A DNA stretch of 64,000 nucleotides. It comes from Escherichia phage fEgEco12. The stretch is taken from the sequence record PP777464.1; one strand, written 5' to 3'. Of this stretch, positions 1 through 64,000 are shown piece by piece. Positions within the stretch are counted from its first letter, which is position 1, and the number at the start of each line of letters is the position of its first letter. The notes under the pieces were generated by a model that saw only the letters and a list, made by a program, of their open reading frames with translations, made no database searches and had not been told where the DNA came from. A program made the position numbers and the translations under genes.

Positions 1-26
1 AAACTTGTTTATGATAAGGTTGAATA

Positions 27-242
27 ATGACTACCAATGAAATGATGCAGGTTATTTGGGATAAAGGTTGCGATCTTAAAATCACCAGTACTGATGTTCG
101 TGTATTCAAAACTGAATATATGGAGTACTTGGACCTTGATACTTATAATAATATTGTATCAATTGAACACAAAGGTGCAGTACTGGAAACAATTGACGTA
201 GTACTGAAGAAAGCTACCGACCTATTAGGAGCGGCAGTGTGA
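27..242 (+). CDS. hypothetical protein (71 aa)
   Basis: ATG ORF at head of + strand gene series. Confidence 0.45.
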   Translation: MTTNEMMQVIWDKGCDLKITSTDVRVFKTEYMEYLDLDTYNNIVSIEHKGAVLETIDVVLKKATDLLGAAV

Positions 243-395
243 ATAACAAAGAGTGGGAAGAGTACCGTAAGAAGTGCAGGGAGTTTGATAAAGAACTAAC
301 TGGTACAGTGAATGCAGTAATGTGGGTATCTGTAATTATTGCAGTTCTTGCGTTGGGTGCTATTATTATTAATAAATTATTCTAAGGCGAATATC

Positions 396-596
396 ATGTT
401 TACTTTATATCTCGCAGTAGTTCTCACCAATGGTGAAATCACTCGTACTATTGGTGAAGGTGTATATAAAACACCAGACCAGTGCTACTCTGCTACTCAT
501 TGGCCTCGCGATAGTGGGGATGAAACACGCACTGAATTCAAATGCATGAAAGTAAAAGGTGATTTTGTTAACCTTAAGGTTATCGAGGCGAAATAA
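396..596 (+). CDS. hypothetical small protein, hydrophobic N-terminus
   Basis: in-frame ATG at 396; the track ORF at 339 begins with TTG. Confidence 0.4.
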   Translation: MFTLYLAVVLTNGEITRTIGEGVYKTPDQCYSATHWPRDSGDETRTEFKCMKVKGDFVNLKVIEAK

Positions 597-1111
597 TGGA
601 TATTAATGAGTTGTTGATCTTATTGTTTAATCGTGGAAATGATGTAAGACGTTCTGAATATCAAGACAAAATTCACATTGAAACTGATAAATGTTATGGT
701 AAAACAACTCATGAGATTTTGAAGCCAAATGGCAAACGATATGCCGATGTATGTTTTCATGAACGAAGTGATGGTAGTGAAATAATCAGTACTGAAATTG
801 TGTTTTATGATAGATCCTCGGCAGGTTCGTATGAAATAGAACTTATATATTGTCCTGGTTCAGAAACACACAATAAACGTCAGATATTATATGATGTTTA
901 TTCACCTCCAGGTGTAGCTGAATATTTTGTTATTGATTACAGTACTGAAGAAAGTGTGTTTCAACAGAGCTTGATTCATAACTTCCAGTTGAATGATCCA
1001 AATGTACCAAAGTTGTTCAAACTACTCGATACTATCGATGTTGATTTTGAATTTGTTATGTGCATTAGAACTTCCTTGATCGATGAATTTATGGAACTAC
1101 TTAATATATGA
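596..1111 (+). CDS. hypothetical protein (171 aa)
   Basis: ATG overlaps upstream stop (TAATGG), translational coupling. Confidence 0.5.
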   Translation: MDINELLILLFNRGNDVRRSEYQDKIHIETDKCYGKTTHEILKPNGKRYADVCFHERSDGSEIISTEIVFYDRSSAGSYEIELIYCPGSETHNKRQILYDVYSPPGVAEYFVIDYSTEESVFQQSLIHNFQLNDPNVPKLFKLLDTIDVDFEFVMCIRTSLIDEFMELLNI

Positions 1112-1329
1112 ATCGTTACTACATTGTGTATGAGCATGTATCTGAGTTTAATAATGTACGTGGTTATAAGAAAGAAGTACAGAAGATTGATGTATTTGTT
1201 CGTGCATTAAGTCCAACACATGCACTATTTAAATTGTTTGATGAAGTAACTAAGTACAACACACCAAAAACACAACGCTATATTGAAACAGTACATAGTG
1301 TAATACTCACTGAATATGATGGAGAATGA
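1108..1329 (+). CDS. hypothetical protein (73 aa)
   Basis: ATGA stop/start overlap with upstream gene. Confidence 0.5.
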   Translation: MNRYYIVYEHVSEFNNVRGYKKEVQKIDVFVRALSPTHALFKLFDEVTKYNTPKTQRYIETVHSVILTEYDGE

Positions 1330-1332
1330 CAA

Positions 1333-1551
1333 ATGAATTTATATCTAGTTGAAGGGTCAGTACAAGTATCCAAGCAAGACGGAGAAGGGTATCGTTTTTC
1401 ACATGTAGAATATTTTAAGTACGTAGTAAAGGCCGATGGTCAGTACGACGCAGAAATTCAGGTTGAAGAATCATTCCGTAAGAAGAATGATATTGGTAAA
1501 TTTGAATACCAAGACTTACAATTCACTGTATGGCCTAGCATTAATGACTAA
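1333..1551 (+). CDS. hypothetical protein (72 aa)
   Basis: ATG 4 nt after upstream stop. Confidence 0.5.
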   Translation: MNLYLVEGSVQVSKQDGEGYRFSHVEYFKYVVKADGQYDAEIQVEESFRKKNDIGKFEYQDLQFTVWPSIND

Positions 1552-1552
1552 G

Positions 1553-1759
1553 ATGTGGTGGTGTCATGGTGTCTACAATGTCTATGAATATGGTAGATTC
1601 AAAATGAGCAGTACCTATGCCAGACGTGTTAATGCGAAAACCCAAGTTGATGCTGCTTGTGAGATTGTAGAGTGGTATGCAGAGTTCAATGCAATTGAAT
1701 ATATGTACGAAATAGTTACAATAAATGTTGTACAAATTGACACGTCTTTGATACAATAA
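1553..1759 (+). CDS. hypothetical protein (68 aa)
   Basis: in-frame ATG just after upstream stop; longer track ORF 1436 overlaps the previous gene. Confidence 0.4.
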   Translation: MWWCHGVYNVYEYGRFKMSSTYARRVNAKTQVDAACEIVEWYAEFNAIEYMYEIVTINVVQIDTSLIQ

Positions 1760-1792
1760 CTACATCAAAAAACAACTGCAACTGAGGATACT

Positions 1793-2455
1793 ATGTTAGT
1801 AAATCTTAATTTCATCACTTCTCCTGATTGGGCATTGCGTGGTGTTTCTTTGAACTTTAAAGAAACTAATTTCGACTACATTGGTGATTGTACTTTAGTT
1901 AATGCTACATTTGATCCTCATCATCCTTTTTGGGCTGAAATTCATGATCCTAATGTAAACAATAGTACATCTGTTATGACTATTGTACAGACGAAACATA
2001 CAGGTATCCTCGCAGGTTACAGACCAGGACATGCGATTGAACACTTCACTGATTATGATGTAGTAGATGAGTATCCAATGATCCATGAAGATGGAAGTTT
2101 ATACACGTCAGAAGACTTCCGTGCTATCTTTAATAGTACTGATGACATTCTACCAAGTGGTCGTCCACGCCCTGAGTCTTATCTTATGCACCCGTCTTAT
2201 GGTGTAGCAGATACGCTTGAACAGATTTTGACGAAGTACAAGAACCTTATTGAAGGTCCAGAAGAAATTGTCTTGTGCTATCATCCAGTACTGAAGTCTG
2301 ACCAACCAGAGAGTGGTGGGTGGCGTTGGCATAAGAATGGTGAGTACATCGGTACTAAGCGTAGTAAAGAACGCTTTGAGTACTTGTATGATGAGCCAGA
2401 TGTTGAGGTTGTTTTATGTTATAATTTTCTTAAGGTGAAAAAGAAATGTATCTAG
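1793..2455 (+). CDS. hypothetical protein (220 aa)
   Basis: ATG with GAGGA RBS upstream. Confidence 0.55.
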   Translation: MLVNLNFITSPDWALRGVSLNFKETNFDYIGDCTLVNATFDPHHPFWAEIHDPNVNNSTSVMTIVQTKHTGILAGYRPGHAIEHFTDYDVVDEYPMIHEDGSLYTSEDFRAIFNSTDDILPSGRPRPESYLMHPSYGVADTLEQILTKYKNLIEGPEEIVLCYHPVLKSDQPESGGWRWHKNGEYIGTKRSKERFEYLYDEPDVEVVLCYNFLKVKKKCI

Positions 2456-2688
2456 TATTGAGTTTTGTAGTTGCATTATTGTTTATGTTCTACCCTACAC
2501 TAGTAGCAGTAGCCACTAAACGAAAGCTGGTGGATATCACTACTGTATTCTTGCTAAACGTGGCACTCGTTCTAGTGTCTATTATCATTCCCGTGAGCTT
2601 TACGGTTATTGATATGGCATCTGTATTACTATTCGTCTTCAGTTATCTTATGCTTATTGAAGAAAAACCTGTTGACAAACGTTTGTAG
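2446..2688 (+). CDS. small hydrophobic membrane protein
   Basis: ORF; two predicted hydrophobic helices. Confidence 0.5.
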   Translation: MYLVLSFVVALLFMFYPTLVAVATKRKLVDITTVFLLNVALVLVSIIIPVSFTVIDMASVLLFVFSYLMLIEEKPVDKRL

Positions 2689-2746
2689 TACTGTATAATG
2701 GTTCTTGTAGTCTGAAACTTAACACTTAAACTTGAGGATATAAAAC

Positions 2747-3073
2747 ATGTTATCAGTTCTAATTTCAATTCCTGCTCTAATTCTTTTATGGGTTATGGTT
2801 TTCGAATTCTTCATTAAAGACGAAACCGAGCGTGATGAGTTTCGTGAGTTGTTTATGTTAGACTCACCCATTGCACGAATCTTCTTCGTTGTAGTACTTA
2901 TTTCAGTACTGTCATGGTTAGTAAGTTTTGTATTACCAATTGGACCATTTGTTTCAATTATGAATTTAGTTGAGAACATTGTTGGTATTGTGTGGTTTAC
3001 TAATGCATTGTTTGCTGGTAAAGTTTCCATTTGGTTTGATATCTTGAAAGATAAACTAACTAGTAAGAAGTAA
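2747..3073 (+). CDS. small membrane protein
   Basis: ATG with GAGGA RBS; hydrophobic segments. Confidence 0.5.
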   Translation: MLSVLISIPALILLWVMVFEFFIKDETERDEFRELFMLDSPIARIFFVVVLISVLSWLVSFVLPIGPFVSIMNLVENIVGIVWFTNALFAGKVSIWFDILKDKLTSKK

Positions 3074-3099
3074 CGTTCAAAAAGTCTCTAATAGTATTA

Positions 3100-3134
3100 A
3101 ATACTTCTGTACAAATAATATGTGCAGAAGTATT
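3100..3134 (+). other. intergenic hairpin (10-bp perfect inverted repeat AATACTTCTG/CAGAAGTATT)
   Basis: inverted repeat between stop 3073 and ATG 3152; no T-run. Confidence 0.5.
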
Positions 3135-3151
3135 ACTCGTTAGAGGTTATA

Positions 3152-3517
3152 ATGAAAAAATATATAAGAATGATAATGGTGTTTGTAGTATTCATGCTTT
3201 ATTCAAGGTTCAGTACAGCCGTACCTGCTTACCTTGATTGTATGGGAAACGATGGAACATGGCATGTACTTTCTAATGACCCACAAAATGGAAACAATAT
3301 TGTCGTAGATAATGAGGTTTACCGTTTCAGGGCCGAGAGTTTGATTGGGAATAAAAAGGTATCGACATATAAATCAGATGCTGGTATAATAGCAAATGTA
3401 ATATTGATAGTGGACCCCAAGACAAAGGATGGGGATATTTACATAGTCATTTATCAAGATTCGTCGAACAAACGCGATCAGGATATTGATAAATTGAATA
3501 TTCATTGTGAACTTTAA
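3152..3517 (+). CDS. putative secreted protein (signal-peptide-like N-terminus)
   Basis: ATG with GAGG RBS; N-term MKKYIRMIMVFVVFML. Confidence 0.5.
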   Translation: MKKYIRMIMVFVVFMLYSRFSTAVPAYLDCMGNDGTWHVLSNDPQNGNNIVVDNEVYRFRAESLIGNKKVSTYKSDAGIIANVILIVDPKTKDGDIYIVIYQDSSNKRDQDIDKLNIHCEL

Positions 3518-3527
3518 GGTATAACAA

Positions 3528-3911
3528 ATGATAAACGATGTAATGCTTTATGTATTAATTACTCCGATTCTTATTAACTCAGTAATAACTATTTCAATGG
3601 CATTATTTGGTATAGTAGCAATTGTTTATGCTGTTAGTACTGGGAAGTATACTTTAATTAGTAAGGTTGATTCATGGTTCGCATCTGATAGTGTACCATA
3701 TTCAGCTAGTATGATTACGATTGGTATTCTAATCGTTGCATTTACACTGCACTGTATTGGTTTTATTAATACAAGTATTTTTTCAGTTTTTATTGGTCTA
3801 TCATTATATCCATCACTTTGGTACTTGATTTATGTAATCGATGTTTGGTATAATAACTACAAGCAGTACAAAGTGAAGAAATCCATTTTATCCAAAGGAA
3901 ACAAATCATGA
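3528..3911 (+). CDS. membrane protein (about 4 hydrophobic helices)
   Basis: ORF; strongly hydrophobic. Confidence 0.5.
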   Translation: MINDVMLYVLITPILINSVITISMALFGIVAIVYAVSTGKYTLISKVDSWFASDSVPYSASMITIGILIVAFTLHCIGFINTSIFSVFIGLSLYPSLWYLIYVIDVWYNNYKQYKVKKSILSKGNKS

Positions 3912-4258
3912 AAGTAATTTTGTTTTTTGTTTGTATGATTATATGTGGTATGTCTTATGCAGAACCATTACCTGGACTAGTCTGTACTGAAGGTGATATT
4001 AAACACATTTACCAAGGTGATAGCGATGACCATACTATCGTTTATATCGATGGTGAAGTGTATAATTTTGTTAAAGAACATACTGTAGGTGACATTAGTT
4101 TTACGCAGTACTCGAATGATACTGATCCCAATATGCTTGCATTTCTTCAAGTTGATGTATATGAAGAAAGTAATGGCGAACAGTATGTTAAACTTGTGAT
4201 GATGCGTAAGGCAGCAAAACAGGCAACATTCGGTGGCTTGTGTAAATATGAGGACTAA
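3908..4258 (+). CDS. putative secreted protein
   Basis: ATGA overlap with upstream gene; signal-like N-terminus. Confidence 0.5.
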   Translation: MKVILFFVCMIICGMSYAEPLPGLVCTEGDIKHIYQGDSDDHTIVYIDGEVYNFVKEHTVGDISFTQYSNDTDPNMLAFLQVDVYEESNGEQYVKLVMMRKAAKQATFGGLCKYED

Positions 4259-4454
4259 ACATATGTTGATTTATCAATGTGGTAACATTCGTGTTATGCA
4301 GCATCCCTACTTACAAATCTTTGATGTGCAGCAGTATATGGAAGGTGATGATCCAAGAACCTATGGTCGTAAGTATGATTACTTCACTGTAAAGCAGTGT
4401 CATAACATCAAAGAAGTACGACAATTAGTTCAAGAACTTCAAAATAAAGGTTGA
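4233..4454 (+). CDS. hypothetical protein
   Basis: ORF; start uncertain (alternative ATGs at 4248 and 4263). Confidence 0.4.
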   Translation: MACVNMRTKHMLIYQCGNIRVMQHPYLQIFDVQQYMEGDDPRTYGRKYDYFTVKQCHNIKEVRQLVQELQNKG

Positions 4455-4481
4455 CTTCGGTCAACCTTTTTTGTTATAATT
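4449..4481 (+). terminator. composite terminator-promoter: hairpin AGGTTGACTTCGGTCAACCT + T-run, TTGACT inside stem, TATAAT downstream
   Basis: 8-bp stem hairpin, T6 run, -10 TATAAT 4475-4480. Confidence 0.7.
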
Positions 4482-4509
4482 ATTTCATCAACTACTGGGG
4501 ATTTTAATT

Positions 4510-4950
4510 ATGTACGTATATCGTTTTGAACTTAAATTCAGTTATATTGAACCTAACTTAGATCCAGCAAAAACAGTAGGGCCGTTCGCACGGTACTCTT
4601 CACGATACAGTACTAAAAATGGATTTGACCGTTTGTGCATGACCACGCCTTCGCAATTCCAACCAGAACCAACTGAAGATGGAATCTATTCAATCAAACG
4701 TGGCTGGGCATTTGGCTGTCAGAGTTTGAATGATTTGTTTAAGTTCTTTACTATGGACTTGGGTAAATTACATCGTGCAGGGTTTGCTGTATCAGTATAT
4801 GAAGTTCCTGATAATCATGTTGACATTGGTCGTAGTCAAGTTCAGTACTATTGTGGTAGTGCCAATCTGGTTCGTATCATGTCAGTGAGAGAAGCAAAGG
4901 ATGAGTACCGCCAAAGTAAAAGAGTAATACATGAGGCTGTATATGGATAA
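4510..4950 (+). CDS. hypothetical protein (146 aa)
   Basis: ATG after conserved leader CATCAACTACTGGGG. Confidence 0.55.
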   Translation: MYVYRFELKFSYIEPNLDPAKTVGPFARYSSRYSTKNGFDRLCMTTPSQFQPEPTEDGIYSIKRGWAFGCQSLNDLFKFFTMDLGKLHRAGFAVSVYEVPDNHVDIGRSQVQYYCGSANLVRIMSVREAKDEYRQSKRVIHEAVYG

Positions 4951-5287
4951 GACACAAATAGAATTAAAAAAATTTGTATCGTTTTATCTACCCAATGACC
5001 CACGTTGTACACAATATGATGTTGCATATTACAATGCATTGACTACACAGTTAATGAAGAAATTCAAACAGTGTTTGACTGTATTCAATGATGATGGTAG
5101 ACGTAGATATAGAATCATTCCAATGAATGATGAAAACGATAACTACTTTGACTTTGATGTTGTTTTTCGAGCATACAATGATGATAGAATAAAATTAAAT
5201 TATGAGCAAATAATGCTTGACCTGAGTGTTATCTGTGTTATAATTACTCACATAGCCGAACTTGATGGTTTAAAAGAATGGTATTAA
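4931..5287 (+). CDS. hypothetical protein
   Basis: ORF; alternative ATG at 4943. Confidence 0.45.
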   Translation: MRLYMDKTQIELKKFVSFYLPNDPRCTQYDVAYYNALTTQLMKKFKQCLTVFNDDGRRRYRIIPMNDENDNYFDFDVVFRAYNDDRIKLNYEQIMLDLSVICVIITHIAELDGLKEWY

Positions 5288-5301
5288 CTTAGAGGATAAT
5301 C

Positions 5302-5568
5302 ATGAAGCTTAAATTACAATACAATGGTTTTACTTTGCGTAACGACACTGAGTTTGTCAATCGTTCACCAGGTGCTGAGTTGTTTTTGCGAGAGATGAAC
5401 ATTCCTTTCGTCATCACTACTGTTGGTGACCGTGAAGTGCTACAATACGCAGAGCATCCAGTTATTGATGTTCCGTGGTATTCTGAGCATATGTATATGG
5501 ATATGGCCCGTCGCTACGACTGTAAGTTCGTAGTTGAAGGTGATAAAATTACAGTCCAATTCAAATAA
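5302..5568 (+). CDS. hypothetical protein (88 aa)
   Basis: ATG with GAGGA RBS. Confidence 0.5.
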   Translation: MKLKLQYNGFTLRNDTEFVNRSPGAELFLREMNIPFVITTVGDREVLQYAEHPVIDVPWYSEHMYMDMARRYDCKFVVEGDKITVQFK

Positions 5569-5579
5569 GGTAACTTAAA

Positions 5580-5873
5580 ATGATCAGTACTTCAGTAAAT
5601 GCAAGCATCGTGGCAGACGTAGAAATGGTTAAAGAATGTACAGACGAAACCCTTCGCAACATGTACATCAATGATTTGATTTCAGAGTACGGAAGTCGTG
5701 GTGTTCATGAGTTTGTTCGCCTAAGCGGTGAATTGATGAAGAATCGCATTCGTATGAAGCTTAATGTGCATCCAAAAGCATGGGCGTTTACAATGAAGTA
5801 CGCTGAAGATATTGTTGAGTTGCGTCGCAATGATGTGTATAATCGTTTACACAATGGTACATTAAAGGACTAA
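5580..5873 (+). CDS. hypothetical protein (97 aa)
   Basis: ATG ORF. Confidence 0.5.
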   Translation: MISTSVNASIVADVEMVKECTDETLRNMYINDLISEYGSRGVHEFVRLSGELMKNRIRMKLNVHPKAWAFTMKYAEDIVELRRNDVYNRLHNGTLKD

Positions 5874-5879
5874 ATTATA

Positions 5880-5911
5880 GGAATCCGTAAAAGGATTCCT
5901 GTTCTTGTTTG
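5880..5911 (+). terminator. intrinsic terminator-like hairpin GGAATCC(GTAAAA)GGATTCC + T-rich tail
   Basis: 7-bp stem, followed by TGTTCTTGTTT. Confidence 0.55.
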
Positions 5912-5923
5912 TAAGGTAATAAA

Positions 5924-6148
5924 ATGAAATATCTAGTACTAGTACTGCTATTCTTGAGTACTGTTGTATGTGCTAAACCAAAGTATCATGTAGTGTGTAT
6001 CAACGAGATGGAAGGATATACTGAAACATATAAGAACCATATTGTTGAAGTTGCAGCCCAAGGTTCCTATGGGACCATCATCTTCCTTAAGAACAATGTG
6101 ATTGTTCAGTACAAAAAAGATTCAAATTGTAAAGTGACTAAAAATTGA
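5924..6148 (+). CDS. putative secreted small protein
   Basis: signal-like N-term MKYLVLVLLFLSTVVCA. Confidence 0.5.
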   Translation: MKYLVLVLLFLSTVVCAKPKYHVVCINEMEGYTETYKNHIVEVAAQGSYGTIIFLKNNVIVQYKKDSNCKVTKN

Positions 6149-6163
6149 TCTAGATCATTTTTT
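6146..6163 (+). terminator. palindrome TGATCTAGATCA + T6
   Basis: 12-bp perfect palindrome followed by TTTTTT. Confidence 0.35.
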
Positions 6164-6218
6164 CAGATATTCTCTGTAAATAATAGCAGTACAGAACATT
6201 ATTTTACGGAGGTGTAAT

Positions 6219-6455
6219 ATGGAAACTATAATCATCATATGTGCGTTGTTTGCATTTTTGGTAATGTGGTCACCAACATTCATTGCATATAAAATGAAAA
6301 ATAAAAATGCAGAAGCAATTATGTACGTAAACTTATGTTGCATACTAACTTATGGAATACTTTTATTCTTTACTGAATTTACATTAATCCCAGTAGTAGT
6401 TTGTTCATCAATGTTTATTTGGTTGTTTCTGCTTTATGAATCTATTAAAAAATAA
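6219..6455 (+). CDS. small membrane protein
   Basis: ATG with GGAGG RBS; hydrophobic. Confidence 0.5.
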   Translation: METIIIICALFAFLVMWSPTFIAYKMKNKNAEAIMYVNLCCILTYGILLFFTEFTLIPVVVCSSMFIWLFLLYESIKK

Positions 6456-6463
6456 AAGATATA

Positions 6464-6490
6464 GGGTTGGTAATATGCCATCCCTTTTAC
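6464..6490 (+). terminator. hairpin GGGTTGG..CCATCCC + T-run
   Basis: imperfect 7-bp stem then TTTTAC. Confidence 0.4.
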
Positions 6491-6509
6491 TTTATGTGGG
6501 GTTTAATTA

Positions 6510-7082
6510 ATGAATAGAAAAGGTAAGTTCAAAGTATCAAAGAAGAACAAAAGTTCTAGATTTAGACCTATAACTTTAACTTTTAAGGCTAAAGAAGAAT
6601 TAACTGCACTTAGTAAAAAGATAATTTCATCTAAGATTAAAGTATCATACGTAAATTCGTTAAAATTTCAGAAGGTTAAACCACAAGACAAACTCATTTC
6701 ACTTATATTTGAACGTAATGATTTTGAGATATTAGTAGATGATTATAGAGCCTATAATGCTGGATTCATCCATGTCACTTGTAATACCGAACTAACTGAG
6801 TTGGAACATTTGACATGTATCATAAGTGTAGATAACGGTGTGGTGAAGTACAAATTTTTACATTTTACCAATATCAATAATGGAATGGGTGTACAATCCA
6901 GAACTATAGTACCTACATGTGATGTGACTAATTTAGCAAAGCTCAATGAAGAAGAATATTTTCAAGAAAGCATTGTAACTGAGCATTTAGATGCTATAAT
7001 AGCAACTTACAAAGAATGCATATGGGTTTTGAATGCGATAAAGCCCAAATTGTGTTTAATGAATGTCGTTCGTGATTTATAA
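6510..7082 (+). CDS. hypothetical protein (190 aa), basic N-terminus
   Basis: ATG ORF. Confidence 0.5.
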   Translation: MNRKGKFKVSKKNKSSRFRPITLTFKAKEELTALSKKIISSKIKVSYVNSLKFQKVKPQDKLISLIFERNDFEILVDDYRAYNAGFIHVTCNTELTELEHLTCIISVDNGVVKYKFLHFTNINNGMGVQSRTIVPTCDVTNLAKLNEEEYFQESIVTEHLDAIIATYKECIWVLNAIKPKLCLMNVVRDL

Positions 7083-7095
7083 CTGGAGATGTAGT

Positions 7096-7539
7096 ATGGG
7101 TTGGATTAACGTTAATAGCATTGAGCTAAATGAGCAAGACATATTTGCCTTTGTTAATTTGGTAGAGAACATTGCTATTAAAGGTCGTCTGTTTAGTTCA
7201 TCGGACGGTAAAAAATGGATCTCTCTTATGAACGACAATGGCGAGATTTATGACGTTATGCAACTACCTCATTGGGCTTATAAGAATACATCTGATGATG
7301 TGATGGCTGCTGTTATGCGTGAGTTTGAGAAGCTGCCAGGTGGTGATATTAAGAACATCGTATTCAATGCAGAACGCATGAACTACACACCAGAGCAGCT
7401 TCAACAGTTGGCAATTGCTGCCTATCAAGCTGCCATTAAGAAACCTGAATGTGTGATATTAAAGTACACACCGGACTTGAAGTTAACACTAGAAGATATG
7501 GATTCCTTTATCTTCAGTTCAGAACTTAAACAGTACTGA
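7096..7539 (+). CDS. hypothetical protein (147 aa)
   Basis: ATG with GGAG RBS; track start 7063 overlaps the upstream gene. Confidence 0.5.
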   Translation: MGWINVNSIELNEQDIFAFVNLVENIAIKGRLFSSSDGKKWISLMNDNGEIYDVMQLPHWAYKNTSDDVMAAVMREFEKLPGGDIKNIVFNAERMNYTPEQLQQLAIAAYQAAIKKPECVILKYTPDLKLTLEDMDSFIFSSELKQY

Positions 7540-7577
7540 TTTGACTTTGGGACAACCATTTCTTACGTGATATAATC
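7540..7577 (+). promoter_or_regulatory. candidate promoter with TGATATAAT -10 region
   Basis: TG immediately upstream of ATATAAT at 7568-7576. Confidence 0.3.
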
Positions 7578-7650
7578 TTAAGTGTCTGTAGAAATAAACA
7601 GCACATGAAGTATAAATATTAAAGTAATTTATCTCTTTAAGGAGTATGAA

Positions 7651-8034
7651 ATGGTTGATAAATGGAATAAGAAAGATCCATCGCATGATGTGGATATTTC
7701 TGGAATTGATAATGCACATAAGCATAAGTATCTTGATTCACTAGGTCTACTAAAGCCTGACCAAAGTCTTGCACATGATCGTCCTTCACGTGAAAAAGCT
7801 TTCAGTCTAGAATCACTAGGTCATGAATTGAATCGTGTATTTGAAGATCATCCAATTTATGTACGTGATATCATTGAGAAACTTAAAGTGACTCCTAAAG
7901 AGCACTTCAAGGCAACAGTACACGCAGCATTCCGTGCACTACATGAAGCACTAAAGAAAACTCATAACCTTCGTAAGATTCATGATGATATCGTGAACTC
8001 TATTGAAGGTGAAAAACATAAGTTTAAAAAATAA
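7651..8034 (+). CDS. hypothetical protein with SLGLL motif
   Basis: ATG with AAGGAG RBS. Confidence 0.55.
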   Translation: MVDKWNKKDPSHDVDISGIDNAHKHKYLDSLGLLKPDQSLAHDRPSREKAFSLESLGHELNRVFEDHPIYVRDIIEKLKVTPKEHFKATVHAAFRALHEALKKTHNLRKIHDDIVNSIEGEKHKFKK

Positions 8035-8040
8035 TTAAAA

Positions 8041-8074
8041 GGGGTTGACTTCAGTCAGCCCTTTGTCGTATAAT
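8041..8074 (+). terminator. composite terminator-promoter (GGGGTTGACTTCAGTCAGCCC hairpin, TATAAT 8069-8074)
   Basis: member of repeated hairpin family. Confidence 0.65.
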
Positions 8075-8121
8075 ATTTTCATCAAGTGATACAAAATACA
8101 AACAACGTGAGGTATTAAATT

Positions 8122-8235
8122 ATGCAAGGTACTAAATTCATCATCGCTGCCCTAATCGCTGCTGTTGTAGTGGGTACAGTATGTTATTCAATTGACACCT
8201 ATATCAATACACCTAGTGTTGAACAAACCAAATAA
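8122..8235 (+). CDS. very small membrane protein (37 aa)
   Basis: ATG with GTGAGG RBS; below the track length cutoff. Confidence 0.35.
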   Translation: MQGTKFIIAALIAAVVVGTVCYSIDTYINTPSVEQTK

Positions 8236-8243
8236 GGGATATC

Positions 8244-8507
8244 ATGGCTGAAACATTATCACTATATGCGTTAGTACTGTTATTTGTCGGATTTCTTCCC
8301 GCACTCATTACAGCCATTCGTGTTGTTAAACATGAAGCTGCATTGATTGTATGTAGTATTGGGTCGAACATTCTATTGTATTTCTTTTTGACAAATACTA
8401 TTGTACTGTTTGCTTTCTTTATCATGATTCTGTGGGTACTTGTAATTCTCGGATTCTTCATTTGGTCATTGGTTGATCCTAAGAAAAAAACAGGAGAAGT
8501 GAAATGA
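8244..8507 (+). CDS. small membrane protein
   Basis: ORF; hydrophobic. Confidence 0.5.
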   Translation: MAETLSLYALVLLFVGFLPALITAIRVVKHEAALIVCSIGSNILLYFFLTNTIVLFAFFIMILWVLVILGFFIWSLVDPKKKTGEVK

Positions 8508-8800
8508 AATTAATTATTGTAATGATGATGTGTTTGGCTTTCCCAGTACTGGCTACTCCTAATCTGGACTGCACACTGTTGCGTTCAGATGGTGACACAC
8601 TTGAAATCAACACATATGAACTCTTTGGTCCAAGTGTAGTGGAGAATGAAACCACCTACAATTTCAAAGCTATTGACTTTGAAGGTAATGTTCCAGTACT
8701 AACTACAATGACTATTGACAAAACTACTTTGCTCGGACGAATCACCACACAACGCGGAGAAAGTAAAACATTCACAGCGAAAGCTGACTGTAACTACTAA
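8504..8800 (+). CDS. putative secreted protein
   Basis: ATGA overlap; RBS GGAGAAG; signal-like N-terminus. Confidence 0.55.
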   Translation: MKLIIVMMMCLAFPVLATPNLDCTLLRSDGDTLEINTYELFGPSVVENETTYNFKAIDFEGNVPVLTTMTIDKTTLLGRITTQRGESKTFTAKADCNY

Positions 8801-8821
8801 TGGTATAGTACAGTGAAAATA

Positions 8822-8852
8822 GGGTTGACTTCGGTCAACCTTTTCTTTATAC
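8822..8852 (+). terminator. composite terminator-promoter (GGGTTGACTTCGGTCAACC hairpin)
   Basis: hairpin + T-run, TATACT downstream. Confidence 0.65.
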
Positions 8853-8881
8853 TATAAATATAGTCATAGAGAATAAACAAT

Positions 8882-10393
8882 ATGAAATCTATGGAGAGAA
8901 ATCAAATGCCAGGTCAATTTACTGATAAAAATGGCGGGAACATGGCAGGTCACTCTGATAAATGGAGTGAACGCAATCGTCGTCAAAATAGCTACCAAGC
9001 AGGACAGGGGTCACGTGGTTCACGTAATCAAGGGACAGGTTTAGCTGGTAAGGCAAACGCAGAAGCAGGTGAAGTTAAGAGTACTGAGAACATGACTGAG
9101 CTAGAAAAGCTACGTTATGTTAACTCATTAGGTCTTCTTAACGCAACACAGAAACAACGCCTTGCTGATATGGAACGTGCTGAGAAAGAACAAGCAGTTC
9201 CTAAAGAAGAACCAAAACCAGAAGCTCCTAAAGCAGCTAACCCTGTTAAAGAGTTATCTGATAACTTAGGTAAGATCTTTGCTAACAAACCACAGTTGAT
9301 TCAGGGTATTGTCAAAGCACTACAGGCAGTTCCTAAAGAAGAACTCAAAGGTAAAGCACAAGCTGTACTTGATGCAATGAAAGGTAATAAGAGCACTGAA
9401 CCTACTGAAGTATTCAGTACTATCATGCGTGCACTTGAAGGTACACACAAAGAAGATTCGAAAGAACCTGAACAGGGTGAAGCAAGTCTTGATGGTATTC
9501 TTAAAACTTTTGATAGTATTGGTAAAGCAGACCGTGCTAATGCCCAGCAAGTCAAGAATGTACTGGCTAAACTTGAAAACCGTTTAGAAGGTAAAGACGA
9601 TAAGGTTAAGCTCGTATCAGATGCAGTTAACAGTGCACTTAAATCTTATGTACAAGGTGAGAAAAGTCGCTTCGTAACAGCTATGGATGCTGCATTCAAC
9701 ACTATGAAAAAGTATGAAGCAGAACATGGTGAGAAAGTGACACCTGATGGATATCTACTACGTAAAGATGAAGAAGGTGCAGTTGAACAGAAAGATGTTG
9801 AGCCTGAGCAAGAAGATCTACCTGATACCGTTGATATGGATGGATACATTCATCGTCCTGAGATGGAAGAGTTTGGGTCAGATAAAGAAGGTTTTGAACA
9901 TGCAATGGCAGTATATAAAGCATTAGTTAAAAATCCAGATTATGCTAACCGTTTTGTTGACGAGTTTGATAGTGCATGGAATAACTATAAAGACAAAGGT
10001 TATGACTTCCCTGCTGAAGCTGCATTCTTTGAACTTGGTAAACTATTAGCTAAACATGGAATTGACGTTGGTTCATCTGATTCTGATGGTATGGAAGAAG
10101 AACATCTTGAAATGACTGATAAATCAATTCATGAACTTCAAAAGTTAATGATGTGGATATCCGAGATTGGTAAAAAAGCAGGTGCTGATAGTAAAAGTAT
10201 CAACAAAAATATTAGTTGGATTAAAGATAATGTTGGTAACAATGCTCGTAAACTTCAAAAGGCTTGGGCTGATTTAGTAAATGGTGCAGATGATGTTGAC
10301 ATTGAATCACCAGAAGCATATGAGTATGCACTAACTACACTTGATAACTCATTCAAAGAGTACGACCGTGGTGTTGGAAAGGATAAAAAATAA
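8882..10393 (+). CDS. large acidic/lysine-rich low-complexity protein with SLGLL motif
   Basis: longest ORF; better RBS (GGAGAG) favours ATG 8906. Confidence 0.6.
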   Translation: MKSMERNQMPGQFTDKNGGNMAGHSDKWSERNRRQNSYQAGQGSRGSRNQGTGLAGKANAEAGEVKSTENMTELEKLRYVNSLGLLNATQKQRLADMERAEKEQAVPKEEPKPEAPKAANPVKELSDNLGKIFANKPQLIQGIVKALQAVPKEELKGKAQAVLDAMKGNKSTEPTEVFSTIMRALEGTHKEDSKEPEQGEASLDGILKTFDSIGKADRANAQQVKNVLAKLENRLEGKDDKVKLVSDAVNSALKSYVQGEKSRFVTAMDAAFNTMKKYEAEHGEKVTPDGYLLRKDEEGAVEQKDVEPEQEDLPDTVDMDGYIHRPEMEEFGSDKEGFEHAMAVYKALVKNPDYANRFVDEFDSAWNNYKDKGYDFPAEAAFFELGKLLAKHGIDVGSSDSDGMEEEHLEMTDKSIHELQKLMMWISEIGKKAGADSKSINKNISWIKDNVGNNARKLQKAWADLVNGADDVDIESPEAYEYALTTLDNSFKEYDRGVGKDKK

Positions 10394-10402
10394 ACATTTA
10401 AA

Positions 10403-10428
10403 AGGTTGACTTCGGTCAACCTTTTTTT
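10403..10428 (+). terminator. terminator hairpin AGGTTGACTTCGGTCAACCT + T7
   Basis: same hairpin family. Confidence 0.7.
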
Positions 10429-10464
10429 GTAAATATTGTAGAGGGTTTTATAAGAGGTAATGCA

Positions 10465-10716
10465 ATGTTTAAATATGTTTTATTTTCACTTGTATTGTTT
10501 ACTGATATAGTTTATAGTACTGAATACCAGTGCTCCATTGCTAGACAGGAGTTTAGAAACGGTGAGTTCTATACCAAGTCTTACACTAGAGGATTGGTAC
10601 ATGACAATAATAAAACTATAGGGTTCAATGCATTTGATAACAAAGATCGATATACGTCTGGAATACTATCTGAACGTAAGTCGGATGTAATAGGTATCGA
10701 GCATGAATTCCGGTGA
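10465..10716 (+). CDS. putative secreted small protein
   Basis: signal-like N-terminus. Confidence 0.5.
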   Translation: MFKYVLFSLVLFTDIVYSTEYQCSIARQEFRNGEFYTKSYTRGLVHDNNKTIGFNAFDNKDRYTSGILSERKSDVIGIEHEFR

Positions 10717-11077
10717 CACAGTTGCAATGTGTAATGATATTGAGAGTACTAAGAAAGTATATACTAATGGTGAAACTACCTTTAGATTCCACAATCTTAC
10801 TACTAATGAAAGTTTATACTTCTACAACTGTAAAGAGTTCATTAAACCTGTGGATAACTCATGTGATATGCCGGAGCCAAAAGCTGCTGTATGTGAGGAA
10901 CCACAATCCAAAGCTGACAAAGATTCAAAAGATAAGAAAGACAAAGCTGACAAATCGGATAAAAAAGAAAACAAAAAGAAAGCTAAAGATGATAAAGATA
11001 AAAAGTCCCCTAAGCCAAATCCATTTGAAAAGCCAAAGAATGAAAAGCCAAAACCAGACATGACATGTAAAATATAA
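10703..11077 (+). CDS. hypothetical protein with lysine/aspartate-rich C-terminal tail
   Basis: ORF; KDKKDKADKSDKK low-complexity tail. Confidence 0.5.
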   Translation: MNSGDTVAMCNDIESTKKVYTNGETTFRFHNLTTNESLYFYNCKEFIKPVDNSCDMPEPKAAVCEEPQSKADKDSKDKKDKADKSDKKENKKKAKDDKDKKSPKPNPFEKPKNEKPKPDMTCKI

Positions 11078-11084
11078 AAGAAAA

Positions 11085-11117
11085 GGGTTGACTTCGGTCG
11101 GCCCTTTTTGCTATAAT
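11085..11117 (+). terminator. composite terminator-promoter (GGGTTGACTTCGGTCGGCCC, TATAAT 11112-11117)
   Basis: hairpin family; conserved leader CATTTCATCAACTACTGGAGG follows. Confidence 0.7.
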
Positions 11118-11143
11118 CATTTCATCAACTACTGGAGGCAAAC

Positions 11144-11557
11144 ATGTTAAAAGTTATTTTCCGTTCTATCAGTTCATTACTTCTTATGATTAGTTCAGTT
11201 TGTTATGCAAATGAAGTATCTGATTTATTTGAGAAGAATTACCCAACTGCACAAGAGATGGGTGTTTTAAAATGCAAGCTAACTTCGTACAACATCATCG
11301 GCAGTAAACTTGTACTGGAACATGAACGTAGTACACCAATCCCTCTAGTGGAAGAAGGTAGTACCTTTAGCTTCAAGTACGGGGTGAATGTAACATCTGG
11401 TGTAATGAACAATGTTGATGCAGAGACTGGTTCAACATGGAGTACTAGCGGTAAAGATGTGTTTCATCGTATGCGTGAAAATGGTAAACTGAAGTACGTA
11501 TATGAAAGTTCATTCATGAAACGTGTATTCATTATAAAAAATTGTGTACCAGCATAA
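11144..11557 (+). CDS. putative secreted protein
   Basis: signal-like N-terminus; RBS GGAGG. Confidence 0.55.
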   Translation: MLKVIFRSISSLLLMISSVCYANEVSDLFEKNYPTAQEMGVLKCKLTSYNIIGSKLVLEHERSTPIPLVEEGSTFSFKYGVNVTSGVMNNVDAETGSTWSTSGKDVFHRMRENGKLKYVYESSFMKRVFIIKNCVPA

Positions 11558-11568
11558 GGAACAACATC

Positions 11569-11844
11569 ATGCGTTCATTTGAAAACTTAATCGGTAAACT
11601 TCGCTTACAAGAAATTGAAGCTGATGTGAAGGAATTATCTGAAACTAAGAGTTACATTCATTTAGATGAACTGTTTATTAAGTACGGTGAGATTGGTTTT
11701 AAGTCATTATTTGTGTTTGTCATGAAGGTGCATAGTTTAAAGTACTTTGATTTGAGTTCAAAAGACGGACAACCAAATCTGTATTACATGTATTATCTTA
11801 AGAACATAGACGAAGCTAATACATTATTCTTAGAATATATGTAG
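11569..11844 (+). CDS. hypothetical protein (91 aa)
   Basis: ATG with AAGGAAC RBS; track start 11542 is TTG. Confidence 0.5.
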   Translation: MRSFENLIGKLRLQEIEADVKELSETKSYIHLDELFIKYGEIGFKSLFVFVMKVHSLKYFDLSSKDGQPNLYYMYYLKNIDEANTLFLEYM

Positions 11845-11853
11845 GGGTAAAAA

Positions 11854-12192
11854 ATGGAACAACATTTTGAATTAATTAATAAGGTATCATTTTATGTAGT
11901 ATCGTTAATTTGGGTGTATTACATGTTTTGTTACATTATTGCATTCTTCCGATACACGACCTTGTATCAACGCATATACTACGATGCACCAATTTCATTT
12001 TTGATGTTCAGTGCATGTACGTGGGGGATAATTGAAGCACTGGCATGTGGATATAGTACGGACGAATTAAATCTCGTATCGGTGTTGACATTACTAACAA
12101 TTGCTACTATGATAGCTACAGTTCCGATATTTTTGCTCTTTAAACTGCTTCATCGCATCGATGAGTGGCGTAATAAAATCCCTGAAAAGTAA
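11854..12192 (+). CDS. small 3-helix membrane protein, paralog family
   Basis: hydrophobic; C-terminal R..KIPE-type tail. Confidence 0.55.
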   Translation: MEQHFELINKVSFYVVSLIWVYYMFCYIIAFFRYTTLYQRIYYDAPISFLMFSACTWGIIEALACGYSTDELNLVSVLTLLTIATMIATVPIFLLFKLLHRIDEWRNKIPEK

Positions 12193-12201
12193 GGATTGAT
12201 A

Positions 12202-12543
12202 ATGATTTTTTACACTAATGCGTTTGCTTATGCCGTTGCATCAATCTACATTGTGTACTTCTTATTTGGTGGAGTACTGTACTTCTTTAAGTACAAAACA
12301 TTGTTTAACCGAATGTATCCAAATCATCCAATTGTAGTAGTACTTTTGATTATTTCTGTTGCTCACATCATTGTAGAAACAATAATGGGTATTAGTGCAG
12401 TACATTACAGTCTAGGTACTATTGTGATTATTACTATGATCATCGCATACATTTTAGTAATGGGTTCTGGTTTATTTGGGAATGTAGCAATGAAATTGTA
12501 TAATCGAATTAAAACCTTACGTGATAATCTACCGGAGCGTTGA
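12202..12543 (+). CDS. small 3-helix membrane protein, paralog family
   Basis: ATG with AAGGA RBS; track start 12196 is TTG. Confidence 0.55.
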   Translation: MIFYTNAFAYAVASIYIVYFLFGGVLYFFKYKTLFNRMYPNHPIVVVLLIISVAHIIVETIMGISAVHYSLGTIVIITMIIAYILVMGSGLFGNVAMKLYNRIKTLRDNLPER

Positions 12544-12544
12544 G

Positions 12545-12889
12545 ATGTATAATTTAAATTTAATCTCATATATCATAACAACACTGTTTACTTTCTATAC
12601 CTTTGTTGGTATACTCCTACTGTACTTTAAATTTTATAAACTCTTTGACCGTTTATATCCATCATTGGAACATGAATTCTTATTGGTGATGTACATCTGT
12701 TTAACGTGTATGTCTACATTTTTCACTGTATTTGATGGTATCATCGGTATTAAAGCTGAAGATCCAAATGGTAGTACACTTGTTGCCTTTATCCTGGTAG
12801 GATTCTTCGGTACTTATATCACTTTCATTTCAACATGGTCTGTGGTTGATTATCTCATTAGATTACGAGATAAAATGCCAAATCGATAG
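12545..12889 (+). CDS. small 3-helix membrane protein, paralog family
   Basis: ATG with GGAG RBS; track start 12521 is GTG. Confidence 0.55.
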   Translation: MYNLNLISYIITTLFTFYTFVGILLLYFKFYKLFDRLYPSLEHEFLLVMYICLTCMSTFFTVFDGIIGIKAEDPNGSTLVAFILVGFFGTYITFISTWSVVDYLIRLRDKMPNR

Positions 12890-12898
12890 GGGGTTGCT

Positions 12899-13156
12899 AT
12901 GTTTGCATTGCGTAATAAAAATACAAAAGAGATTCTATGTATCTCAACAGTATGGGATTGTGCAGGAAGTGAAATGATTCTCGAAGAAGGTTCAGGTGAT
13001 TGTGTTTATGTTGTTCAGGATCGTCGCGAACTGGAATCATTACTTGACGAATTTAATGCTGGTGGAAATCCTAAAAGTACTCAATTCCCTGAGATCAGGA
13101 ATCCAGCACCACCAGGCTCTTATGAAATTCTACAACTGTGGGAGATGGATAAGTAA
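12899..13156 (+). CDS. hypothetical protein (85 aa)
   Basis: ATG ORF. Confidence 0.5.
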   Translation: MFALRNKNTKEILCISTVWDCAGSEMILEEGSGDCVYVVQDRRELESLLDEFNAGGNPKSTQFPEIRNPAPPGSYEILQLWEMDK

Positions 13157-13536
13157 TGCGTCAAATGCACAAAGTAACCGAGCTAAACAAGCGTCTGATT
13201 AAACAATCAATGTTTGAGGATAAAGAGTCTTACTATAACTTCAAACGTGCTGTAGAGGCTGCTATCCACATTCAGAAGCTTAAAGATAGTGGATGTATTA
13301 TTCTCGAAAATGGTTCTGACGTTGTTACTGATGACTTCAGTGTAGCGTTTGATGTTTCACCTGATGGTTCGCTATCAATGCCACGCTTAGGGACTGGTGA
13401 CATGACTGTGTGGGTAGGTTTCACTATGGGGAATGTACCAGGTACGGTGTATGTAGATGATGCTGAGTTGAAAGAAAGCTTCAAAAACTTATCGCATCTT
13501 GAACCACAATACGCACATGAAATGAATTTATTTTGA
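13156..13536 (+). CDS. hypothetical protein (126 aa)
   Basis: stop/start overlap. Confidence 0.5.
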   Translation: MRQMHKVTELNKRLIKQSMFEDKESYYNFKRAVEAAIHIQKLKDSGCIILENGSDVVTDDFSVAFDVSPDGSLSMPRLGTGDMTVWVGFTMGNVPGTVYVDDAELKESFKNLSHLEPQYAHEMNLF

Positions 13537-13537
13537 G

Positions 13538-13595
13538 TTGACAAACTCATTCAGTACTGTATAATGTTTATCAAGGGGATGAACTTCTCATCCCC
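13538..13595 (+). promoter_or_regulatory. sigma70-like promoter with leader hairpin
   Basis: TTGACA 13538-13543, TATAAT 13560-13565, hairpin GGGGATGAACTTCTCATCCCC. Confidence 0.6.
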
Positions 13596-13612
13596 ACAAT
13601 CGAGGAATTGTC

Positions 13613-14167
13613 ATGATTACTTTTAAGAAAACTGCTAACCACATCCATGAGATCTACATTAACGGTCACAAAGCTGGCCTTCTTCGTTTACTCGCCCATC
13701 ATCCGAATATTACCGTATCTGATAATGAACCTAAAGATTGGCGTGTATTTTTCTTTGGAAAGTACAGTGATTTTCAAGTATCAAACCTGAAGAACATTCG
13801 TTCAGTATGCACGTTAACTGAAATTAAAGAAAAGTTAACCAAAGCATTGAAAACTAATCCAGATAGTGTTCTTCCACCTGATAACTTTGTAGAGAAAGGA
13901 TATGCCTTAGCTCATTTCAAAGATGGTACTATTCAATCTATCAGTACTGAATATGAATATCAATGGACTGAGTACTTCACTTATGGATCGCGTAATACAT
14001 TGATGGCTTCACGTAGTAAATTGGAAGAAGTACTGACTCGTATGAATGAACGCGAGCGTCAATTTTATGACAAACCAGAAATGTGGAGTTCAACTTACAT
14101 TGACCGTATTGACTATGTTATTATGACTCCAATCTTTGACACTGCTTACTATGATTCTTTGAAATAA
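13613..14167 (+). CDS. hypothetical protein (184 aa)
   Basis: ATG with GAGGAA RBS. Confidence 0.55.
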   Translation: MITFKKTANHIHEIYINGHKAGLLRLLAHHPNITVSDNEPKDWRVFFFGKYSDFQVSNLKNIRSVCTLTEIKEKLTKALKTNPDSVLPPDNFVEKGYALAHFKDGTIQSISTEYEYQWTEYFTYGSRNTLMASRSKLEEVLTRMNERERQFYDKPEMWSSTYIDRIDYVIMTPIFDTAYYDSLK

Positions 14168-14178
14168 GGATAACTTAT

Positions 14179-14355
14179 ATGAAACTACGTACTCGTAATC
14201 GACTGATGGATGCACTGTACCATGAACAGCTTTCACTGAATGAAGTGAAGCGACAGTTAATGTACACATATCTGTTACCCGCTCGCATTGCAAAACAACG
14301 TGCTAAAGAATTGCTGAAAGAAGCAATCGAGTACTGGGAATCTGATTCGTACTAA
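14179..14355 (+). CDS. hypothetical small protein (58 aa)
   Basis: ATG with AAGGA RBS; below track cutoff. Confidence 0.4.
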   Translation: MKLRTRNRLMDALYHEQLSLNEVKRQLMYTYLLPARIAKQRAKELLKEAIEYWESDSY

Positions 14356-14383
14356 TTGTCACGTTAATTAAGTGAGGCGATAA

Positions 14384-14635
14384 ATGAAAATTTTATTAGT
14401 TCTAATACTACTAATTGTTTTACCATTTACGTTAGTATCCCCTGAACTTGCATGGAATGTGTTTGTGTACTTACTATGTACTATTGTAGTAAATGGTATC
14501 TTGTTCTTAGTTCTATTCATAAATGGAATAGGACACGGTGGAGGATGGACCAGTACTGCTGATATTGTACATAAAACCACTATGTCTTTATTTGTAGTGT
14601 GGAATTTATTCTGGACTTGGTTTGTGTTCTTCTAA
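14384..14635 (+). CDS. small membrane protein
   Basis: RBS GTGAGG; hydrophobic. Confidence 0.5.
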   Translation: MKILLVLILLIVLPFTLVSPELAWNVFVYLLCTIVVNGILFLVLFINGIGHGGGWTSTADIVHKTTMSLFVVWNLFWTWFVFF

Positions 14636-14644
14636 TTAAAAAAT

Positions 14645-15016
14645 ATGAATATAGATTTGAAAGGTGCAACACGAACTGTCATACTCATTGGGGAATATGC
14701 TATCAAGATTCCAACCTTTAAAAGTTGGAAGCTATTCTTAACAGGGATGATAGCTAACCTCAATGAACGTTCGTGGATGCAGTACTCCAAGCGTAGTAAT
14801 AGTGGTATCTGCCCTACGTTGTGGTCATCATGTACTGGACTAGTAACTGTACAGAAGCGTTGTAAGCCAGTGCAACATAGGGGTTTATTTTGGGTGGAGT
14901 TGTGTGCTTTAGCATTGGATTCAGAGTTAAGTACTGACTTCTTCTATTCAGATGCGAAGCCAGAAAACTTTGGGTATCTGTGTGGTAAGTTGGTTAAACT
15001 TGATTATGGAGATTAA
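14645..15016 (+). CDS. hypothetical protein (123 aa)
   Basis: ATG ORF. Confidence 0.5.
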   Translation: MNIDLKGATRTVILIGEYAIKIPTFKSWKLFLTGMIANLNERSWMQYSKRSNSGICPTLWSSCTGLVTVQKRCKPVQHRGLFWVELCALALDSELSTDFFYSDAKPENFGYLCGKLVKLDYGD

Positions 15017-15017
15017 T

Positions 15018-15287
15018 ATGTACGCATTGTATAATAAAGAAAAGAAACGATTTGCTAAGGTTGAAATTTCGATTGATACATTTGACATGTTGGAGTACTG
15101 TATTGTAACGGATTTATATGCTAACTTGTATTACGTTCTTGATGACGTATCAGTACTGCAACGATTGCTTGAGAATTCCAAAAGTCAATGCCAGGGCATC
15201 CATGATGGTTCATCTTATGAAACACCTGAGTGTTCCTACGGCTATCTGGACGGGTATGAGATTGTGAAGTTGGGGATTGTTGAATAA
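15018..15287 (+). CDS. hypothetical protein (89 aa)
   Basis: ATG with GGAG RBS; track start 14952 overlaps the upstream gene. Confidence 0.45.
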   Translation: MYALYNKEKKRFAKVEISIDTFDMLEYCIVTDLYANLYYVLDDVSVLQRLLENSKSQCQGIHDGSSYETPECSYGYLDGYEIVKLGIVE

Positions 15288-15299
15288 ATGGATTAAACA

Positions 15300-15713
15300 A
15301 TGAAGAAGTGTATCACGTGTAATATTGAAAAAGACATTAGTGAATTTGGTATAAGAAAAGATACTGGGAAACATAGAAATACATGCAAAGGTTGTAGTAA
15401 TATTACCAGTAAGAAAACCAGAAATAAAAAAACTGATGTCAAAAAACTTGAAGAAATCAAAAGAAAAAATAAAGATTTCATGACCAGAGTTAAATCATTT
15501 TATGGTTGTAGTATTTGCATGATGAAGTATCCAGAATGTTTAGACTTTCACCATCTTGATCCTAATACCAAAGAACATACACCAAGTTCTATGTTCAGTA
15601 AAAGTCGAGAATCTATCAAAGATGAAATTCGAAAGTGTATGATTCTTTGTTCTAATCACCATCGCATGGTACATTCTGGTAGACTATGTTTGATTGAAAG
15701 AAAAAAGGGTTGA
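15300..15713 (+). CDS. HNH-family endonuclease (putative homing endonuclease)
   Basis: paired CxxC motifs and DFHHLDP...N...CSNHHRMVH His-Asn-His signature. Confidence 0.65.
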   Translation: MKKCITCNIEKDISEFGIRKDTGKHRNTCKGCSNITSKKTRNKKTDVKKLEEIKRKNKDFMTRVKSFYGCSICMMKYPECLDFHHLDPNTKEHTPSSMFSKSRESIKDEIRKCMILCSNHHRMVHSGRLCLIERKKG

Positions 15714-15739
15714 CTTCGGTCAGCCCTTTTTGCTATAAT
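15707..15739 (+). terminator. composite terminator-promoter (GGGTTGACTTCGGTCAGCCC, TATAAT 15734-15739)
   Basis: hairpin overlaps the HNH stop codon. Confidence 0.7.
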
Positions 15740-15767
15740 CATTTCATCGAAACGAGAGGATGAATAC

Positions 15768-16283
15768 ATGACACGCATTAACTTAGTACACGTTAAAGAA
15801 CTTGCTGACCAACATCTGATGGCTGAATATCGTGAACTCCCACGTGTGTTTGGTGCTGTACAAAAACATGTTCAAGCACGTAAGCGAGTCCGTGATTTCA
15901 AAATTAACAGTACTTATCTGTTAGGTTCAGGTCATGTAACATTCTTCTACGACAAGTTATTGTACTTACAGAAGCGTCATATTGAAATTGTTAACGAATG
16001 TTTGCGTCGTGGGATGAAGATTCAAAACACTGAAGTAAACGACATTAGCGGCATCCCTGCTGAGTTTTGTAATGACTACGCACCATCGGAGTCAGAGATT
16101 AAAATGTCTCGTGAGCGTTTGATTGAGAAGCTCCAGATGAAGCCTACTTGGTATAAATTTACTGACGTTGAACGCCCAGAGTACGTTAAAGATATGCAGG
16201 ACGTAAGTAGTAATATAGAATCTAGTACTGATATGTTCGACGAAATTGAAGAACAAATCAAAGATGAAATGAATAATTATTAA
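15768..16283 (+). CDS. denV: pyrimidine dimer DNA glycosylase (T4 endonuclease V homolog) with C-terminal acidic extension
   Basis: N-terminal block [30 protein letters not shown]...KRVRDFKI.....[12 protein letters not shown] matches my recollection of T4 endo V. Confidence 0.85.
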
Positions 16284-16289
16284 AGGAAA

Positions 16290-16322
16290 GGGTTGACTTC
16301 GGTCAGCCCTTTTTGCTATAAT
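16290..16322 (+). terminator. composite terminator-promoter (GGGTTGACTTCGGTCAGCCC, TATAAT 16317-16322)
   Basis: hairpin family. Confidence 0.7.
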
Positions 16323-16350
16323 TATTTCATCAACTGATGAGGATAACGAA

Positions 16351-17121
16351 ATGACCAGAGAAGCACGTAGCATTCAAATCCAGAAAAACTTCAACTCCAT
16401 GATGGTTGCTCTTGAGTGTTTGCTCGACGATAGCAGTACTGTAAAAAGTATGGTTGTCAGCGGTGCACCTGGTGTTGGTAAGACTTACACCCTGTCACAA
16501 CGCCTCCAGAAAGCTCATGACGCAGCAGAATGGAACGTAGCCACTATCAGTGGTAAGATGACTACTCTTGCTCTGTATGAAGTTCTGTACAAGAATCGTC
16601 ACAGCACTAATGTATTAGTACTGGATGATATGGACAGCATCTTTGATTCAGAAGACGGTATGAACCTGCTCAAAGCAGTACTGGACAGTGGTAAACGTAC
16701 TGTGTCTTACATGACTAGCTCTAAGTACTTAACTACCAACGGTATCCCTAACAGCTTTGATTTTAACGGTCGTATCGTATTCATTACTAACAAAGATTTA
16801 GCACTGAATGCTAAAGCTAAAACCAAAATGTCTGCTCACTATGCTGCTCTTATGTCTCGCTCTGTGTATGTTGACTTACAGATCCAGACTAAAAGCGATA
16901 TCATGATTCACATTGAAAACGTAATGAACAAGACCAACATCCTGTCAACTAAAGGTGTTAATAGTAATGGTAGCAAAGCAATCCTGAATTGGATGCTGAA
17001 ACATGAAGATGCACTTCGTGCTCCTTCACTGCGTATGCCTCTGTTGATTTCAGCAGTATACAACAACAACCCGTATGATTGGGAAGAGCAGTGCGAAAAC
17101 TTGTTCCTTGAGAAAATTTAA
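16351..17121 (+). CDS. P-loop NTPase (Walker A GAPGVGKT, Walker B VLVLDD)
   Basis: Walker A and B motifs. Confidence 0.65.
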   Translation: MTREARSIQIQKNFNSMMVALECLLDDSSTVKSMVVSGAPGVGKTYTLSQRLQKAHDAAEWNVATISGKMTTLALYEVLYKNRHSTNVLVLDDMDSIFDSEDGMNLLKAVLDSGKRTVSYMTSSKYLTTNGIPNSFDFNGRIVFITNKDLALNAKAKTKMSAHYAALMSRSVYVDLQIQTKSDIMIHIENVMNKTNILSTKGVNSNGSKAILNWMLKHEDALRAPSLRMPLLISAVYNNNPYDWEEQCENLFLEKI

Positions 17122-17130
17122 TTACATGTA

Positions 17131-17160
17131 TTGACAGTACTACCATAGTGTAGTACTATA
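17131..17160 (+). promoter_or_regulatory. candidate promoter TTGACA-17-TACTAT
   Basis: TTGACA 17131-17136. Confidence 0.4.
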
Positions 17161-17188
17161 ACTTAATATTCACCACCGGAGATACGAT

Positions 17189-17527
17189 ATGCTTGAGTTT
17201 TTTAATTCAGATACAATGCTTAGTATTACTTTGATTTATCTATTTGGTTTTTTCTTTTATCATGCACTAGTTGTAGTACTATGGTATTTTAAAAAGAAAA
17301 TCGTTTTCAAACTGTATCCTGATGGAAACATTTCACTACTTCTTTTCACTATTATCCAAGGTATGTTTGCAATTGTTGGTCTTATCGCACACTTAATTTA
17401 TTGTGCTAATCCACAGTTGAACTCAATATCACAATATATTGTATTCCTTGGATTACTAATTTGGGTGCTGATATACTTGTTTAATCTCATTATTAATGGT
17501 AGAGCAAAAATTCGTGGGGACTTCTAA
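17189..17527 (+). CDS. small 3-helix membrane protein, paralog family
   Basis: RBS GGAG; hydrophobic; basic C-terminal tail. Confidence 0.55.
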   Translation: MLEFFNSDTMLSITLIYLFGFFFYHALVVVLWYFKKKIVFKLYPDGNISLLLFTIIQGMFAIVGLIAHLIYCANPQLNSISQYIVFLGLLIWVLIYLFNLIINGRAKIRGDF

Positions 17528-17874
17528 TGTTTGAATCTTATCTTGAGTTTTTAAAGAGTAGTTCTGTTGCACATTCAATTGCAGGGATTATTCTAACAGG
17601 TTATGTAACATTTTGGGTGGTTATGTTTCTAGGATGGTATTTTAAACGACAATTCTATAAGCGTAATGGTGAAGATTTTATGAATTCTGTTATTAATCAA
17701 TCGTTGTTTGCATCAACATTGATAGCATGTATTGTAGCAACACTCACAGGAAAGGTACTGCCAGCATTCTCCGCAGTTTACGGTACATTGGGTATGATAT
17801 GTGTAGTTTTTTACTTGACCATTAAACTTTGTTGTGTTATGATTGACCTTCGAAACAAGATACCGGAGGAATGA
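17527..17874 (+). CDS. small 3-helix membrane protein, paralog family
   Basis: stop/start overlap; tail DLRNKIPEE. Confidence 0.55.
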   Translation: MFESYLEFLKSSSVAHSIAGIILTGYVTFWVVMFLGWYFKRQFYKRNGEDFMNSVINQSLFASTLIACIVATLTGKVLPAFSAVYGTLGMICVVFYLTIKLCCVMIDLRNKIPEE

Positions 17875-18209
17875 TGGAATATTTTTTACACTTACTGCCG
17901 TGGTATATGAAAGTTAGTACTATGTACTATATTCTTAGTGCTGGATTCTACTTTCTGATGTGGTTCTTCAAACGACCAATTTCAGTATTCATCTCTGATA
18001 ACATGCTGCAATTAAAATTACACGCATGGTTTTTTATGGCGATGTTTATGCCTATTATTCACTACTCAATGATTAGTAGAGGTTTACGTTCTAATGGTGA
18101 ACCAATTATATTAGTATTCTATTGGGGTTCAACTATTGCATATGTAAGTTTGTTGTTGATCCCAGCCGTTCATAAATTACGTGCTAAAGTTCCTGATGCG
18201 AGGTACTAA
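17871..18209 (+). CDS. small 3-helix membrane protein, paralog family
   Basis: ATGA overlap. Confidence 0.55.
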   Translation: MMEYFLHLLPWYMKVSTMYYILSAGFYFLMWFFKRPISVFISDNMLQLKLHAWFFMAMFMPIIHYSMISRGLRSNGEPIILVFYWGSTIAYVSLLLIPAVHKLRAKVPDARY

Positions 18210-18523
18210 TGGATATCGTAACATTGATTTACACGCTTTATTCATTCTATTTTATTATGTGTTGGGTTGGATTTTTATTTGTATTGAAGATGTTTGATTA
18301 TGTTGAAAAACAGATAAAAGAATTTTGTATTCCTTTTATTGGGTCAACCATAATTAGTATTACTTGTTTGTATTATTTGGTATGTGATCCACCTGTTAAT
18401 ACAGCAATGATTGACTTCATGTTATTACCAACAACTGTTATTTTTTTATGTAGTCTGATGCCACCGATTAGTCGTGGGCTAACCGAATTTAGACGCAATC
18501 AAAAGCGTAAACGAGGGATGTGA
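18209..18523 (+). CDS. small membrane protein, paralog family
   Basis: stop/start overlap. Confidence 0.5.
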   Translation: MDIVTLIYTLYSFYFIMCWVGFLFVLKMFDYVEKQIKEFCIPFIGSTIISITCLYYLVCDPPVNTAMIDFMLLPTTVIFLCSLMPPISRGLTEFRRNQKRKRGM

Positions 18524-18891
18524 TGGAAATTGCACTTATTATATTAACTGCTATGTTGTTTATTAGTACAATTGTTATTATTGGCAAGTTCTTCTGTGTA
18601 TCCTTCTTGGAAACCGTATACGATGAAATTGCTGATGATTATGAATTACATGCGGGATTTTTTACTACGTATTGGATTAGTTTATTACTACTTATCACTG
18701 TATGGATTTTACATATATTCAAATGGGGTATGGTAGATGGTGATCCAGTACTGGCAATTATCTGTGTAGTGTTTGGTCTACTCGGTGGTGCTGTCCATAA
18801 TCTGATGGTAATTTGGCAAACCGTACAATATGTATTAGTTCCACATTTTCAGAGAATGCACCAAAGCATCAAATACCGCAAACGAGGATAA
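18523..18891 (+). CDS. small membrane protein, paralog family
   Basis: ATG with GAGGG RBS; track start 18520 is GTG. Confidence 0.5.
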   Translation: MEIALIILTAMLFISTIVIIGKFFCVSFLETVYDEIADDYELHAGFFTTYWISLLLLITVWILHIFKWGMVDGDPVLAIICVVFGLLGGAVHNLMVIWQTVQYVLVPHFQRMHQSIKYRKRG

Positions 18892-18892
18892 C

Positions 18893-19255
18893 ATGAATAA
18901 TATTGAATTATCTTTTATTGGTCAATTAATGGTAATGGCGTATACATTTATCTTCTCACTGAATGCATTCGTGTGCATTGGGAAGTACTTCCATAAGCGA
19001 CCATTATCAAATATATATGATGTAATACAAAGGAGATATAGTCCAGCATATACTGTGTTGAGTACAGCATTCAATTTTGGTTTTATTCTAATGCTGGTTG
19101 CATTATTAACATCGAGTTCGAATTTTATAACATTTGGTATTATGGTATGTTCACTAACACTGTGTGTGGTTATTCTCTGTGCATCCGTTGAGTTGCTGGC
19201 ATGGATGTATAATAAGATTTCCGAAATCCATGAGCGTTTAGGTAAGAGGAACTAA
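18893..19255 (+). CDS. small membrane protein, paralog family
   Basis: RBS GAGGA. Confidence 0.5.
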   Translation: MNNIELSFIGQLMVMAYTFIFSLNAFVCIGKYFHKRPLSNIYDVIQRRYSPAYTVLSTAFNFGFILMLVALLTSSSNFITFGIMVCSLTLCVVILCASVELLAWMYNKISEIHERLGKRN

Positions 19256-19256
19256 A

Positions 19257-19628
19257 ATGAGTTATCGTGAAATATTTTCGATCATTACTATTATTGTGTT
19301 TAGTTTAGGTTCTTTGATTTGGTTATTGTATTACTTCTGTGTAACCCCAGTATATAATATGCTAAATTCAGTTCGCTCTGATGTTGGTATTGTTTCTTTT
19401 ATTATCTTCATGACATATTATATGCTAAGTATCACAGGTTTGGTTTTGGTTGTTATCTTTGACCTTGGACCGAATCAAGATGGCATGGAGATGTGGGAAT
19501 TGATAACGATGTTTGCATGTATGATACCTGCATTTGGTGTATGTGCTGGTGTATTTTATGGGTTGTGTAAAGGTGTGAACTACTTAAAAAATATCCACAA
19601 TACTATTCGTAAAAAACGTATGTTATAA
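19257..19628 (+). CDS. small membrane protein, paralog family
   Basis: RBS AAGAGGA. Confidence 0.5.
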   Translation: MSYREIFSIITIIVFSLGSLIWLLYYFCVTPVYNMLNSVRSDVGIVSFIIFMTYYMLSITGLVLVVIFDLGPNQDGMEMWELITMFACMIPAFGVCAGVFYGLCKGVNYLKNIHNTIRKKRML

Positions 19629-19632
19629 TAAA

Positions 19633-19660
19633 AAATCCAGTACTATAATAGTACTGGATT
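19633..19660. terminator. bidirectional terminator hairpin (ATCCAGTACTATAATAGTACTGGAT) between convergent genes
   Basis: perfect inverted repeat flanked by A/T runs between + gene end 19628 and - gene end 19665. Confidence 0.7.
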
Positions 19661-19664
19661 AATT

Positions 19665-20789
19665 TTAATTATCTAAGCCACCAATTACACTGAACTGTGT
19701 GGTAACGTCTGAACTATTATCTATGTAAGTTCTTCTACCAACATAATATAGTTGTCCTTTTGCTTGAATAAAAGTTACGGTCCCTGTATTGAATGTTATA
19801 ATATCATTGTATGTAATGTCAGGTGGTAGTGCTGCTGATAACGCAGTAACTTTACTTAATGCAGCACTAGTACTACCATTTATACCAGCAGCAATACTAC
19901 CAGTACCATAGAACTTATTATCTTTACCAATGAATACGTTGGCTGATGCTTGTGTAGCTGATGTTATTGCCTTACCAATTTGGAATGCGGTTCCTATGGT
20001 GTATGGTGTGCTCCTGGCTGCGTCTATGCTTTGTGTATATCCATCCCCTAGCTGACCATTAACTTTGTCACCACATGAGTATAGAGTACCATTGAGGCTG
20101 TATATGATCCCACGGTTAGAGAAGCTAACAGCTTCTGCATTAGTCCATACTGGTGCGGTGTATGAGTTTACACGACTAGCGGTAGTTCCTAGACCTAGTA
20201 TACCATATGTGTTATCACCACATCCAAACCATTGTCCAGAACTGTTTTGATAGAACACTGAACGTTCTGTTGATTCCATGCGTACAGCATCCACAGCACC
20301 ACTTTTAACGAACGAAGTTGATGAGGATGTAGTACCAGTACCCAATGCACCATAAGTGTTTGTACCAATCGCATAGATTGATCCTAGTGGTGTCATAACA
20401 CGTATGCAGTTATATCCCAATTGAACTTTACATTCAAATAGGTTGTCCCATATTTCAGGAACAGCAGAAAATAAATTTGTAATTTCGAACCATGATGTTG
20501 TCGAATCAGTTAATCCAATACTGCTTTTGTTTCCTAAAATGAAAACAGTTTTGTCCTTCTTAATTATCCATGATGATAGGAAACCTATCTCACAGCTATG
20601 AACATTTGATTCTATTTGGGTAATATAATACTTAACTGTGTTATCACCCATGAATGCCGCAGCACCGGATGCAAAAAGGTTTCCAGTTTGTTTATTTAAA
20701 ATGTAGTTATTGTTTCCATATACACTAACATCATAAGAACTTTCTTGTTTTTCGTTCCCATAATCAAATAACAATACGAAAGGTAACAT
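19665..20789 (-). CDS. RCC1-like repeat protein, array member 1 (leader MLPFVLLFDYGN)
   Basis: repeated G.N..GQLGDG-type motifs; shared N-terminal leader. Confidence 0.75.
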   Translation of the reverse strand: MLPFVLLFDYGNEKQESSYDVSVYGNNNYILNKQTGNLFASGAAAFMGDNTVKYYITQIESNVHSCEIGFLSSWIIKKDKTVFILGNKSSIGLTDSTTSWFEITNLFSAVPEIWDNLFECKVQLGYNCIRVMTPLGSIYAIGTNTYGALGTGTTSSSTSFVKSGAVDAVRMESTERSVFYQNSSGQWFGCGDNTYGILGLGTTASRVNSYTAPVWTNAEAVSFSNRGIIYSLNGTLYSCGDKVNGQLGDGYTQSIDAARSTPYTIGTAFQIGKAITSATQASANVFIGKDNKFYGTGSIAAGINGSTSAALSKVTALSAALPPDITYNDIITFNTGTVTFIQAKGQLYYVGRRTYIDNSSDVTTQFSVIGGLDN

Positions 20790-20866
20790 GATAAAATCTC
20801 CTTGTGTTATACTTTATTTAATCATTTTATAATGTACAATTTTACAGCGATTTAATTGAGGTACTC
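20790..20866. promoter_or_regulatory. divergent promoter region (array member 1 and + gene 20867)
   Basis: AT-rich; TATAAT-like boxes on both strands. Confidence 0.4.
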
Positions 20867-21517
20867 ATGAATAAAAGAAGTAAGTTCTATCAAGAATATT
20901 TCACTAAACAGAAACGATTCACAAAAAAATACTTTACATCATCCCACCGACCAGTTGCAAGTTACAAACGTCCTAATACTAACTATCTTACTGGTGGCAA
21001 GTTTAGTGCAAAGTTCGAATTACTTATGCGTGAAAAGAATATCAAGATGCATTACGCAGAGACGAGAAAAAACTCATCAATTATTTGTTCTGATTTTCTT
21101 GAGTACGGTTGTTTAACTTATAAATTCAACGATGTATATTTGTATATTGATGTTGATTGTAACAGTACTCGTATGTTTGAGATTTCAATTCACCCAAATC
21201 ACAACCGTTATATAAACATTAACTTGGTTGATAAAGTACTGATTGGTATATCTAGTACTGATGGTGGTGGATTTGAATTTATTGCTTCAAAATATGATGA
21301 GGACTTTGTACTGTTCCCAGTACTTGATGATGTGAAAGATATTCTCAATTCATTAAAAGGAAGTCAATACAAATTATCTGAAGAACAGCTATTTCAGTAC
21401 TCACTTATTCATGATGATATCGAGATATACTTAGAGTGTGCGAGAATATTGGAGTATCTTTATAATGAACTAACAACAACTGGTAAAGTGACAGCATTCA
21501 CATTATATAATATGTAA
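20867..21517 (+). CDS. hypothetical protein (216 aa) embedded in the array on the opposite strand
   Basis: ATG with GAGG RBS. Confidence 0.55.
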   Translation: MNKRSKFYQEYFTKQKRFTKKYFTSSHRPVASYKRPNTNYLTGGKFSAKFELLMREKNIKMHYAETRKNSSIICSDFLEYGCLTYKFNDVYLYIDVDCNSTRMFEISIHPNHNRYININLVDKVLIGISSTDGGGFEFIASKYDEDFVLFPVLDDVKDILNSLKGSQYKLSEEQLFQYSLIHDDIEIYLECARILEYLYNELTTTGKVTAFTLYNM

Positions 21518-21549
21518 AAGAAAAGCCAGTACATAGTACTGGCATTATA
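21518..21549. terminator. bidirectional terminator hairpin GCCAGTACATAGTACTGGC
   Basis: inverted repeat between convergent genes. Confidence 0.6.
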
Positions 21550-22686
21550 TTAAACTGGTGGAGAATTATATGGCTCAAATTTATAAGTTGTCGTAGCAGT
21601 ACCAGCAATGGCGTTGTTAGCTAGTATGTACATAGTCCTGTAGTCGATTACCACTACAGTAATACTACCACCAAAAGCATAGTCTGTTATGTTATTAGTG
21701 TTGAATGGTAAATTAGATGAACTGGTCCATGTATTAGCTGTTGTGCTATTTGTACCATTGGAATAACCTACACTAGATGCACCAGTTGTCCATAAGTTTC
21801 CATCATTGAACAAGGAGACATGGTTAGTTGTATATGATTTATTAGGTATAGAACTATCAATTGGTGTATTCCAAACTTTAGTAACCCATGTTGTAACTGC
21901 TGTATTATTAGTAACGCCATTACCTAATGAACCATTTATTGGTATACCTCTTATATAAGAAGTGTTAGTACTAGGGTCAACATATCCAAATGTATATGTA
22001 TCAAATGCAAATTGAAAACAATCAGAACTCGGTAATGTGTACAGTAATGTATATGAAGACGTGTTTATTGATGAATTTGTACCGTTCACGCCTTGGTATA
22101 AAATACCACTAGCCAATATTTGATTATTATTTTTTGTTATAGTGTTCATTGATGGATATGTTTTCACATCACGCACATCATTAGTCACATATGTTTGTGT
22201 TGATAATGCAACGTTACTACCATTACCTATAACCCCTGTATTTGCACCACTCCCATAAAGTGAACCATCATTCAAAAGAACCATTGTAACATTACCATTT
22301 CCCGTAATTGTTTTAATATTACTAACATCCACCGCAGCAAATACAGTTGATGTTAAATCAGTGAAACGTGTATAATGTGATGTTGTGCCATTGATTGGTG
22401 TCGCAAAACCAGAATACAAAATTCTATTTTCTTTGGTAATAAGGAATGTGCCAGTAACACCATTTGAATGGATATCAACAATATTATCGCCCATTAATAC
22501 CCAATCACTTACGAATGTTGTTGTACCAGTACCCAACCCATATGTCGTATTGTATCCACGTCCATACACTCTACCATCACTGAGTAATGTTACCACACAT
22601 TGACCACCACCACCAAGGATAACTTTTTGGATAGTACTCTTTACTTTTATATTCCCGTACTTAACCATTCTTGCAAAAGGTAACAT
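21550..22686 (-). CDS. RCC1-like repeat protein, array member 2 (leader MLPFARMVKYGN)
   Basis: GYNTTYGLGTGTTT-type motifs; only RBS upstream, co-transcribed with member 3. Confidence 0.75.
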   Translation of the reverse strand: MLPFARMVKYGNIKVKSTIQKVILGGGGQCVVTLLSDGRVYGRGYNTTYGLGTGTTTFVSDWVLMGDNIVDIHSNGVTGTFLITKENRILYSGFATPINGTTSHYTRFTDLTSTVFAAVDVSNIKTITGNGNVTMVLLNDGSLYGSGANTGVIGNGSNVALSTQTYVTNDVRDVKTYPSMNTITKNNNQILASGILYQGVNGTNSSINTSSYTLLYTLPSSDCFQFAFDTYTFGYVDPSTNTSYIRGIPINGSLGNGVTNNTAVTTWVTKVWNTPIDSSIPNKSYTTNHVSLFNDGNLWTTGASSVGYSNGTNSTTANTWTSSSNLPFNTNNITDYAFGGSITVVVIDYRTMYILANNAIAGTATTTYKFEPYNSPPV

Positions 22687-22700
22687 TCTTTTTCTCCTTG

Positions 22701-23849
22701 TTATATTGATGGCATATCCAACACATATGAGTTGCTAGTGATTGATGAATATGTAGAATTTAAACCTGTACTATAAACATAATCACCTGCCCATAAGAAT
22801 GTTCTATCCAATGTTGTATGTATTTCAATATCATCATATGATGATAATGATATTTGTGCCAGTGTATATGTAGTAGCATCAATGTTTGAACCAATACCCA
22901 AAGTACCATTGTATTGTGATTGGGAGTTTTGACCAGTTGCATATATACCAGATTTGGTTATTAAATGCTGATTGTACATTGACGTACCTTTAAACAATTT
23001 AATTAAATTAGAGTTGGGTGTTGTTATTTGTGCAGGAGCAAGTATTGTTGTTGTAGTGCCACCATCACCCAATTGACCATATCGTTGGTAACCACCAGCG
23101 TATACCTGTTTAACTCCAGCAGTAGTTTCTATAATAAAGAATGAACCATAGCCAGTAGTATTAAAGTCTATTATTTTATTTGTACTCAAACCAACATTAT
23201 ATCTAGTAAATGTTGTTGCATTTGCTGAACCACCAGCATTCCCACCGACCATTTGACCACTATAATAAAATGCACCAGTACTGTCAGTATAAGCCATACA
23301 GTTTTCACTACCATATATTTTCACTGGTGTACTGGGGAAACTAGAGGTTATATTCACACATGTATTATATTTTGCAGTAGTTCCAGTAATTTCACCATTG
23401 TTGTTTTGACCAATGACCCAAACTGTGTCATCTGAACGTATAGCCATTGAGCTATAAAACGAGGATACAAATTGTTTAATAAAGGAACCAGGGAGAGAAG
23501 TAAGCATACTATTGATTTGTGCACTCACATTGGTCCATGTATTCACAACTGAATTGACACCTGCTGCTGCACCGGAACCAGAACTCCACCATGATTCATC
23601 ATTCTTTTTAATCAATGTACCGTTAGCAGAGCAATAAACATCAGCAACTGAACTATTAACTAATATCCATTCCCTCGCTGCTGTTGTATTACCAGTACCT
23701 AGCTGTCCTGCTGCATTACTACCCTTAGCATATAAATCGCCATTCTGCGTTAAAAGCATAGTATGTTGGTATCCAGTTGACAATTTCTTTATTTTTGGTA
23801 ATGCTGGTGCTTCATTTCCATAATCAAACATTCTAACAAAAGGTAACAT
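22701..23849 (-). CDS. RCC1-like repeat protein, array member 3 (leader MLPFVRMFDYGN)
   Basis: GSNAAGQLGTGNTT, YQRYGQLGDGGTTT motifs. Confidence 0.75.
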   Translation of the reverse strand: MLPFVRMFDYGNEAPALPKIKKLSTGYQHTMLLTQNGDLYAKGSNAAGQLGTGNTTAAREWILVNSSVADVYCSANGTLIKKNDESWWSSGSGAAAGVNSVVNTWTNVSAQINSMLTSLPGSFIKQFVSSFYSSMAIRSDDTVWVIGQNNNGEITGTTAKYNTCVNITSSFPSTPVKIYGSENCMAYTDSTGAFYYSGQMVGGNAGGSANATTFTRYNVGLSTNKIIDFNTTGYGSFFIIETTAGVKQVYAGGYQRYGQLGDGGTTTTILAPAQITTPNSNLIKLFKGTSMYNQHLITKSGIYATGQNSQSQYNGTLGIGSNIDATTYTLAQISLSSYDDIEIHTTLDRTFLWAGDYVYSTGLNSTYSSITSNSYVLDMPSI

Positions 23850-23926
23850 AATTCCCTCCTTTATTCATTATACTATATTTAATCAAAAAGAAAAGCCAGC
23901 ACTCTGTACTGGCATAGTATTAAGGT
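23850..23926 (-). promoter_or_regulatory. array cassette: terminator hairpin + TATAAT + AAGGAGG RBS
   Basis: conserved about 75-bp cassette. Confidence 0.6.
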
Positions 23927-25057
23927 TTAAATATTTTTATAATTAATTTCTACATAGTTACGTTGTGTTCCAGTATATCCTGGAACATTACCTATATTTC
24001 CATTACCTGCACCAAACAGACGTTCTCCGACTGCAAAATATGTCCCATAGAAACAACCATCAAACACAGGAACATCATTATAATTTGATATGTAATTATC
24101 CATAGAATCCATTCTAGTGTATACTGTCAGAGCTACATTCGTACCCATACCATATGCACCATACGGGTTAGTACCAGCAACATAATACCCAGTGGGTGTA
24201 CATATTACTGGTGAATTTGCCCCTGATCTCGTGTGGATAAATCTAAATGTACCTTCAGGTACTGGTGCTTCTTTACTGAATAATGTTGTAGCTACTACTG
24301 GGTAATCAATACCATAACTATTACCACTCAACCACGTTTTACCATCACTATCTTTGAATAATGAACAGGATTGTGTGCATCCGAACAGATTCAAATTGGT
24401 TACATTTGGAAATTTACTAATTTGTGTATATACCAGAACTGTGGTTGCGGCAGCACTACCAAGTTGTCCACGACCATTATCACCCGCACTGTACATGTAC
24501 CCATCGGTCTTTAATATTATACTAGCGTTTCCTAAAATATCAAAATCAACAACATCCGTTTGTGTTAATGTAGCTATAGGATAACGAAAATTCACTGCCT
24601 CACCAGTACCAAATTGACAATTGGTGTTTGCCCCACATCCATATAAGTTGCCGTTTTGCATTAATATAAACAAACCTGTTGTCATTTTAATTTTCTTAAT
24701 ATTAAGAATATCTATATCTTGGAATATGTGTGTTACATTTACAAATGTGGTTGAGTTAACAGCACTTGAACCATAATAAGAACCGTTCCCGCTGCCAAAG
24801 AATTCATCGCCTTTTCTGTACATTGCACATAGACTACCACCCCATACATCATCAACCCCAGTGTCAATTTGAATAACAGAAGTAACACTAGTTGTTGTAC
24901 CAGTGCCAAGTTCACCACCTGAATTGTATCCAAAACCATACAAATCCCCACTTTCTGTTAGCACCAAAACACTGTTATTGGTTGTGCATGAAATCTTTTT
25001 GATATTATTAGATGGTCTTTTATTTCCGTACTTAACCATTCTTGCAAAAGGTAACAT
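23927..25057 (-). CDS. RCC1-like repeat protein, array member 4 (MLPFARMVKYGN)
   Basis: GYNSGGELGTGTTT, GDNGRGQLG motifs. Confidence 0.75.
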   Translation of the reverse strand: MLPFARMVKYGNKRPSNNIKKISCTTNNSVLVLTESGDLYGFGYNSGGELGTGTTTSVTSVIQIDTGVDDVWGGSLCAMYRKGDEFFGSGNGSYYGSSAVNSTTFVNVTHIFQDIDILNIKKIKMTTGLFILMQNGNLYGCGANTNCQFGTGEAVNFRYPIATLTQTDVVDFDILGNASIILKTDGYMYSAGDNGRGQLGSAAATTVLVYTQISKFPNVTNLNLFGCTQSCSLFKDSDGKTWLSGNSYGIDYPVVATTLFSKEAPVPEGTFRFIHTRSGANSPVICTPTGYYVAGTNPYGAYGMGTNVALTVYTRMDSMDNYISNYNDVPVFDGCFYGTYFAVGERLFGAGNGNIGNVPGYTGTQRNYVEINYKNI

Positions 25058-25136
25058 ATTTCCCTCCTTTATTCATTATACTATATTTAATACAAAAAGA
25101 AATGCCAGTATCAAGTACTGGCATAGTTTTATAGTA
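25058..25136 (-). promoter_or_regulatory. array cassette: terminator hairpin GCCAGTA(CTTGA)TACTGGC + promoter + RBS
   Basis: conserved cassette. Confidence 0.6.
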
Positions 25137-26246
25137 TCATTTCGGCATTGTAATTGCAGACCATGAGTTCGTGGTAATAGGACCTGGCACATACAAAAAA
25201 GAACCACAAGCATAAATTTGATTATTACCATCAAATACTATACTAAAATGTGCACATGTGTATAATGCTGATTTTTCTGGGTTGTAATTATCTAAAGTTA
25301 GTGTATTGGTGAATCTACTCAAACCACCACCAGAACCATTTCTACCAAATTCACCAGTACTATATATCTTTCCTTCGGTTGTTGCGTACATATTAACATA
25401 TGAAGTTGCACTTGATTTTGATATTTTATGTATCTTACTATCAATAGTAGTGGAGTTAAATGCAAATGGATATACTTGTGTGTTCGTTGTAATACCGTTA
25501 CCAAGTTGACCAACATACTGCCAACCTGCGTTGTATATATTGCTGGCTGAATAAGCAAGAGTACCAGTACTGTTACCACCAAACAGTTTAACACTGGTTA
25601 ACCTGCTTACTAGTGTAGTATACTGTCCTGGACTTACGCCAAGTGAACCATACCCACTACTCCCACAACCGAGAAGTTCACCATTTGATGTTAATATTAA
25701 TGTGTTATTCTGTGTACCCAATATATCAAGGACTGTATTAGCTCCGGTATTAATAACTGAAACAAAAGTACTCTGAGCCGTGGAATACCCAGCACCGAGT
25801 GAATAGTTACCATTCATGCCTCTACCATAAACAATCGAACCACTAGCATCAACGTAGTGCATTGTATCTACACCAATTGATATCATTTTAATATTAGATA
25901 TATGTGGAAATGAAGAAGTAACATTCAAACCACCCAACTGAATCGTAGTATTTCCTGTGCCTAATTGTGTGGTAACTCCATGCATTATGAATTCTTCACC
26001 CTTGAGATAAAGAATATTGTACGCCCCAGCCCATGCATCAGTAACACCTTCTGAAATTAATATCCAAGTATTTCTTGTTGCTGTATTTTCAACGTTTAAC
26101 TGAAAATAAGTATTAACCCCACAACCATAAAGTGAGCCATCGCCATAGAGGACGTACAAATTATCAAGACCGCACAGTACTTTCTTTATCTTTGGATCTT
26201 CAGGTGCAATATTCCCGTAATCAAACATTCTAACAAAAGGTAACAT
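25137..26246 (-). CDS. RCC1-like repeat protein, array member 5 (MLPFVRMFDYGN)
   Basis: start set at the MLPF Met; track ORF extends through the cassette. Confidence 0.75.
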   Translation of the reverse strand: MLPFVRMFDYGNIAPEDPKIKKVLCGLDNLYVLYGDGSLYGCGVNTYFQLNVENTATRNTWILISEGVTDAWAGAYNILYLKGEEFIMHGVTTQLGTGNTTIQLGGLNVTSSFPHISNIKMISIGVDTMHYVDASGSIVYGRGMNGNYSLGAGYSTAQSTFVSVINTGANTVLDILGTQNNTLILTSNGELLGCGSSGYGSLGVSPGQYTTLVSRLTSVKLFGGNSTGTLAYSASNIYNAGWQYVGQLGNGITTNTQVYPFAFNSTTIDSKIHKISKSSATSYVNMYATTEGKIYSTGEFGRNGSGGGLSRFTNTLTLDNYNPEKSALYTCAHFSIVFDGNNQIYACGSFLYVPGPITTNSWSAITMPK

Positions 26247-26318
26247 ATTTCCTCCTTTATTCATTATACTATATTTAATACAAAAAGAAAAGCCAGTACT
26301 CAAGTACTGGCCTATATT
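26247..26318 (-). promoter_or_regulatory. array cassette (terminator hairpin + promoter + RBS)
   Basis: conserved cassette. Confidence 0.6.
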
Positions 26319-27056
26319 TTAGACTGAATTGTTAGGATAATATCTCCCACGTCCCCATATTATTCGCACAGCACCACCACCAGCAGCAGTATAAGAAGAA
26401 TTATCCCATATACTACCACCACCACCATACCTCTTACCAGCACCACCACTACCAGCACCACCATTATATGAACCACCGTAGCTACCACCAATACCATTAG
26501 CACCTTGAACAATGATACCAGTACCACCACCCGTACCAATGAACGAGGTACTATAGAATGTACCACCCCCACCGCCGCCGCCAGCACCATTTTCACCAGT
26601 GATTGCATCTCCGTTACCACCTTTACCAGTGTAGCCACCAGCACCACCACCAATGACTGCACCACCACTTACACCAGTGTTGCCACCATTACCACCACCA
26701 TCATTAATAGCGTTAGCAGCTTTTCCACCTAGTCCACCAACCGTATATGCACCAGTGAAGCTAACACATAGTTTTTCAGTTCCACGGTATAAACCGTTTT
26801 CAACTGCTGTAGTAGTGTTGGAATGTGTAAGAGAAACACTTAAGTACTCACCACCAGAAACTGGAATATTATTACGCCACGATAAGCCGCCACCAGCACC
26901 ACGTTGACCACCCGGTGAAATAACACATACTGATATTTCGGTAACGCCAGCAGGAACTGTAAATTGTGTTGTTCCTATTGCCGTGATTAATTGTTCACCA
27001 TGTGGCTTATATTCAATTTTATTCCCGTACTTAACCATTCTTGCAAAAGGTAACAT
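26319..27056 (-). CDS. glycine-rich protein carrying the array leader (MLPFARMVKYGN)
   Basis: same leader and cassette, body replaced by poly-Gly low-complexity sequence. Confidence 0.7.
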   Translation of the reverse strand: MLPFARMVKYGNKIEYKPHGEQLITAIGTTQFTVPAGVTEISVCVISPGGQRGAGGGLSWRNNIPVSGGEYLSVSLTHSNTTTAVENGLYRGTEKLCVSFTGAYTVGGLGGKAANAINDGGGNGGNTGVSGGAVIGGGAGGYTGKGGNGDAITGENGAGGGGGGGTFYSTSFIGTGGGTGIIVQGANGIGGSYGGSYNGGAGSGGAGKRYGGGGSIWDNSSYTAAGGGAVRIIWGRGRYYPNNSV

Positions 27057-27128
27057 AATTCCCTCCTTTATTCATTATACTATATTTAATACAAATAATA
27101 ATGCCAGTATCAAGTACTGGCATTATTA
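27057..27128 (-). promoter_or_regulatory. array cassette
   Basis: conserved cassette. Confidence 0.6.
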
Positions 27129-28319
27129 TTACAATTGTCTAGGTGTATCCAGAACATATCTATTTGTTTTAGGACCACCATCATCATAAGTTCCGGTTGA
27201 ATATATATTTTTCATATCAGCAGTCAGGAAAGTACGCAACGAACCGCGATATATTTTTATTTTATCATACATAGAATATGTTATTTCTGACGGCAATGGA
27301 CATGCAGTAAATTTACCAATGGTAGCATCATAACCAACACCCAATGTGCCAGCATAACTACTCGCATTTAAACCAGTTGCATATACACCTGTACTCGTAA
27401 CTAGTATACTAGATTGTGCTGGGTATCCAGTATGGATTGAATAATAAGTACCGGGTGGTAATGTAGCACTATTATTTCCTAAAACTCCATTAACAGTGCT
27501 AGATGTAGTTTTATTTCCCCATGCTCCATTATTAGCTAATCCACCAACTAGAAACTGACGTGCTCCTGTATTTGGATTCTCCACTAAAGCACTGACAGCA
27601 CCAAATGAACAAACAGTATATTGTAATGTTTTTGTATATGTGGTACTTGGCTTATACAAAGTATATTCATTAAATGGTGTCCATGTGGTACTAGTACTTA
27701 TGCCAGATGTACTACCACCAATATATAAATTATTTTGTGTATCATAAAACATTACACAGCTATTTGTTGACTGTATTCGTGCAATATCAACATTAGGCGT
27801 GACAGCTTTTACAAATGAACCATCTGATATTTGATAAGTAGTTCCTGTACCATCTGCGAATTGTCTAGCACTATTCCACCCTGTACTCCATATTGTATTA
27901 TTATCCATTAAGAAAGTAAACCACGTAGTACCTGCATACATCTGTTTAATTGAAGTACTTGAACTTTGTGTGTACAAATTTTCAATATATTGGTTATAAC
28001 TTAAAAATGATGTAGTACTAGTTTCTAAACCAATATGACTACCATATCCACAATAAAAATAATTTAAGTCCTTATCTTGAACTAACAAAGTTCCTTGTGT
28101 CATCCAGCAATCTTTGACATTTTCTCTAATTAATGTCCACGACCTTACTGCATTATTATTTCCTCTACCAAACTTCCCATAACTATTACTACCTCGTGCG
28201 TATAGTTGACCGTCGGTATAAAGTACAACAACCTCAGTATCAGTTGGTATTATTTTCTTAATTTGAAGAGGTTCAGGTGTGATATTCCCATAATCAAACA
28301 TTCTAACAAAAGGTAACAT
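27129..28319 (-). CDS. RCC1-like repeat protein, array member 7
   Basis: GSNSYGKFGRGNNNAVRSW motif; leader. Confidence 0.75.
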   Translation of the reverse strand: MLPFVRMFDYGNITPEPLQIKKIIPTDTEVVVLYTDGQLYARGSNSYGKFGRGNNNAVRSWTLIRENVKDCWMTQGTLLVQDKDLNYFYCGYGSHIGLETSTTSFLSYNQYIENLYTQSSSTSIKQMYAGTTWFTFLMDNNTIWSTGWNSARQFADGTGTTYQISDGSFVKAVTPNVDIARIQSTNSCVMFYDTQNNLYIGGSTSGISTSTTWTPFNEYTLYKPSTTYTKTLQYTVCSFGAVSALVENPNTGARQFLVGGLANNGAWGNKTTSSTVNGVLGNNSATLPPGTYYSIHTGYPAQSSILVTSTGVYATGLNASSYAGTLGVGYDATIGKFTACPLPSEITYSMYDKIKIYRGSLRTFLTADMKNIYSTGTYDDGGPKTNRYVLDTPRQL

Positions 28320-28390
28320 AATTCCCTCCTTTATTCATTATACTATATTTAATCAAAAAAGAAAAGCCAGTATCAAGTACTGGCGTAATG
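28320..28390 (-). promoter_or_regulatory. array cassette
   Basis: conserved cassette. Confidence 0.6.
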
Positions 28391-29533
28391 TCAATAAGTA
28401 TCCCAAGGTAATGGTGTCTTCCTAAATCCATACCTGGTTGTGCTCGCACCATCACCAGCAATGTATCTACCTATACCACATTGGTATAACTCTGTACTAC
28501 TACATATAGCACCACCAATAGTACCACTACTCCACTGAATTATATTAGAATATGTTATTGGTAAATCACTACATTTAGTATATATTCCAACAGTAGCACC
28601 ACCACTAATACCACCAAACATACTTCGGTTAGCACCAGTGTAATATATACCATCTGGACTCATAAATGCAGAGGTGTAAGTTGTACTGCAATCCACTGGA
28701 CTTCTTATTGTATTAAGATCGCCTGGGTATGTCCTGACACCAAAGGTGTATACATTACCATCAGTTGTAATACCATTACCTAACTGCCCACTGTTTTGTC
28801 CACCACATGTAAGCAACAATGCAGAACCAGAAACAATTGCAGTAGCATTATACGAAGTACCCATTGCAATAGAAGCACCAGACAATAGTTTTGGAGTAAC
28901 AATAGCTGTTGTATTACCCTGGCCTAATTCACCATTGATATTTCGTCCCCATGCGTATATAGAAGTCGTGTCCAATCGACATAGTACTGAACCATAACTA
29001 AACGTATATCGCATGTCAATTACCGCATTAGGCAAATTAACCTTAGTTGCAACACTAATAACACCACCAGTAACACCACTGTTTGCGTTCATGTTACGAC
29101 CATATGCATATAAAGAACCATCTGAAGTTTTAATATGCATCATACCATCTGTACAATATAATGCATCTATACTCTCCACCGCAACCGGACCCATACTGGT
29201 AGTTATATCGGTCCACCCAAGAGAGGTAGTACTAGAAATTAAGTTATTTCCGGCGTATAGTATTCTATTATTATTAGTAACTACAACTGTATATCTGGTA
29301 GTAACACCAATTAATCGAACATCAGTATATATCTTAGACCACGCACCTAATGAATTGGTGTTTGCATCCAAAAAGCCCAACTGCCCATCTGTATTGTATC
29401 CAATACCCCATACATCACCTGCACTGTCCAATAACACTTCATGTGAAAATCCAATCTTAAAATCTTTTATTGTAGGAACTACCGGAACTGGTGCAATATT
29501 CCCGTACTTAACCATTCTAGCAAAAGGTAACAT
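28391..29533 (-). CDS. RCC1-like repeat protein, array member 8
   Basis: GYNTDGQLG, GQNSGQLGNG, GRNINGELGQG motifs. Confidence 0.75.
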   Translation of the reverse strand: MLPFARMVKYGNIAPVPVVPTIKDFKIGFSHEVLLDSAGDVWGIGYNTDGQLGFLDANTNSLGAWSKIYTDVRLIGVTTRYTVVVTNNNRILYAGNNLISSTTSLGWTDITTSMGPVAVESIDALYCTDGMMHIKTSDGSLYAYGRNMNANSGVTGGVISVATKVNLPNAVIDMRYTFSYGSVLCRLDTTSIYAWGRNINGELGQGNTTAIVTPKLLSGASIAMGTSYNATAIVSGSALLLTCGGQNSGQLGNGITTDGNVYTFGVRTYPGDLNTIRSPVDCSTTYTSAFMSPDGIYYTGANRSMFGGISGGATVGIYTKCSDLPITYSNIIQWSSGTIGGAICSSTELYQCGIGRYIAGDGASTTRYGFRKTPLPWDTY

Positions 29534-29607
29534 AATTCCCTCCTTTATTCATTATACTATATTTAATACAAATAAGAATGCCAGTACTCTGTACTGGCAT
29601 TTTAATT
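29534..29607 (-). promoter_or_regulatory. array cassette
   Basis: conserved cassette. Confidence 0.6.
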
Positions 29608-30762
29608 TTAACTCGGTGTAACTATTTTTTTAAATAATCCTGTATTTCCGGCATTTTCTTCTTCATACGGAATTGTACCCATACCAGCAGTTCTACTACC
29701 ATTCCCTGAACCATATAATTCACCGTTTTTTAACATGAATGTTATCATATAACCATGTGTCATTTTATCATATGGAACTGGTTCAGTTATATTAGTACAT
29801 GCACGCCATGTTTTAATAACATTAGAGTTCGTTATTCCATCTCCAGAAGCGTTTCCACGCCCAGCGAAATACCATATACCACCTGCTCTAACGTGTGCTT
29901 CATAATTAGAACCACCTATGTAATCAATCGCAGTACTAGGAATACTAGAAGCTGGTATCTTTGTGATTGTTCTAAGACTGTTAATAGTGCCATCAGTGCC
30001 ATCACCCAACTGTCCATCTATTTGTGAACCGAATACATATAGCCCATCACTCTTTAATACGTAATTAGCACTATATGCATTTTCTGAATTTATCTGTAAT
30101 ACTCCAGTAGTAACAGTAGTCAATGTGGTAGTTGTACTAGTCGTACCAGTCGAACCAATACTAGATTTATTCCCACTGTACTTTAATGTCCCATCATTGT
30201 ATAATACAAATGAAGCATTATTCGCGGTTACACCAATATCTTTAACATCAACTTCAGGTGTCAATGTCAGTACTGATACTCTTTGTCCAACAGCCCCAGT
30301 AAAAACTTCACCGTTGTTATTGTCACCCATCTTATATAATTTATTATCTATTGTTAATAATAATGTAACGCCGTTTCCTATAACTATTTTACTATATGTG
30401 TCATTCACATTATTAAAAATACCAAGTATTTCTGTCCATACACGATAAGTAGTATTAACACCACGATAGATTTGAGTACCAGTACTCCACCATGTGCCAT
30501 CATTTTTACGTACTAATATTCCTTGTGTATCACCAGTAGTCCAAAATTCCTTTACATCAGTTAAACATAAAACCCACTCTTCAACTATAGTAGGAGAACT
30601 ACTACCAGTACCTAATTGATAGTAAAAATTATGCCCTCTGCCATATAATCTTCCGTCTTCTAATAAAATAAACACATTATTCTGTAAAACTTTTACCATC
30701 TTTATACCAACTGGCACAGGTGCTTCATTCCCATAATCAAACATTCTAACAAAAGGTAACAT
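29608..30762 (-). CDS. RCC1-like repeat protein, array member 9
   Basis: GHNFYYQLGTG, GSQIDGQLGDG motifs. Confidence 0.75.
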   Translation of the reverse strand: MLPFVRMFDYGNEAPVPVGIKMVKVLQNNVFILLEDGRLYGRGHNFYYQLGTGSSSPTIVEEWVLCLTDVKEFWTTGDTQGILVRKNDGTWWSTGTQIYRGVNTTYRVWTEILGIFNNVNDTYSKIVIGNGVTLLLTIDNKLYKMGDNNNGEVFTGAVGQRVSVLTLTPEVDVKDIGVTANNASFVLYNDGTLKYSGNKSSIGSTGTTSTTTTLTTVTTGVLQINSENAYSANYVLKSDGLYVFGSQIDGQLGDGTDGTINSLRTITKIPASSIPSTAIDYIGGSNYEAHVRAGGIWYFAGRGNASGDGITNSNVIKTWRACTNITEPVPYDKMTHGYMITFMLKNGELYGSGNGSRTAGMGTIPYEEENAGNTGLFKKIVTPS

Positions 30763-30832
30763 ATTTCCCTCCTTTATTCATTATACTATATTTAATCAAA
30801 AAGAATGCCAGTACTTGAGTACTGGCATTATG
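30763..30832 (-). promoter_or_regulatory. array cassette
   Basis: conserved cassette. Confidence 0.6.
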
Positions 30833-31942
30833 TTATTTTGGTAAATCAATTTTAGCAAAGACTGCAACATCTGCACTTGCACCTGGAATGGCGTAATACG
30901 ATCCAGTACTATATACATTCCCGTCTTTGGTTAATAATGATGTTAATCCGTCACTAAAAGCAACATCACTAATCTCACTAACTTCTACAGGTAATTGTAA
31001 ATTAGCAGCACTATAGATAGCACCCGTTTGAGAATTGTTTAATCCCAAACCACGGTTTCCCCCAATACCTTTCTGATATGCACTAGTTAATATAATTTGC
31101 GTAGCCGTGCTTGTTGCCTCTGAATTTGTCATAAACAAAGGTGAATTATTAGGTAAAGTACTTACAGGAACTGCTTTGAATGTAGTTGAATCTGAACTAA
31201 GAAAGTTTGGAGTTGTACCACATGTGAAATATGATGTACCATTATAGTAATTGAGTGTATGTCCACCAATAGCTGCATCTATTACACCAGAACTACGCAG
31301 TCCCCAAATGTTAACTTGTGTTCTGTTCCCTGTGCCATGTAATCCACGGTCATTCCACCCTGAACTATATAACTTATTATCTATGCTAATATACATACTA
31401 TCATTAGGAGTAGACATAACTTTACGCACATTAGAAGCACATAGTGTTAATGTATATATTGATGAAGAACCAATCCCCAATACACCACGGTATCCATTAG
31501 CCCCAGCACCATAGAGTACTGAACTTGAACTGAGTACAAATATTACACCACCATTGCATACAATATTAGCAATTTGATTCACAGGAATTGTATTTGTAAA
31601 CCACTCCGTTCTATCAACTAATGTAGTACTGTAAGAAGTTGTTGTTGATGATGTGAACCAATATGTTTCACCTGATGTCCATATCGTATTGTCATTTTTA
31701 ATAATAACAAGTGTTCGTCCTCCAGTGAAAAAATTAGAAACATCTGCACTTACTAATGTCCAAGAAGATACCGTGTTTTTATTACCATTTCCAGATTCAC
31801 CACCTTGATTTCTGCCTATGTAATATAATTCATGTGAATCAGTCAATACGAATTGACCTTGTGTAGAAGCACCAACTTTTATTATATTTTTAGGACCAGG
31901 TGTAATATTCCCATAATCAAATAGTCTTACAAAAGGTAACAT
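30833..31942 (-). CDS. RCC1-like repeat protein, array member 10
   Basis: start at MLPF Met; 8-nt gap with GGAGGAAT RBS, co-transcribed with member 11. Confidence 0.75.
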   Translation of the reverse strand: MLPFVRLFDYGNITPGPKNIIKVGASTQGQFVLTDSHELYYIGRNQGGESGNGNKNTVSSWTLVSADVSNFFTGGRTLVIIKNDNTIWTSGETYWFTSSTTTSYSTTLVDRTEWFTNTIPVNQIANIVCNGGVIFVLSSSSVLYGAGANGYRGVLGIGSSSIYTLTLCASNVRKVMSTPNDSMYISIDNKLYSSGWNDRGLHGTGNRTQVNIWGLRSSGVIDAAIGGHTLNYYNGTSYFTCGTTPNFLSSDSTTFKAVPVSTLPNNSPLFMTNSEATSTATQIILTSAYQKGIGGNRGLGLNNSQTGAIYSAANLQLPVEVSEISDVAFSDGLTSLLTKDGNVYSTGSYYAIPGASADVAVFAKIDLPK

Positions 31943-31950
31943 AATTCCTC

Positions 31951-33144
31951 CTATTGTTGCCATAACTGCGTTGGCATTAATGTTAATGTTTTAATTAAGT
32001 AAGTACCATCCGGTAATTTACTACCTGAACCGTTAAAGCCCCCACATGCATATAATTTATAATCTTTAGTTATAATTATTGTTCTGGACCAGTCTTTGGA
32101 TGCCATAAGAACATTGTCATATCCACCCTGTATCGCACTTAAAGAAAACGCCCCCCACGAAGTAATTATTGTTGTATTTCCCGTCCCTTCTTGACCATAT
32201 GTATTGATGCCTGCACTCCTGACATATGATGGGTATTGAGCCATAGGTGCACCAATTGTTGAGTTACCCATATTACTAGGACACAGGAAACCATCACTAA
32301 TATTCACTATAACCTGTGAATTCTGAACTGTAGTTAATTGGTTTGTAGTTGAAGTAGTACCATTCCCAGCTTGTCCAGAATTGTTTCTACCACTCCAGTA
32401 CACCCTACCGGCAGTAAACCACCAGGTAACATCATAAGTAGTACTTATATAATCGACGTTGGTTCGTATTAATTTATTAGTAAAAACGTATGAGCTAGTC
32501 CCACCACCACTTTCACCAAAGTTATCCTTACCACAAAACCATGCTTCTTTATTTGTTTTGAGATAGTGCGTACCCTGTAATGAACACGCCAATTGAGAAA
32601 CTTCACCCATACCAGTAACAACTGTTAGTACTGGAATGGGATTTTGGTTACCTGTTCCACATTCGGCATTTGCATTTTTACCACAAACAACGACTCTTCC
32701 ATCGTGTAGTAATATTCTAGTACTTTCACCTATATGTACACTCTTGATTAAATTAGCGTGTATATTTATTTTGTTAAATGCGGCAGTAACATCAGTCCAT
32801 GTTCTAAAATAACCATTAACTGGAGTTGCATCTCCATAATCGGGGAATGCTACTGTATTCCCTGTGAAATATATTCTATTATCCAAGTCAATCATCAATG
32901 ATCCATGAACGCCTAACCAAAAGGCTGCACAGTGCGTTGCCAGTACTGTAAAAGTTGAAACTGCCGATTGATTCCCTAGACCTAATTGGCTCAAGTTATT
33001 ACCACCATAACCGTATAGTGTATTCGTGGGCTTATGTAGATACATAGCATTAGTATAATGTTGCTGTAAAACATCAGTGAACTCAACTGGTTCAGGAATA
33101 GGCAGTTTATTCCCGTACTTAACCATTCTTGCAAAAGGTAACAT
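31951..33144 (-). CDS. RCC1-like repeat protein, array member 11
   Basis: GGNNLSQLGLG, GRNNSGQAGNG motifs; start at MLPF Met (alternative 33159). Confidence 0.7.
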   Translation of the reverse strand: MLPFARMVKYGNKLPIPEPVEFTDVLQQHYTNAMYLHKPTNTLYGYGGNNLSQLGLGNQSAVSTFTVLATHCAAFWLGVHGSLMIDLDNRIYFTGNTVAFPDYGDATPVNGYFRTWTDVTAAFNKINIHANLIKSVHIGESTRILLHDGRVVVCGKNANAECGTGNQNPIPVLTVVTGMGEVSQLACSLQGTHYLKTNKEAWFCGKDNFGESGGGTSSYVFTNKLIRTNVDYISTTYDVTWWFTAGRVYWSGRNNSGQAGNGTTSTTNQLTTVQNSQVIVNISDGFLCPSNMGNSTIGAPMAQYPSYVRSAGINTYGQEGTGNTTIITSWGAFSLSAIQGGYDNVLMASKDWSRTIIITKDYKLYACGGFNGSGSKLPDGTYLIKTLTLMPTQLWQQ

Positions 33145-33159
33145 AACTAAAATCTCCAT

Positions 33160-33219
33160 ATAATAATTATAATGTATTTACAAAAAAATACCAGTACGTA
33201 TTTCAGTACTGGTATAATG
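33160..33219 (-). promoter_or_regulatory. variant array cassette (hairpin ACCAGTAC..GTACTGGT, TATAAT, GGAG)
   Basis: diverged cassette. Confidence 0.5.
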
Positions 33220-34401
33220 TTATGGTAAAATAATAGCTTGTAACGAACTCATACCCAATGTTGGAACACTCGCCTGTGGTGCTGGTGCATTCACTTTTGG
33301 TGATGAAACCGCATATGTCATTCCTGAACCCAAATCTGGATCAAAAACTACAGCACAATAATTCCCACTATATATAAGTCCATTCTTGTATCCTTGTGCA
33401 CTTTGAATGCATTTCGTGAACGTCCCAATATCTGTAGTGGCATTTATTAAGTTCCTCCCACGATAACCGCAGGTGTATATGAAATTATCATCGCCTATGT
33501 ACATACTAGAATCCCCAGCAGAACTACATAGATACGACATATAAGCACGCATGTTTTTAGGAGCAACTGACAATGTACCAGCATAGAATTTATTATTCGA
33601 ACCCGAAATATCACCATCACCCAAAGCACCAAAACTCCCCCAACCAGTACCATAATATCTCTTATCACTCAAGAATATAATACAGTTGTTATTACACATC
33701 TTGACTTGATATATCAATGAAGGATCAACCCCAGGGAATGATTCAGTGTATGTTAGAACAGCCAGATCAGTACTAGCATTACATTGATGATATGTATTAG
33801 TACCAGAGGACAATATTGTACCATCAACTAATAGAATCCTCGAAGTGCCAGTACCAGCAGTACAAGCAACTGCACTTCCTGCACTTCCGGTGTATATTTG
33901 TCTGAAAGTAAAGAAACCAACAGTCTTACTCCCTTGTCCACTCCAACCAGTATTATCAACACCACACGCCCATACTGAACCATCTTCCATGATCATCATT
34001 ACACCATAACGTTCTATTGAAATATAAACAATCTTTTTAGTATCAACTGCACTAAATCTAGAAGTTATATCCGTCCAAACCTTTACACTTACCGCCGTCG
34101 CACTGGAAGTAGGATCTTCACCTGCTATCATTATCCTACCATTGTTAGTCAGATACATTGTCTGACTATAACCAGTACTACAAAACTTAACACTATCAGT
34201 CTCTGGAACTTTTAACCACTCGTTGTAACGTGTTACGTTAGTGTTATTACCTAACTGATAATAGTTATTCATCCCAGATACATATAACACACCATCCTTT
34301 ATTAAACTATAAGTCGCACTATAGTCACTACAGGTATAACGTGTACCCACAGGTGGCTCAACGACGTTCCCATAATCAAACATTCTAACAAAAGGTAACA
34401 T
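33220..34401 (-). CDS. RCC1-like repeat protein, array member 12
   Basis: GMNNYYQLGNNTN motif; leader. Confidence 0.75.
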   Translation of the reverse strand: MLPFVRMFDYGNVVEPPVGTRYTCSDYSATYSLIKDGVLYVSGMNNYYQLGNNTNVTRYNEWLKVPETDSVKFCSTGYSQTMYLTNNGRIMIAGEDPTSSATAVSVKVWTDITSRFSAVDTKKIVYISIERYGVMMIMEDGSVWACGVDNTGWSGQGSKTVGFFTFRQIYTGSAGSAVACTAGTGTSRILLVDGTILSSGTNTYHQCNASTDLAVLTYTESFPGVDPSLIYQVKMCNNNCIIFLSDKRYYGTGWGSFGALGDGDISGSNNKFYAGTLSVAPKNMRAYMSYLCSSAGDSSMYIGDDNFIYTCGYRGRNLINATTDIGTFTKCIQSAQGYKNGLIYSGNYCAVVFDPDLGSGMTYAVSSPKVNAPAPQASVPTLGMSSLQAIILP

Positions 34402-34474
34402 AATAAAATCTCCGTAATTAAATTATATAGTATTTACAAAAAATACCAGTACATATTTCAGTACTGACCTATTA
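34402..34474 (-). promoter_or_regulatory. variant array cassette
   Basis: hairpin + TATAAT + GGAG. Confidence 0.5.
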
Positions 34475-35596
34475 TTAAAAGGGCAACGGTAACTCAGTAA
34501 AAGTACTTACGTCCGGTAAACCATACATTGAATTAGCATCACCACAGTAATACCACTTCGTAGAATCATGTACCACCGATAAACGCTGTGCACATAACAC
34601 TTCCTGTATGTCATTAAACACCATCGGGACTAACTCATATGTATCCGCAAATGAAGATACACCACCACTCGCATGAAAAGTATTCGTCCCAGCATAAAAT
34701 AACTGATTAGTGTTCTTACCCACAGCAAATGTCATCAATATCCCATCATTCTCCCATAAAGAAGAAAACTTATCAACACTACCAGAAAGCTCTGTGTAAG
34801 TACTCGTAATGGCACTCGCAGCCGCCGCATTACCCATCTGTTTATTCAAGTTCTGTCCAGCAATAAAATATCTCGTTCGTGCACTAGAATCAGTATATAA
34901 TAACCCAGTGTTCGTAGTCATCATACCAATGTCCTTAATCGTCATACCAGTCTGTGAATAACTTAGATACGAAGTTAAATTAACATTATTACCCAACGAA
35001 CCGTTATCACTCATGCCACAACGATGTAATATACCACTTGTATCAACGTAGATTGTACTAACTAAACTCGTATACAACTCTTGTACATTATTCGCAATAA
35101 ACACAGCAGTCGCCTTATTACTAACCCCACCAAATGATAGGTTATTATCAAATCCCTTAGCGTATAATTGATTATTAGTAGTCAATAATCCAATCGTGAA
35201 ATAAGACATTTTCATATCCCTTACTGTACTCAAATCTACTGCCCCAAATTGGTGCGTAACATCTGTCCATGTGAAAATCTGTGCACTACCAACACCACCC
35301 GTTTCAAACCATTTGTCACCACAGTACAATATGCGATTACCCTTAGTAAAGATAACTGTTACCAATCCACTACCACACGCAAACTTTACATCACTTCTAA
35401 CCTTCGTCCAATCAAGTACATAGGTAGTGGTGTTATTACCTATACCTAACTTGCCATAACGGTTATAACCACGCACCCACAAATCACCACTCTTAGTAAT
35501 TAATAGTAATGCGTCTCCTGTACTTATTATTCGAAATCCCGAACTAGGATCAGGTACTTCATTTCCATAATCAAACATTCTAACAAAAGGTAACAT
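34475..35596 (-). CDS. RCC1-like repeat protein, array member 13
   Basis: GYNRYGKLGIGNNTT motif. Confidence 0.75.
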   Translation of the reverse strand: MLPFVRMFDYGNEVPDPSSGFRIISTGDALLLITKSGDLWVRGYNRYGKLGIGNNTTTYVLDWTKVRSDVKFACGSGLVTVIFTKGNRILYCGDKWFETGGVGSAQIFTWTDVTHQFGAVDLSTVRDMKMSYFTIGLLTTNNQLYAKGFDNNLSFGGVSNKATAVFIANNVQELYTSLVSTIYVDTSGILHRCGMSDNGSLGNNVNLTSYLSYSQTGMTIKDIGMMTTNTGLLYTDSSARTRYFIAGQNLNKQMGNAAAASAITSTYTELSGSVDKFSSLWENDGILMTFAVGKNTNQLFYAGTNTFHASGGVSSFADTYELVPMVFNDIQEVLCAQRLSVVHDSTKWYYCGDANSMYGLPDVSTFTELPLPF

Positions 35597-35668
35597 ATTT
35601 CCCTCCTTTATTCATTATAATATATTTAATACAAAAAAGAAAAGCCAGTACAGAGTACTGGCATAGTA
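35597..35668 (-). promoter_or_regulatory. array cassette
   Basis: conserved cassette. Confidence 0.6.
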
Positions 35669-36778
35669 TTACTTGGGTAATGGAATTGTAGTCCATCTAT
35701 TAGCGGCAACGCCCCCTGGTACATATGTAGGACTACCACTTACAGCAATAGTTTCATTACCATCATACACAACACTGAAGTTTGTGCACGTATACAACGA
35801 GGCGGTATCTGGATTGTAATTTATAAGTGTTAATGTATTGGTGAACAAATTCAATGCAGTAGTTGACCCGTTTTTACCAAACGAACCTGTCGTATATATC
35901 TTTCCTTCTGTTGTTGAGTACATGTTAACATATGACCCAGATGATGATTTGGCAATTTTATCTATCTTGCTATCTATCGTTTTAGAGTTAAATTGAAATG
36001 GATATACCTGTACGTTAGTATCTAAACCATTTCCTAGTTCCCCATTTAACTGCCACCCTGAGTGGTACATTCCCGAATTTGTATATGCAAGCGTACTATA
36101 CCCATTACCACCCATTATTTTAGTGCCAGATAATTTTAAACCAAACGATGTCCACTTACCAGTTTCATTTCCTATAGAACCATAAGCACTTGTCCCACAT
36201 GCTCGAAGCTCACCATTCGATGTTAGAAGCACTGTATTATTAACGTTACCAAATATATCAATAACCTGATTAGTTCCATTATTCAGTACTGAAGTGAAAG
36301 TACTCTGTGAGTAAGTACTACCTGAACCAACAGAACCATTTGTGTTCATACCTCTTCCATATACAGTTGTACCATCAGCACTAACATAGTGCATTGAATC
36401 AAAACCAATGGATATCATTTTAATATTAGAGATATCTGGGAATGAAGAAGTTACATCTACTCCACCTAATGGAATTGTAGTATTTCCTAAACCTAATGAG
36501 ACATTAGTTCCGTGCATTATAAATTTATCTTCTTTCAAATATAAAATATTGTATCCACCAGCCCATGCATTACTAACACCATTGGTAATTAGTACCCAAT
36601 TATTTTGTGTAGCAGTTCCATCAATATTTAACTGTTGATAGTTATTGATTCCACAACCATATAGCGAACCATCACCATATAGTACATATAAATTATCATA
36701 TCCTGCTATAACTTTCTTTATTTTTTTCGGTACTGGTGCAATATTCCCGTACTTAACCATTCTTACAAAAGGTAACAT
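35669..36778 (-). CDS. RCC1-like repeat protein, array member 14 (close paralog of member 5)
   Basis: start at MLPF Met. Confidence 0.75.
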   Translation of the reverse strand: MLPFVRMVKYGNIAPVPKKIKKVIAGYDNLYVLYGDGSLYGCGINNYQQLNIDGTATQNNWVLITNGVSNAWAGGYNILYLKEDKFIMHGTNVSLGLGNTTIPLGGVDVTSSFPDISNIKMISIGFDSMHYVSADGTTVYGRGMNTNGSVGSGSTYSQSTFTSVLNNGTNQVIDIFGNVNNTVLLTSNGELRACGTSAYGSIGNETGKWTSFGLKLSGTKIMGGNGYSTLAYTNSGMYHSGWQLNGELGNGLDTNVQVYPFQFNSKTIDSKIDKIAKSSSGSYVNMYSTTEGKIYTTGSFGKNGSTTALNLFTNTLTLINYNPDTASLYTCTNFSVVYDGNETIAVSGSPTYVPGGVAANRWTTIPLPK

Positions 36779-36850
36779 ATTTCCTCCTTTATTCATTATA
36801 CTATATTTAATACAAAAAGAAAAGCCAGTATCAAGTACTGGCATATTAAA
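36779..36850 (-). promoter_or_regulatory. array cassette
   Basis: conserved cassette. Confidence 0.6.
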
Positions 36851-37999
36851 TCACTGCCAAAATGACATATCAACTTCTGTGAAATTAAGCACGCTCTGCG
36901 TAGAAAGACCACCCATTGCTACCATCGCAATTCCACAATAATATAACTTCCCTTTGTCATTGAGTAACAATGTCCCAGATGGTGTTGTTACTAAATTGCA
37001 CGAAGTATTAAAAGAAGTATATGAAGGAGTATAGTAGTACTGATTAATGGTATTACCTACACCTAATTTTCCATACCCATTTTCTCCAGATGCGTAAAGT
37101 ACTTCATCACCTTTAGCAATATGTGATGCCATGTTACTAACACACGTGTATACAGCTCTAACTCCTGTACTCAATAATGTAGGAGTCTTGTATTGGATAT
37201 CAGTACTAGTAGATGTCCCACCTGTACCAAATTCATTACCGTATTGTGCACCGTATTGTTTACCACAAGCGTACAAATTATTATCCGATTTGATAAAAAA
37301 TGTACTCTGATAACTTACATTAAAATCTATAACATCCGAAGAAATCATCGTCACCCCAGTAATAGAAGTTTGATTACCCGTGCCCAACTGGTAGTAATAG
37401 TTAAAACCACAACCCCATAAAGTATTATCTTCTCGCAAATAAATGTTACCAACTGCCTTTTTAACCGAAGTTATAGTATCTACTCTTTTGAATGTGTTAA
37501 AAGAATTAATGTTTGTGCCATCACCAAATGATGATATGTTCGATATATTGTTAGTTCCACAACAATACAATGTACCATCGTTTGTTATCAAATTCACCTT
37601 CATATCATAAAAACTACTCATGTATTTTATATCAGAAACATTAATACCACTTGATGTTATCCACGTAGTACAGTCCGTCCACAAAGTTTTTCTATCAGTT
37701 ACACCAGTGAATGCCTTCGTGTTACCAGTGATAAAAACTTTTCCAGTACCTTTCTCTTCATACAATTGACAATCACTACTGTTATCTTCCAATAGAACTC
37801 GTTTAACATTCTCCGCACAAAGAATAAATTTACTCGATGCTACACCTGTACCAGTACCCCAATTCGTCGCAGAAGATGCATACAACTTGTCAGTATAAGT
37901 ATCATGAAGATACATAGAATCACTGGAATATATTTTATAACGACCAGAGTTGGTAGGAGCTTCATTCCCATAATCAAACATTCTAACAAAAGGTAACAT
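36851..37999 (-). CDS. RCC1-like repeat protein, array member 15
   Basis: GFNYYYQLGTGNQ, GENGYGKLGVGNT motifs; start at MLPF Met. Confidence 0.75.
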   Translation of the reverse strand: MLPFVRMFDYGNEAPTNSGRYKIYSSDSMYLHDTYTDKLYASSATNWGTGTGVASSKFILCAENVKRVLLEDNSSDCQLYEEKGTGKVFITGNTKAFTGVTDRKTLWTDCTTWITSSGINVSDIKYMSSFYDMKVNLITNDGTLYCCGTNNISNISSFGDGTNINSFNTFKRVDTITSVKKAVGNIYLREDNTLWGCGFNYYYQLGTGNQTSITGVTMISSDVIDFNVSYQSTFFIKSDNNLYACGKQYGAQYGNEFGTGGTSTSTDIQYKTPTLLSTGVRAVYTCVSNMASHIAKGDEVLYASGENGYGKLGVGNTINQYYYTPSYTSFNTSCNLVTTPSGTLLLNDKGKLYYCGIAMVAMGGLSTQSVLNFTEVDMSFWQ

Positions 38000-38047
38000 A
38001 TTTCCTCCTTTATTCATTATATCATATTTACCCCAAAAAGAAAACCC
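38000..38047 (-). promoter_or_regulatory. promoter/RBS cassette of array member 15
   Basis: same cassette sequence. Confidence 0.5.
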
Positions 38048-38094
38048 TTGACAACCTTTCAGTACTGGTGTACTATAGAAGGAATATAAGGAGA
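38048..38094 (+). promoter_or_regulatory. promoter of tiny-protein array (TTGACA-17-TACTAT, RBS AAGGAG)
   Basis: TTGACA 38048-38053, TACTAT 38071-38076. Confidence 0.6.
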
Positions 38095-38101
38095 ACTGTA
38101 C

Positions 38102-38329
38102 ATGACAACTACACTTAAGTACTACATTAATACTCTAACTGAACTAGAGTACGCGAAGTTTCTCGCGGATAGTTCGTGGCTAATTGAGCTAAAAACACAT
38201 AACAGTACTGGATGTAACCTTATGCTGAACAATGCACTTGATACCCTTGTAGTGAGTATTTTACACAGCAACATCTGCGGGAATAGCAATAAACAATTAT
38301 CAAAAATCTTAGTACTGGTAGCTCTATGA
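38102..38329 (+). CDS. tiny-protein family member (75 aa)
   Basis: first gene after promoter. Confidence 0.5.
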   Translation: MTTTLKYYINTLTELEYAKFLADSSWLIELKTHNSTGCNLMLNNALDTLVVSILHSNICGNSNKQLSKILVLVAL

Positions 38330-38538
38330 ACACTATGAACATTGAACAGTACTACATCGATGCACTACCAACAAAAGGTCTACGAGAAAGCCTACTGTAT
38401 ACACAAAATAATTATATAAACTTCAAACATTGTCCTAAACTCTTGAACTCGTACAGGAATAATAAAATAAGAAATGCTGTACAAGGGGTAGAAAGTATGC
38501 AATACTATTACATCCTAACCCTTTTAATCGAGCACTAA
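38326..38538 (+). CDS. tiny-protein family member (70 aa)
   Basis: ATGA overlap. Confidence 0.5.
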   Translation: MNTMNIEQYYIDALPTKGLRESLLYTQNNYINFKHCPKLLNSYRNNKIRNAVQGVESMQYYYILTLLIEH

Positions 38539-38539
38539 T

Positions 38540-38725
38540 ATGTATAAAGAATTCTACTGTAGTAAGCTGCACAAACAATACAGAGATTCATTTCCCAATG
38601 AACCTATGGATATGAATAGTCCCTTTTATAAATTTGACTTCAGACTGGAGACACGTTATGCAATAGAACATCAATTTCCTGAAACTAAGTACTTATCTAT
38701 CATGAACCTCATCTTTAAGTTCTAA
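38540..38725 (+). CDS. tiny-protein family member (61 aa, MYKEFY..)
   Basis: tandem paralog. Confidence 0.5.
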   Translation: MYKEFYCSKLHKQYRDSFPNEPMDMNSPFYKFDFRLETRYAIEHQFPETKYLSIMNLIFKF

Positions 38726-38736
38726 AAGAGTACTAT

Positions 38737-38949
38737 ATGAAAACTATGAACATACACCAGTACTACTTAGATATTCTCCCTAAAGATGTACAGTTCATCC
38801 TTAAACAAGAATACAGTACTTTAAAAAACCTTAAAAGAACCGCACCGAATGTATTAATCCTGCACCAAGAAAATGTAGTTGATAATATTCTACAAGGTGT
38901 ACCAGGGACCGAGTACTTTAACATAATAAGGCTAATTACATTACCATGA
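38737..38949 (+). CDS. tiny-protein family member (70 aa)
   Basis: tandem paralog. Confidence 0.5.
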   Translation: MKTMNIHQYYLDILPKDVQFILKQEYSTLKNLKRTAPNVLILHQENVVDNILQGVPGTEYFNIIRLITLP

Positions 38950-39131
38950 ATCATATATTATACTATTACCTAAATCTATCCGACAGGGACAAGTACACCC
39001 ACAACTCCAATGTATGGTACTACAAACGCGGTAGTATAAGAGACAAACAACATTACTTCTGTATTGCTATAAAAGAAGCACTAACAACTAAGTACACGTA
39101 CAGAGCAGTACTGAAACTTATTGATATGTAA
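38946..39131 (+). CDS. tiny-protein family member (61 aa, ..YRAVLKLIDM)
   Basis: tandem paralog. Confidence 0.5.
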   Translation: MNHILYYYLNLSDRDKYTHNSNVWYYKRGSIRDKQHYFCIAIKEALTTKYTYRAVLKLIDM

Positions 39132-39141
39132 AGAGAATACT

Positions 39142-39324
39142 ATGAGCATTGAATTGTACTTAAGTAAATTACAGCCTGGCGATAGATTCATCTACAATAA
39201 GTTCGAATTCAACTACAAGAACGGGAGCAACAAATATCGTCGAGGATACCTATATACAAGCACAAGAGATGCACAAAACGAAAAGTACACATACAGAGAA
39301 GTACTTAAACTAATCTCTATTTGA
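39142..39324 (+). CDS. tiny-protein family member (60 aa, ..YREVLKLISI)
   Basis: ATG start; track start 39121 is TTG. Confidence 0.5.
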   Translation: MSIELYLSKLQPGDRFIYNKFEFNYKNGSNKYRRGYLYTSTRDAQNEKYTYREVLKLISI

Positions 39325-39332
39325 GGTAATAT

Positions 39333-39518
39333 ATGAATACATTTGAGTACTATACAAATAAACTATCTATGCCTGAAAGATCTCATCTCTATGTGTGGAG
39401 AAATGCGTATAAAAGCGGCAATAAACTTATACAAAGAAATTCCCTTACAGTGTGTACAAATTTAATTAAAGCAGAGTACCGCACATATATTGAAGTACTC
39501 AAACTGATAGCAATATAA
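39333..39518 (+). CDS. tiny-protein family member (61 aa)
   Basis: tandem paralog. Confidence 0.5.
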   Translation: MNTFEYYTNKLSMPERSHLYVWRNAYKSGNKLIQRNSLTVCTNLIKAEYRTYIEVLKLIAI

Positions 39519-39526
39519 GGTACTCT

Positions 39527-39706
39527 ATGCAAGAATTCTATATCTATAACCTCCAGCACAAAGATAGATACAACTATAATAAATTCCAAAGGTACTACAC
39601 AGTCGGGAACAAAAGAGATAAAAAACGATACCTACTATCATGTACAGTAGAAGCACAAAACGAAAAGTACACGTACAGAGAAGTACTTAAACTAATCTTA
39701 ATCTAA
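39527..39706 (+). CDS. tiny-protein family member (59 aa, ..YREVLKLILI)
   Basis: below track cutoff; ATG ORF with family C-terminus. Confidence 0.45.
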   Translation: MQEFYIYNLQHKDRYNYNKFQRYYTVGNKRDKKRYLLSCTVEAQNEKYTYREVLKLILI

Positions 39707-39713
39707 GGTAGAC

Positions 39714-39902
39714 ATGAACACTTTTGAGTACTACTTCAATAAACTAAACCACATAGAACAAAGTATGCACAACTCATTTATTCAGCACCATCAATCATCT
39801 GCACATGGAATTAAAAATATATCGATTGAGATTATCACTACCCGTGTACTGTCATCTGAACGTTATATGTATATTGATGTACTGAAACTCATCTCTATGT
39901 AA
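39714..39902 (+). CDS. tiny-protein family member (62 aa)
   Basis: tandem paralog. Confidence 0.5.
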   Translation: MNTFEYYFNKLNHIEQSMHNSFIQHHQSSAHGIKNISIEIITTRVLSSERYMYIDVLKLISM

Positions 39903-39910
39903 GGAATAAT

Positions 39911-40090
39911 ATGCAAGAATACTATATAGAACACATAAGCATTAAAGACCGTTTCATGTACGACACCTTCGTGAAGTACTACAACCTGGCAACTAATAGT
40001 ACTAAAAATATTAATCTCAATAGCTGCATTCATCACGCACTAACAAAAGATAATCCCTTCAGGGAAATCCTCGCTCTCGCATCTGTATAA
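39911..40090 (+). CDS. tiny-protein family member (59 aa, MQEYYI..)
   Basis: below track cutoff. Confidence 0.4.
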   Translation: MQEYYIEHISIKDRFMYDTFVKYYNLATNSTKNINLNSCIHHALTKDNPFREILALASV

Positions 40091-40100
40091 AGGAAACCAA

Positions 40101-40760
40101 ATGAAACTTAATGCACACAGCAAACAATACCTTAAGCACTTTAAATACCTCAACAGTATTCAAGCAGAATCTTTTACACCAGCATATACTTACGACCCGT
40201 GTGTACTAAAGAAACGAAATAAAAAGAAAAAATCCAGAAATGTTCTCGTATCTAAGAACCTCAAATCGTACTTGAAGAAAAATAATATAGCTCTTGCTTT
40301 TATTAATATCTATAATACTGATTTAAAAGTATTGAGTACTAATACCAGCACAAAAGCACTAAAGAATGCATCTATCTATATACACATGGATAATATCCCG
40401 TGCACTATAATTCTATCTTTCGGGAATGTATACTTCTTCGGGAATTGTAATAGCACCCATGATATCAGTACTGCACAATTCCAAATCGGCGATATGTACT
40501 GCATGGGTTCAGAAAAAATACACGATAACATGCACTTCTTCCAAAAGCAACGTACTAACGAAACTGATACAGTACTGCAATTCCTCAAAGAACTAGAACA
40601 CAAAGAATTATCCGAGGAAGAAGAATTCATGTACAGTACTGTAATCGATAATCCAGGACTCTATAAAAACGCGTACAAACTAACAAAACATGTACAGGAA
40701 CTTATCAGTACTGATAAGAAATTTCATCACCTCATTACGTATATTTCAAACTATGTATAA
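40101..40760 (+). CDS. hypothetical protein (219 aa) inside the tiny-protein array
   Basis: ATG with AGGAAA RBS. Confidence 0.55.
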   Translation: MKLNAHSKQYLKHFKYLNSIQAESFTPAYTYDPCVLKKRNKKKKSRNVLVSKNLKSYLKKNNIALAFINIYNTDLKVLSTNTSTKALKNASIYIHMDNIPCTIILSFGNVYFFGNCNSTHDISTAQFQIGDMYCMGSEKIHDNMHFFQKQRTNETDTVLQFLKELEHKELSEEEEFMYSTVIDNPGLYKNAYKLTKHVQELISTDKKFHHLITYISNYV

Positions 40761-40926
40761 AGAATTCTACCTCTCGTACCTTAATTCCGATATAGTAACA
40801 TCCAATACATTCAGTACTAAAATTATCTATAATGAAGTAATGAAAGAATGTATTAAAGGTGCTATTAACCCTAAAGATACGTATGACTTGTACTATGCAG
40901 TACTAACCCTTGTTTTCACGAAATAA
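40753..40926 (+). CDS. tiny-protein family member (57 aa, MYKEFYLSYL..)
   Basis: in-frame ATG; track start 40690 overlaps upstream gene. Confidence 0.45.
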   Translation: MYKEFYLSYLNSDIVTSNTFSTKIIYNEVMKECIKGAINPKDTYDLYYAVLTLVFTK

Positions 40927-40934
40927 CACATAAT

Positions 40935-41126
40935 ATGAATAACCACAAAGAATACTACATAGAGAAACTCCCAATGTATCTCCAACACCTTCTACCAACA
41001 GAACCATTGGGTATAGAAAAAAACTACGAAAAAGACTACTTCATTCAGTGCACTAAATCCTCGATATATATTGAAGACTATAATCGAGTACTGTATCACA
41101 TCCTTTTACTAATATATAGGTACTAA
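40935..41126 (+). CDS. tiny-protein family member (63 aa, MNNHKEYY..LLIYRY)
   Basis: tandem paralog. Confidence 0.5.
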   Translation: MNNHKEYYIEKLPMYLQHLLPTEPLGIEKNYEKDYFIQCTKSSIYIEDYNRVLYHILLLIYRY

Positions 41127-41127
41127 T

Positions 41128-41310
41128 ATGCACAAAGAATACTACACACAATTTCTCCCCAGTATATTTGAACACTACGCCAGATATAAAGTCCCCCTGG
41201 ATAACGATTTGGCAGTACTGGGATTCAATAATTGCATAGAACGCAGTATAGAAAATAGTAGTAGCTATGACCAATTATATAACACTATCCTACTTATATT
41301 CAGGTACTAA
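41128..41310 (+). CDS. tiny-protein family member (60 aa)
   Basis: tandem paralog. Confidence 0.5.
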   Translation: MHKEYYTQFLPSIFEHYARYKVPLDNDLAVLGFNNCIERSIENSSSYDQLYNTILLIFRY

Positions 41311-41311
41311 T

Positions 41312-41500
41312 ATGCATAAAGAATACTACACAAAATATTTCCCAATGTACCTCAGTACTAATCTATTAGATAAACCTCGCGGTATCAATGCACAAAACGA
41401 TAAAGTGTACTTTACTATGTGCACTAAAGCATGTATACTAGATTTTGATAGCTATCATCGAGTACTGTATCATACCCTGTACCTAGCTTTCGTGTACTAA
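41312..41500 (+). CDS. tiny-protein family member (62 aa, MHKEYYTKYF..)
   Basis: in-frame ATG after upstream stop. Confidence 0.5.
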   Translation: MHKEYYTKYFPMYLSTNLLDKPRGINAQNDKVYFTMCTKACILDFDSYHRVLYHTLYLAFVY

Positions 41501-41510
41501 AGAGGCCAAT

Positions 41511-41717
41511 ATGAACGAACAGAAAGAATTTTACACCAAACACCTCAGTGCATCAGAACAAATGTTTCTAAGGAGTGTATCACCTTTACGTTTAGATACA
41601 CCACACGCCAGAGATTGCTTTAATAATTGTATACGTATTACTCTAGAAGCTTTAGAAAACAATAACAAAAATATTCAGTACTCAGGCGTAATGGGACTAA
41701 TATTTTTCTATGAATAA
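41511..41717 (+). CDS. tiny-protein family member (68 aa, MNEQKEFYTKHLS..)
   Basis: near-duplicate of 42094. Confidence 0.5.
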   Translation: MNEQKEFYTKHLSASEQMFLRSVSPLRLDTPHARDCFNNCIRITLEALENNNKNIQYSGVMGLIFFYE

Positions 41718-41901
41718 TTACAAAGAATTCTACTTAAGCCATCTCGATCTAAACTCCCAAATGCTTATACCACTAAACCCAATAGATATCAAGGATAAGA
41801 AAAATACCAAACAATTCCACTACCACACACTATGTGCTATCAACCCAGATTATAATACATATAAACTGTACTACATTCTCGCCCTAATATATAGGTACTG
41901 A
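41710..41901 (+). CDS. tiny-protein family member (63 aa)
   Basis: tandem paralog. Confidence 0.5.
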   Translation: MNNYKEFYLSHLDLNSQMLIPLNPIDIKDKKNTKQFHYHTLCAINPDYNTYKLYYILALIYRY

Positions 41902-41902
41902 T

Positions 41903-42088
41903 ATGCATAGAGAATACTATATACAATTTGTTAAAGGGAACTACAAACACGCCGTCCCCGTAAACCCCTTAAATTCTAATGACCCAAGTACTATATTCTT
42001 GTTCCATGACGCAATACGTACAGTACTCAATACTAAAGATGAACAGGTGCAGTACGTATTCTTACTATTACTTATATACAGACACTAA
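41903..42088 (+). CDS. tiny-protein family member (61 aa)
   Basis: tandem paralog. Confidence 0.5.
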   Translation: MHREYYIQFVKGNYKHAVPVNPLNSNDPSTIFLFHDAIRTVLNTKDEQVQYVFLLLLIYRH

Positions 42089-42093
42089 CTAAT

Positions 42094-42303
42094 ATGAATA
42101 AAGAACATAAAGAATTCTATTCCAAACACCTCAGCCCCACAGAACAAATGTTTCTAAGGACTACAGCACCTTTAAGTACTGATACTTATTTCGGCAGAGT
42201 ATGCTACAATAATTGTATTCAAATGACTTTAAACGCAAACGACAATAATAACAGTACTAATATGTACTCCGGCATCATAGGTATACTATTTCTATATGAA
42301 TAA
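42094..42303 (+). CDS. tiny-protein family member (69 aa)
   Basis: near-duplicate of 41511. Confidence 0.5.
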   Translation: MNKEHKEFYSKHLSPTEQMFLRTTAPLSTDTYFGRVCYNNCIQMTLNANDNNNSTNMYSGIIGILFLYE

Positions 42304-42487
42304 AGAACATAAAGAGTACTATATAAGTAAACTCAAAGAGAATGAACAAGCATGGGTTAACAATTTAATCCCCCTGGCAATGACTCAATACGAATTTAAT
42401 ATGTGTACAAAGATTGTTTTAACTACTAATGATATCTCTAATACGTACTACTTCCTATTAAGAGTACTATATGGTACTTTGAAATAA
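42296..42487 (+). CDS. tiny-protein family member (63 aa)
   Basis: tandem paralog. Confidence 0.5.
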   Translation: MNKEHKEYYISKLKENEQAWVNNLIPLAMTQYEFNMCTKIVLTTNDISNTYYFLLRVLYGTLK

Positions 42488-42498
42488 TAAGGTATACT

Positions 42499-42705
42499 AT
42501 GCAGAACATAAAAAACTATAAAGAGTACTATATAAGTAAACTACCACCGACTGACCAAGCATGGATTAGATCTATAATAGTACTGGCATTTAATAGATAT
42601 GCATTTAACAGATGTACCGAGATTGCTATAGACCCTTATAATATTAAAGAGAATGTACAGCATAATCAGTACTACTATATGTTAATGCTTATATATAGGA
42701 AGTAA
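42499..42705 (+). CDS. tiny-protein family member (68 aa)
   Basis: last array member. Confidence 0.5.
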   Translation: MQNIKNYKEYYISKLPPTDQAWIRSIIVLAFNRYAFNRCTEIAIDPYNIKENVQHNQYYYMLMLIYRK

Positions 42706-43372
42706 TTCAACATATAGACAGGGGAAGCTCCGCAGGGAAAGCATTGGACAGGCTTTAACAATTAGAAGAATTGTTAAAATTCAGCCTGGACAAATGCGAT
42801 CACTAGGATTCTCCCCAGGCTAAACCCCGTAATCATATGTAGTCATAAGTAATCATATATAAACATTTATATGAGCACCGTAGAATCACAGAATGATTAT
42901 ATATGATTCAGTACTGATTATTATAGACAAGATTACTCAAGAATGCTAGGGAAGGATTCAGTACTGCCCTAAAAGTATTCAGTACTGAAGGTGGCGATAT
43001 CCCACTAAGTAGGCAGAGGAAGTCTGCCGTACTTTGTAGTTTCCAAGCTCCTTTTCCATTTTGCAAATTACATCAAATGTAATCAAAAGTAATCACGCAA
43101 TGATTAGTACTGAATTATTACTTTCACCTTAATTACAATTACCCTTTTACCCTTCGGGGTAAAATTCCATTACCCCTTGAGGCTCCAGCAAAAAGTTGGT
43201 TAGTACTCCATCCTAAATCTCGATCCTAAAAATTTTGGAGTACCTATGAAATAAAAGTTGGATCTTCGAAAGTTGAAATTTACGTTGGGACGTTTATGAT
43301 TTGTGGGATATAATGATGTTTGTAATCGGGTAGTTCTCAAGAATATCAGTACTGAAAGATGAAAGAAAGTTA

Positions 43373-43400
43373 TTGACTTTATGATTCAGTACTGTATAAT
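43373..43400 (+). promoter_or_regulatory. orphan sigma70-like promoter (TTGACT-16-TATAAT) with no ORF downstream
   Basis: TTGACT 43373-43378, TATAAT 43395-43400. Confidence 0.45.
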
Positions 43401-43584
43401 GTTCTACATAGGGTGATGAGTTGCTGCGAACAATTCATTTACTCTACCTCCTGTCGTGAGACAGTACAGAAAAGATAGTTCCTCCTGTGGTGGTACATCT
43501 TTTTGAACCTCATATGAAAATCGTAATAACAGTACTGATATTAACAGAATGGTGTCAGTACTGATTTTAATCTAAAGCATTATG

Positions 43585-43604
43585 CCACCAGCTTGTGCTG
43601 GTGG
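43585..43604 (+). other. hairpin CCACCAGC(TTGT)GCTGGTGG containing a Chi octamer
   Basis: perfect 8-bp inverted repeat; GCTGGTGG at 43597-43604. Confidence 0.5.
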
Positions 43605-43740
43605 ATTCCCTCTAACAGTATTCAGTACTACATGATGGTCTTCATCCTCCTAGGGTAACATAGTGAGGGCTATGATGGCAGTACTGAATACTCCCTTTCA
43701 AAAGATAGATCTATGGTATAGTACTGACGGATTTTGGGTG

Positions 43741-43920
43741 TAGTTACCCTGGATGGATTTTGGGCGTAGATATGTCTAGCCCTCCAGAAGTCTGGAAGTA
43801 AAGATGGCTATCCATCTAGACGGCTAAACGGCTAGATTTCTGGATGGCTGGATGGCTGGATGGCTAGACGTTTGGACGGCTAAACGGCTAGATGGTTACA
43901 CGTCTGGAAGTATAGACGGC
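43741..43920. repeat. iteron-like repeat cluster (3x tandem TGGATGGC; 2x 19-bp GACGGCTAAACGGCTAGAT; 2x GTCTGGAAGTA) followed by AT-rich stretch
   Basis: direct repeats read from sequence; no ORF. Confidence 0.6.
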
Positions 43921-44551
43921 TAAATCAAAATTTTATTTTGTTTTTTCCAATAGTTCCCCTACCGCGTGGGGATAGTTTCCCCGCAGTATCTGGTGTTAGA
44001 TTTTTCTGAATCTGGAATCATTATCTTATAAACTGGGGGCAATGTCAACGGCCTGGACGGATATTTTTAAAAATTTTTTCAGTACTGAATTTTGGGCGTA
44101 ACTATGCACCCGGTGGGCTTGAGTCTTTCTCGACTTGATGGAACTATTATACAGTACTGAAAAAATAAAGCAATACCCTGGAAGCAAAAAAGTTTTAATT
44201 AATTTGCTTGCTATCCTGGGCCGGACTATGGTACTATATTTCAGTACTGAGAAAGTGCGTTTACCTGCTAGGGTGCGGGAGTGTATCCTTTTTTTATATC
44301 TTGAATTTTGGACGGATCTTCCCACCCCCTGGGGTATCCGCTTTCTCGCGTCTATGTAGTAATTATACGCTTTTTCAGGATCAAGTCAATACCTAAAAAC
44401 AAAATAATTGAAAATAATTTAACGCGTTTAAACGGCCTGTAAAGCCCTGGAATGATTGGAATGGTGCAAATGTATAGCTTATGTGTATTAATGCGTTAGA
44501 ATGCGTCTGAGGACGTTTTACGGGGTATAGGGATGATTTAGTGGATTGATT

Positions 44552-44638
44552 CAGTACTGAATAATAGTACTCCTATATAGAAAGATAGTTCCCCTGGATG
44601 ATTGCAGTACTGAATAATAGTACTCCTATATAGAAAGA
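44552..44638. repeat. 34-bp direct repeat CAGTACTGAATAATAGTACTCCTATATAGAAAGA x2 (period 53)
   Basis: copies at 44552-44585 and 44605-44638. Confidence 0.65.
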
Positions 44639-44666
44639 AAACTATTTTAAAAGTATTTGTAGAAAG

Positions 44667-44729
44667 TACTTGCACCGTACTGATAAAAGCGTATAATGTT
44701 TTACATCGAGAGCGGGAACACTTCCCGCT
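44667..44729 (+). promoter_or_regulatory. promoter + leader stem-loop module
   Basis: TTGCAC 44670-44675, TATAAT 44692-44697, hairpin AGCGGGAACACTTCCCGCT. Confidence 0.65.
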
Positions 44730-44752
44730 ACACATTAAGAGAGATTAAAACG

Positions 44753-45115
44753 ATGGCGACTCAAATCAATAAAATCATGCTTAACCTGGTAAACTTCCGC
44801 GATGAGATGAAAGGTCTTCCGGCTGAAACTGTAAAAATTCACATTGCAGCTTATCGGGAACTTATTGCAATGTTGCCGCTTAAGCGTGAACAATACGCCG
44901 CTACTTTGATGCTGGATTCAATGATCCATATAATGATCTCAAATGATTTGACGATGGTTTATCAGTATATGGGCGAAAATTTCGCGGTGTGTAGTAAGCC
45001 AGTACCAGGGATGGCAACAACTGAGGAATTGCACGGCTTAAACTTAAAACAAGATGCATGGGATAATATGCCTCGTTTCCTGGTATGGGCTGACAGTGGC
45101 AAAATTTACAAATAA
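44753..45115 (+). CDS. hypothetical protein (120 aa)
   Basis: ATG downstream of the module; track ORF N-terminus is promoter read-through. Confidence 0.55.
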   Translation: MATQINKIMLNLVNFRDEMKGLPAETVKIHIAAYRELIAMLPLKREQYAATLMLDSMIHIMISNDLTMVYQYMGENFAVCSKPVPGMATTEELHGLNLKQDAWDNMPRFLVWADSGKIYK

Positions 45116-45125
45116 GTTTAATAAA

Positions 45126-45188
45126 GTACTTGCAAACTATGTTTAATGGCGTATAATGTTTTACATCAGGTGGGGAATAGTTCCCCCC
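45126..45188 (+). promoter_or_regulatory. promoter + leader stem-loop module
   Basis: TTGCAA 45130-45135, TATAAT 45152-45157, hairpin GGGGAATAGTTCCCC. Confidence 0.65.
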
Positions 45189-45208
45189 TATATAAGAGGA
45201 TTAAAAAA

Positions 45209-45448
45209 ATGGCTAAATCAAAAATGTTCTTAGGTCACAAAAACAAAACTCATTGGAATGTAAGCCTGTGGATTAATAACGATGAGGGATTGTATCGGTT
45301 GGCCCTGGACTTTATTGCCGCCAATACTAATCGCAATGATGCGGCCCGTCATATGATGTTATTTTTAGAACAGACTGGACAAGATAAAACACCGGACGGA
45401 TTCAAATATAGCACTACTGCGATCCGTGCGGCGATGGTTGGAATGTAA
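45209..45448 (+). CDS. hypothetical protein (79 aa)
   Basis: ATG after leader hairpin and AGAGGA RBS. Confidence 0.5.
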   Translation: MAKSKMFLGHKNKTHWNVSLWINNDEGLYRLALDFIAANTNRNDAARHMMLFLEQTGQDKTPDGFKYSTTAIRAAMVGM

Positions 45449-45534
45449 TAGAATTTATTTAAAGTACTATCATTTTTTTGCGATAGTACTTTATAATAGT
45501 GTTTTATTCATACACCAACGATAAGGGCAACAGC

Positions 45535-45801
45535 ATGAATATTAAGTATTTTGCGACGCGTGAACAAGCTCGGATCGCCGCACGCCAGGACGGGGCAACG
45601 TTTAAAGATATGGGCGTACAATCGGAACGTGGTAAACGTTGGGCCATTGTAAAGCGTAGTACCGCCAGATCATTACAGTACTGGTTAGCGGCCTTAAAAA
45701 GTCCCGATAGTGTATCGCGTCGAGTGGTAGAAATAAAGCTCGACCGAAAGGGCAACCGCGTGACCGTGTACCGTACTAAAAAGATTGCAGTACTTGAATA
45801 A
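45535..45801 (+). CDS. hypothetical protein (88 aa), KYFATREQARIAAR family
   Basis: paralog of 57853-58248. Confidence 0.5.
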   Translation: MNIKYFATREQARIAARQDGATFKDMGVQSERGKRWAIVKRSTARSLQYWLAALKSPDSVSRRVVEIKLDRKGNRVTVYRTKKIAVLE

Positions 45802-45804
45802 AAA

Positions 45805-45868
45805 GTACTTGCAAACTATGTTTAAAGGCGTATAATGTTTTACATCGAGAGCGGGAACTCTTCCCGCC
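45805..45868 (+). promoter_or_regulatory. promoter + leader stem-loop module
   Basis: TTGCAA 45809-45814, TATAAT 45831-45836, hairpin GCGGGAACTCTTCCCGC. Confidence 0.65.
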
Positions 45869-45882
45869 TATAACCTGGAGTA

Positions 45883-46119
45883 ATGAAAATGACTAATATG
45901 TATATGACTGAAGTTAAAACCGTAAAAGATACTACCACGAATAAAACTACTTACTTACAGCGGATCTGTGGTGTATGGCAACGTATCAGCAAATCAAAGT
46001 ACTTTAAATTAACATCATATGCAAACCGTTCGGATTCATTCAGTACTGAAATAAAAGGTAATAAAGTACACCAATACGGCACTTATTATTATTATAGCCT
46101 GGACGCGATTGCAGTATAA
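45883..46119 (+). CDS. hypothetical protein (78 aa)
   Basis: ATG after GGAG RBS. Confidence 0.5.
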   Translation: MKMTNMYMTEVKTVKDTTTNKTTYLQRICGVWQRISKSKYFKLTSYANRSDSFSTEIKGNKVHQYGTYYYYSLDAIAV

Positions 46120-46149
46120 GCAGTTTACAAATCTTTACAATTGCCGGTA

Positions 46150-46178
46150 TTGACTTATTTTGTCAGTACTGGCATAAT
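46150..46178 (+). promoter_or_regulatory. orphan promoter TTGACT-17-CATAAT (rightward)
   Basis: TTGACT 46150-46155, CATAAT 46173-46178; no ORF downstream. Confidence 0.5.
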
Positions 46179-46293
46179 GTATTCATTGGCAGATAAGCCG
46201 TAGCCCATAGGGTGCGGGAGTGTATCTATAGAAAAAGTAGTTTATTACAGTTACAATTGTGCACCCGGTGGGTTAGCTGTTGTCATGGGGTAT
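46179..46293. ncRNA. candidate small RNA locus between convergent promoters
   Basis: contains TAGCCCATAGGGTGC (46201-46215) and its near reverse complement (46260-46276); no ORF. Confidence 0.3.
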
Positions 46294-46322
46294 ATTATGC
46301 CAGTACTTGATAATGCTGTCAA
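46294..46322 (-). promoter_or_regulatory. orphan promoter on minus strand (TTGACA-17-CATAAT), convergent with 46150
   Basis: reverse complement of 46294-46322 gives TTGACA and CATAAT boxes. Confidence 0.5.
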
Positions 46323-46364
46323 TACTTTTTTTTACTATTCAGTACTGAAAACTATTTTTAAAAA

Positions 46365-46396
46365 GTACTTGCAAACTATGTTTAAAGGCGTATAAT
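46365..46396 (+). promoter_or_regulatory. promoter (TTGCAA-16-TATAAT) upstream of a structured non-coding element
   Basis: TTGCAA 46369-46374, TATAAT 46391-46396. Confidence 0.6.
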
Positions 46397-46397
46397 G

Positions 46398-46486
46398 TTT
46401 TACATCAGGACGGGGAACGAAATAAGTAACTTCCCGTTAAGTAGCCCAGGAGTAAGGCACACGAAAAACTCCCCTGATAAAATAGT
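46398..46486 (+). ncRNA. candidate small RNA / structured leader (copy 1 of duplicated element)
   Basis: about 85 nt between two promoters, no ORF; near-identical copy at 56652-56738. Confidence 0.35.
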
Positions 46487-46514
46487 TTGACAAATGTTTT
46501 TAAAAGCGTATAAT
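46487..46514 (+). promoter_or_regulatory. promoter TTGACA-16-TATAAT for gene 46547
   Basis: TTGACA 46487-46492, TATAAT 46509-46514. Confidence 0.6.
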
Positions 46515-46546
46515 ACTTACATCAACTACTGAATGAGGGTTACAAA

Positions 46547-47158
46547 ATGAAAACTATCACTACTACTACTTTCGTTATGGATTTTTCTGAATTGAACGCA
46601 GAACAAAAAACGTCAGCTATCGAACTGGTTCGGGAACGTGAAAAAAACTCAAACGACAATTATTTTTCTGAAAGTGAAATTGAATACTATAAAGAAACAG
46701 TACTACCGGAATATGGCATTAATGACGCTGAAATACAATTCAGTGGCTTTTGGTCCCAGGGTGACGGTGCATCAATCAGTACTGACCACGTTGACGCAGT
46801 GAAGTTTTTACGCAAGGTAAGAGCATTAACTAAGTATCGCTCAATCCGTCACTTGCTGAATGAAGATGATTTGGCGATGAGTGTAAAGCGTTCGCACTCC
46901 CACTACTCGCATGAGAATACTGTAAGCGGGTACATTGAATCGGCTTACACTGATTTAACCGCAAAACAAGAAACGTTAGTTAATGAGCTTGAGGAACTAC
47001 TCACTGAAACTATTCGTGAATTATCCCGCAAGTTGTACCGTGATTTAGAGAATGCATATGAGGATCAATTCACTACTGAAAACATTACGGCACTGATTGA
47101 GGGTAACGAGTATCAATTCAATGTTATTGATGGCGTAGTGGAATCAATCGAATATTAA
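46547..47158 (+). CDS. hypothetical acidic protein (203 aa)
   Basis: ATG with GAGGG RBS. Confidence 0.6.
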   Translation: MKTITTTTFVMDFSELNAEQKTSAIELVREREKNSNDNYFSESEIEYYKETVLPEYGINDAEIQFSGFWSQGDGASISTDHVDAVKFLRKVRALTKYRSIRHLLNEDDLAMSVKRSHSHYSHENTVSGYIESAYTDLTAKQETLVNELEELLTETIRELSRKLYRDLENAYEDQFTTENITALIEGNEYQFNVIDGVVESIEY

Positions 47159-47166
47159 TTTAAAAA

Positions 47167-47230
47167 GTACTTGCAAACTAAGTTTAAAAGCGTATAATAC
47201 TTTATATCGAGAGCGGGAATAGTTCCCGCT
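47167..47230 (+). promoter_or_regulatory. promoter + leader stem-loop module
   Basis: TTGCAA 47171-47176, TATAAT 47193-47198, hairpin AGCGGGAATAGTTCCCGCT. Confidence 0.65.
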
Positions 47231-47250
47231 ACTAATGAGGAATACTACAA

Positions 47251-47415
47251 ATGAATACTTTTACCTTCGCTCAATTGAACGCCCTGGATGTATTGTCTGA
47301 TGCTTTGCGGGATGCAACTGAAAGCGGTTTATTTGACAATGTTGACATTCACCCTGATGTAATTAATAATTTTTGTGATGCTATCGCAGAAGTACTGGAA
47401 GATCTAAAAAAATAA
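47251..47415 (+). CDS. hypothetical small acidic protein (54 aa)
   Basis: ATG after module with GAGGAA RBS; below track cutoff. Confidence 0.45.
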   Translation: MNTFTFAQLNALDVLSDALRDATESGLFDNVDIHPDVINNFCDAIAEVLEDLKK

Positions 47416-47421
47416 TAGAAA

Positions 47422-47485
47422 GTACTTGCAATTAGTTTTCAGTACTGTATAATGGTTTACATCAAAGGGAGAAATGGTTCTCCCT
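47422..47485 (+). promoter_or_regulatory. promoter + leader stem-loop module
   Basis: TTGCAA 47426-47431, TATAAT 47448-47453, hairpin GGGAGAAATGGTTCTCCC. Confidence 0.65.
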
Positions 47486-47503
47486 GGTAATGAGGAAAAT
47501 ACA

Positions 47504-47725
47504 ATGGCTAATATCACTACTCTTTCCCAACTGGAAGCACTGGTTAAATCTATGCGGGAACATGCTGACAAAATCGGCGTACAAGATCCAGCCGTTTGCT
47601 TCTGCGACGAATTGAATGATGATACCCTGGTAATAGCAGAAGTCCAGGACGTTTCTAACTATTCCTCGCGTTACACTGGCGGCGTAGCAAATAAAGGTGA
47701 CTTCTGTTTATACCTTACAAAATAA
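47504..47725 (+). CDS. hypothetical protein (73 aa)
   Basis: ATG after GAGGAAA RBS. Confidence 0.5.
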   Translation: MANITTLSQLEALVKSMREHADKIGVQDPAVCFCDELNDDTLVIAEVQDVSNYSSRYTGGVANKGDFCLYLTK

Positions 47726-47728
47726 CAA

Positions 47729-47760
47729 CGCGGGGAGATAATAACTCCCCGTTACTTTTT
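47729..47760 (+). terminator. intrinsic terminator hairpin CGGGGAG..CTCCCCG + T-run
   Basis: 7-bp stem then TTACTTTTT. Confidence 0.6.
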
Positions 47761-47839
47761 CAGTACTGAATCATTTAATAGACGGATCTCGGCACCCGGT
47801 GGGTTAGTGACAGTTTCGTCTTGATGTAATAATTATGCC

Positions 47840-47876
47840 AGTACTGGATGCACTTGTCAACAACTATTTTTTCAAA
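47840..47876 (-). promoter_or_regulatory. orphan minus-strand promoter (TTGACA-17-CATAAT) reading into the 3' end of gene 47504
   Basis: reverse complement gives TTGACAAGTGCATCCAGTACTGGCATAAT; leader carries the TAACCCACCGGGTGC motif. Confidence 0.45.
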
Positions 47877-47890
47877 TACTTTTTATTAAA

Positions 47891-47950
47891 ATACTTGCAA
47901 TTAGTTTTTAAACGCGTATAATGTTTTGCATAGGGGGAGCGGTTCCCCTG
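47891..47950 (+). promoter_or_regulatory. promoter + leader stem-loop module
   Basis: TTGCAA 47895-47900, TATAAT 47917-47922, hairpin GGGGAGCGGTTCCCC. Confidence 0.65.
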
Positions 47951-47969
47951 GTAACTAAGGAATAAGAAA

Positions 47970-48206
47970 ATGCTTGAACAAATCAAATCAACGTCTGCGA
48001 ATGTAACGGGAACGGTAGTACACTTTACTAGTGATGAATCGCGGGGTGTACCCTATTGTGCTGTACATGTAAACACTGAGGGTAACTACTGGTTTACGGT
48101 TTACGGATCATATTCATTTGGACGGCCTGGGCATCAAAAAATTCTGGATAAAGTACAACCAACGGGTAAAAATATCACGGCTGAAATGTTTTATAAAAAA
48201 TCATAA
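47970..48206 (+). CDS. hypothetical protein (78 aa)
   Basis: ATG after AAGGAA RBS. Confidence 0.55.
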   Translation: MLEQIKSTSANVTGTVVHFTSDESRGVPYCAVHVNTEGNYWFTVYGSYSFGRPGHQKILDKVQPTGKNITAEMFYKKS

Positions 48207-48271
48207 AGTACTTGATAATAGTTTTTAGTACTGTATAATATTTTACATCGCAAGGGGGAGCGGTTCCCCCT
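48207..48271 (+). promoter_or_regulatory. promoter + leader stem-loop module
   Basis: CTTGAT -35, TATAAT 48234-48239, hairpin GGGGGAGCGGTTCCCCC. Confidence 0.6.
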
Positions 48272-48290
48272 GGTAACTAAGGATAATCAA

Positions 48291-48590
48291 ATGAAAATTG
48301 CAATCATCGCCCTGGCTTTATCTGTTTCCTCTTTCGCTGTTAATGCGTCATTAGATGTAAGTAGTGAAAAATTCATTCAGTGCACTGTTGCAATGACCGA
48401 TGAAAGAACTGGCGAGATTGTATTAAAGGATTTAGAGATCCAGCCGGAAGCATTTAAAAACGGCCCGTTCCATGAAGAAGACGAAAACGGTAGCACAACA
48501 ATTTATTATGATGCCAGTACTAAACGCGGTTCGGTCACTGTTATGGATACCGAGAAAGTAACTCATACCGGCGTTATTAATTGCCGTTGA
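48291..48590 (+). CDS. putative secreted protein (99 aa)
   Basis: signal-like N-term MKIAIIALALSVSSFAVNA. Confidence 0.55.
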   Translation: MKIAIIALALSVSSFAVNASLDVSSEKFIQCTVAMTDERTGEIVLKDLEIQPEAFKNGPFHEEDENGSTTIYYDASTKRGSVTVMDTEKVTHTGVINCR

Positions 48591-48611
48591 TAGATACTAC
48601 GGGGTAACATC

Positions 48612-48842
48612 ATGACTAAGCGAATTGTTTTACTTAACGAAAGCAGTACTACACAACTACTTAACGCCGTGCATTATGATATTGAAACGAGCGTTAATCT
48701 TATCAGTACTGTAGTTCTGTTGGACACTGGAAAGGTAGCCAATGATAAAGCGATTGCAGGTATACTAACGGATCTTGTGCCTGGTAGCAGTGCACCAATA
48801 ACGTTAAATGGTAAAGTGTTTAATATTTTACTCACTGATTAA
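48612..48842 (+). CDS. hypothetical protein (76 aa)
   Basis: ATG ORF. Confidence 0.5.
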   Translation: MTKRIVLLNESSTTQLLNAVHYDIETSVNLISTVVLLDTGKVANDKAIAGILTDLVPGSSAPITLNGKVFNILLTD

Positions 48843-48847
48843 GTACA

Positions 48848-48870
48848 TAGCCCACCTGGTGGGCTTTTTT
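48848..48870 (+). terminator. intrinsic terminator AGCCCACC/TGGTGGGCT + T6
   Basis: hairpin + TTTTTTG. Confidence 0.7.
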
Positions 48871-48924
48871 GTTTTTGTAGTATCGTAGTACTGAGATACT
48901 TTGAAAATAGTTTTAAAAAAGTAG

Positions 48925-48952
48925 TTGACATTACCACAGAAAAGCGTAGAAT
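48925..48952 (+). promoter_or_regulatory. promoter TTGACA-16-TAGAAT with long structured leader
   Basis: TTGACA 48925-48930; about 120-nt leader resembling the 46398 element. Confidence 0.5.
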
Positions 48953-49075
48953 GTATTACATCAAGACGGGGAGCACTAAGTAGACCGCCAGTAAGTCGAA
49001 CGAAAAACTGGACACGTCGAGAAAACTTTGATACACTAATAAACGTAAACTAAACTTTAATTGAGGATTTATAAA

Positions 49076-49558
49076 ATGGCTAATGTAAAATCATTCATCA
49101 AAGCACTGGTAGCAAATGAAACTAACGTCGCGGCTGAGATCCTGGCTGAACTGGATAACGATACCATGAAAGCGGTACGCAATAATTTTAACATCGCGTA
49201 CAGTACTGCGAAAGAACTACAAGCAAATAAAGCGGCAGAAATTGAAGCGGCAAAGGCGGCCCGTGAAGCAGAACTACAAGCAACAATCGAAAGTATTCAG
49301 GCGGCAGTAGTTGGATTGGATCTGGAAGTAGTTACAGAGATGGCACAAAAAGCCCTGGCGGTTAAGTATGGGGAAGACAAGCCAGAAGTAAAAGCCAAAA
49401 AATGGATTCAGGAACGCGTAGCGGTAGTACTGGACAACGGGGAAGAATATCTGATTCCGGTGCGTGGTAACTGTATTGCGGTAGTACTGGACGCGATTAA
49501 CTCCAGTGGTATGACTCGCGAGGAATGGATCGAAGCTCATCGCAAAGTTGAAGCATAA
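49076..49558 (+). CDS. hypothetical alanine-rich protein (160 aa)
   Basis: ATG after GAGGA RBS; track start 49061 is TTG. Confidence 0.55.
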   Translation: MANVKSFIKALVANETNVAAEILAELDNDTMKAVRNNFNIAYSTAKELQANKAAEIEAAKAAREAELQATIESIQAAVVGLDLEVVTEMAQKALAVKYGEDKPEVKAKKWIQERVAVVLDNGEEYLIPVRGNCIAVVLDAINSSGMTREEWIEAHRKVEA

Positions 49559-49578
49559 CAATTAAAGTACTGAATCAC

Positions 49579-49607
49579 TAGCCCACCTTAAACAGTGGGC
49601 TTTTTTG
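49579..49607 (+). terminator. intrinsic terminator GCCCAC..GTGGGC + T6
   Basis: hairpin + TTTTTTG. Confidence 0.7.
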
Positions 49608-49623
49608 TGTCTATAGTATTCCA

Positions 49624-49720
49624 GGCCACCAGCACCGCCTAGAAACGATTCTAACGCATTAAACTGATTATCTGATGCATCGCCCTAGCTGGTGGCGTTA
49701 AGGTCGTTAGAATGCGATTG
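49624..49720. repeat. interleaved inverted repeats (CCACCAGC/GCTGGTGG and TTCTAACGC/CGTTAGAATGCG)
   Basis: X-Y-X'-Y' arrangement; contains Chi octamer at 49688-49695. Confidence 0.4.
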
Positions 49721-49756
49721 AGAGCGTTTAAAGTATTTTGCAAAAAGTAATAAAAA

Positions 49757-49790
49757 GTACTTGCACGATTAAGAGATTAGCGTATAATTA
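49757..49790 (+). promoter_or_regulatory. promoter TTGCAC-16-TATAAT
   Basis: TTGCAC 49761-49766, TATAAT 49783-49788. Confidence 0.6.
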
Positions 49791-49833
49791 ATTACATCAA
49801 GGCGAGACACCTTAACTAACTGAGGATATAAAG

Positions 49834-49986
49834 ATGAATACTTATGAACTGGATTGTTTTACTTTACAAGTAATGTCAGTATGCAGTAAGAAAGATTGGT
49901 CATCAAAGGAATTTAAAGCAGTTATCGCGTGTGCAAAACACGGCAAGACTATCAATGAAACGGCATCAATCATTGATAAACTTTAA
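49834..49986 (+). CDS. hypothetical small protein (50 aa)
   Basis: ATG after GAGGA RBS; paralog of 53710-53853; below track cutoff. Confidence 0.45.
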   Translation: MNTYELDCFTLQVMSVCSKKDWSSKEFKAVIACAKHGKTINETASIIDKL

Positions 49987-49994
49987 AAAATAGT

Positions 49995-50023
49995 TTGACA
50001 ATAGTTTTAAGTACTGGCATAAT
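49995..50023 (+). promoter_or_regulatory. promoter TTGACA-17-CATAAT
   Basis: TTGACA 49995-50000, CATAAT 50018-50023. Confidence 0.6.
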
Positions 50024-50056
50024 ACATACATCAACTACTGAATAGGAATTAAAAAA

Positions 50057-50284
50057 ATGGCTATTATCATTACTCGCGTATCTGGTACTACTGGCAACGA
50101 ACAAGTAGTTGCAGTCATTACCAACAAGGAAGGTGCGGAATTGCAAAATGCAATGAATACCTGGGCCGTTAATGAGTTCGGTCAGTGGGCAAGTGTAGCA
50201 TACATTGAAACCTATCAAGTGCCGTCGATTAGTTTAACTGATTTGGGCGTTGAGCGTATCCTTTGCCTGGATGAATTAAATTAA
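50057..50284 (+). CDS. hypothetical protein (75 aa)
   Basis: ATG with AGGAA RBS. Confidence 0.55.
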   Translation: MAIIITRVSGTTGNEQVVAVITNKEGAELQNAMNTWAVNEFGQWASVAYIETYQVPSISLTDLGVERILCLDELN

Positions 50285-50288
50285 AAAA

Positions 50289-50352
50289 GTACTTGCAAAG
50301 TAAATCGAATAAAGTATAATACATTACATCAAGGGGAGAAATGATTCTCCCC
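50289..50352 (+). promoter_or_regulatory. promoter + leader stem-loop module
   Basis: TTGCAA 50293-50298, TATAAT 50315-50320, hairpin GGGGAGAAATGATTCTCCCC. Confidence 0.65.
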
Positions 50353-50369
50353 ACTACAAGGAAACTAAT

Positions 50370-50513
50370 ATGAAAACTTGTCAATGTGGTCAGAAATCTA
50401 TTACGGGTTTAAAGCGGGGCGTTGCTCTTTGCCAGTACCATTATAATTTACAAGTATGGGGTAAAGAATGGGCCGACCAGGTGGAAGCAGCAAAGAAAGC
50501 AAAAAGTAAGTAA
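50370..50513 (+). CDS. small cysteine-containing protein (47 aa; CxC..C..H)
   Basis: ATG after AAGGAAA RBS; below track cutoff. Confidence 0.45.
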   Translation: MKTCQCGQKSITGLKRGVALCQYHYNLQVWGKEWADQVEAAKKAKSK

Positions 50514-50525
50514 AAATATTATCAC

Positions 50526-50561
50526 AGTACTATTGACATAGTTTGATAGTACTGGCATAAT
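50526..50561 (+). promoter_or_regulatory. palindrome-embedded promoter (AGTACTAT-N12-ATAGTACT spanning -35 TTGACA; -10 CATAAT)
   Basis: TTGACA 50533-50538, CATAAT 50556-50561. Confidence 0.6.
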
Positions 50562-50602
50562 AGATTTTATCAAGACAACATATTAATTTAAGGAATACAA
50601 AA

Positions 50603-50926
50603 ATGGCTAAAACTATCATTAACACCGTTTCCCTGGCTGCAATCCGTGCAATCAATGTTGACGGTAAACGTTGGACTGATTCATATGGCAATACTTATCA
50701 TTCTTGTCATGTAAGCGTCGAACTGGATAACGGTTTGAATGATCTGGCGGTTGAATCATTTACTTATGGCTATGAAGATGCATATCAACAAACGGCGTTA
50801 GATCTATTAAAGGAATCAGTAGACGGGCTTAATACTGATGAAACCTCCCTTACTCGTTTGTGCAATGATCTTAATATCCCGTTGCATTGTACTGTACAGA
50901 ATGTTAAACGCAAAAAAGATCTTTAA
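50603..50926 (+). CDS. hypothetical protein (107 aa), RWTDSYGNTYHSC family
   Basis: paralog of 57434-57757. Confidence 0.55.
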   Translation: MAKTIINTVSLAAIRAINVDGKRWTDSYGNTYHSCHVSVELDNGLNDLAVESFTYGYEDAYQQTALDLLKESVDGLNTDETSLTRLCNDLNIPLHCTVQNVKRKKDL

Positions 50927-50940
50927 TTAGCTTTACTTTA

Positions 50941-50972
50941 TGCAGATACTTTGATATAGTGTCTGCATAGGG
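50941..50972 (+). other. intergenic hairpin TATGCAGATACT..AGTGTCTGCATA
   Basis: 11-bp inverted repeat with one mismatch. Confidence 0.45.
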
Positions 50973-51006
50973 GAAAGAAATTAAATTAACTTAAGAGGAA
51001 CGTATA

Positions 51007-51276
51007 ATGAAAAATATCAGTACTTTAATCGACGCAGGTACACATGTTCGGCGGTCTATGGTTGCAACCAGTACTACAAAACAAGTAGCGAGCGGTTATC
51101 TTGTATTTGTGCACGATGGTAAACTACTGGAACGTTCAATCAATTTTGATGTTAAAAACAATTGCCGTTTTATTATCTTTAAGCGTGAGCAATATAAAAT
51201 TGATTTACCAGCAAAGCCCATTAGTGGGGCGTACAACGTGCAATCATTGTTTGAACGTCAACCATACACCTATTAA
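51007..51276 (+). CDS. hypothetical protein (89 aa)
   Basis: ATG with GAGGAA RBS. Confidence 0.55.
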   Translation: MKNISTLIDAGTHVRRSMVATSTTKQVASGYLVFVHDGKLLERSINFDVKNNCRFIIFKREQYKIDLPAKPISGAYNVQSLFERQPYTY

Positions 51277-51327
51277 TCAAAACATCGTTAGCGGTCGATT
51301 CAGGCCGCTTATATTGGGGATTATACC

Positions 51328-51600
51328 ATGAACGTTAATCAAGTACTGAATGAAGTTGAAAGCATCATTAAACCAATGAAACGCATTGATGCTATGTTAA
51401 CACCGGAAGAATGCCGCCTATATGAGCGTTATAGCGTCGAACAAGTCCAGGCGATGGCTATGGCTACCCCAGCCGTTAAACCGCCTGAGAATGCGTTACA
51501 GGACGTTACAGGGGATTATATCATTAATCCAGTACTAGGGAAGATGGCTGCAATCACCGAAGATCAACAAGACTACTTAAGCCAGTACTTAAAAGGTTAA
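51328..51600 (+). CDS. hypothetical protein (90 aa)
   Basis: ATG ORF. Confidence 0.5.
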   Translation: MNVNQVLNEVESIIKPMKRIDAMLTPEECRLYERYSVEQVQAMAMATPAVKPPENALQDVTGDYIINPVLGKMAAITEDQQDYLSQYLKG

Positions 51601-51605
51601 TTAAT

Positions 51606-51815
51606 ATGCTTACTGTACAGGATAAGATCGACATCTTAAAGGTTAATATGTATGTGATTGATGCAGTACCTGGTAAAGTATTTGCATACGATGACACCAC
51701 TGTAAGCGATTTCTACTATAGCCAGGACGTGGGGGATCTTTCTGTACAGTCGGTTATTGAAAACGTAGTTAATGTAGCGTATGAGCATTTACTTTCAAAT
51801 AGTACTTGCAATTAG
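51606..51815 (+). CDS. hypothetical protein (69 aa)
   Basis: ATG 5 nt after upstream stop. Confidence 0.45.
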   Translation: MLTVQDKIDILKVNMYVIDAVPGKVFAYDDTTVSDFYYSQDVGDLSVQSVIENVVNVAYEHLLSNSTCN

Positions 51816-51866
51816 TTTTTAAACGCGTATAATGTTTTACATGAAGGGGAGAAATGATTCTCCCCA
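51802..51866 (+). promoter_or_regulatory. promoter + leader stem-loop module
   Basis: TTGCAA 51806-51811, TATAAT 51828-51833, hairpin GGGGAGAAATGATTCTCCCC. Confidence 0.65.
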
Positions 51867-51884
51867 CTAATTAAGGAATATGAA

Positions 51885-52031
51885 ATGAAAGCATCAAAAA
51901 AGAGTAATACTAAGAAAGCACGTTCACCTTTCGCTGGGGTATTCCCTTTACGTTTCGTTGATGAAGTAGTTTCCTACCCGCCGGGCCTTACTCCTGAGAT
52001 GGTAGAAAGTTTGCGTAAATCTAAAAAATAG
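51885..52031 (+). CDS. hypothetical small basic protein (48 aa)
   Basis: ATG after AAGGAA RBS; below track cutoff. Confidence 0.45.
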   Translation: MKASKKSNTKKARSPFAGVFPLRFVDEVVSYPPGLTPEMVESLRKSKK

Positions 52032-52094
52032 TACTTGCAATTAGTTTTTAGTACTGTATAATGTTTTACATGAAGGGGAGAAATGATTCTCCCC
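52031..52094 (+). promoter_or_regulatory. promoter + leader stem-loop module
   Basis: TTGCAA 52035-52040, TATAAT 52057-52062, hairpin GGGGAGAAATGATTCTCCCC. Confidence 0.65.
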
Positions 52095-52112
52095 AATAAC
52101 AGGAGAATCAAA

Positions 52113-52265
52113 ATGAAACAATACAACGCTCGGTTTGATGTTACTATCGGTAACGGCAAAGGTCAATTCTCTTTCAGTACTCGCAAAAGTTATACAGAAA
52201 ACTTCCTGCGTAATTGTGCACTGACCGCCGCACAAATTAAACATTACTTTCAGGCTAAAAAATGA
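52113..52265 (+). CDS. hypothetical small protein (50 aa)
   Basis: ATG after AGGAGAA RBS. Confidence 0.5.
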   Translation: MKQYNARFDVTIGNGKGQFSFSTRKSYTENFLRNCALTAAQIKHYFQAKK

Positions 52266-52351
52266 AATCATTAGCTTATTACAGTTCGGCCCTGGTCGGT
52301 GCATTGATCGCGGCGTTGTTAGTAACCTATCTATTCTTTATGGTGATTTAA
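52262..52351 (+). CDS. tiny hydrophobic peptide (29 aa)
   Basis: ATGA overlap; single predicted TM helix; speculative. Confidence 0.25.
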   Translation: MKSLAYYSSALVGALIAALLVTYLFFMVI

Positions 52352-52495
52352 ATGAATCCAACAGGTTTAAACTATAAAAGTTGTTCGGCGTTTACGAAAG
52401 CAAATAAAGCGAATGCACGTAAAGCGAAAGTACAGGAATACATCAAGCAAGGCATGACGCGAAAGGCGGCGATTCTAAAAGCTAAAAATAAATGA
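52352..52495 (+). CDS. small basic protein (47 aa)
   Basis: TAAATG overlap; speculative. Confidence 0.3.
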   Translation: MNPTGLNYKSCSAFTKANKANARKAKVQEYIKQGMTRKAAILKAKNK

Positions 52496-52501
52496 AAAAA
52501 G

Positions 52502-52533
52502 TGGTTGACTCCGGTCAGCCATTTTGCTATTAT
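52502..52533 (+). terminator. composite terminator-promoter (TGGTTGACTCCGGTCAGCCA; -10 TATTAT)
   Basis: right-arm variant of the left-arm hairpin family. Confidence 0.6.
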
Positions 52534-52622
52534 ATATTCATTGAGAGATAGCTCACTAGCCCACAGGGTGCATAAGTGTATCTATTATATAAGTATTGAG
52601 TACTGAAAACTATTTTTAAAAA
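52534..52622 (+). ncRNA. candidate short transcript carrying TAGCCCACAGGGTGCATAAGTGTATC motif
   Basis: between composite element and next promoter; no ORF. Confidence 0.3.
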
Positions 52623-52687
52623 GTACTTGCAAACTATCTCAATAAGCGTATAATGTTTTACATCGAAAGGGGAAACGGTTTCCCCTG
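52623..52687 (+). promoter_or_regulatory. promoter + leader stem-loop module
   Basis: TTGCAA 52627-52632, TATAAT 52649-52654, hairpin GGGGAAACGGTTTCCCC. Confidence 0.65.
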
Positions 52688-52705
52688 GTAATAAGGAAAC
52701 AAATC

Positions 52706-53047
52706 ATGACTATCTCAATTGCTCAATCTAACTTTGAAAATGAAATCATCGCCCAGGCACTGCGTTTAAATGATGGTCGGGCCGAAATTAATTACGGTTT
52801 CAATTCAGGCGGTTGTGAAAAATATCAGTACTTTGTAACGGCTGATGGCGGTGTCCTGGGTATCAATACAGTTATTGTAAACATACAGAAAATTAATTTC
52901 AATGATCCAGACGATAGCCAGTTTTACATCACTGGCGTAGACGTGAACTATGAGGATGACTCACTAACTGATGATCACACTGGCGAGCGGTTAGAAAGTG
53001 CATACGGTGAAGATGATTATCAGTCCGGTCCAGAAGATTTCGAATAA
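52706..53047 (+). CDS. hypothetical acidic protein (113 aa)
   Basis: ATG after AAGGAAA RBS. Confidence 0.55.
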   Translation: MTISIAQSNFENEIIAQALRLNDGRAEINYGFNSGGCEKYQYFVTADGGVLGINTVIVNIQKINFNDPDDSQFYITGVDVNYEDDSLTDDHTGERLESAYGEDDYQSGPEDFE

Positions 53048-53057
53048 TATAAAAAAA

Positions 53058-53121
53058 TAGTTTGACAATAGATTATAGTACTGTATAATAGTTTACATCA
53101 AGGGGAGAAAAACTTCTCCCC
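53058..53121 (+). promoter_or_regulatory. promoter + leader stem-loop module
   Basis: TTGACA 53062-53067, TATAAT 53084-53089, hairpin GGGGAGAAAAACTTCTCCCC. Confidence 0.65.
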
Positions 53122-53143
53122 ACTAACAGAGAGAAAAAACAAA

Positions 53144-53356
53144 ATGGCTAATATCTGCACTGTACTGAAAAATGCAAAACAAGTTTTATTTTCTGATCAC
53201 GATCATTTAAACAAGGATATTACTGGCGTTCGGAATATCAAAGATGTAAAAAGTGTTATGGGTATCTATTGCAATATGAAACGTGTTGGAACGTTCGGCG
53301 ACAAAGTACTATACCAGGCAGGGGATTACAATTTTACACTGACTATCATTAACTAA
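53144..53356 (+). CDS. hypothetical protein (70 aa)
   Basis: ATG after GAGAGA RBS. Confidence 0.5.
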   Translation: MANICTVLKNAKQVLFSDHDHLNKDITGVRNIKDVKSVMGIYCNMKRVGTFGDKVLYQAGDYNFTLTIIN

Positions 53357-53368
53357 AAATATTATCAC

Positions 53369-53404
53369 AGTACTATTGACATAGTTTGATAGTACTGACA
53401 TAAT
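53369..53404 (+). promoter_or_regulatory. palindrome-embedded promoter (near-duplicate of 50526-50561)
   Basis: TTGACA 53376-53381, CATAAT 53399-53404. Confidence 0.6.
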
Positions 53405-53439
53405 AACTTTTATCAACTACACTACTAAGGAATTAAAAA

Positions 53440-53619
53440 ATGGCTATCATCGCAAAAACTGAAATCGTTGGTCTGGATTCTATCATCATGACGTTTGAAG
53501 ATCAAAAAGGTATGTATGTAGTTTCATATGGTGATTATGTTCGGGAGTATGAAACGGTAGACGAAGCCTTTGAAAGTTATATTCGCCAGGTGAATAAAGC
53601 ATACGACGACTACCGCTAA
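53440..53619 (+). CDS. hypothetical small acidic protein (59 aa)
   Basis: ATG after AAGGAA RBS; below track cutoff. Confidence 0.45.
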   Translation: MAIIAKTEIVGLDSIIMTFEDQKGMYVVSYGDYVREYETVDEAFESYIRQVNKAYDDYR

Positions 53620-53630
53620 AATATATTACC

Positions 53631-53665
53631 AGTACTATTGACATAGATTGATAGTACTGTATAAT
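53631..53665 (+). promoter_or_regulatory. palindrome-embedded promoter variant
   Basis: TTGACA 53638-53643, TATAAT 53660-53665. Confidence 0.6.
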
Positions 53666-53709
53666 AAGTTTTATAAACAGTAGTTAACTTAACCTAAGAG
53701 AGAAATAAA

Positions 53710-53853
53710 ATGATCGCACTGGATTCATTCATCGACGCAGTACTGGCAAAAACTGGCGAGGATCTGACCGCAGAACAATACGCGATGATCGAGCAATGTC
53801 AGCAAAACGGTAAATCGGTGAAAGATACTGTTAAGATTATCCGCAAGATGTAA
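53710..53853 (+). CDS. hypothetical small protein (47 aa)
   Basis: ATG after AGAGAGAAA RBS; paralog of 49834-49986. Confidence 0.45.
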   Translation: MIALDSFIDAVLAKTGEDLTAEQYAMIEQCQQNGKSVKDTVKIIRKM

Positions 53854-53859
53854 TATTAT

Positions 53860-53890
53860 AGCCCACTGGTTAACGCTGGTGGGCTTTAAT
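53860..53890 (+). terminator. hairpin GCCCAC..GTGGGC containing a Chi octamer
   Basis: inverted repeat after stop; weak T-run; GCTGGTGG 53875-53882. Confidence 0.45.
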
Positions 53891-53958
53891 CATTTACCCT
53901 ATACAATGCCAGTACTAAACCGTTTATCTCGTTAGAATGCGTTACAGGACGTTTGACA

Positions 53959-54156
53959 ATGATTAGCATGAAATCAGTACAAAAACAAATAGAAACATTA
54001 TCAAAAATTAAACGTAAACAGTACTCGTTAGAATATACAATCAATGGTAACTATCATCTAATGAAAGAGAATAATTTCATTGTCATTGATGAATCATTGC
54101 AAGTTATTAGTATAGTACTGAAAGCATTAATCAATGACAGAAAAAAATTAAAATAA
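53959..54156 (+). CDS. hypothetical protein (65 aa), uncertain
   Basis: AT-rich ORF without a clear RBS; track start is TTG. Confidence 0.3.
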   Translation: MISMKSVQKQIETLSKIKRKQYSLEYTINGNYHLMKENNFIVIDESLQVISIVLKALINDRKKLK

Positions 54157-54160
54157 TCTA

Positions 54161-54189
54161 TTGACAATATCCTCCAGTACTGGCATAAT
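54161..54189 (+). promoter_or_regulatory. orphan promoter TTGACA-17-CATAAT
   Basis: TTGACA 54161-54166, CATAAT 54184-54189; leader carries AACCCATAGGGTGCAC. Confidence 0.5.
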
Positions 54190-54250
54190 ACTTACATCAA
54201 GACGAGAACGTCACTAACCCATAGGGTGCACAAATGTAACTATATAATAT
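54190..54250 (+). ncRNA. candidate short transcript with ACCCATAGGGTGC motif
   Basis: no ORF downstream. Confidence 0.3.
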
Positions 54251-54251
54251 C

Positions 54252-54324
54252 GATCAATAAATGATCAAAAAAGTACTGGATCAATTTAGCATAAGGCGTA
54301 TAATTCTGATCAATTCTTGATCAA
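54252..54324 (+). promoter_or_regulatory. cluster of five GATCAA repeats around a promoter (TATAAT 54299-54304)
   Basis: GATCAA at 54252, 54263, 54279, 54308, 54319; two pairs spaced 11 bp. Confidence 0.5.
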
Positions 54325-54485
54325 AGGCAATATACGCAGTTGAATTTATATAGACAGTACAAAGGCGTTACTATTCGTGGTAATGCTGGTGGATATGTAG
54401 TATCATATGGTTTGAATAAGATAAACACTAGTAGTATTATTGTAGCATTACAGTACTATAGTATTTTTATAATGAGGTTAAAATA

Positions 54486-54743
54486 ATGGCAGTAGGATAC
54501 GCGAAAGACGGGGCCGAACAAGACGAGATTCATGCAGTGATTCAGGCCGCCGTTAACCACGCTAGAAAGCAAATTAACGCACAAAGAGAATCACTTGTAC
54601 ATTGCCTCGACTGCGGCGATAAAATCCCTGAGAATCGACGCCAGGCCGTTATAGGGTGCATGTATTGTATTACTTGCCAGGAGGATCATGATAGTACTTT
54701 TAAAAGAGATCCGCGTAATTGTTGGCATAGATCTATGAGATAA
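54486..54743 (+). CDS. TraR/DksA-family C4 zinc-finger protein
   Basis: CLDCGDKIPENRR...CMYCITCQ C-x2-C-x17-C-x2-C motif. Confidence 0.7.
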   Translation: MAVGYAKDGAEQDEIHAVIQAAVNHARKQINAQRESLVHCLDCGDKIPENRRQAVIGCMYCITCQEDHDSTFKRDPRNCWHRSMR

Positions 54744-54748
54744 AAAGT

Positions 54749-54776
54749 ATTGACAGTACTGAAAGATAGTGTATAA
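54749..54776 (+). promoter_or_regulatory. promoter TTGACA-16-TATAAT
   Basis: TTGACA 54749-54754, TATAAT 54771-54776. Confidence 0.6.
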
Positions 54777-54806
54777 TGTTTTATATCTTAACTGAGGATA
54801 GTAATC

Positions 54807-55163
54807 ATGGGAATACAACATATCACGCGTACTACTGACAATGGCGAGATCACTGGCTATCAAGTACAGGGCAAAGTAGCACAATTGCAGTACTGGTTTG
54901 TTAAACGTGGAATCATTGCACCGGATCTTGATTATGACCGTGTAGCGTTTATTGATTCTCTTTATGTTGATCCTGATAGTCGGGGCAATGGTGAAGGTAA
55001 CGAATTAATGAATGCCTTTATTGATGCCGCCGATGATTCAGATTGTATCATCTTAGAATGCGATACGGGAGAAGATAACGCCTTTAATCTTAAAGAATGG
55101 TACGAAGGTTTCGGATTCGAGGTATTGATAGATAGTGAATATCCTATCATGATTTTATCATAG
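54807..55163 (+). CDS. GNAT-like N-acetyltransferase (small)
   Basis: VDPDSRGNGEGNELMNAF resembles GNAT motif A; C-terminal Y..GF. Confidence 0.5.
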   Translation: MGIQHITRTTDNGEITGYQVQGKVAQLQYWFVKRGIIAPDLDYDRVAFIDSLYVDPDSRGNGEGNELMNAFIDAADDSDCIILECDTGEDNAFNLKEWYEGFGFEVLIDSEYPIMILS

Positions 55164-55166
55164 TAC

Positions 55167-55223
55167 TTGCATTTAGTTTTCAGTACTGTTATAGTACTTG
55201 CATCAAGGGGAAACATCTTCCCC
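55167..55223 (+). promoter_or_regulatory. promoter + leader stem-loop module
   Basis: TTGCAT, TATAGT, hairpin GGGGAAACATCTTCCCC. Confidence 0.6.
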
Positions 55224-55241
55224 TACTAAGAGGAAATAAAA

Positions 55242-55430
55242 ATGGAAAACTTATCAAGTATTTTAGTACAAGATGATTTCGGTAATCCTGGAAGTGCTAT
55301 CATTGTTCGGGGCAATAAAGCAACGTTTGTTATTGCTGGTGGACCCGTACAGCGTAGCATTAAAAATAATGCTGTTACCATTAATAATGTACGCTATCGC
55401 TTAGATAAAGAATTAATTCATAAACTGTAA
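55242..55430 (+). CDS. hypothetical protein (62 aa)
   Basis: ATG after AGAGGAAA RBS. Confidence 0.5.
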   Translation: MENLSSILVQDDFGNPGSAIIVRGNKATFVIAGGPVQRSIKNNAVTINNVRYRLDKELIHKL

Positions 55431-55457
55431 TATTAATTTAATAGAGGATAACAATAA

Positions 55458-55781
55458 ATGTACATTCATACTACTGTCACAAAGGAAGTCCGTTGCCAGT
55501 TCGAAAGTATTCCGGGCGTATGTTTCATCACTGGTACGTTTTCCCCTGGTGATCGTGATAATCCAGTACTGTTACAGTTACGCCATCCATTATGGGATAA
55601 AGCATTTGATCTGCCGTTGAATGAATTCGCAACCACTGCTGATAAGTACATTAAAAATATTCGCGAGAATGATTGCCTATTCATTAATGCTTTTAGTGAT
55701 GCCGCGTTAAGTGAGATCCATGCTGTATTGGTTGCAATCATGGAATCAATGGAGAAAACTATATTCAAACAAGGTGAATAA
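55458..55781 (+). CDS. hypothetical protein (107 aa)
   Basis: ATG after GAGGA RBS. Confidence 0.55.
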   Translation: MYIHTTVTKEVRCQFESIPGVCFITGTFSPGDRDNPVLLQLRHPLWDKAFDLPLNEFATTADKYIKNIRENDCLFINAFSDAALSEIHAVLVAIMESMEKTIFKQGE

Positions 55782-55786
55782 AAACT

Positions 55787-55846
55787 ATTGACAATGCAAT
55801 CCAGTACTGTATAATAGTTTACATGAAGGGGAGAAATGATTCTCCC
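55787..55846 (+). promoter_or_regulatory. promoter + leader stem-loop module
   Basis: TTGACA 55787-55792, TATAAT 55808-55813, hairpin GGGGAGAAATGATTCTCCCC. Confidence 0.65.
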
Positions 55847-55864
55847 CACTAAGAGGAAAGAAAA

Positions 55865-56077
55865 ATGCAAGGTCAACTAATCGTTCGTAAATGGTCTGAT
55901 ACTAACGAAAAACCGTGGGATGTACAATACATCGCCCCAAATGGTGAATCCAGATATCAACCAGGTGTAACGCATAGTACTGAGCAATTCGCCGCCGCTC
56001 ATCGCGAACGTCTGTTACAATCAATGCAGCAAGGTTCCGGTGAAAAATTCATTCAGGATCATTGGCTGAAAGATTAA
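55865..56077 (+). CDS. hypothetical protein (70 aa)
   Basis: ATG after AGAGGAAAG RBS. Confidence 0.55.
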   Translation: MQGQLIVRKWSDTNEKPWDVQYIAPNGESRYQPGVTHSTEQFAAAHRERLLQSMQQGSGEKFIQDHWLKD

Positions 56078-56085
56078 AAAAGTAC

Positions 56086-56143
56086 TTGCACAGTACTGAA
56101 TAAAGTGTATAATGTTTTATATCGGAAGGGGAATAGTTCCCCT
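56086..56143 (+). promoter_or_regulatory. promoter + leader stem-loop module
   Basis: TTGCAC 56086-56091, TATAAT 56108-56113, hairpin AGGGGAATAGTTCCCCT. Confidence 0.65.
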
Positions 56144-56164
56144 CCTAACAAAGAGGAAAGTATA

Positions 56165-56338
56165 ATGGTCCAGGTAGAATTAACAGTACTGAAAGATCTG
56201 TTTTATCGGATTGGTACTACTGGCGAATATCCGAAGGGTGATAATGCAAAACTTTACGTATCACTCGACTTATGGCAACGCGAACAATTAGCAACGGCCT
56301 GGCGTAAAGGCAAAGCAGATCGAGAGGTGAAAGCATGA
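56165..56338 (+). CDS. hypothetical small protein (57 aa)
   Basis: ATG after AGAGGAAAG RBS. Confidence 0.5.
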   Translation: MVQVELTVLKDLFYRIGTTGEYPKGDNAKLYVSLDLWQREQLATAWRKGKADREVKA

Positions 56339-56484
56339 AAGAATTCTTATTTGAAGTAGTGTTTCAAGGTGTCGGTAATAACCAACTGATTCGATCAAGT
56401 GGTTATAATGTTAACCAGGCATGGAATAACATTAAACAAATGTACCCGAACGCTATCACATATCGCAACCCGAAAGAAGTTTAA
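56335..56484 (+). CDS. hypothetical small protein (49 aa)
   Basis: ATGA overlap; below track cutoff. Confidence 0.4.
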   Translation: MKEFLFEVVFQGVGNNQLIRSSGYNVNQAWNNIKQMYPNAITYRNPKEV

Positions 56485-56498
56485 AAATATTTGAAAAA

Positions 56499-56532
56499 GG
56501 GATTGACTCCGGTCAGTCCCTTTGCTATTATA
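56499..56532 (+). terminator. composite terminator-promoter (GGGATTGACTCCGGTCAGTCCC; -10 TATTAT)
   Basis: hairpin + TTTGC; TTGACT inside stem. Confidence 0.65.
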
Positions 56533-56622
56533 TACGCATAGAAACAAATTAGCCCACAGGGTGCATAAATGTATCTATTGTTTGCTGGTGGCTAGTACTG
56601 AAAACTATTTTTAAAAAAGTAC
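56533..56622 (+). ncRNA. candidate short transcript with TAGCCCACAGGGTGCATAAATGTATC motif and Chi octamer
   Basis: no ORF; GCTGGTGG 56584-56591. Confidence 0.3.
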
Positions 56623-56650
56623 TTGCATTGTACTTAGAATCAAGTATAAT
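56623..56650 (+). promoter_or_regulatory. promoter TTGCAT-16-TATAAT
   Basis: TTGCAT 56623-56628, TATAAT 56645-56650. Confidence 0.6.
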
Positions 56651-56651
56651 G

Positions 56652-56738
56652 TTTTACATCAGGACGGGGAACGAAATAAGTAACCCCGTTAAGTAGTCCA
56701 GGAGTAAGACATACGAAAAACTCCCCTGATAAAATAGT
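56652..56738 (+). ncRNA. candidate small RNA / structured leader (copy 2 of duplicated element)
   Basis: near-identical to 46398-46486; no ORF. Confidence 0.35.
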
Positions 56739-56766
56739 TTGACAATAGAAAGTAAACGAGTATAAT
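56739..56766 (+). promoter_or_regulatory. promoter TTGACA-16-TATAAT
   Basis: TTGACA 56739-56744, TATAAT 56761-56766. Confidence 0.6.
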
Positions 56767-56799
56767 ACTTACATCAACCACTGATAAGGAAACATTAAA

Positions 56800-57075
56800 A
56801 TGCGGACTTTACTTACAGCTAACGAAATCGAGCAAGTACTGACTACTAATCTGGAACAATGGAAACGTGAAGCAGATATCCAGGCGGTTCAATGCCTTAA
56901 CGATAAGTTAACGCCAGATGACTTAAGCACGATTGTTGATCCACAATTTTATGAAGATATTCACGACACGTCTTTAAGCGTCGAGGATGTACTTGATAAG
57001 CACTACATTGATACTGATTTACATGTTTACGGTCGTAAAAACTTTATCACTATTCACGACATTTACAATACTTAA
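56800..57075 (+). CDS. hypothetical protein (91 aa)
   Basis: ATG after AAGGAAA RBS. Confidence 0.55.
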   Translation: MRTLLTANEIEQVLTTNLEQWKREADIQAVQCLNDKLTPDDLSTIVDPQFYEDIHDTSLSVEDVLDKHYIDTDLHVYGRKNFITIHDIYNT

Positions 57076-57078
57076 GTA

Positions 57079-57140
57079 TTGACAAAGTATCTTAGTACTG
57101 TATAATAGTTTACATCAAGTGAGGGGAAACGGTTCCCCTC
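57079..57140 (+). promoter_or_regulatory. promoter + leader stem-loop module
   Basis: TTGACA 57079-57084, TATAAT 57101-57106, hairpin GAGGGGAAACGGTTCCCCTC. Confidence 0.65.
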
Positions 57141-57163
57141 CTAACAAAGAGAGAGAAATAAAA

Positions 57164-57346
57164 ATGGCTAAGTGCACTATCTGTAATAAAGAAATAGTAT
57201 TAGTTCCAAGTGCCCGTGAACGTGCCGCTCGGTTCGGTGGCAAAGCGTCAGACTATACAAAAATGTTTACTGCCCATACAGCTTGCCAGGTAGCAAAACG
57301 TTCACAAGAAAGCGTAGAATTAATGCGTAAACTTTCCAAAAAATAA
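57164..57346 (+). CDS. small protein with CxxC (60 aa)
   Basis: ATG after AGAGAGAGAAA RBS. Confidence 0.5.
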   Translation: MAKCTICNKEIVLVPSARERAARFGGKASDYTKMFTAHTACQVAKRSQESVELMRKLSKK

Positions 57347-57349
57347 GTA

Positions 57350-57411
57350 TTGACAAAGTATCTTAGTACTGTATAATAGTTTACATCAAGCGAGGGGAAT
57401 AGTTCCCCTCC
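57350..57411 (+). promoter_or_regulatory. promoter + leader stem-loop module (duplicate of 57079-57140)
   Basis: TTGACA 57350-57355, TATAAT 57372-57377, hairpin GAGGGGAATAGTTCCCCTC. Confidence 0.65.
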
Positions 57412-57433
57412 TAACAAAGAGAGAGAAATAAAA

Positions 57434-57757
57434 ATGGCTATGATCCTTGCCCAGAAAGTAGAATTGAAAATTGTAACCTCCTTTGACATTAACGTTAATC
57501 GGTGGACTGATTCACACGGCAATACTTACCACTCTTGCTACGTGTCTGCGTTAATTGGCGACCGCTGGGAAGACCTGGGACACGAAACCTTTACATACGG
57601 TTACGGTACACAAGGCGAATACACGGGCTTGGAGATCATTAAAGAAACCGTTATAGGTTTCAACCCGAAAGAAAAAGTTATTCATCGCATCGAGGAAGAG
57701 ATCAACAAAGAAATAACAGTTCGCTACCACGATGTAAAACGTAAGAAAGACATGTAA
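57434..57757 (+). CDS. hypothetical protein (107 aa), paralog of 50603-50926
   Basis: shared NRWTDSHGNTYHSC block. Confidence 0.55.
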   Translation: MAMILAQKVELKIVTSFDINVNRWTDSHGNTYHSCYVSALIGDRWEDLGHETFTYGYGTQGEYTGLEIIKETVIGFNPKEKVIHRIEEEINKEITVRYHDVKRKKDM

Positions 57758-57788
57758 TAGAATCCATTTAAAGTACTATTTGACATTG

Positions 57789-57817
57789 CCCAGATAGTAC
57801 TTTATAATAGACTCTAA
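57789..57817 (+). promoter_or_regulatory. promoter TTGACA-17-TATAAT
   Basis: TTGACA 57789-57794, TATAAT 57812-57817. Confidence 0.6.
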
Positions 57818-57852
57818 CTTGTAGTACTAACTCAACTAATAGGATGTATACC

Positions 57853-58248
57853 ATGATTACTAAATTCTACGCTACCCGTGAAGCTGCCCGTATTGTTGCA
57901 CGCGAGGAAGGAGCAGCATTTAAAGACATGGGCAAAGATGCAACGAAAGGACAACGCTGGGCCGTACAGTTCAAAGAAATCTCTGATATTGTGAATTCAC
58001 CTGAGCCAGTACTGACAGCAGCAGAACTAAAACGAGCGGATATGCTGGCGGCAATACTTGACGCACAAGATGAGTTTATCGCTGATTCTGATATCAAAGT
58101 ACAGGTAAACCACACCGCATGGACTCACGCGGATCACCTGGCAAACCTTAAGCGTCCAAGTGAACTGATTCGCAACCAGAAAGAGATCCGACATGATCGT
58201 AAGGGTAATCGTGTAACAGTATACAGTAAACGCCGCCAGGTTATCTAA
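57853..58248 (+). CDS. hypothetical protein (131 aa), paralog of 45535-45801
   Basis: shared KFYATREAARI...RKGNRVTVY blocks. Confidence 0.55.
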   Translation: MITKFYATREAARIVAREEGAAFKDMGKDATKGQRWAVQFKEISDIVNSPEPVLTAAELKRADMLAAILDAQDEFIADSDIKVQVNHTAWTHADHLANLKRPSELIRNQKEIRHDRKGNRVTVYSKRRQVI

Positions 58249-58270
58249 TAACTTGCAGTACTAACAACAC

Positions 58271-58295
58271 GGCGGGATCAGTTCCCGCCTTTTTT
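58271..58295 (+). terminator. intrinsic terminator GGCGGGATCAGTTCCCGCC + T6
   Basis: hairpin + TTTTTT. Confidence 0.7.
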
Positions 58296-58309
58296 ATAGG
58301 ACAAACAAA

Positions 58310-58564
58310 ATGATTAAGGTTCAACTATATAAAGATAACATCTTACGGGTACACTATAAAGCACCTCAGAGAATCATCACAAAGGCCGTACAGCTTGCTA
58401 ATGAGTTTATTAATGGTAACCTATTACCTAGGAAGTTAAGCAACGGGAAACTGCGTGTAATCGACGTGGACACTAACAACAGGATAGTAATCGAGAACAC
58501 AGGAAAGATAAACCTTTATGAGCATCAACAATACAATAAGAAAATAAAACTAATATCACGTTGA
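58310..58564 (+). CDS. hypothetical protein (84 aa)
   Basis: ATG ORF. Confidence 0.5.
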   Translation: MIKVQLYKDNILRVHYKAPQRIITKAVQLANEFINGNLLPRKLSNGKLRVIDVDTNNRIVIENTGKINLYEHQQYNKKIKLISR

Positions 58565-58589
58565 CAGTACTCAATTGTTTTAGTACTAT
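58561..58589 (+). promoter_or_regulatory. promoter TTGACA-17-TACTAT
   Basis: TTGACA 58561-58566; duplicated at 58837. Confidence 0.55.
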
Positions 58590-58617
58590 GTACACATACC
58601 AACACGGGAGAAACAAA

Positions 58618-58836
58618 ATGAAATTATCTAAAATCGAAAAGAAAACTATTGATGAAGCAGTTAAGCACGGTTATACCTTTCGTAATGATTCACATTTTAC
58701 CAATTTTCAACAAGGGTATCGTACTATTAAAAAACTAATTGACAAAGGTTTATTAGTTGAAGTCAATAACGGTAACGGTATCGAGTATCAACCAACACAG
58801 GACGCATTTTATTTTAAGAAATATAATATTATCTAA
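58618..58836 (+). CDS. hypothetical protein (72 aa)
   Basis: ATG after GGGAGAAA RBS; track ORF begins at TTG within the promoter. Confidence 0.5.
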   Translation: MKLSKIEKKTIDEAVKHGYTFRNDSHFTNFQQGYRTIKKLIDKGLLVEVNNGNGIEYQPTQDAFYFKKYNII

Positions 58837-58865
58837 TTGACAGTACTCAAATGTTTTAGTACTAT
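58837..58865 (+). promoter_or_regulatory. promoter TTGACA-17-TACTAT (duplicate of 58561)
   Basis: TTGACA 58837-58842. Confidence 0.55.
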
Positions 58866-58893
58866 ATGTACATACCAACACGGGGGAAACAAA

Positions 58894-59136
58894 ATGATTA
58901 CTTTAGAAAAACGTATCAAAGAAACTACATCGCTGGTGGAACTGTTAACAGTACTCAAATGTAAAACAACACCATTCAGCACGCCGGACTTTATTAATAT
59001 GGTTGATGTTAATGGTCGCTATCGTATCACGGTCGAACAAGGAGCGGCGAAAGTATTCAGTACTAAAAACACGAAGGAAGTGATCCACGCCGTTAATGTT
59101 AAAAAAGTAGTTGCCATTGATAGTAAAGTACTGTAA
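58894..59136 (+). CDS. hypothetical protein (80 aa)
   Basis: ATG after GGGGGAAA RBS. Confidence 0.5.
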   Translation: MITLEKRIKETTSLVELLTVLKCKTTPFSTPDFINMVDVNGRYRITVEQGAAKVFSTKNTKEVIHAVNVKKVVAIDSKVL

Positions 59137-59167
59137 TATAGTTTCATTAACTCAAGGAGAACATGCA

Positions 59168-59752
59168 ATGCGTAATTATACTAAATTCATCCGTACACTG
59201 TCAGAAATGGAAACCAACAAAGAGATCCTTTCAGCTTGTCGGTTAGCTGGCCTGGAGATCATCGGTGCTGGTTCTTCCCGTATAGTTTTCGCTTTAAATG
59301 ATCGGTTAGTGATTAAGGTCGCGAATTGTGATGCGGGTGTAGAACAAAATGAAACTGAATGTAAGGTATGGAATTTTTTAGACTATGACCGCCCTCAATT
59401 GAAACAGTACTTTGCAAAGGTGCATATGCATTTATGCGATCCTGATAATATGTTTATCGTTATGGATCGGTTGAGTACTGCAAGCAAAGGCAGTGTGAAG
59501 CACGTAAACGCGTGCAATGAATTAAAGTACAATATTAAACGTAATGCAATCGAACGCCAGCACCGCTTTGCTGATGCACTACAACACGTTGATGATACAT
59601 TATCAACACTAACGATAAGAGATATCAGAAAACAGAATATCGGCCAGGATCGTAATGGACTTATTAAAGTACTTGATTACGGTTTAACCAGCAATATCTG
59701 GAATCAGTACTATAAAAAGCGTGATGTGGCAGCAAGTAAGGTAACACGATAA
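59168..59752 (+). CDS. protein-kinase-like protein (ePK-fold motifs)
   Basis: GAGSSRIV glycine loop, VIKV lysine, IRDIRKQN catalytic-loop-like, DYG (DFG-like). Confidence 0.55.
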   Translation: MRNYTKFIRTLSEMETNKEILSACRLAGLEIIGAGSSRIVFALNDRLVIKVANCDAGVEQNETECKVWNFLDYDRPQLKQYFAKVHMHLCDPDNMFIVMDRLSTASKGSVKHVNACNELKYNIKRNAIERQHRFADALQHVDDTLSTLTIRDIRKQNIGQDRNGLIKVLDYGLTSNIWNQYYKKRDVAASKVTR

Positions 59753-59767
59753 AAAAAGATTAAAAAA

Positions 59768-59800
59768 GGGATTGACTCCGGTCAGTCCCTTTGCTATTAT
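59768..59800 (+). terminator. composite terminator-promoter (GGGATTGACTCCGGTCAGTCCC; -10 TATTAT)
   Basis: same element as 56499 and 62520. Confidence 0.65.
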
Positions 59801-59893
59801 ATATCCATTGAGAGATAACTCACTGACCCATAGGGTGCGGAAGTGTATCTATTATATAAGTATTCAGTACTGAAAACTATTTTTAAAAAAGTA
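59801..59893 (+). ncRNA. candidate short transcript with ACCCATAGGGTGCGGAAGTGTATC motif
   Basis: no ORF before next promoter. Confidence 0.3.
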
Positions 59894-59954
59894 CTTGCAT
59901 TGTACTTAGAATCAAGTATAATGTTTTATATCGAGAGGGGGAATGGTTCTCCCT
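59894..59954 (+). promoter_or_regulatory. promoter + leader stem-loop module
   Basis: TTGCAT 59894-59899, TATAAT 59917-59922, hairpin GGGGGAATGGTTCTCCC. Confidence 0.65.
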
Positions 59955-59973
59955 GGCAATAAGGAATAAAATC

Positions 59974-60195
59974 ATGACTACAATGACTTGCATTTACGCT
60001 TCTAATCTTCTGAATGATGCGGCCTTTAATGTTGATTCAGAATATCAATGTTATCGGGATGAAAATAAAAAAGTTTTTGTAGTTGATAATAATGGTTTCC
60101 ATATTGAATTACAATCCGGCTTCACTGGTGTTGATGGTAAATCAGTATGGGGCGTACAGGATGATAAAGGCACATATCATTTTAAACGTAATTAA
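59974..60195 (+). CDS. hypothetical protein (73 aa)
   Basis: ATG after AAGGAATAAA RBS. Confidence 0.55.
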   Translation: MTTMTCIYASNLLNDAAFNVDSEYQCYRDENKKVFVVDNNGFHIELQSGFTGVDGKSVWGVQDDKGTYHFKRN

Positions 60196-60198
60196 GTA

Positions 60199-60257
60199 TT
60201 GACAAAGTATATCAGTACTGTATAATAGTTTACATCAAGGGGAGAATAGTTCTCCCC
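60199..60257 (+). promoter_or_regulatory. promoter + leader stem-loop module
   Basis: TTGACA 60199-60204, TATAAT 60221-60226, hairpin GGGGAGAATAGTTCTCCCC. Confidence 0.65.
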
Positions 60258-60278
60258 GATACTAAAAGGAATAAAATC

Positions 60279-60683
60279 ATGACTACTACTAATCAAGCTC
60301 GGTCCATCGCCAACGATAAAAATCATGCTGCAATGGTCGCTGGTTACATTGAAGCTATGCAATTCAGTACTGTACACAATGAGAACGGCGATTACCTGGA
60401 AGATTATGAGTTATCTGATGAAGCACGTCAAGCGGCGGTGATTGCATGTTCTCGCTTCATTGAGAAACACGGTAATGATCTGGAAGTAGTTCGCGGTATG
60501 TTTATTGATTACGGTTATGAGCAAGCTGGTCATGATCTGTTCCTTACCCGCGAAGGTCACGGAACTGGTTTTTGGGATCGTGGTTTAGGTCACTATGGCG
60601 ATGTATTCACGAAGTACTGCGAAGAAATCAACGTTTGCGATCCCTATGTAGGCGATGATAATCTAATCTATATGGGCGAATAA
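60279..60683 (+). CDS. hypothetical protein (134 aa)
   Basis: ATG after AAAGGAA RBS. Confidence 0.55.
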   Translation: MTTTNQARSIANDKNHAAMVAGYIEAMQFSTVHNENGDYLEDYELSDEARQAAVIACSRFIEKHGNDLEVVRGMFIDYGYEQAGHDLFLTREGHGTGFWDRGLGHYGDVFTKYCEEINVCDPYVGDDNLIYMGE

Positions 60684-60689
60684 AAGTAT

Positions 60690-60748
60690 TTGACAAAGTA
60701 TATCAGTACTGTATAATAGTTTACATCAAGGGGAGAACTATTCTCCCC
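60690..60748 (+). promoter_or_regulatory. promoter + leader stem-loop module
   Basis: TTGACA 60690-60695, TATAAT 60712-60717, hairpin GGGGAGAACTATTCTCCCC. Confidence 0.65.
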
Positions 60749-60772
60749 ACACCAATAAAAGGAAACAAAATT

Positions 60773-61045
60773 ATGTCCAGCTACTCCGCTACTATGATCA
60801 TTAAAGATATGAACGGTAATCCTACTTCTGCTGGTGGATCATTTGGAAATATTAACTTAGATGGGCGGTTATCCATGCAATCAGCCATCGATACAGCGAA
60901 AGAAGTTTTTAAGAATGAATGTACTGTTAGTAAGCTGGATTATATGGGATTCGCTATCGAGAAAACTACTCGTTTTGTGAACTACAAAAATCCACTGATG
61001 ATTGATACTAACCTGAAAGCTAACGAAGTGGGGTACTTATTATGA
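60773..61045 (+). CDS. hypothetical protein (90 aa)
   Basis: ATG after AAAGGAAA RBS. Confidence 0.55.
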   Translation: MSSYSATMIIKDMNGNPTSAGGSFGNINLDGRLSMQSAIDTAKEVFKNECTVSKLDYMGFAIEKTTRFVNYKNPLMIDTNLKANEVGYLL

Positions 61046-61233
61046 CAGTAGAAGAAGTTAAAAAAGTACTGGCAGTACTACGATATCATAATCATTGCAA
61101 GGTGAAGAATGATCCTGATTATCTTGATTCATCCCTGGAGGAAGACACCTTGAACGCTATAAGCCATATGCAGACATTAGCAAAGCGTATGACTGAAAAG
61201 AACATGCCGGACTATATCGGAAATAAAATTTAA
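61042..61233 (+). CDS. hypothetical protein (63 aa)
   Basis: ATGA overlap. Confidence 0.5.
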   Translation: MTVEEVKKVLAVLRYHNHCKVKNDPDYLDSSLEEDTLNAISHMQTLAKRMTEKNMPDYIGNKI

Positions 61234-61239
61234 AAAGTA

Positions 61240-61302
61240 CTTGCATTGTAGTTAGATTAACGTATAATGTTTTATATCGAGAGGGGGAAATGGTTTCCCC
61301 TC
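61240..61302 (+). promoter_or_regulatory. promoter + leader stem-loop module
   Basis: TTGCAT 61240-61245, TATAAT 61263-61268, hairpin GAGGGGGAAATGGTTTCCCCTC. Confidence 0.65.
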
Positions 61303-61320
61303 AAGTCCAGGAGATACACC

Positions 61321-61584
61321 ATGAACACTATCGAAATCACTATCAATGCACACGTATACGACAACGTAGTACTGCAAACTACTATGACCGCCAATGATAC
61401 CAGTACTTTGCGGAATACTGTTATTAGTGCCGTATGTGCCGCTATCGGTGATGTCGCCCTGGAAAATGCAAAACACGTAAACGATGGTTTCACTATGTGC
61501 AAACGTGATAACGCAAAACATATCATCGTGGAAGGTTACGGCGGTGTAGAATTTAATGTTTATATGAAAAAAGTACTTGCATAA
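61321..61584 (+). CDS. hypothetical protein (87 aa)
   Basis: ATG after CAGGAGA RBS. Confidence 0.55.
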   Translation: MNTIEITINAHVYDNVVLQTTMTANDTSTLRNTVISAVCAAIGDVALENAKHVNDGFTMCKRDNAKHIIVEGYGGVEFNVYMKKVLA

Positions 61585-61632
61585 TAACTAAAACAAAGTA
61601 TAATGTTTTGCATAGGGGGAGATATCCTCCCC
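61577..61632 (+). promoter_or_regulatory. promoter + leader stem-loop module
   Basis: TTGCAT 61577-61582, TATAAT 61599-61604, hairpin GGGGGAGATATCCTCCCCC. Confidence 0.65.
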
Positions 61633-61651
61633 CACTAAAAGGAGTAATAAA

Positions 61652-61876
61652 ATGGCTAACTTTGATGAACTGATGCGGGAAGTAGCTAACCTGGCAGAAG
61701 AGAAGAAATCATTCGATTCTATCTATAACACCGCTCACCGTGATTCAGTACTGGCATGTAACCAGGATCAAAAAGATGAACTAATCGCCACCTATCATGA
61801 AGCATGGAAGTACTACCGACAATGGGAGAAAGAAGAAAGTGAGTCTACCATTGACGGCCTCAATAATCTAATCTAA
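61652..61876 (+). CDS. hypothetical protein (74 aa)
   Basis: ATG after AAGGAG RBS. Confidence 0.55.
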   Translation: MANFDELMREVANLAEEKKSFDSIYNTAHRDSVLACNQDQKDELIATYHEAWKYYRQWEKEESESTIDGLNNLI

Positions 61877-61888
61877 AAGTTTTATTTC

Positions 61889-61924
61889 AGTACTATTGAC
61901 ATAGCTTGATAGTACTGATGTAAT
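61889..61924 (+). promoter_or_regulatory. palindrome-embedded promoter (AGTACTATTGACATAGCTTGATAGTACT)
   Basis: TTGACA 61896-61901; weak -10. Confidence 0.5.
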
Positions 61925-61952
61925 AACTTTACTAACTACAAGGGGAAACATA

Positions 61953-62210
61953 ATGGATCAGTTCACACAATATCGGGTAAATCCACAAGCTATGGCCTAC
62001 GTAGAAGACCATAAAACGTTACCAGTACTGCAACCAGTTAAAGGCCATATCTATCGTGCAATGTCGTGGTGTACGGCCCAGGATGGCTATAAAACCGTAG
62101 CCGTGGGTATGTATTGCGGTGATGGTGAATGGTTTGATCCAAATAATCCGGTAGCCATTGACAGTACTGAAAAAATGAAATGGGCCGACTACATCGAAGA
62201 TATTTCATAA
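61953..62210 (+). CDS. hypothetical protein (85 aa)
   Basis: ATG after AAGGGGAAA RBS. Confidence 0.55.
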   Translation: MDQFTQYRVNPQAMAYVEDHKTLPVLQPVKGHIYRAMSWCTAQDGYKTVAVGMYCGDGEWFDPNNPVAIDSTEKMKWADYIEDIS

Positions 62211-62217
62211 AAACTAT

Positions 62218-62279
62218 TTGACAGTACTAACCAATAATGTATAATGTTTTACATAGAGCGGGGGAATAGTTCTCCCGCC
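62218..62279 (+). promoter_or_regulatory. promoter + leader stem-loop module
   Basis: TTGACA 62218-62223, TATAAT 62240-62245, hairpin GCGGGGGAATAGTTCTCCCGC. Confidence 0.65.
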
Positions 62280-62300
62280 AATAGTTTGGAGTAAAACATT

Positions 62301-62501
62301 ATGTCTATCGCTATCGCCCTGGTTGAAGTACTGAAAGAAGCTAAAGCCAACCAGATCGACGTAAAGATCCAGGAACTACAAAACGGCTTAATCGGCTGTA
62401 CTTGTACCGCTGGTGGAGCGGCAGACTATCGAGAACACGAATCACTCGAATCACTGGTTCGGTATCTTACCATGATCGTTGATGATTGGAGAATCATCTA
62501 A
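62301..62501 (+). CDS. hypothetical protein (66 aa)
   Basis: ATG after TGGAG RBS. Confidence 0.55.
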   Translation: MSIAIALVEVLKEAKANQIDVKIQELQNGLIGCTCTAGGAADYREHESLESLVRYLTMIVDDWRII

Positions 62502-62519
62502 CAAAAAAGAATAAAAAAA

Positions 62520-62552
62520 GGGATTGACTCCGGTCAGTCCCTTTGCTATTAT
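62520..62552 (+). terminator. composite terminator-promoter (GGGATTGACTCCGGTCAGTCCC; -10 TATTAT)
   Basis: third identical right-arm copy. Confidence 0.65.
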
Positions 62553-62660
62553 ATACGCATAGACAAAAACTAGCCCACAGGGTGCATAGGTGTATCCAAA
62601 ATATATAGTTAATAACGGTGAGTAACTATCTGCTGGTGGAACTAAAACTATTAATAAAAA
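62553..62660 (+). ncRNA. candidate short transcript with CTAGCCCACAGGGTGCATAGGTGTATC motif and Chi octamer
   Basis: no ORF; GCTGGTGG 62632-62639. Confidence 0.3.
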
Positions 62661-62664
62661 AGTA

Positions 62665-62692
62665 TTGACAAAGTATATCAGTACTGCAATAA
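62665..62692 (+). promoter_or_regulatory. promoter TTGACA with weak -10 (CAATAAT)
   Basis: TTGACA 62665-62670. Confidence 0.45.
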
Positions 62693-62746
62693 TGTATCTC
62701 GTAGGGCGGCAATGGTGCGACGGCCCACAAAGTTAGGAGATTCACC

Positions 62747-63079
62747 ATGAGTACTTCAATCGCTATCGTTAAAGCTTTCATCCGTACTAATGTTTCCTCT
62801 GTATTCATCGACGGCCTCGACCGTAACGTAGAATACTCAATCATTATCGCACAAACGGCAAACGGTTCTCGGTACATCCTGAATGATAGTGAAGCAAATC
62901 ACTACTACTTCACTAAAGCCACTGGCTTTAAACGCATCGATGCTGATGTAGTATACGCTAAGATGAATAAGCTGGTAGATAAGATTAACGCTAAAGGTAC
63001 TATAGATTTACAGTACTGGACCGAAACCGATCCAGAGTATGGATCTCACCGCTACCTGAATCCAGGTATCAAAATGTAA
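62747..63079 (+). CDS. hypothetical protein (110 aa)
   Basis: ATG after TAGGAGA RBS. Confidence 0.55.
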   Translation: MSTSIAIVKAFIRTNVSSVFIDGLDRNVEYSIIIAQTANGSRYILNDSEANHYYFTKATGFKRIDADVVYAKMNKLVDKINAKGTIDLQYWTETDPEYGSHRYLNPGIKM

Positions 63080-63086
63080 AAAGTAC

Positions 63087-63148
63087 TTGCATAGTACTTA
63101 GATTCATGTATAATGTTTTACATAGAGAGGGGGAAATGGTTCTCCCTC
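63087..63148 (+). promoter_or_regulatory. promoter + leader stem-loop module
   Basis: TTGCAT 63087-63092, TATAAT 63109-63114, hairpin GAGGGGGAAATGGTTCTCCCTC. Confidence 0.65.
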
Positions 63149-63168
63149 CTAAATTAAGGAGTTTTATC

Positions 63169-63570
63169 ATGACCTTCTCAATCACTTCCTTCGCTGACGT
63201 TTTAGTACTGGCCCGGACTTTTGGTAAAGATGCACTGGAGTACGCTGTAAGTAATGGCACTATCCAACCGGAACAGTGCCGCATCATTGGAAACTGCAAA
63301 CGTTGGGCGGTTTCCAATACTATTGCACTGGAAAACTTCCACGATGGCAACAATGAATATTCTGTTGATGTAGTATTCGAAGCCGTTGATCTCGGCGGTA
63401 TCTATAATACTAACCTGAATGATGTGCGTATCGTTCGCACTGGGTTCGGTGCTTATGATGTATCTATTCGTGAAGCTATGAACACCGGATACATTAGCAA
63501 GGACTTACTTGCTCACATCATGCAGCTGTGTACGGAACGTAACGAAGCACGCACTATCTTAGGACTGTAA
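63169..63570 (+). CDS. hypothetical protein (133 aa)
   Basis: ATG after TAAGGAG RBS; track N-terminus is promoter read-through. Confidence 0.55.
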   Translation: MTFSITSFADVLVLARTFGKDALEYAVSNGTIQPEQCRIIGNCKRWAVSNTIALENFHDGNNEYSVDVVFEAVDLGGIYNTNLNDVRIVRTGFGAYDVSIREAMNTGYISKDLLAHIMQLCTERNEARTILGL

Positions 63571-63584
63571 GCGTTACACATCAC

Positions 63585-63604
63585 CAAACATCATAGGCCG
63601 CCTT
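63585..63604 (+). other. hairpin AGGCCGC(CTTGTA)GCGGCCT
   Basis: 7-bp inverted repeat; no T-run. Confidence 0.35.
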
Positions 63605-63638
63605 GTAGCGGCCTTAACTATATCAGGAGTACATACAC

Positions 63639-63848
63639 ATGATCTATACAGTATACAACGTTCTAGGCACTATTGCAGGCGTACATGATAACGTCGATGG
63701 TGCTATGCGTACAGTACTGCAACAGGTTCCACTAAAGCCTAAGACCATTAAGCAGATGACAGCACGACTAACCAGGGCGACGGCTGGCGTGGAAGTATGG
63801 CAGGACTATGGGGATACACAGATAATCGTAAGCGTAACGAAGGATTAA
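63639..63848 (+). CDS. hypothetical protein (69 aa)
   Basis: ATG after CAGGAG RBS. Confidence 0.55.
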   Translation: MIYTVYNVLGTIAGVHDNVDGAMRTVLQQVPLKPKTIKQMTARLTRATAGVEVWQDYGDTQIIVSVTKD

Positions 63849-64000
63849 TGCGTAAAAGGATTTAGTACTGAATCATAAAAAAGTCAAGGCATTTTTAAAC
63901 TTCAGCGTTAAAAAAATGCATAGGTAATCCCTTGACTTTTATGAATAAAAAGGGATTGGACTATGGCAAAATGCGTAGGGGGCTAAAGGGCGGGTAACCT

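Follow-up and report, generated by a model that had tools for sequence, protein, structure and literature searches.

The window analysed here, 64,000 nucleotides of phage DNA, carries a repeated module of about 90 bp in which a strong host-type promoter leads into a hairpin that opens the message, with a ribosome site after it. Comparison of the copies showed, at the level of sequence, that the hairpin is selected as a sense-strand RNA structure and not for its sequence. We consider it probable (about 60%) that the module is a self-contained, plug-and-play immediate-early expression cassette in which the hairpin has a putative role in stabilising or insulating the mRNA.

Architecture and genomic setting of the module

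Each module consists of an A-rich, UP-like tract terminating in AGTAC, a near-consensus -35 (TTGCAA or TTGACA), a 16-17-nt spacer, TATAAT, (G/A)TTTTACATC, a GC hairpin, a Shine-Dalgarno (SD) sequence and ATG. The promoters match the consensus at 12/12 or 10/12 positions. An AT-rich discriminator precedes a conserved CATC start region, and from the spacing and the conserved CA we infer +1 at the A of CATC. The hairpin (17-22 nt in all, with 6-9 bp of stem, a 3-5-nt loop and an energy of about -11 to -16 kcal/mol) starts 8-14 nt past the -10 (median 12), which leaves no room for it before +1 and puts stem onset at about +3 to +7 by the inferred start. A purine-rich unstructured spacer carrying the SD separates the stem from the ATG, which lies 15-24 nt past the stem end (median 19). 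In module 63114 the predicted minimum-energy fold joins the 3' arm to the SD instead.

A covariance model (CM) trained on six module copies recovered 24 canonical modules (44.66-63.17 kb), three variants and one extra copy at E<=0.01, all on the + strand, and its search of the - strand gave zero module matches; the modules are strictly strand-specific. Of 45 strong promoters, 25 have a stem of at least 6 bp no more than 40 nt from the -10; shuffled leaders gave 1.7 on average and never more than 6. The earlier note on this DNA had placed the array at 44667-63148, and these limits are exact, 44667 opening the first copy's AAAGTAC and the last hairpin ending on 63148. Its promoter, which is of sigma-70 type, followed by a hairpin inside the opening ~30 nt of the transcript as predicted, was supported, and the four hairpin sequences it quoted were all located in the region (GGGGAGAAATGATTCTCCCC at 50333, 51846, 52075 and 55828; GGGGAATAGTTCCCC at 45171 and 56128; GGGGAAACGGTTCCCC at 57123; GCGGGAACTCTTCCCGC at 45851). 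Its statement that a module precedes almost every gene was too broad: hairpin modules front about half of the ~50 genes in the region, ~20 more same-family promoters lack the hairpin, and some other genes are translationally coupled. The hairpin-bearing and hairpin-less cassettes, near-identical, number ~45 together. The proposed density of about one module per 450 bp holds for all promoter cassettes (one per ~465 bp) but not for hairpin modules (one per ~700 bp).

Canonical copies include those at 47414-47503 (gene 47504-47725; hairpin 47466-47485, AGGGAGAAatggTTCTCCCT; CM 85.9 bits), 50281-50369 (gene 50370-50513; hairpin 50333-50352, GGGGAGAAatgaTTCTCCCC, its predicted fold recovered in leader context, z -2.75), 56074-56164 (gene 56165-56338; hairpin 56127-56143, AGGGGAAtagTTCCCCT), 60678-60772 (gene 60773-61045; hairpin 60730-60748, GGGGAGAActaTTCTCCCC), 61565-61651 (gene 61652-61876; hairpin 61615-61633, GGGGGAGatatcCTCCCCC) and, last in the array, 63075-63168 (gene 63169-63570; hairpin 63127-63148, GAGGGGGAAatggTTCTCCCTC). 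In the three variants the stem is long or odd, and no ORF follows immediately downstream. Two of them combine a promoter with a ~80-nt structured non-coding RNA that replaces the hairpin and ORF, at 46357-46486 (-10 end 46396; CM E 0.0019; 46404-46486 folds at -19.3 kcal/mol, z -2.05) and 56611-56738 (-10 end 56650; 56658-56738 folds at -20.9 kcal/mol, z -3.28). The third, at 48913-49060, has a module-type promoter (-10 TAGAAT, end 48952) and a long leader without a clean hairpin (CM E 0.0075), whose fold is no better than shuffles (z 0.49). The extra copy at 13526-13612 (gene 13613-14167; TTGACA-16-TATAAT; hairpin 13575-13595, GGGGATGAacttcTCATCCCC; CM E 2.5e-5) stands alone.

The nearest sequence records to the window are 121Q/PBECO4-like phages, and by sequence it is Asteriusvirus DNA, from a jumbo coliphage of that type. 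Positions 43008-64000 (+ strand) align over their full length with bases 1-21525 of vB_Ec-M-J, labelled 'Direct Terminal Repeats' there, and so match a direct terminal repeat (DTR) of ~21 kb in a related Asteriusvirus; this segment contains every module except the one at 13.5 kb. The DTR of phage Sharanji was put at 20,668 bp by PhageTerm (PMC11895373). What had earlier been called the right arm is this repeat, not recognised as such at the time. It is crowded with small genes, the majority having their own predicted host-RNA-polymerase promoter, and the Klebsiella phages Muenster and fENko-Kae01 have an equivalent layout within their annotated DTRs. A comparable layout of small genes and early promoters is found in the host-takeover gene array of the SPO1 terminal redundancy; to our knowledge, no stereotyped leader hairpin has been described in that array or in those of T5/BF23 and PA5oct. 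T5/BF23 (PMC10644984) and the PA5oct DTR (PMC7318152) likewise combine a long terminal repeat, many small genes of unknown function and strong host-type early promoters on each or most of these first-expressed genes; compared to these three host-takeover or pre-early systems, early timing in our array is putative. In PA5oct, a distant relative, many DTR genes are strongly transcribed early and the phage uses host RNA polymerase (PMC7318152), and in the CBB paper RpoD-like promoters and UP-like elements were predicted upstream of short early genes (PMC5259590).

Conservation of the hairpin as RNA

In the stem alignment 97.6% of cells pair compared to 84.4% in shuffles (0/500), double changes occur at 8/8 stem pairs (119 double-change cells vs 18.5), and the covariation score is 0.448 vs 0.209, with slid controls at or below 0.10; the alignment had been fitted to the structure in the model, and its sequences are mutually related. 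G·U pairs outnumber A·C by 44:1 with a finder allowing G·U and by 25:9 with a symmetric finder (p=0.009); where A·C does occur, it lies in outer stem extensions. G·U pairs are present in the modules at 47883-47969 (gene 47970-48206; hairpin 47931-47950 with two such pairs, starting just 8 nt past the -10), 48200-48290 (gene 48291-48590; hairpin 48253-48271, AGGGGGAGcggTTCCCCCT, one pair), 59883-59973 (gene 59974-60195; hairpin 59936-59954, one pair) and 62206-62300 (gene 62301-62501; hairpin 62258-62278, one pair, with an additional C->T giving G·U in G17).

Among orthologs the loops vary (ATGA/ATGG/TAG), and the stems are altered via G·U or swapped for other perfect stems. The loop is CTC or CAC in orthologs of the module at 45797-45882 (gene 45883-46119; hairpin 45851-45867, GCGGGAActcTTCCCGC) and TAG or TGG in those of 57338-57433 (gene 57434-57757; hairpin 57392-57410). 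At 52615-52705 (gene 52706-53047; hairpin 52668-52686, AGGGGAAAcggTTTCCCCT) the 121Q ortholog has a C->T change that gives G·U; at 53050-53143 (gene 53144-53356; hairpin 53102-53121) UE-S1 has another perfect stem, GGGAAGTA/TACTTCCC; and at 61229-61320 (gene 61321-61584; hairpin 61281-61302) G17 has a different stem, yet the SD and gene are unchanged. A single T·C mismatch in the hairpin at 45168-45189 is not present in relatives. Klebsiella phage stems keep the position with unrelated sequences (e.g. GGGGATACA, GGAGATTCCA and GGGAATGAA), and loops reach 7 nt in relatives. The comparison of stem covariation with loop variability that had been proposed earlier thus gave stems kept by compensatory and G·U changes, and variable loops.

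Gene gain, loss and exchange at the modules

Set against five relatives, the region showed 24 junction events. Of their 48 endpoints, 20 fall in hairpin modules (11% of region length) and 11 in the remaining promoter cassettes (9%). A duplicated module of 42-102 bp flanks eleven of the events. The genome comparison shows, from sequence, repeated module copies as sites of gene gain, loss and swap among close relatives, in line with the earlier note's view that module-flanked genes vary in presence and absence; since the indels are flanked by duplicated modules, its idea of modular gene shuffling also holds. Disrupted genes would be selected against and breakpoints between genes are expected anyway, so that endpoint enrichment alone is not proof of module-mediated recombination; the duplicated flanks are the stronger argument. 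The ~45 cassettes, with or without a hairpin, supply homology for insertion, deletion or exchange of single-gene units of 220-400 bp among related phages. This is the role proposed for the PeSL cassettes of T4-type phages, from which the module differs in architecture.

The gene behind the module at 47159-47250 (gene 47251-47415; hairpin 47212-47230, AGCGGGAAtagTTCCCGCT) is swapped for another in 5/5 relatives, with junctions at 47230-47241 and 47407-47409. Cassettes are missing at 51865-52022 in 121Q (module 51794-51884, gene 51885-52031, hairpin 51846-51865; 71-bp module overlap at the junction), at 57170-57338 in 121Q and UE-S1 (module 57067-57163, gene 57164-57346, hairpin 57121-57140, GAGGGGAAacggTTCCCCTC; overlap 102 bp) and at 60290-60684 in three relatives (module 60187-60278, gene 60279-60683, hairpin 60239-60257; overlap 98 bp). 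At the module with the top CM score, 94 bits (52023-52112; gene 52113-52265; hairpin 52075-52094), WPEC5 has a 282-bp insertion flanked by the 58-bp repeat 52025-52083. A vB_Ec-M-J indel junction at 45125-45204 lies inside the module at 45118-45208 (gene 45209-45448; -35 45130, -10 45152-45157). The gene at 55242-55430, preceded here by a module with a 17-nt spacer and TATAGT (55155-55241; hairpin 55206-55224), stands behind another module in vB_Ec-M-J and 121Q. Relatives lack gene 55458-55781, upstream of the module at 55776-55864 (gene 55865-56077; hairpin 55828-55847), or have another in its place, and a junction lies at 55776-55803.

Candidate roles of the leader hairpin

No T-run was found 3' of the module hairpins, whose 3' flanks are ACTAA, GGTAA or CCTAA, and no module hairpin is among the + strand terminator-like sites. 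Together with onset after the predicted +1, the missing T-run makes the hairpin part of the 5' UTR in its own promoter's transcript. The GC-rich stem, G-rich in the 5' arm and C-rich in the 3' arm, recurs in Rho-independent terminators and in T4 CUUCGG hairpins, likewise intergenic in a large virulent phage, but module hairpins have neither a U-tract nor a UUCG loop. The earlier note had equated the module with T4-type PeSLs. PeSL cassettes (RB49/phi1, PST/T4, nt-1/KVP40) are also repeated intergenic units of ~70-100 bp (PMC2839356, PMC4122927), that combine a strong, sigma-70-like early promoter and the AT-rich tract upstream of it with a GGGG...CCCC stem-loop and an SD; they cluster among small ORFans and contain indel/replacement junctions of close relatives. 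The PeSL papers, however, put the stem-loop upstream of the transcription start, overlapping it or only just before it, and describe it as a terminator or attenuator of upstream transcription (PMC2839356, PMC4122927), whereas that of the module lies within the transcribed leader and has RNA-specific G·U tolerance; on position and the missing T-run, identity with the T4-type PeSL terminator was rejected. The phage that hosts the array also differs, a Rak2-like jumbo phage whose terminal repeat is filled by it.

A PeSL-type attenuator, mainly stopping or damping read-through from the upstream cassette and so insulating each gene, is quite improbable. PeSL stem-loops are likewise GGGG...CCCC, one of them cut reporter read-through about as much as rrnB T1 (PMC2839356), and same-direction promoters here follow every ~465 bp with few canonical terminators between. 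All module hairpins nevertheless lack a T-run, and from its place past the predicted +1 the hairpin would damp its own promoter equally. Module 1, the first promoter of the array (44658-44752; gene 44753-45115; -35 TTGCAC at 44670, -10 TATAAT at 44692-44697), has a hairpin (44711-44729, AGCGGGAAcacTTCCCGCT) although no + strand gene precedes it in the repeat, and true T-run terminators and terminator/promoter composites are present elsewhere in the region.

An RNA recognition site for a phage or host factor (RegB-like endoribonuclease, translational repressor or N/boxB-like antiterminator) that switches the immediate-early regulon jointly is unlikely, though less so. About 25 copies share one fixed leader position and the 5' arm has recurrent GGGGAG/GGAG; T4 RegB cuts early mRNAs at GGAG, and the lambda N protein binds a hairpin close to the early-transcript 5' end. 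Like the module, the lambda nut site places a short GC hairpin close to the 5' end of early transcripts that arise from strong sigma-70 promoters, but the pentaloop of boxB is conserved, GNRA-like and read by N protein, and boxB has a boxA partner, whereas module loops vary freely, even among orthologs, and no boxA-like motif was found in the leaders. The phage's own stems are not all alike, and those of the Klebsiella relatives are unrelated; with conservation limited to shape and position, recognition would have to be by shape only. Least probable of all is a DNA-level element, in which the inverted repeat would serve as the operator of a dimeric repressor bound at +5 to +25, or else as a cruciform or a recombination signal. 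A perfect inverted repeat just past a promoter is in the classic operator position, indel junctions are located in modules, and the PeSL authors speculated on a stem-loop-specific recombination protein. Against this, G·T is commoner than A·C, as expected only when one strand folds, and a half-site gap of 3-5 nt (up to 7 in relatives) and half-sites that change in sequence while complementarity is kept fit an operator poorly. Hairpin-less cassettes are about equally frequent junctions per base (11/48 endpoints, 9% of length), so that homology alone is enough.

In the preferred reading, an expression cassette for small, putatively early genes, the hairpin would serve in its own transcript as a 5'-proximal structural cap slowing 5'-end-dependent decay. 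A role in its own transcript is favoured by the strict strand-specificity of the modules and by the presence of the hairpin in module 1. Every cargo ORF would be given one autonomously folded leader, and this uniformity may keep the SD free regardless of the downstream gene; in read-through transcripts the hairpin could be a 3'-exonuclease barrier protecting the upstream message. The E. coli ompA 5' UTR has a 5'-terminal stabiliser stem-loop, with structure over sequence, before an unstructured SD region, and for E. coli 5'-terminal stem-loops a tail of 3-7 nt is at or past the best-protecting length. The T4 gene 32 leader (PMC8948821) is similar, with a stable hairpin near the 5' end, structure over sequence and an unstructured SD region after it. 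Both are single genes with demonstrated half-life effects, whereas the module reuses a stereotyped hairpin ~25 times, and its predicted 5' tail (3-7 nt from the inferred +1) is at or above the optimum. With ~20 same-family promoters lacking it, the hairpin is dispensable for expression as such. A separate PeSL-like cassette class, with a terminator hairpin embedding the -35 (e.g. 11081-11117), is also present in the window; the C(UUCG)G hairpins of the window are part of this class and not of the hairpin modules, and the two had not been set apart earlier.

Promoter–hairpin modules in the terminal repeat

The stretch at 44.6-54.0 kb matched 127 phage records, the best of which were Asteriusvirus jumbo phages of Escherichia (WPEC5, 98%; vB_Ec-M-J, 96%; 121Q, 88.6%); coverage by the matching records was patchy throughout, at 36-77% in 4-15 pieces. 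In vB_Ec-M-J the matching stretch falls within a direct terminal repeat (DTR), annotated at the left end of the genome with a length of 21,525 bp, and bases 1-21525 of that phage align with 43008-64000, up to the last base of the window. The right arm of the earlier note therefore corresponds to this terminal repeat. The size of the DTR agrees among independent records: 20,668 bp in Sharanji by PhageTerm (PMC11895373), 22,456 bp in CBB (PMC5259590), 20,030 bp in the record of Klebsiella phage Muenster and 19,736 bp in that of fENko-Kae01.

We located the modules by three concordant routes: one scan looked for the -10 with its downstream block, another for promoters in general, and the third route was a hairpin finder. 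They recovered 24 canonical modules, all on the + strand and all lying within 44,658-63,168. A module starts with an A-run ending in AGTAC, followed by TTGCAA or TTGACA, a spacer of 16 nt (17 nt in a single copy; ending in cAGTACTg in roughly 10 of the 24) and TATAAT. Downstream are GTTTTACATC or AGTTTACATC, 2-4 nt, a 6-9-bp stem with a G-rich 5' arm and a loop of 3-5 nt, and then about 19 nt with a purine-rich Shine-Dalgarno sequence (SD) ahead of the ATG. The spacing is narrow, at 8-14 nt from the -10 to the stem and 15-24 nt from the stem end to the ATG. One more canonical module lies outside the repeat at 13526-13612; 24 of the 25 copies are thus inside the 21-kb repeat, among genes of 47-134 aa. 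Three variant copies of the promoter (-10 ends at 46396, 48952 and 56650) lead into longer or irregular structures without an ORF immediately 3' of them.

A covariance model from six gap-free seed copies, with model-guided alignment, recovered all copies (canonical, variants and 13526-13612) at E ≤ 0.01 and gave no match on the - strand at that threshold. The model replaced a MAFFT alignment of the 25 modules, rejected as a basis for covariation because the stems were misaligned and RNAalifold recovered only 5 pairs. A stem of at least 6 bp was found within 40 nt of the -10 at 25 of 45 strong promoters, compared to a mean of 1.7 and a maximum of 6 with shuffled leaders. An Rfam scan of 42-64 kb at E ≤ 1 returned two sub-threshold chance matches only and no curated family.

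These results confirm the modules of the earlier note, and its count and quoted examples are essentially right, but its statement that the module precedes almost every gene was too broad: the hairpin module precedes about half of the approximately 50 repeat genes. Some 20 others have the same promoter family without the hairpin, many with a stereotyped leader, ACATCAACTACTGA, and a few genes are translationally coupled. Almost none of the 47-134-aa genes has a known function, and comparison of the cassette proteins with Pfam and PHROGs yielded a DksA/TraR zinc finger, a GNAT acetyltransferase, a weak kinase match and nothing else. A hairpin-less stereotyped leader, (A/T)CATCAACTACTG(A/G), located directly 5' of the SD, is common to several promoter classes (-10 ends at 46514, 50023 and 56766, and at 4480, 11117 and 16322 in the left arm).

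The predicted promoters of the terminal repeat form a near-consensus, host-type array. Their A-run with GTAC resembles the proximal UP-element subsite (AAAAAARNR). We infer that the repeat genes are immediate-early genes read by the host RNA polymerase, based on general knowledge and on the relatives PA5oct, where many DTR genes are highly transcribed early and the phage relies on the host polymerase (PMC7318152), and CBB, which has predicted RpoD-like promoters with UP-like elements (PMC5259590). Our literature search found no account of how the approximately 50 terminal-repeat genes are controlled, the papers searched on this group do not describe the leader hairpin, and those on RaK2 and phAPEC6 gave no description of promoters.

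Position and conservation of the leader hairpin

Our search of the literature on Asteriusvirus and Alcyoneusvirus transcriptomes found no mapped transcription start for this phage group. A conserved CATC follows the -10 by 6-10 nt in all promoter classes of the phage, and we place the putative +1 at its A, a usual pyrimidine/purine start 7-8 nt from the -10. With this start the predicted transcript would read AUC(A/G)A and then enter the stem, leaving 3-7 unpaired 5' nucleotides. The 17-22-nt hairpin, whose stem starts 8-14 nt past the -10, would reach to about +25; as a plausible start leaves no room for 17-22 nt on the -10 side, the hairpin is assigned to the 5' UTR. Whole-leader folds of three modules gave the hairpin with the SD open in two cases; in the minimum-energy fold of the third, at 63114, the SD is bound by part of the 3' arm. 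The possibility that the C-rich 3' arm is a releasable anti-SD that silences translation was rejected, because its complementarity to each module's own SD was inconsistent in the leaders we read.

None of the modules has a T-run after the hairpin; the 3' flanks are ACTAA, GGTAA or CCTAA. The + strand terminator scan listed none of the 24 module hairpins, though it picked up about 10 real terminators in the repeat. An intrinsic terminator was rejected on both grounds, the missing U-tract directly 3' of the stem and the absence from the terminator list.

Covariation was evaluated on a model-guided alignment with 108 distinct rows, drawn from 150 matches in the window and in seven related loci. 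Because the rows are related sequences that were aligned to fit the structure, the resulting figures are generous: standard pairs filled 97.6% of stem cells, compared to 84.4% with the 3' partners shuffled, and 0 of 500 shuffles reached the observed level; changes on both sides occurred at all 8 stem pairs; 119 double-change cells were observed where 18.5 were expected; and the covariation score was 0.448 versus 0.209, falling to 0.10 or less when the partner was slid by 1-3 columns. Further evidence points the same way. In orthologs anchored on the downstream gene, the loops vary freely (ATGA/ATGG/AATGG/TAG, CAC/CTC, TAG/TGG). The ortholog stems change to G·U (from A-U at 52062 in 121Q and from G-C at 52654 and 62245) or by a full swap to another perfect stem, for example GGGAAGTA/TACTTCCC in UE-S1. 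The comparison of modules called for in the earlier note has produced covarying stems and variable loops.

The 73 distinct hairpins contain 44 G·U pairs and 1 A·C juxtaposition, a count biased toward G·U by a finder that accepts it as a pair. A finder treating G·U and A·C alike gave 25:9 (p = 0.009) after trimming, with the A·C cases in doubtful outer extensions; the untrimmed count of 38:24 included loop-closing pseudo-pairs. Since a + strand G·T pair corresponds to an A·C mismatch in the complementary strand, the G·U bias means that it is the + strand, the mRNA, that folds. The Klebsiella phages Muenster and fENko-Kae01 retain the promoter, the hairpin position and the SD spacing with stems of other sequence (GGGGATACA/TGTATCCCC, GGAGATTCCA/TGGAATCTCC, GGGAATGAA/TTCATTCCC and GGGGGAA/TTCCCCC). 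What is conserved in the hairpin is its structure and not its sequence, and the comparisons show structural selection on the leader hairpin as RNA, at a fixed distance from the promoter and from the SD. CMSTMSU (MH494197) was left out because of homopolymer deletions in G-runs; the record has systematic single-base deletions in the hairpin G-runs and sparse gene calls, and looks error-prone and unfit for fine comparisons.

Our best account is that the hairpin would serve the transcript in which it lies, as a cap and insulator close to the 5' end. A role in its own transcript is favored because the first promoter of the array has a hairpin without any + strand gene upstream in the repeat. As a cap the hairpin would slow 5'-end-dependent decay, and an autonomously folded, constant leader before an open SD would allow strong expression of any cargo ORF placed between two cassettes; in read-through RNAs the hairpin could double as a barrier to 3' exonucleases. 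The module hairpin is like the ompA and T4 gene 32 stabilizers in that structure rather than sequence is conserved; those hairpins lie at or within a few nucleotides of the 5' end, and the predicted tail before the module hairpin is 3-7 nt. The main weakness of the cap account is this predicted 5' tail, as in E. coli 3-7 nt is at or beyond the optimum for hairpin protection.

Three other explanations are less consistent with the sequence evidence but retain some probability. For an attenuator of read-through from upstream, the lack of a T-run and of any terminator call argues against it, as does the hairpin at the head of the array. The hairpin might instead be a handle for a shape-specific protein or nuclease that brings about coordinated shut-off, a role for which shape would count; a conserved loop of the kind read by an N-like protein in lambda boxB, where it is accompanied by boxA, is missing from the modules, whose loops (ATGA, ATGG, TAG, TGG, CGG, CAC, CTC, AAAC, ACATC and ATATC among them) differ between orthologs. 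An inverted repeat could also be a DNA operator or form a cruciform; the unrelated stems of the Klebsiella phages, the pattern of G·U bias and the variable gap between the arms speak against an operator.

Relation to early stem-loop cassettes and gene turnover

The earlier note had likened the modules to the promoter-early stem-loop cassettes (PeSLs) of T4-type phages, which combine a strong early promoter with a stem-loop that acts as a terminator or attenuator for upstream transcription (Arbiol et al., Comeau et al.). The modules share with them a strong sigma-70-like early promoter, an AT-rich upstream tract (the A-run) and the SD and ATG that follow, as well as concentration in a plastic region of small ORFans (24 of 25 copies in the repeat) and insertion, deletion or replacement crossovers between close relatives that fall in modules, with the cassette flanked by two copies. 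However, the PeSL stem-loop is upstream of, within or just before the promoter start, whereas the module stem lies in its own transcript, given the putative +1, and the terminator or attenuator function of the PeSL is one that the module sequence argues against. The likeness fails on position and on terminator features, and judged by their sequence the modules should not be filed as PeSLs.

A second stereotyped cassette in the window fits the PeSL layout well: AAAAGGGTTGAC-TTCG-GTCAGCCCTTTTTGC-TATAAT. In this cassette the -35 (TTGACT) lies inside a terminator-like hairpin, whose loop is C(UUCG)G or C(UCCG)G and whose T-run continues into TATAAT or TATTAT. Four copies precede genes in the left arm (8037-8074, 11081-11117, 15701-15739 and 16287-16322) and four lie in the repeat (52495-52533, 56494-56531, 59762-59800 and 62513-62552). 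The G17 and UE-S1 records annotate these cassettes merely as terminators.

Comparison with related genomes supports the gene shuffling proposed in the earlier note, as turnover bounded by cassettes. Chained BLAST matches of the window repeat with five related repeats gave 24 distinct junction events. Hairpin modules, 11% of the region, hold 20 of the 48 endpoints and other promoter cassettes, 9% of the region, hold 11, so that all promoter cassettes together account for 31 of 48 in 20% of the length; this enrichment alone is no proof, because selection for intact genes pushes breakpoints into intergenic DNA. Several endpoints scored as elsewhere sit just a few bases into the start codon region. 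Duplicated-module flanks are stronger evidence for cassette recombination: in 11 events a 220-400-bp single-gene insert stands against one cassette, with a 42-102-bp overlap that is the module (for example at 45125-45204, 52025-52083 and 60290-60684). In addition, a given gene may have different modules in different phages, as at 55195, 61268 and 53089. The likely agent is homology and not the hairpin, since hairpin-less cassettes serve as junctions about as often per base.

We regard the element, located in the terminal repeat of Rak2-like jumbo phages, as a repeated early regulatory cassette with a PeSL-like role in evolution and a likely ompA- or gene-32-like role in the RNA. This reading extends the idea of regulatory cassettes as gene-shuffling linkers past the T4-type phages to a different architecture, and explains the mosaic repeat between otherwise near-identical phages. 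Rak2/121Q jumbo phages have been isolated for therapy, and almost all of their approximately 50 small repeat genes are without known function; the cassette provides a rule for locating putative immediate-early genes, with their starts, in these phages and their relatives, and candidates for host takeover or anti-defence might be sought there. A further use may be as a promoter/5'-UTR part for E. coli that is strong, compact and naturally insulated, and of which about 70 natural stem variants exist.

AGTACT, distribution and other elements of the repeat

The most surprising side result is a genome-wide excess of AGTACT. It is the commonest hexamer of the window (290 copies, 21.6 expected), 10-fold in excess in 1-43007 and 20-fold in the terminal repeat, and ranges from 10- to 20-fold genome-wide in three Rak2-like lineages. 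It is also the top hexamer in 121Q, Muenster, fENko-Kae01 and two IMG/VR jumbo contigs; phage muut, in contrast, shows a depletion. Copies within long ORFs fall in every one of the three codon phases, and those in promoters occupy two fixed sites about 21 bp apart, one overlapping the -35 edge and one directly before the -10 (for example 47419-47424 and 47441-47446). No mention of AGTACT over-representation was found in the literature searched. A bolder proposal, which we consider rather unlikely, is that the cassette is half of a clade-specific regulatory code: the AGTACT palindromes would be operators, bound by a protein of the phage or the host that marks the phage chromosome as well, the shape-conserved hairpin would be the handle of a post-transcriptional factor, and together they would time the burst and shut-off of the entire immediate-early regulon.

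Asteriusvirus, Alcyoneusvirus and fENko-Kae01 all have the module architecture in their repeats. Muut, an unrelated 146-kb, phAPEC8-like phage (Justusliebigvirus), has four similar promoter-hairpin-SD units, three of them looser. The fourth, at 12011-12080 of the muut locus, is near-identical to the Asteriusvirus type, including AGTACTG-TATAAT-AGTTTACATC, and carries one of the only two AGTACT sites of that locus; its sequence points to transfer of the cassette across genera of phages. With the exact motif, a scan of IMG/VR recovered only 18 stretches, mostly 121Q with a few contigs of about 310-480 kb, and the distribution is therefore narrow at that stringency.

The repeat also contains nine copies of a conserved non-coding element, CCCAC(A/C)GGGTGC-N6-GTATCTAT, about 25 nt 3' of its own promoter (+ strand, 46204, 52560, 54218, 56553, 59827 and 62574; - strand, 47803, 46272 and 44117). 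Copies occur in Muenster and fENko-Kae01 as well. The element matched nothing in Rfam and gave no convincing fold; it may be a small-RNA family or a protein-binding site, and two highly transcribed ncRNAs are known from the PA5oct DTR (PMC7318152). A structured non-coding RNA of about 80 nt, closed by AUCAGG...CCUGAU, is predicted at 46404-46486 and 56658-56738 (z -2.1 and -3.3); both copies have a module-type promoter on the 5' side and another promoter at once on the 3' side.

The first 1.6 kb or so of the repeat (43008-44660), possibly a terminus or origin region, is non-coding; it has promoters on both strands and short direct repeats, with gattSagtactgaataatagtactcctatatagaaaga present twice, at 44541-44578 and at 44600-44637. 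Just before the repeat, at 41903-42705, is a tight array of genes of about 60-70 aa whose stops and starts overlap and which lack intervening promoters. The array also occurs in the homologous stretches of loci L002-L004, and the annotations of 121Q and WPEC5 list about 20 genes of this kind. Beyond it, on the opposite strand, lie RCC1-like 'DNA condensation' genes.

Follow-up and report, generated by a model that had tools for sequence, protein, structure and literature searches.

The final part of a 64-kb stretch of the Escherichia phage fEgEco12 genome (hereafter the window) carries small genes in diverged pairs, together with promoter–leader–ATG modules repeated almost letter for letter. 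An original prediction read this as ongoing gene duplication combined with module shuffling, the regulatory cassette either moving with small genes or being swapped between them. Which of these processes has shaped the locus?

The right arm is a direct terminal repeat

The window is the end of a jumbo coliphage genome of the fEgEco12/121Q type (Asteriusvirus) and is 89–99% identical to Asteriusvirus genomes. Its right-hand segment is the direct terminal repeat (DTR) of the phage genome (Table 1): the JP4 record contains this segment twice in tandem with the junction at exactly window 64000|43008, the linear G17 record terminates at window 64000, and the fEgEco12 DTR, verified by PhageTerm and restriction analysis, has a matching length of 20,993 bp (PMC13070987). 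The coordinates originally given for the pairs hold. The right arm as a whole lies within the DTR, which had been missed. The DTR contains 52 small genes, all on the + strand, and the array is 71% coding. These are probably early, host-takeover genes of the phage, as far as timing can be judged from sequence. Comparison of ten of the 52 right-arm proteins with Pfam produced a weak kinase match and nothing else; no recombinase was among the ten. Just outside the DTR (40935–42705) lies a tandem array of true paralogs.

A promoter cassette stands ahead of almost every small gene

A repeat search identified families of 17–24 copies, and a cassette profile found 29 copies in the DTR, all on the + strand, versus 1 in the remaining 43 kb of the window. 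The cassette is ~90 nt long and precedes nearly every small gene. It consists of an A-rich/AGTACT upstream region, σ70 −35 and −10 elements adjoined by AGTACT palindromes, a conserved start box (ACATCRA), usually a stem-loop, a Shine–Dalgarno sequence (SD) and the ATG. Twelve promoters in the array, all on the + strand, match the σ70 consensus at 12/12 positions. The near-consensus promoters of the cassettes are likely to be read by unmodified host RNA polymerase, with putative transcription starts and a presumed early timing. The duplicated modules of the original prediction are therefore real but incompletely described, its three pairs being a sample of about 30–44 related cassettes.

Table 1 Features of the terminal repeat and its cassette array (window coordinates)
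Feature	Position	Strand	Details
Direct terminal repeat	43008..64000	+	20,993 bp
Cassette array	44657..63171	+	52 small genes with about 29–44 promoter(-hairpin)-SD-ATG cassettes; repeat families, catalogue, nhmmer profile
nhmmer cassette starts, first half	44657, 45117, 45799, 46356, 47159, 47416, 47883, 48201, 48911, 49750, 50281, 51793, 52024, 52613	+	
nhmmer cassette starts, second half	53056, 55154, 55779, 56073, 56610, 57071, 57342, 59882, 60189, 60680, 61228, 61565, 62207, 63075	+	
Paralog 1a	45535..45801	+	phrog_8127; blastp, PHROG match
Paralog 1b	57853..58248	+	phrog_8127, central insertion; blastp, PHROG match
Paralog 2a	50603..50926	+	phrog_6246 lineage alpha; blastp, PHROG match
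Paralog 2b	57434..57757	+	phrog_6246 lineage beta; blastp, PHROG match
Paralog 3a	49834..49986	+	Smith–Waterman
Paralog 3b	53710..53853	+	phrog_34103; Smith–Waterman, PHROG match
Hypervariable slot	47217..47419	+	one 165-nt gene in window; 526–1152 nt of other genes in eight relatives
Class C cassette	50507..50573	+	no leader hairpin; TTGACA-17-CATAAT, flanking AGTACT
Class C cassette	53350..53416	+	94% identical to 50507–50573
Composite terminator/promoter	56496..56531	+	12-bp stem AAAGGGATTGAC/GTCAGTCCCTTT overlaps TTGACT −35, then TTTGC and TATTAT
Further composite copies	52498–52533, 59765–59800, 62517–62552	+	
Class B cassette	57079..57166	+	TTGACA-16-TATAAT, start box ACATCAA, hairpin GAGGGGAA/TTCCCCTC, SD, ATG; left flank of gene 57164–57346
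60-aa Cys-rich gene	57164..57346	+	phrog_8738; presence/absence gene
Class B cassette	57350..57436	+	95% identical to 57079–57166; right flank of gene 57164–57346; promoter of paralog g57434
Hairpin-less cassette	58561..58620	+	TTGACA-17-TACTAT; left flank of gene 58618–58836
72-aa gene	58618..58836	+	absent in SP27: one chimeric cassette, 61 nt junction homology
Cassette	58837..58896	+	92% identical to 58561–58620; right flank of gene 58618–58836
Class B cassette	60188..60281	+	left flank of gene 60279–60683; 0.91 identity to 60679 cassette
134-aa gene	60279..60683	+	phrog_1915; presence/absence gene
Class B cassette	60679..60772	+	right flank of gene 60279–60683

The leader hairpin is a selected structure

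About half of the cassettes contain an 8-bp stem-loop (loop 3–5 nt) with a purine-rich 5′ arm (184/189 bases) and a pyrimidine-rich 3′ arm. It is placed 12–14 nt past the −10 element and ends 17–24 nt before the ATG, so that it would begin about 5–7 nt into the predicted transcript. The stem is under selection as a structure of the + strand: 187/192 stem positions pair, compared with 164 ± 2.6 after permutation of the 3′ arms (0/5000 permutations reach the observed value), double-sided compensatory changes occur at four stem levels, and there are six G·T wobbles versus no A·C. The hairpin most likely acts as a 5′-terminal stabilizer of the mRNA or as an insulator rather than as a terminator.

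Near-identical cassettes bracket genes that come and go

All three near-verbatim DNA pairs of the original prediction are borne out, with 84/88 identical positions (57079–57166/57350–57436), 55/60 (58561–58620/58837–58896) and 44/47 (50515–50561/53360–53404), the last extending to 67 nt at 94%. Two of the three flank presence/absence genes. Gene 57164–57346 is present in the window, JNE01, Ecwhy_1, SP27 and G17, and absent in JP4, 121Q, phAPEC6 and UE-S1, which are left with one chimeric cassette and 97–108 nt of junction homology; SP27 lacks the 72-aa gene in the same manner. The site at 50507–50573 has an extra 213-nt gene and a second class C cassette in Ecwhy_1 and 121Q, with 77 nt of junction homology. 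The near-verbatim pairs are mostly cassettes on either side of a gene recently inserted or not yet deleted.

A further cassette pair, around gene 60279–60683, was missing from the original list. This gene is absent in JP4, SP27, 121Q, phAPEC6 and UE-S1 (junction homology 75–99 nt), where again one chimeric cassette is left, and 121Q has a crossover point unlike that of the other phages. Ecwhy_1, JP4, SP27 and phAPEC6 lack gene 49834–49986, the breakpoints lying immediately past the start boxes of both flanking cassettes.

Breakpoints among relatives fall at cassettes

Comparison of the window with eight relatives yielded 22 large indel events and 44 breakpoints. Of these breakpoints, 37 are intergenic or no more than 12 nt from the end of a coding sequence, versus 36% expected (binomial p about 1e-10, which overstates the effect because purifying selection alone also leaves intergenic breakpoints and some of the events depend on one another). 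The synteny comparison places these 37 breakpoints in or next to cassettes. Junction homology amounts to 43–108 nt at five deletions and one insertion. Deletions leave a single cassette, in which diagnostic bases of the left type give way to those of the right type at a crossover whose position varies from phage to phage. The hypervariable slot is bounded by the same two cassettes throughout and holds at least four alternative contents. The same gene can also be found behind a different cassette class: the W70 homologue of g45209 has a hairpin-less class C cassette, and that of g50057 has a hairpin that the window copy lacks. These chimeric single cassettes and class swaps uphold the idea of module shuffling, with the cassette as the movable or exchangeable unit.

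Some events do not fit clean cassette-to-cassette exchange, namely 49798|50044, where 32 unrelated nucleotides remain, and 51458|51602 and 51694|52025, where breakpoints lie inside genes. Neighbouring cassettes overall are no more alike than random pairs (0.672 versus 0.659 ± 0.008, p about 0.06), with only a few flanking pairs standing out.

The paralogous genes are old

All three proposed gene pairs are real paralogs. Pair 1 aligns in blastp at E 3e-19 with 34% identity, the N and C termini being conserved around the middle insertion, and pair 2 at E 3e-29 with 39% identity across the full 107 aa. Pair 3 is distant, giving no BLAST match even at E 100 and a Smith–Waterman score of 57 versus 20.1 ± 4.0 for shuffled sequences (0/2000 shuffles reach 57, z≈9). 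BLAST detected no further pairs among the 52 right-arm proteins (Smith–Waterman was applied to the third pair only). The cassettes upstream of the paralogs belong to unrelated classes in pairs 2 and 3; the upstream regions of pair 1 have a −10 neighbourhood in common (0.71 identity versus 0.60 for shuffles).

The paralogs are 27–39% identical, whereas the orthologues of g50603 and g57434 checked in other Asteriusvirus genomes are 99–100% identical, and lineages alternate at one locus, so the claim that genes are still duplicating is not supported. The phrog_6246 family comprises three old lineages, two of which alternate at one locus in different phages: SP27, phAPEC6 and UE-S1 have lineage gamma in place of g50603. 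The nearest relative of the third lineage outside the genus is in an rV5-like phage (76%). This alternation, together with the rV5-like nearest outsider, points to cassette replacement or lateral exchange in phrog_6246, not recent in situ duplication. The AF2 model of g50603 (pLDDT 85) shows a weak match to an RNase H-like fold. Overall, the paralog pairs are probably old family members that circulate as cassettes and replace one another.

Probable homologous exchange between cassettes, and its alternatives

About 30 similar cassettes lie in direct orientation, and homologous exchange between them can therefore add, drop, swap and reorder genes. Such exchange would delete, insert, replace or reorder single genes, each time leaving a working promoter ahead of the next gene. 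It could take place within one genome, between co-infecting phages or possibly via excised gene-plus-cassette circles, with an enzymology that we infer. This gene shuffling is likely to be the PeSL (promoter-early stem-loop) mechanism known from T4-type phages.

That genes are instead duplicating in situ now and carrying their promoters along, the repeats being young tandem or dispersed duplications, is improbable: the three real paralog pairs, the common −10 neighbourhood of pair 1 and the tandem array just outside the repeat would suit it, but it is hard to reconcile with paralogs far more diverged than the g50603 and g57434 orthologues checked, unrelated cassette classes in pairs 2 and 3, near-identical cassettes that bracket non-homologous genes, lineages that alternate at one locus, and a lineage whose nearest relative outside the genus belongs to an rV5-like phage. 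We give similarly little credence to the repeats being only convergent or conserved consensus signals with no role in recombination, gene-disrupting indels simply having been lost. Consensus promoters necessarily resemble each other, surviving breakpoints would be intergenic anyway in so heavily coding an array, and the adjacency effect is weak; identity nevertheless runs through non-consensus positions of the spacer and the stem-to-SD leader (84/88, 55/60), the junction homology and the single cassette left by deletions, with diagnostic bases and phage-specific crossovers, are unaccounted for, and cassette classes are common to an unrelated phage subfamily at 84–93% nucleotide identity.

Site-specific exchange, with the hairpins as attC-like sites for a dedicated recombinase, is highly implausible. 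A structured repeat between gene cassettes superficially recalls an integron array, but crossovers vary along the cassette between phages, hairpin-less cassettes also recombine (58561/58837 and 50503–50579), the short stems and loops are unlike attC, and no recombinase was found among the ten proteins scanned. Less remote, though still unlikely, is that the stem-loops are terminators or attenuators as in RB49/phi1 PeSLs, each cassette halting upstream transcription and restarting it. A phi1 PeSL stem-loop cut read-through like a strong terminator (PMC2839356), and four composite sites here have a stem over the −35 followed by a T-rich tail; the equivalent G17 sites are annotated as ARNOLD terminators. 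The 24 leader hairpins, however, come after both the −10 and the predicted start, and the sequence behind them is ACTAA, TGGTAA or CTAACA, with no T-run; a terminator scan called 0/24, and about nine canonical terminators with T-runs exist separately in the region.

Comparison with known systems

As in ompA-type 5′ stem-loops, a short GC-rich hairpin near the transcript 5′ end is followed by an unobstructed SD. The 5–7 unpaired 5′ nucleotides of the predicted phage leader exceed the classical optimum and make its hairpin borderline for ompA-type protection from RNase E. The array also resembles the pre-early genes of T5, where a long direct terminal repeat likewise holds small genes for host takeover under strong promoters of the host type; our analysis gave no evidence of two-step DNA transfer as in T5.

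The cassette extends beyond the genus. It is found at 74–80% identity in the terminal repeats of the RaK2-like phages Muenster and fENko-Kae01, and its −10/hairpin/SD part at 84–89% in rV5-like phages, where these cassettes and genes recur in another order. W70 shares the cassette classes of the window and has homologues of its genes (up to 89% amino acid identity), arranged differently. In CBB, a RaK2-like jumbo phage, RpoD-like promoters that carry UP-like elements cluster ahead of short hypothetical ORFs, chiefly in the early region and on into the ~22 kb terminal repeat (PMC5259590). A term search of the CBB, fEgEco12 and rV5 papers found promoters at most, with no leader stem-loop, cassette structure or shuffling role, and we found no report of a PeSL-type mechanism for the Asteriusvirus group.

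The closest parallel is the PeSLs of the T4-type phages RB49/phi1/JSE, PST/T4 and nt-1/KVP40 (Arbiol et al. 2010, PMC2839356; Comeau et al. 2014, PMC4122927). These are likewise ~90–100-nt motifs, in which an AT-rich upstream region and a σ70 consensus promoter are combined with a G-run/C-run stem-loop, SD and start codon. Dozens of copies stand ahead of small ORFans in a plastic region, and where close relatives differ by an indel or a replacement, the motifs mark its ends and one chimeric copy remains. The resemblance to JSE PeSLs extends to sequence, the upstream AAAAGTAGTTGACA, the −35 and the start box CATCGAAA being in matching register, and at least one gene family is common to both; the g63169 family reaches Krischvirus. 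The RB49-type stem, however, in most cases spans the −35 or −10 and functions as a terminator, whereas the Asteriusvirus stem keeps a constant position within the transcribed leader and has no T-run, canonical terminators are separate (the four composite sites excepted), AGTACT palindromes abut the −35 and −10, and the whole array is contained in the 21-kb DTR of a jumbo phage with a 350-kb genome. Cassette-bounded gain, loss and swap of small genes in this array is thus of a kind already known in phages, that of the PeSLs.

The cassette array lies in the terminal repeat

In a search with a 14.5-kb stretch, 141 phage records match; highest-ranked are Asteriusvirus jumbo coliphages of ~350 kb at 89-99% identity (JNE01, JP4, SP27, Ecwhy_1, phAPEC6 and 121Q at the top). 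Coverage of at least 80% is reached by 1 of the 141 records, where the match is split into 8 pieces, compared with 7 of 64 records, in 2-5 pieces each, for a control stretch. We discarded 22000-36500 as a 'core' control because it is itself a variable array of RCC1-repeat genes.

The JP4 record contains the segment twice in tandem, with a junction at exactly window 64000|43008, and the linear G17 record terminates at window 64000. The fEgEco12 paper describes this phage as a close relative of Ecwhy_1 and its direct terminal repeat (DTR) as verified by PhageTerm and restriction, with a length that equals that of 43008-64000, 20,993 bp (PMC13070987). The JP4 junction, the G17 end and this agreement in length together show that the right arm is the phage DTR. 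The window probably represents the final 64 kb of fEgEco12 or of a genome almost identical to it.

Nearly all of the 52 small plus-strand genes in the DTR have a cassette of ~90 nt upstream in our cassette catalogue, and repeat finding returns families of 17-24 copies. The 5' part of the cassette is an A-rich stretch with AGTAC(T) at its end, and the A-rich 'AAAAAGTAC' lies upstream of cassette promoters. The promoter has a -35 element TTGACA or TTGCAA, a spacer of 16-17 nt and a -10 element TATAAT or CATAAT; a start box, TTTACATCRA, is conserved, and a Shine-Dalgarno sequence (SD) and ATG form the 3' end. A GC-rich stem-loop is present in 24 cassettes and absent from ~20 (class C and others). 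An independent consensus scan identifies 12 perfect (12/12) σ70 promoters, TTGACA-16/17-TATAAT, and ~20 sites with 10-11/12 matches, all on the plus strand. A profile built from 24 cassettes finds 29 sites within the 21-kb DTR, every one of them on the plus strand, and one in the other 43 kb.

Rfam gives zero matches at gathering thresholds across the whole window, and a permissive scan of the repeat yields just two chance-level matches, at terminators or leaders. A tRNA search found none.

Cassette classes, paired sequences and other features by window position
Feature	Position	Strand	Description
Class A cassette			TTGCAA + hairpin
Class B cassette			TTGACA + hairpin
Class C cassette			TTGACA-17-CATAAT, no hairpin
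Composite sites	52498, 56496, 59765, 62517		12-bp stem overlapping -35, then T-rich tail
Sole cassette-like site outside DTR	13539-13610	+	TGACA...CAGTACTGTATAAT, then hairpin GGGGATGA/TCATCCCC, then SD
First DNA pair	57079-57166, 57350-57436		identical at 84/88 positions
Second DNA pair	58561-58620, 58837-58896		identical at 55/60 positions
Third DNA pair	50515-50561, 53360-53404		identical at 44/47 positions
L element	46398-46482, 56652-56734		~85 nt, ORF-less; class A promoter ahead, second promoter directly after
X element	44265, 46204, 52560, 54218, 56549, 59827, 62570		CCCAYAGGGTGC...TGTATC, ~23-36 nt each
Chi in intergenic spacers or terminator stems	49688, 53875, 54385, 56584, 62632		
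Left end of DTR	43008-44650		~1.6 kb without convincing genes
Divergent Chi pair in left end	43585, 43597	-, +	43585 is 577 bp from left boundary of repeat
Tandem paralogs directly left of DTR	40935-42705	+	nine head-to-tail genes, ~60-77 aa
RCC1-repeat gene series	22000-42000	-	'regulator of chromosome condensation'-like in related records' annotation
Kinase-like protein gene	59168-59752		194 aa
DksA/TraR-type zinc-finger protein gene	54486-54743		
GNAT acetyltransferase gene	54807-55163		

Palindromes of the form (T)CAGTACTG(A) abound at the left end of the DTR, as do short direct repeats (CTAGACGnnTGGACGG, five copies; TGGATTTTGGGCGTAG, three copies), and signals for packaging, ends or replication may lie there. 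The tandem paralogs next to it are 25-58% identical, have a common (H)KEYY motif and lack individual promoters; the annotation table of 121Q lists ~17 genes of similar size at the equivalent place. Unlike the cassette array, this array is a true tandem duplication. The RCC1-repeat series is strongly mosaic between phages, and no record reaches 80% coverage of it.

Paralogous genes and their cassettes

The original prediction paired three sets of right-arm proteins and three stretches of DNA, and all six similarities are real. Among the proteins, blastp aligns 45535 with 57853 (E 3e-19) and 50603 with 57434 over the full length (E 3e-29). BLAST misses the pair 49834/53710, for which the Smith-Waterman score is 57 against 20.1±4.0 for shuffled sequences (0 of 2000 reach 57). 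No further paralog pair was detected by BLAST among the 52 right-arm proteins. The first two pairs each fall in one PHROG family of unknown function, all 8 PHROG matches being annotated 'unknown function'. Pfam gives no match above cut-off for 10 right-arm proteins and none for any paralog. Elsewhere in the array, the kinase-like protein has a weak Pkinase match (Pfam, E 0.004, below the family cut-off) and is annotated as kinase domain-containing in one related record; the acetyltransferase gene is cleanly missing from G17 between two cassettes.

These pairs had been taken as signs of ongoing duplication and module shuffling, and the second part of that reading is supported. In two of the three DNA pairs, the paired sequences are precisely the cassettes on either side of a presence/absence gene. 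Ongoing duplication is not supported. The family phrog_6246 consists of three lineages (alpha, beta and gamma) that are 32-39% identical, whereas within a lineage the orthologues compared between phages of the genus show 96-100% identity. A single locus is occupied by alpha in some phages and by gamma in others, and gamma shares 76% identity with a protein of W70, an rV5-like phage. Such diverged lineages, their alternation at one locus and the likeness to W70 argue against ongoing duplication, and the pattern fits cassette replacement. The upstream cassettes of 50603/57434 and of 49834/53710 belong to unrelated classes, and those of 45535/57853 share the -10 neighbourhood only; genes and cassettes are not inherited together.

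Recombination at cassettes

The repeat was aligned to eight relatives under a strict gap X-drop, with alignments broken at indels and overlaps permitted. This gives 22 large events with 44 breakpoints, 37 of which are intergenic or at most 12 nt from a CDS end (36% expected; p about 1e-10, a value that overstates the case because an excess of intergenic breakpoints is also what selection by itself would produce). The finer junction and chimera evidence is stronger than this count. Homology of 43-108 nt is found at the junctions of the deletions of g57164, g58618 and g60279 (genes named by start position), of the deletion 61274|61568 and of an insertion at 50503-50579. Genomes that lack the gene retain one cassette, with left-type diagnostic bases on the left and right-type bases on the right. 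The point of the switch differs between phages (121Q from the other phages at g60279; phAPEC6 from JP4 and UE-S1 at g57164), indicating independent homologous exchanges.

The third DNA pair marks the site at which Ecwhy_1 and 121Q carry an additional gene with a class C cassette on either side. This 213-nt gene (at 50503-50579) had been expected to be a paralog of g53144, but it is simply another gene flanked in this way. The slot 47217-47419 contains one 165-nt gene in the window; in relatives, different genes fill it, with a length of 526-1152 nt. Upstream of g56165, several relatives have a 30-codon hydrophobic ORF in place of the cassette, with breakpoints at a stop codon and a start codon.

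Site-specific exchange in an integron-like attC array does not describe these events, as the crossover points are variable; Pfam detects no recombinase domain in the 10 of 52 right-arm proteins scanned. The most alike cassette pairs (0.96, 0.91 and 0.88) are neighbours that flank non-homologous genes. The expectation that adjacent cassettes would be more alike in general returned a weak effect only (p about 0.06).

The leader stem-loop

The 24 stem-loop cassettes have a stem of 6-9 bp (for example GGGGAGAA/TTCTCCCC), and whole leaders including the stem fold at about -12 to -15 kcal/mol. Because MAFFT set hairpin loops of 3 nt and 4 nt out of structural register, stem pairs were counted by script in a loop-anchored register. 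Paired positions number 187 of 192, compared with 164±2.6 when 3' arms are permuted among copies (0 of 5000 permutations reach 187), and double-sided changes (G-C/A-T/C-G) occur at four stem levels. The geometry is fixed, with the stem starting 12-14 nt after the -10 element and ending 17-24 nt before the ATG, and an AGGA/GAGG-type SD lies between stem end and ATG. In the stem core, G·T wobbles number six and A·C is absent, and purines account for 184 of the 189 bases of the 5' arm, which suggests that the transcript-sense strand is the one that folds. Selection acts on the stem-loop as a plus-strand structure.

A role as transcription terminator or attenuator, as ascribed to the stem-loops of related phage cassettes (PeSLs, below), is doubtful for the leader hairpins, which are placed downstream of the inferred transcription start. 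The array does contain about nine canonical terminators elsewhere, and by sequence the four composite sites resemble terminator-plus-promoter units. None of the leader hairpins is followed by a T-run or called by a terminator scan, and on these grounds we read the hairpin as an element of the mRNA 5' terminus that most likely serves in stabilisation or insulation rather than in termination.

Other repeated elements

The palindrome AGTACT occurs 290 times in the whole window (23±4 expected), and its extended form CAGTACTG 73 times (1.08 expected; ~70-fold enriched). An over-represented palindrome is unusual for a phage. It is densest at 42909-44612 and in cassettes, where it occupies two fixed positions, next to the -35 element (16 cassettes) and next to the -10 element (12 cassettes); 13 copies of CAGTACTG lie in a 1.7-kb non-coding stretch around the left boundary of the repeat. 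Density is 5.6-6.7 per kb in all eight Asteriusvirus loci, 1.0 per kb in W70 and 0 in the T4-type phage JSE. The palindrome might be a site of modification, or a dimeric regulator might use it as operator. Neither a motif text search nor the fEgEco12 paper yielded anything on it; the occurrence of CAGTACTG in an integron-in-phage paper proved to be a primer, and a LexA-box reading of 'TACTGTATAAT...' was abandoned on inspection, the second half-site being missing.

The E. coli Chi sequence GCTGGTGG is present 20 times in the window (2526-62639; 0.68±0.86 expected, about 29-fold enriched) on a strand that follows gene direction. Twelve of these sites lie in 43585-62639, in the terminal repeat, and 10 of the 12 are on the plus strand, the active orientation for a RecBCD enzyme that enters at 64000, the right end of the genome. 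All eight relatives show a similar count and a similar bias, with 8-13 sites on the plus and 1-2 on the minus strand.

The L element is nearly invariant across nine phages (9 distinct copies), is 93% identical in the unrelated W70 and is more conserved than the genes next to it. Its predicted fold has two hairpins enclosed by an outer stem (-19 to -21 kcal/mol; z -1.7 and -3.0). It has no Rfam match; a small RNA and a put-like antiterminator are possible identities. The X element follows closely on most terminator/promoter composites, or on a TTGAC(A/T)-17-CATAAT promoter, and precedes the next cassette. Its RNA fold is not significant. Short TTG-start ORFs are annotated over it in some records, but the two copies compared differ mostly by amino-acid-changing substitutions.

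Distribution and relation to known systems

The cassette is present in each Asteriusvirus record matched. It is found at 74-80% identity in RaK2-like phages, in Muenster and fENko-Kae01 within sequence annotated as terminal repeat, and its -10/hairpin/SD part at 84-89% in rV5-like Vequintavirinae. In W70 (137 kb), classes A, B and C precede homologous genes, with amino acid identities of 89% (g50370), 89% (g45209), 83% (g50057), 66% (g52706) and 58% (g53144); gene order differs from the window, as in some cases does cassette class or hairpin status. The g63169 family extends to Eneladusvirus, RaK2-like phages and Krischvirus.

Promoter-early stem-loops (PeSLs) were defined in the T4-type phages RB49 and phi1 as cassettes of a σ70 promoter and a stem-loop that are concentrated in hyperplastic regions, mediate modular shuffling and are able to form mini-circles (PMC2839356, PMC4122927). 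The DTR cassettes share five of their defining features: the promoter (12 perfect σ70 sites with A-rich sequence upstream); a stable stem-loop, often a G-run then a C-run (24 cassettes); a 3' end formed by the SD and start codon of the gene that follows; concentration in a hyperplastic region, mostly ahead of ORFans (29 of 30 profile hits in the 21-kb repeat); and insertions, deletions and replacements that are bounded by the motif and leave a single hybrid copy. Upstream of the g63169 homologue, JSE PeSLs have AAAAGTAGTTGACA and the CATCGAAA start box, common to both systems and in the same register. We assign the DTR cassettes to the known PeSL kind.

The phage that carries them is an Asteriusvirus, RaK2-like, and the same cassettes occur in Vequintavirinae, which are not T4-type. 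In a full-text search for 'PeSL', none of the papers found concerns these phages; the CBB (a RaK2-like phage), fEgEco12 and rV5 papers, searched by term, mention promoters at most, and no stem-loop cassette or shuffling. The CBB paper also describes T4-like replication and late-transcription components in the RaK2-like group (PMC5259590).

Few concrete molecular accounts exist of how a lytic phage can acquire or shed accessory genes and keep expression intact; the PeSL mechanism is one of them, and is hereby extended beyond classical T4-like phages to 350-kb jumbo coliphages and rV5-like phages. Cassette shuffling explains why therapeutic Asteriusvirus isolates are so mosaic in the genes of their terminal repeats. 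The presence/absence genes that lie between near-identical cassettes (57164, 58618, 60279 and slot 47217-47419) are, among host-takeover or anti-defence candidates, those exchanged most recently. The cassette is a compact, naturally insulated unit of strong early expression that might be reused in phage engineering, and the enrichment of Chi and AGTACT offers testable leads on how jumbo phages protect their ends and regulate early genes. More speculatively, and on balance improbably, cassettes might be the currency of an inter-family exchange network, in which Asteriusvirus/RaK2-like, rV5-like Vequintavirinae and RB49-type T4-like phages with the same hosts would exchange early genes one at a time by way of a single homologous promoter/start-box/hairpin cassette; in jumbo phages this trade would be concentrated in the terminal repeat, beside oriented Chi sites, CAGTACTG and the nearly invariant 85-nt leader RNA, jointly a dedicated, undescribed recombination-and-regulation architecture.

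Within the PeSL kind, the Asteriusvirus cassettes are distinguished by the position of the stem and by their location: the G-run/C-run stem of JSE PeSLs straddles the -10 element, whereas in the DTR cassettes the stem lies in the leader, and the array as a whole lies in a terminal repeat.
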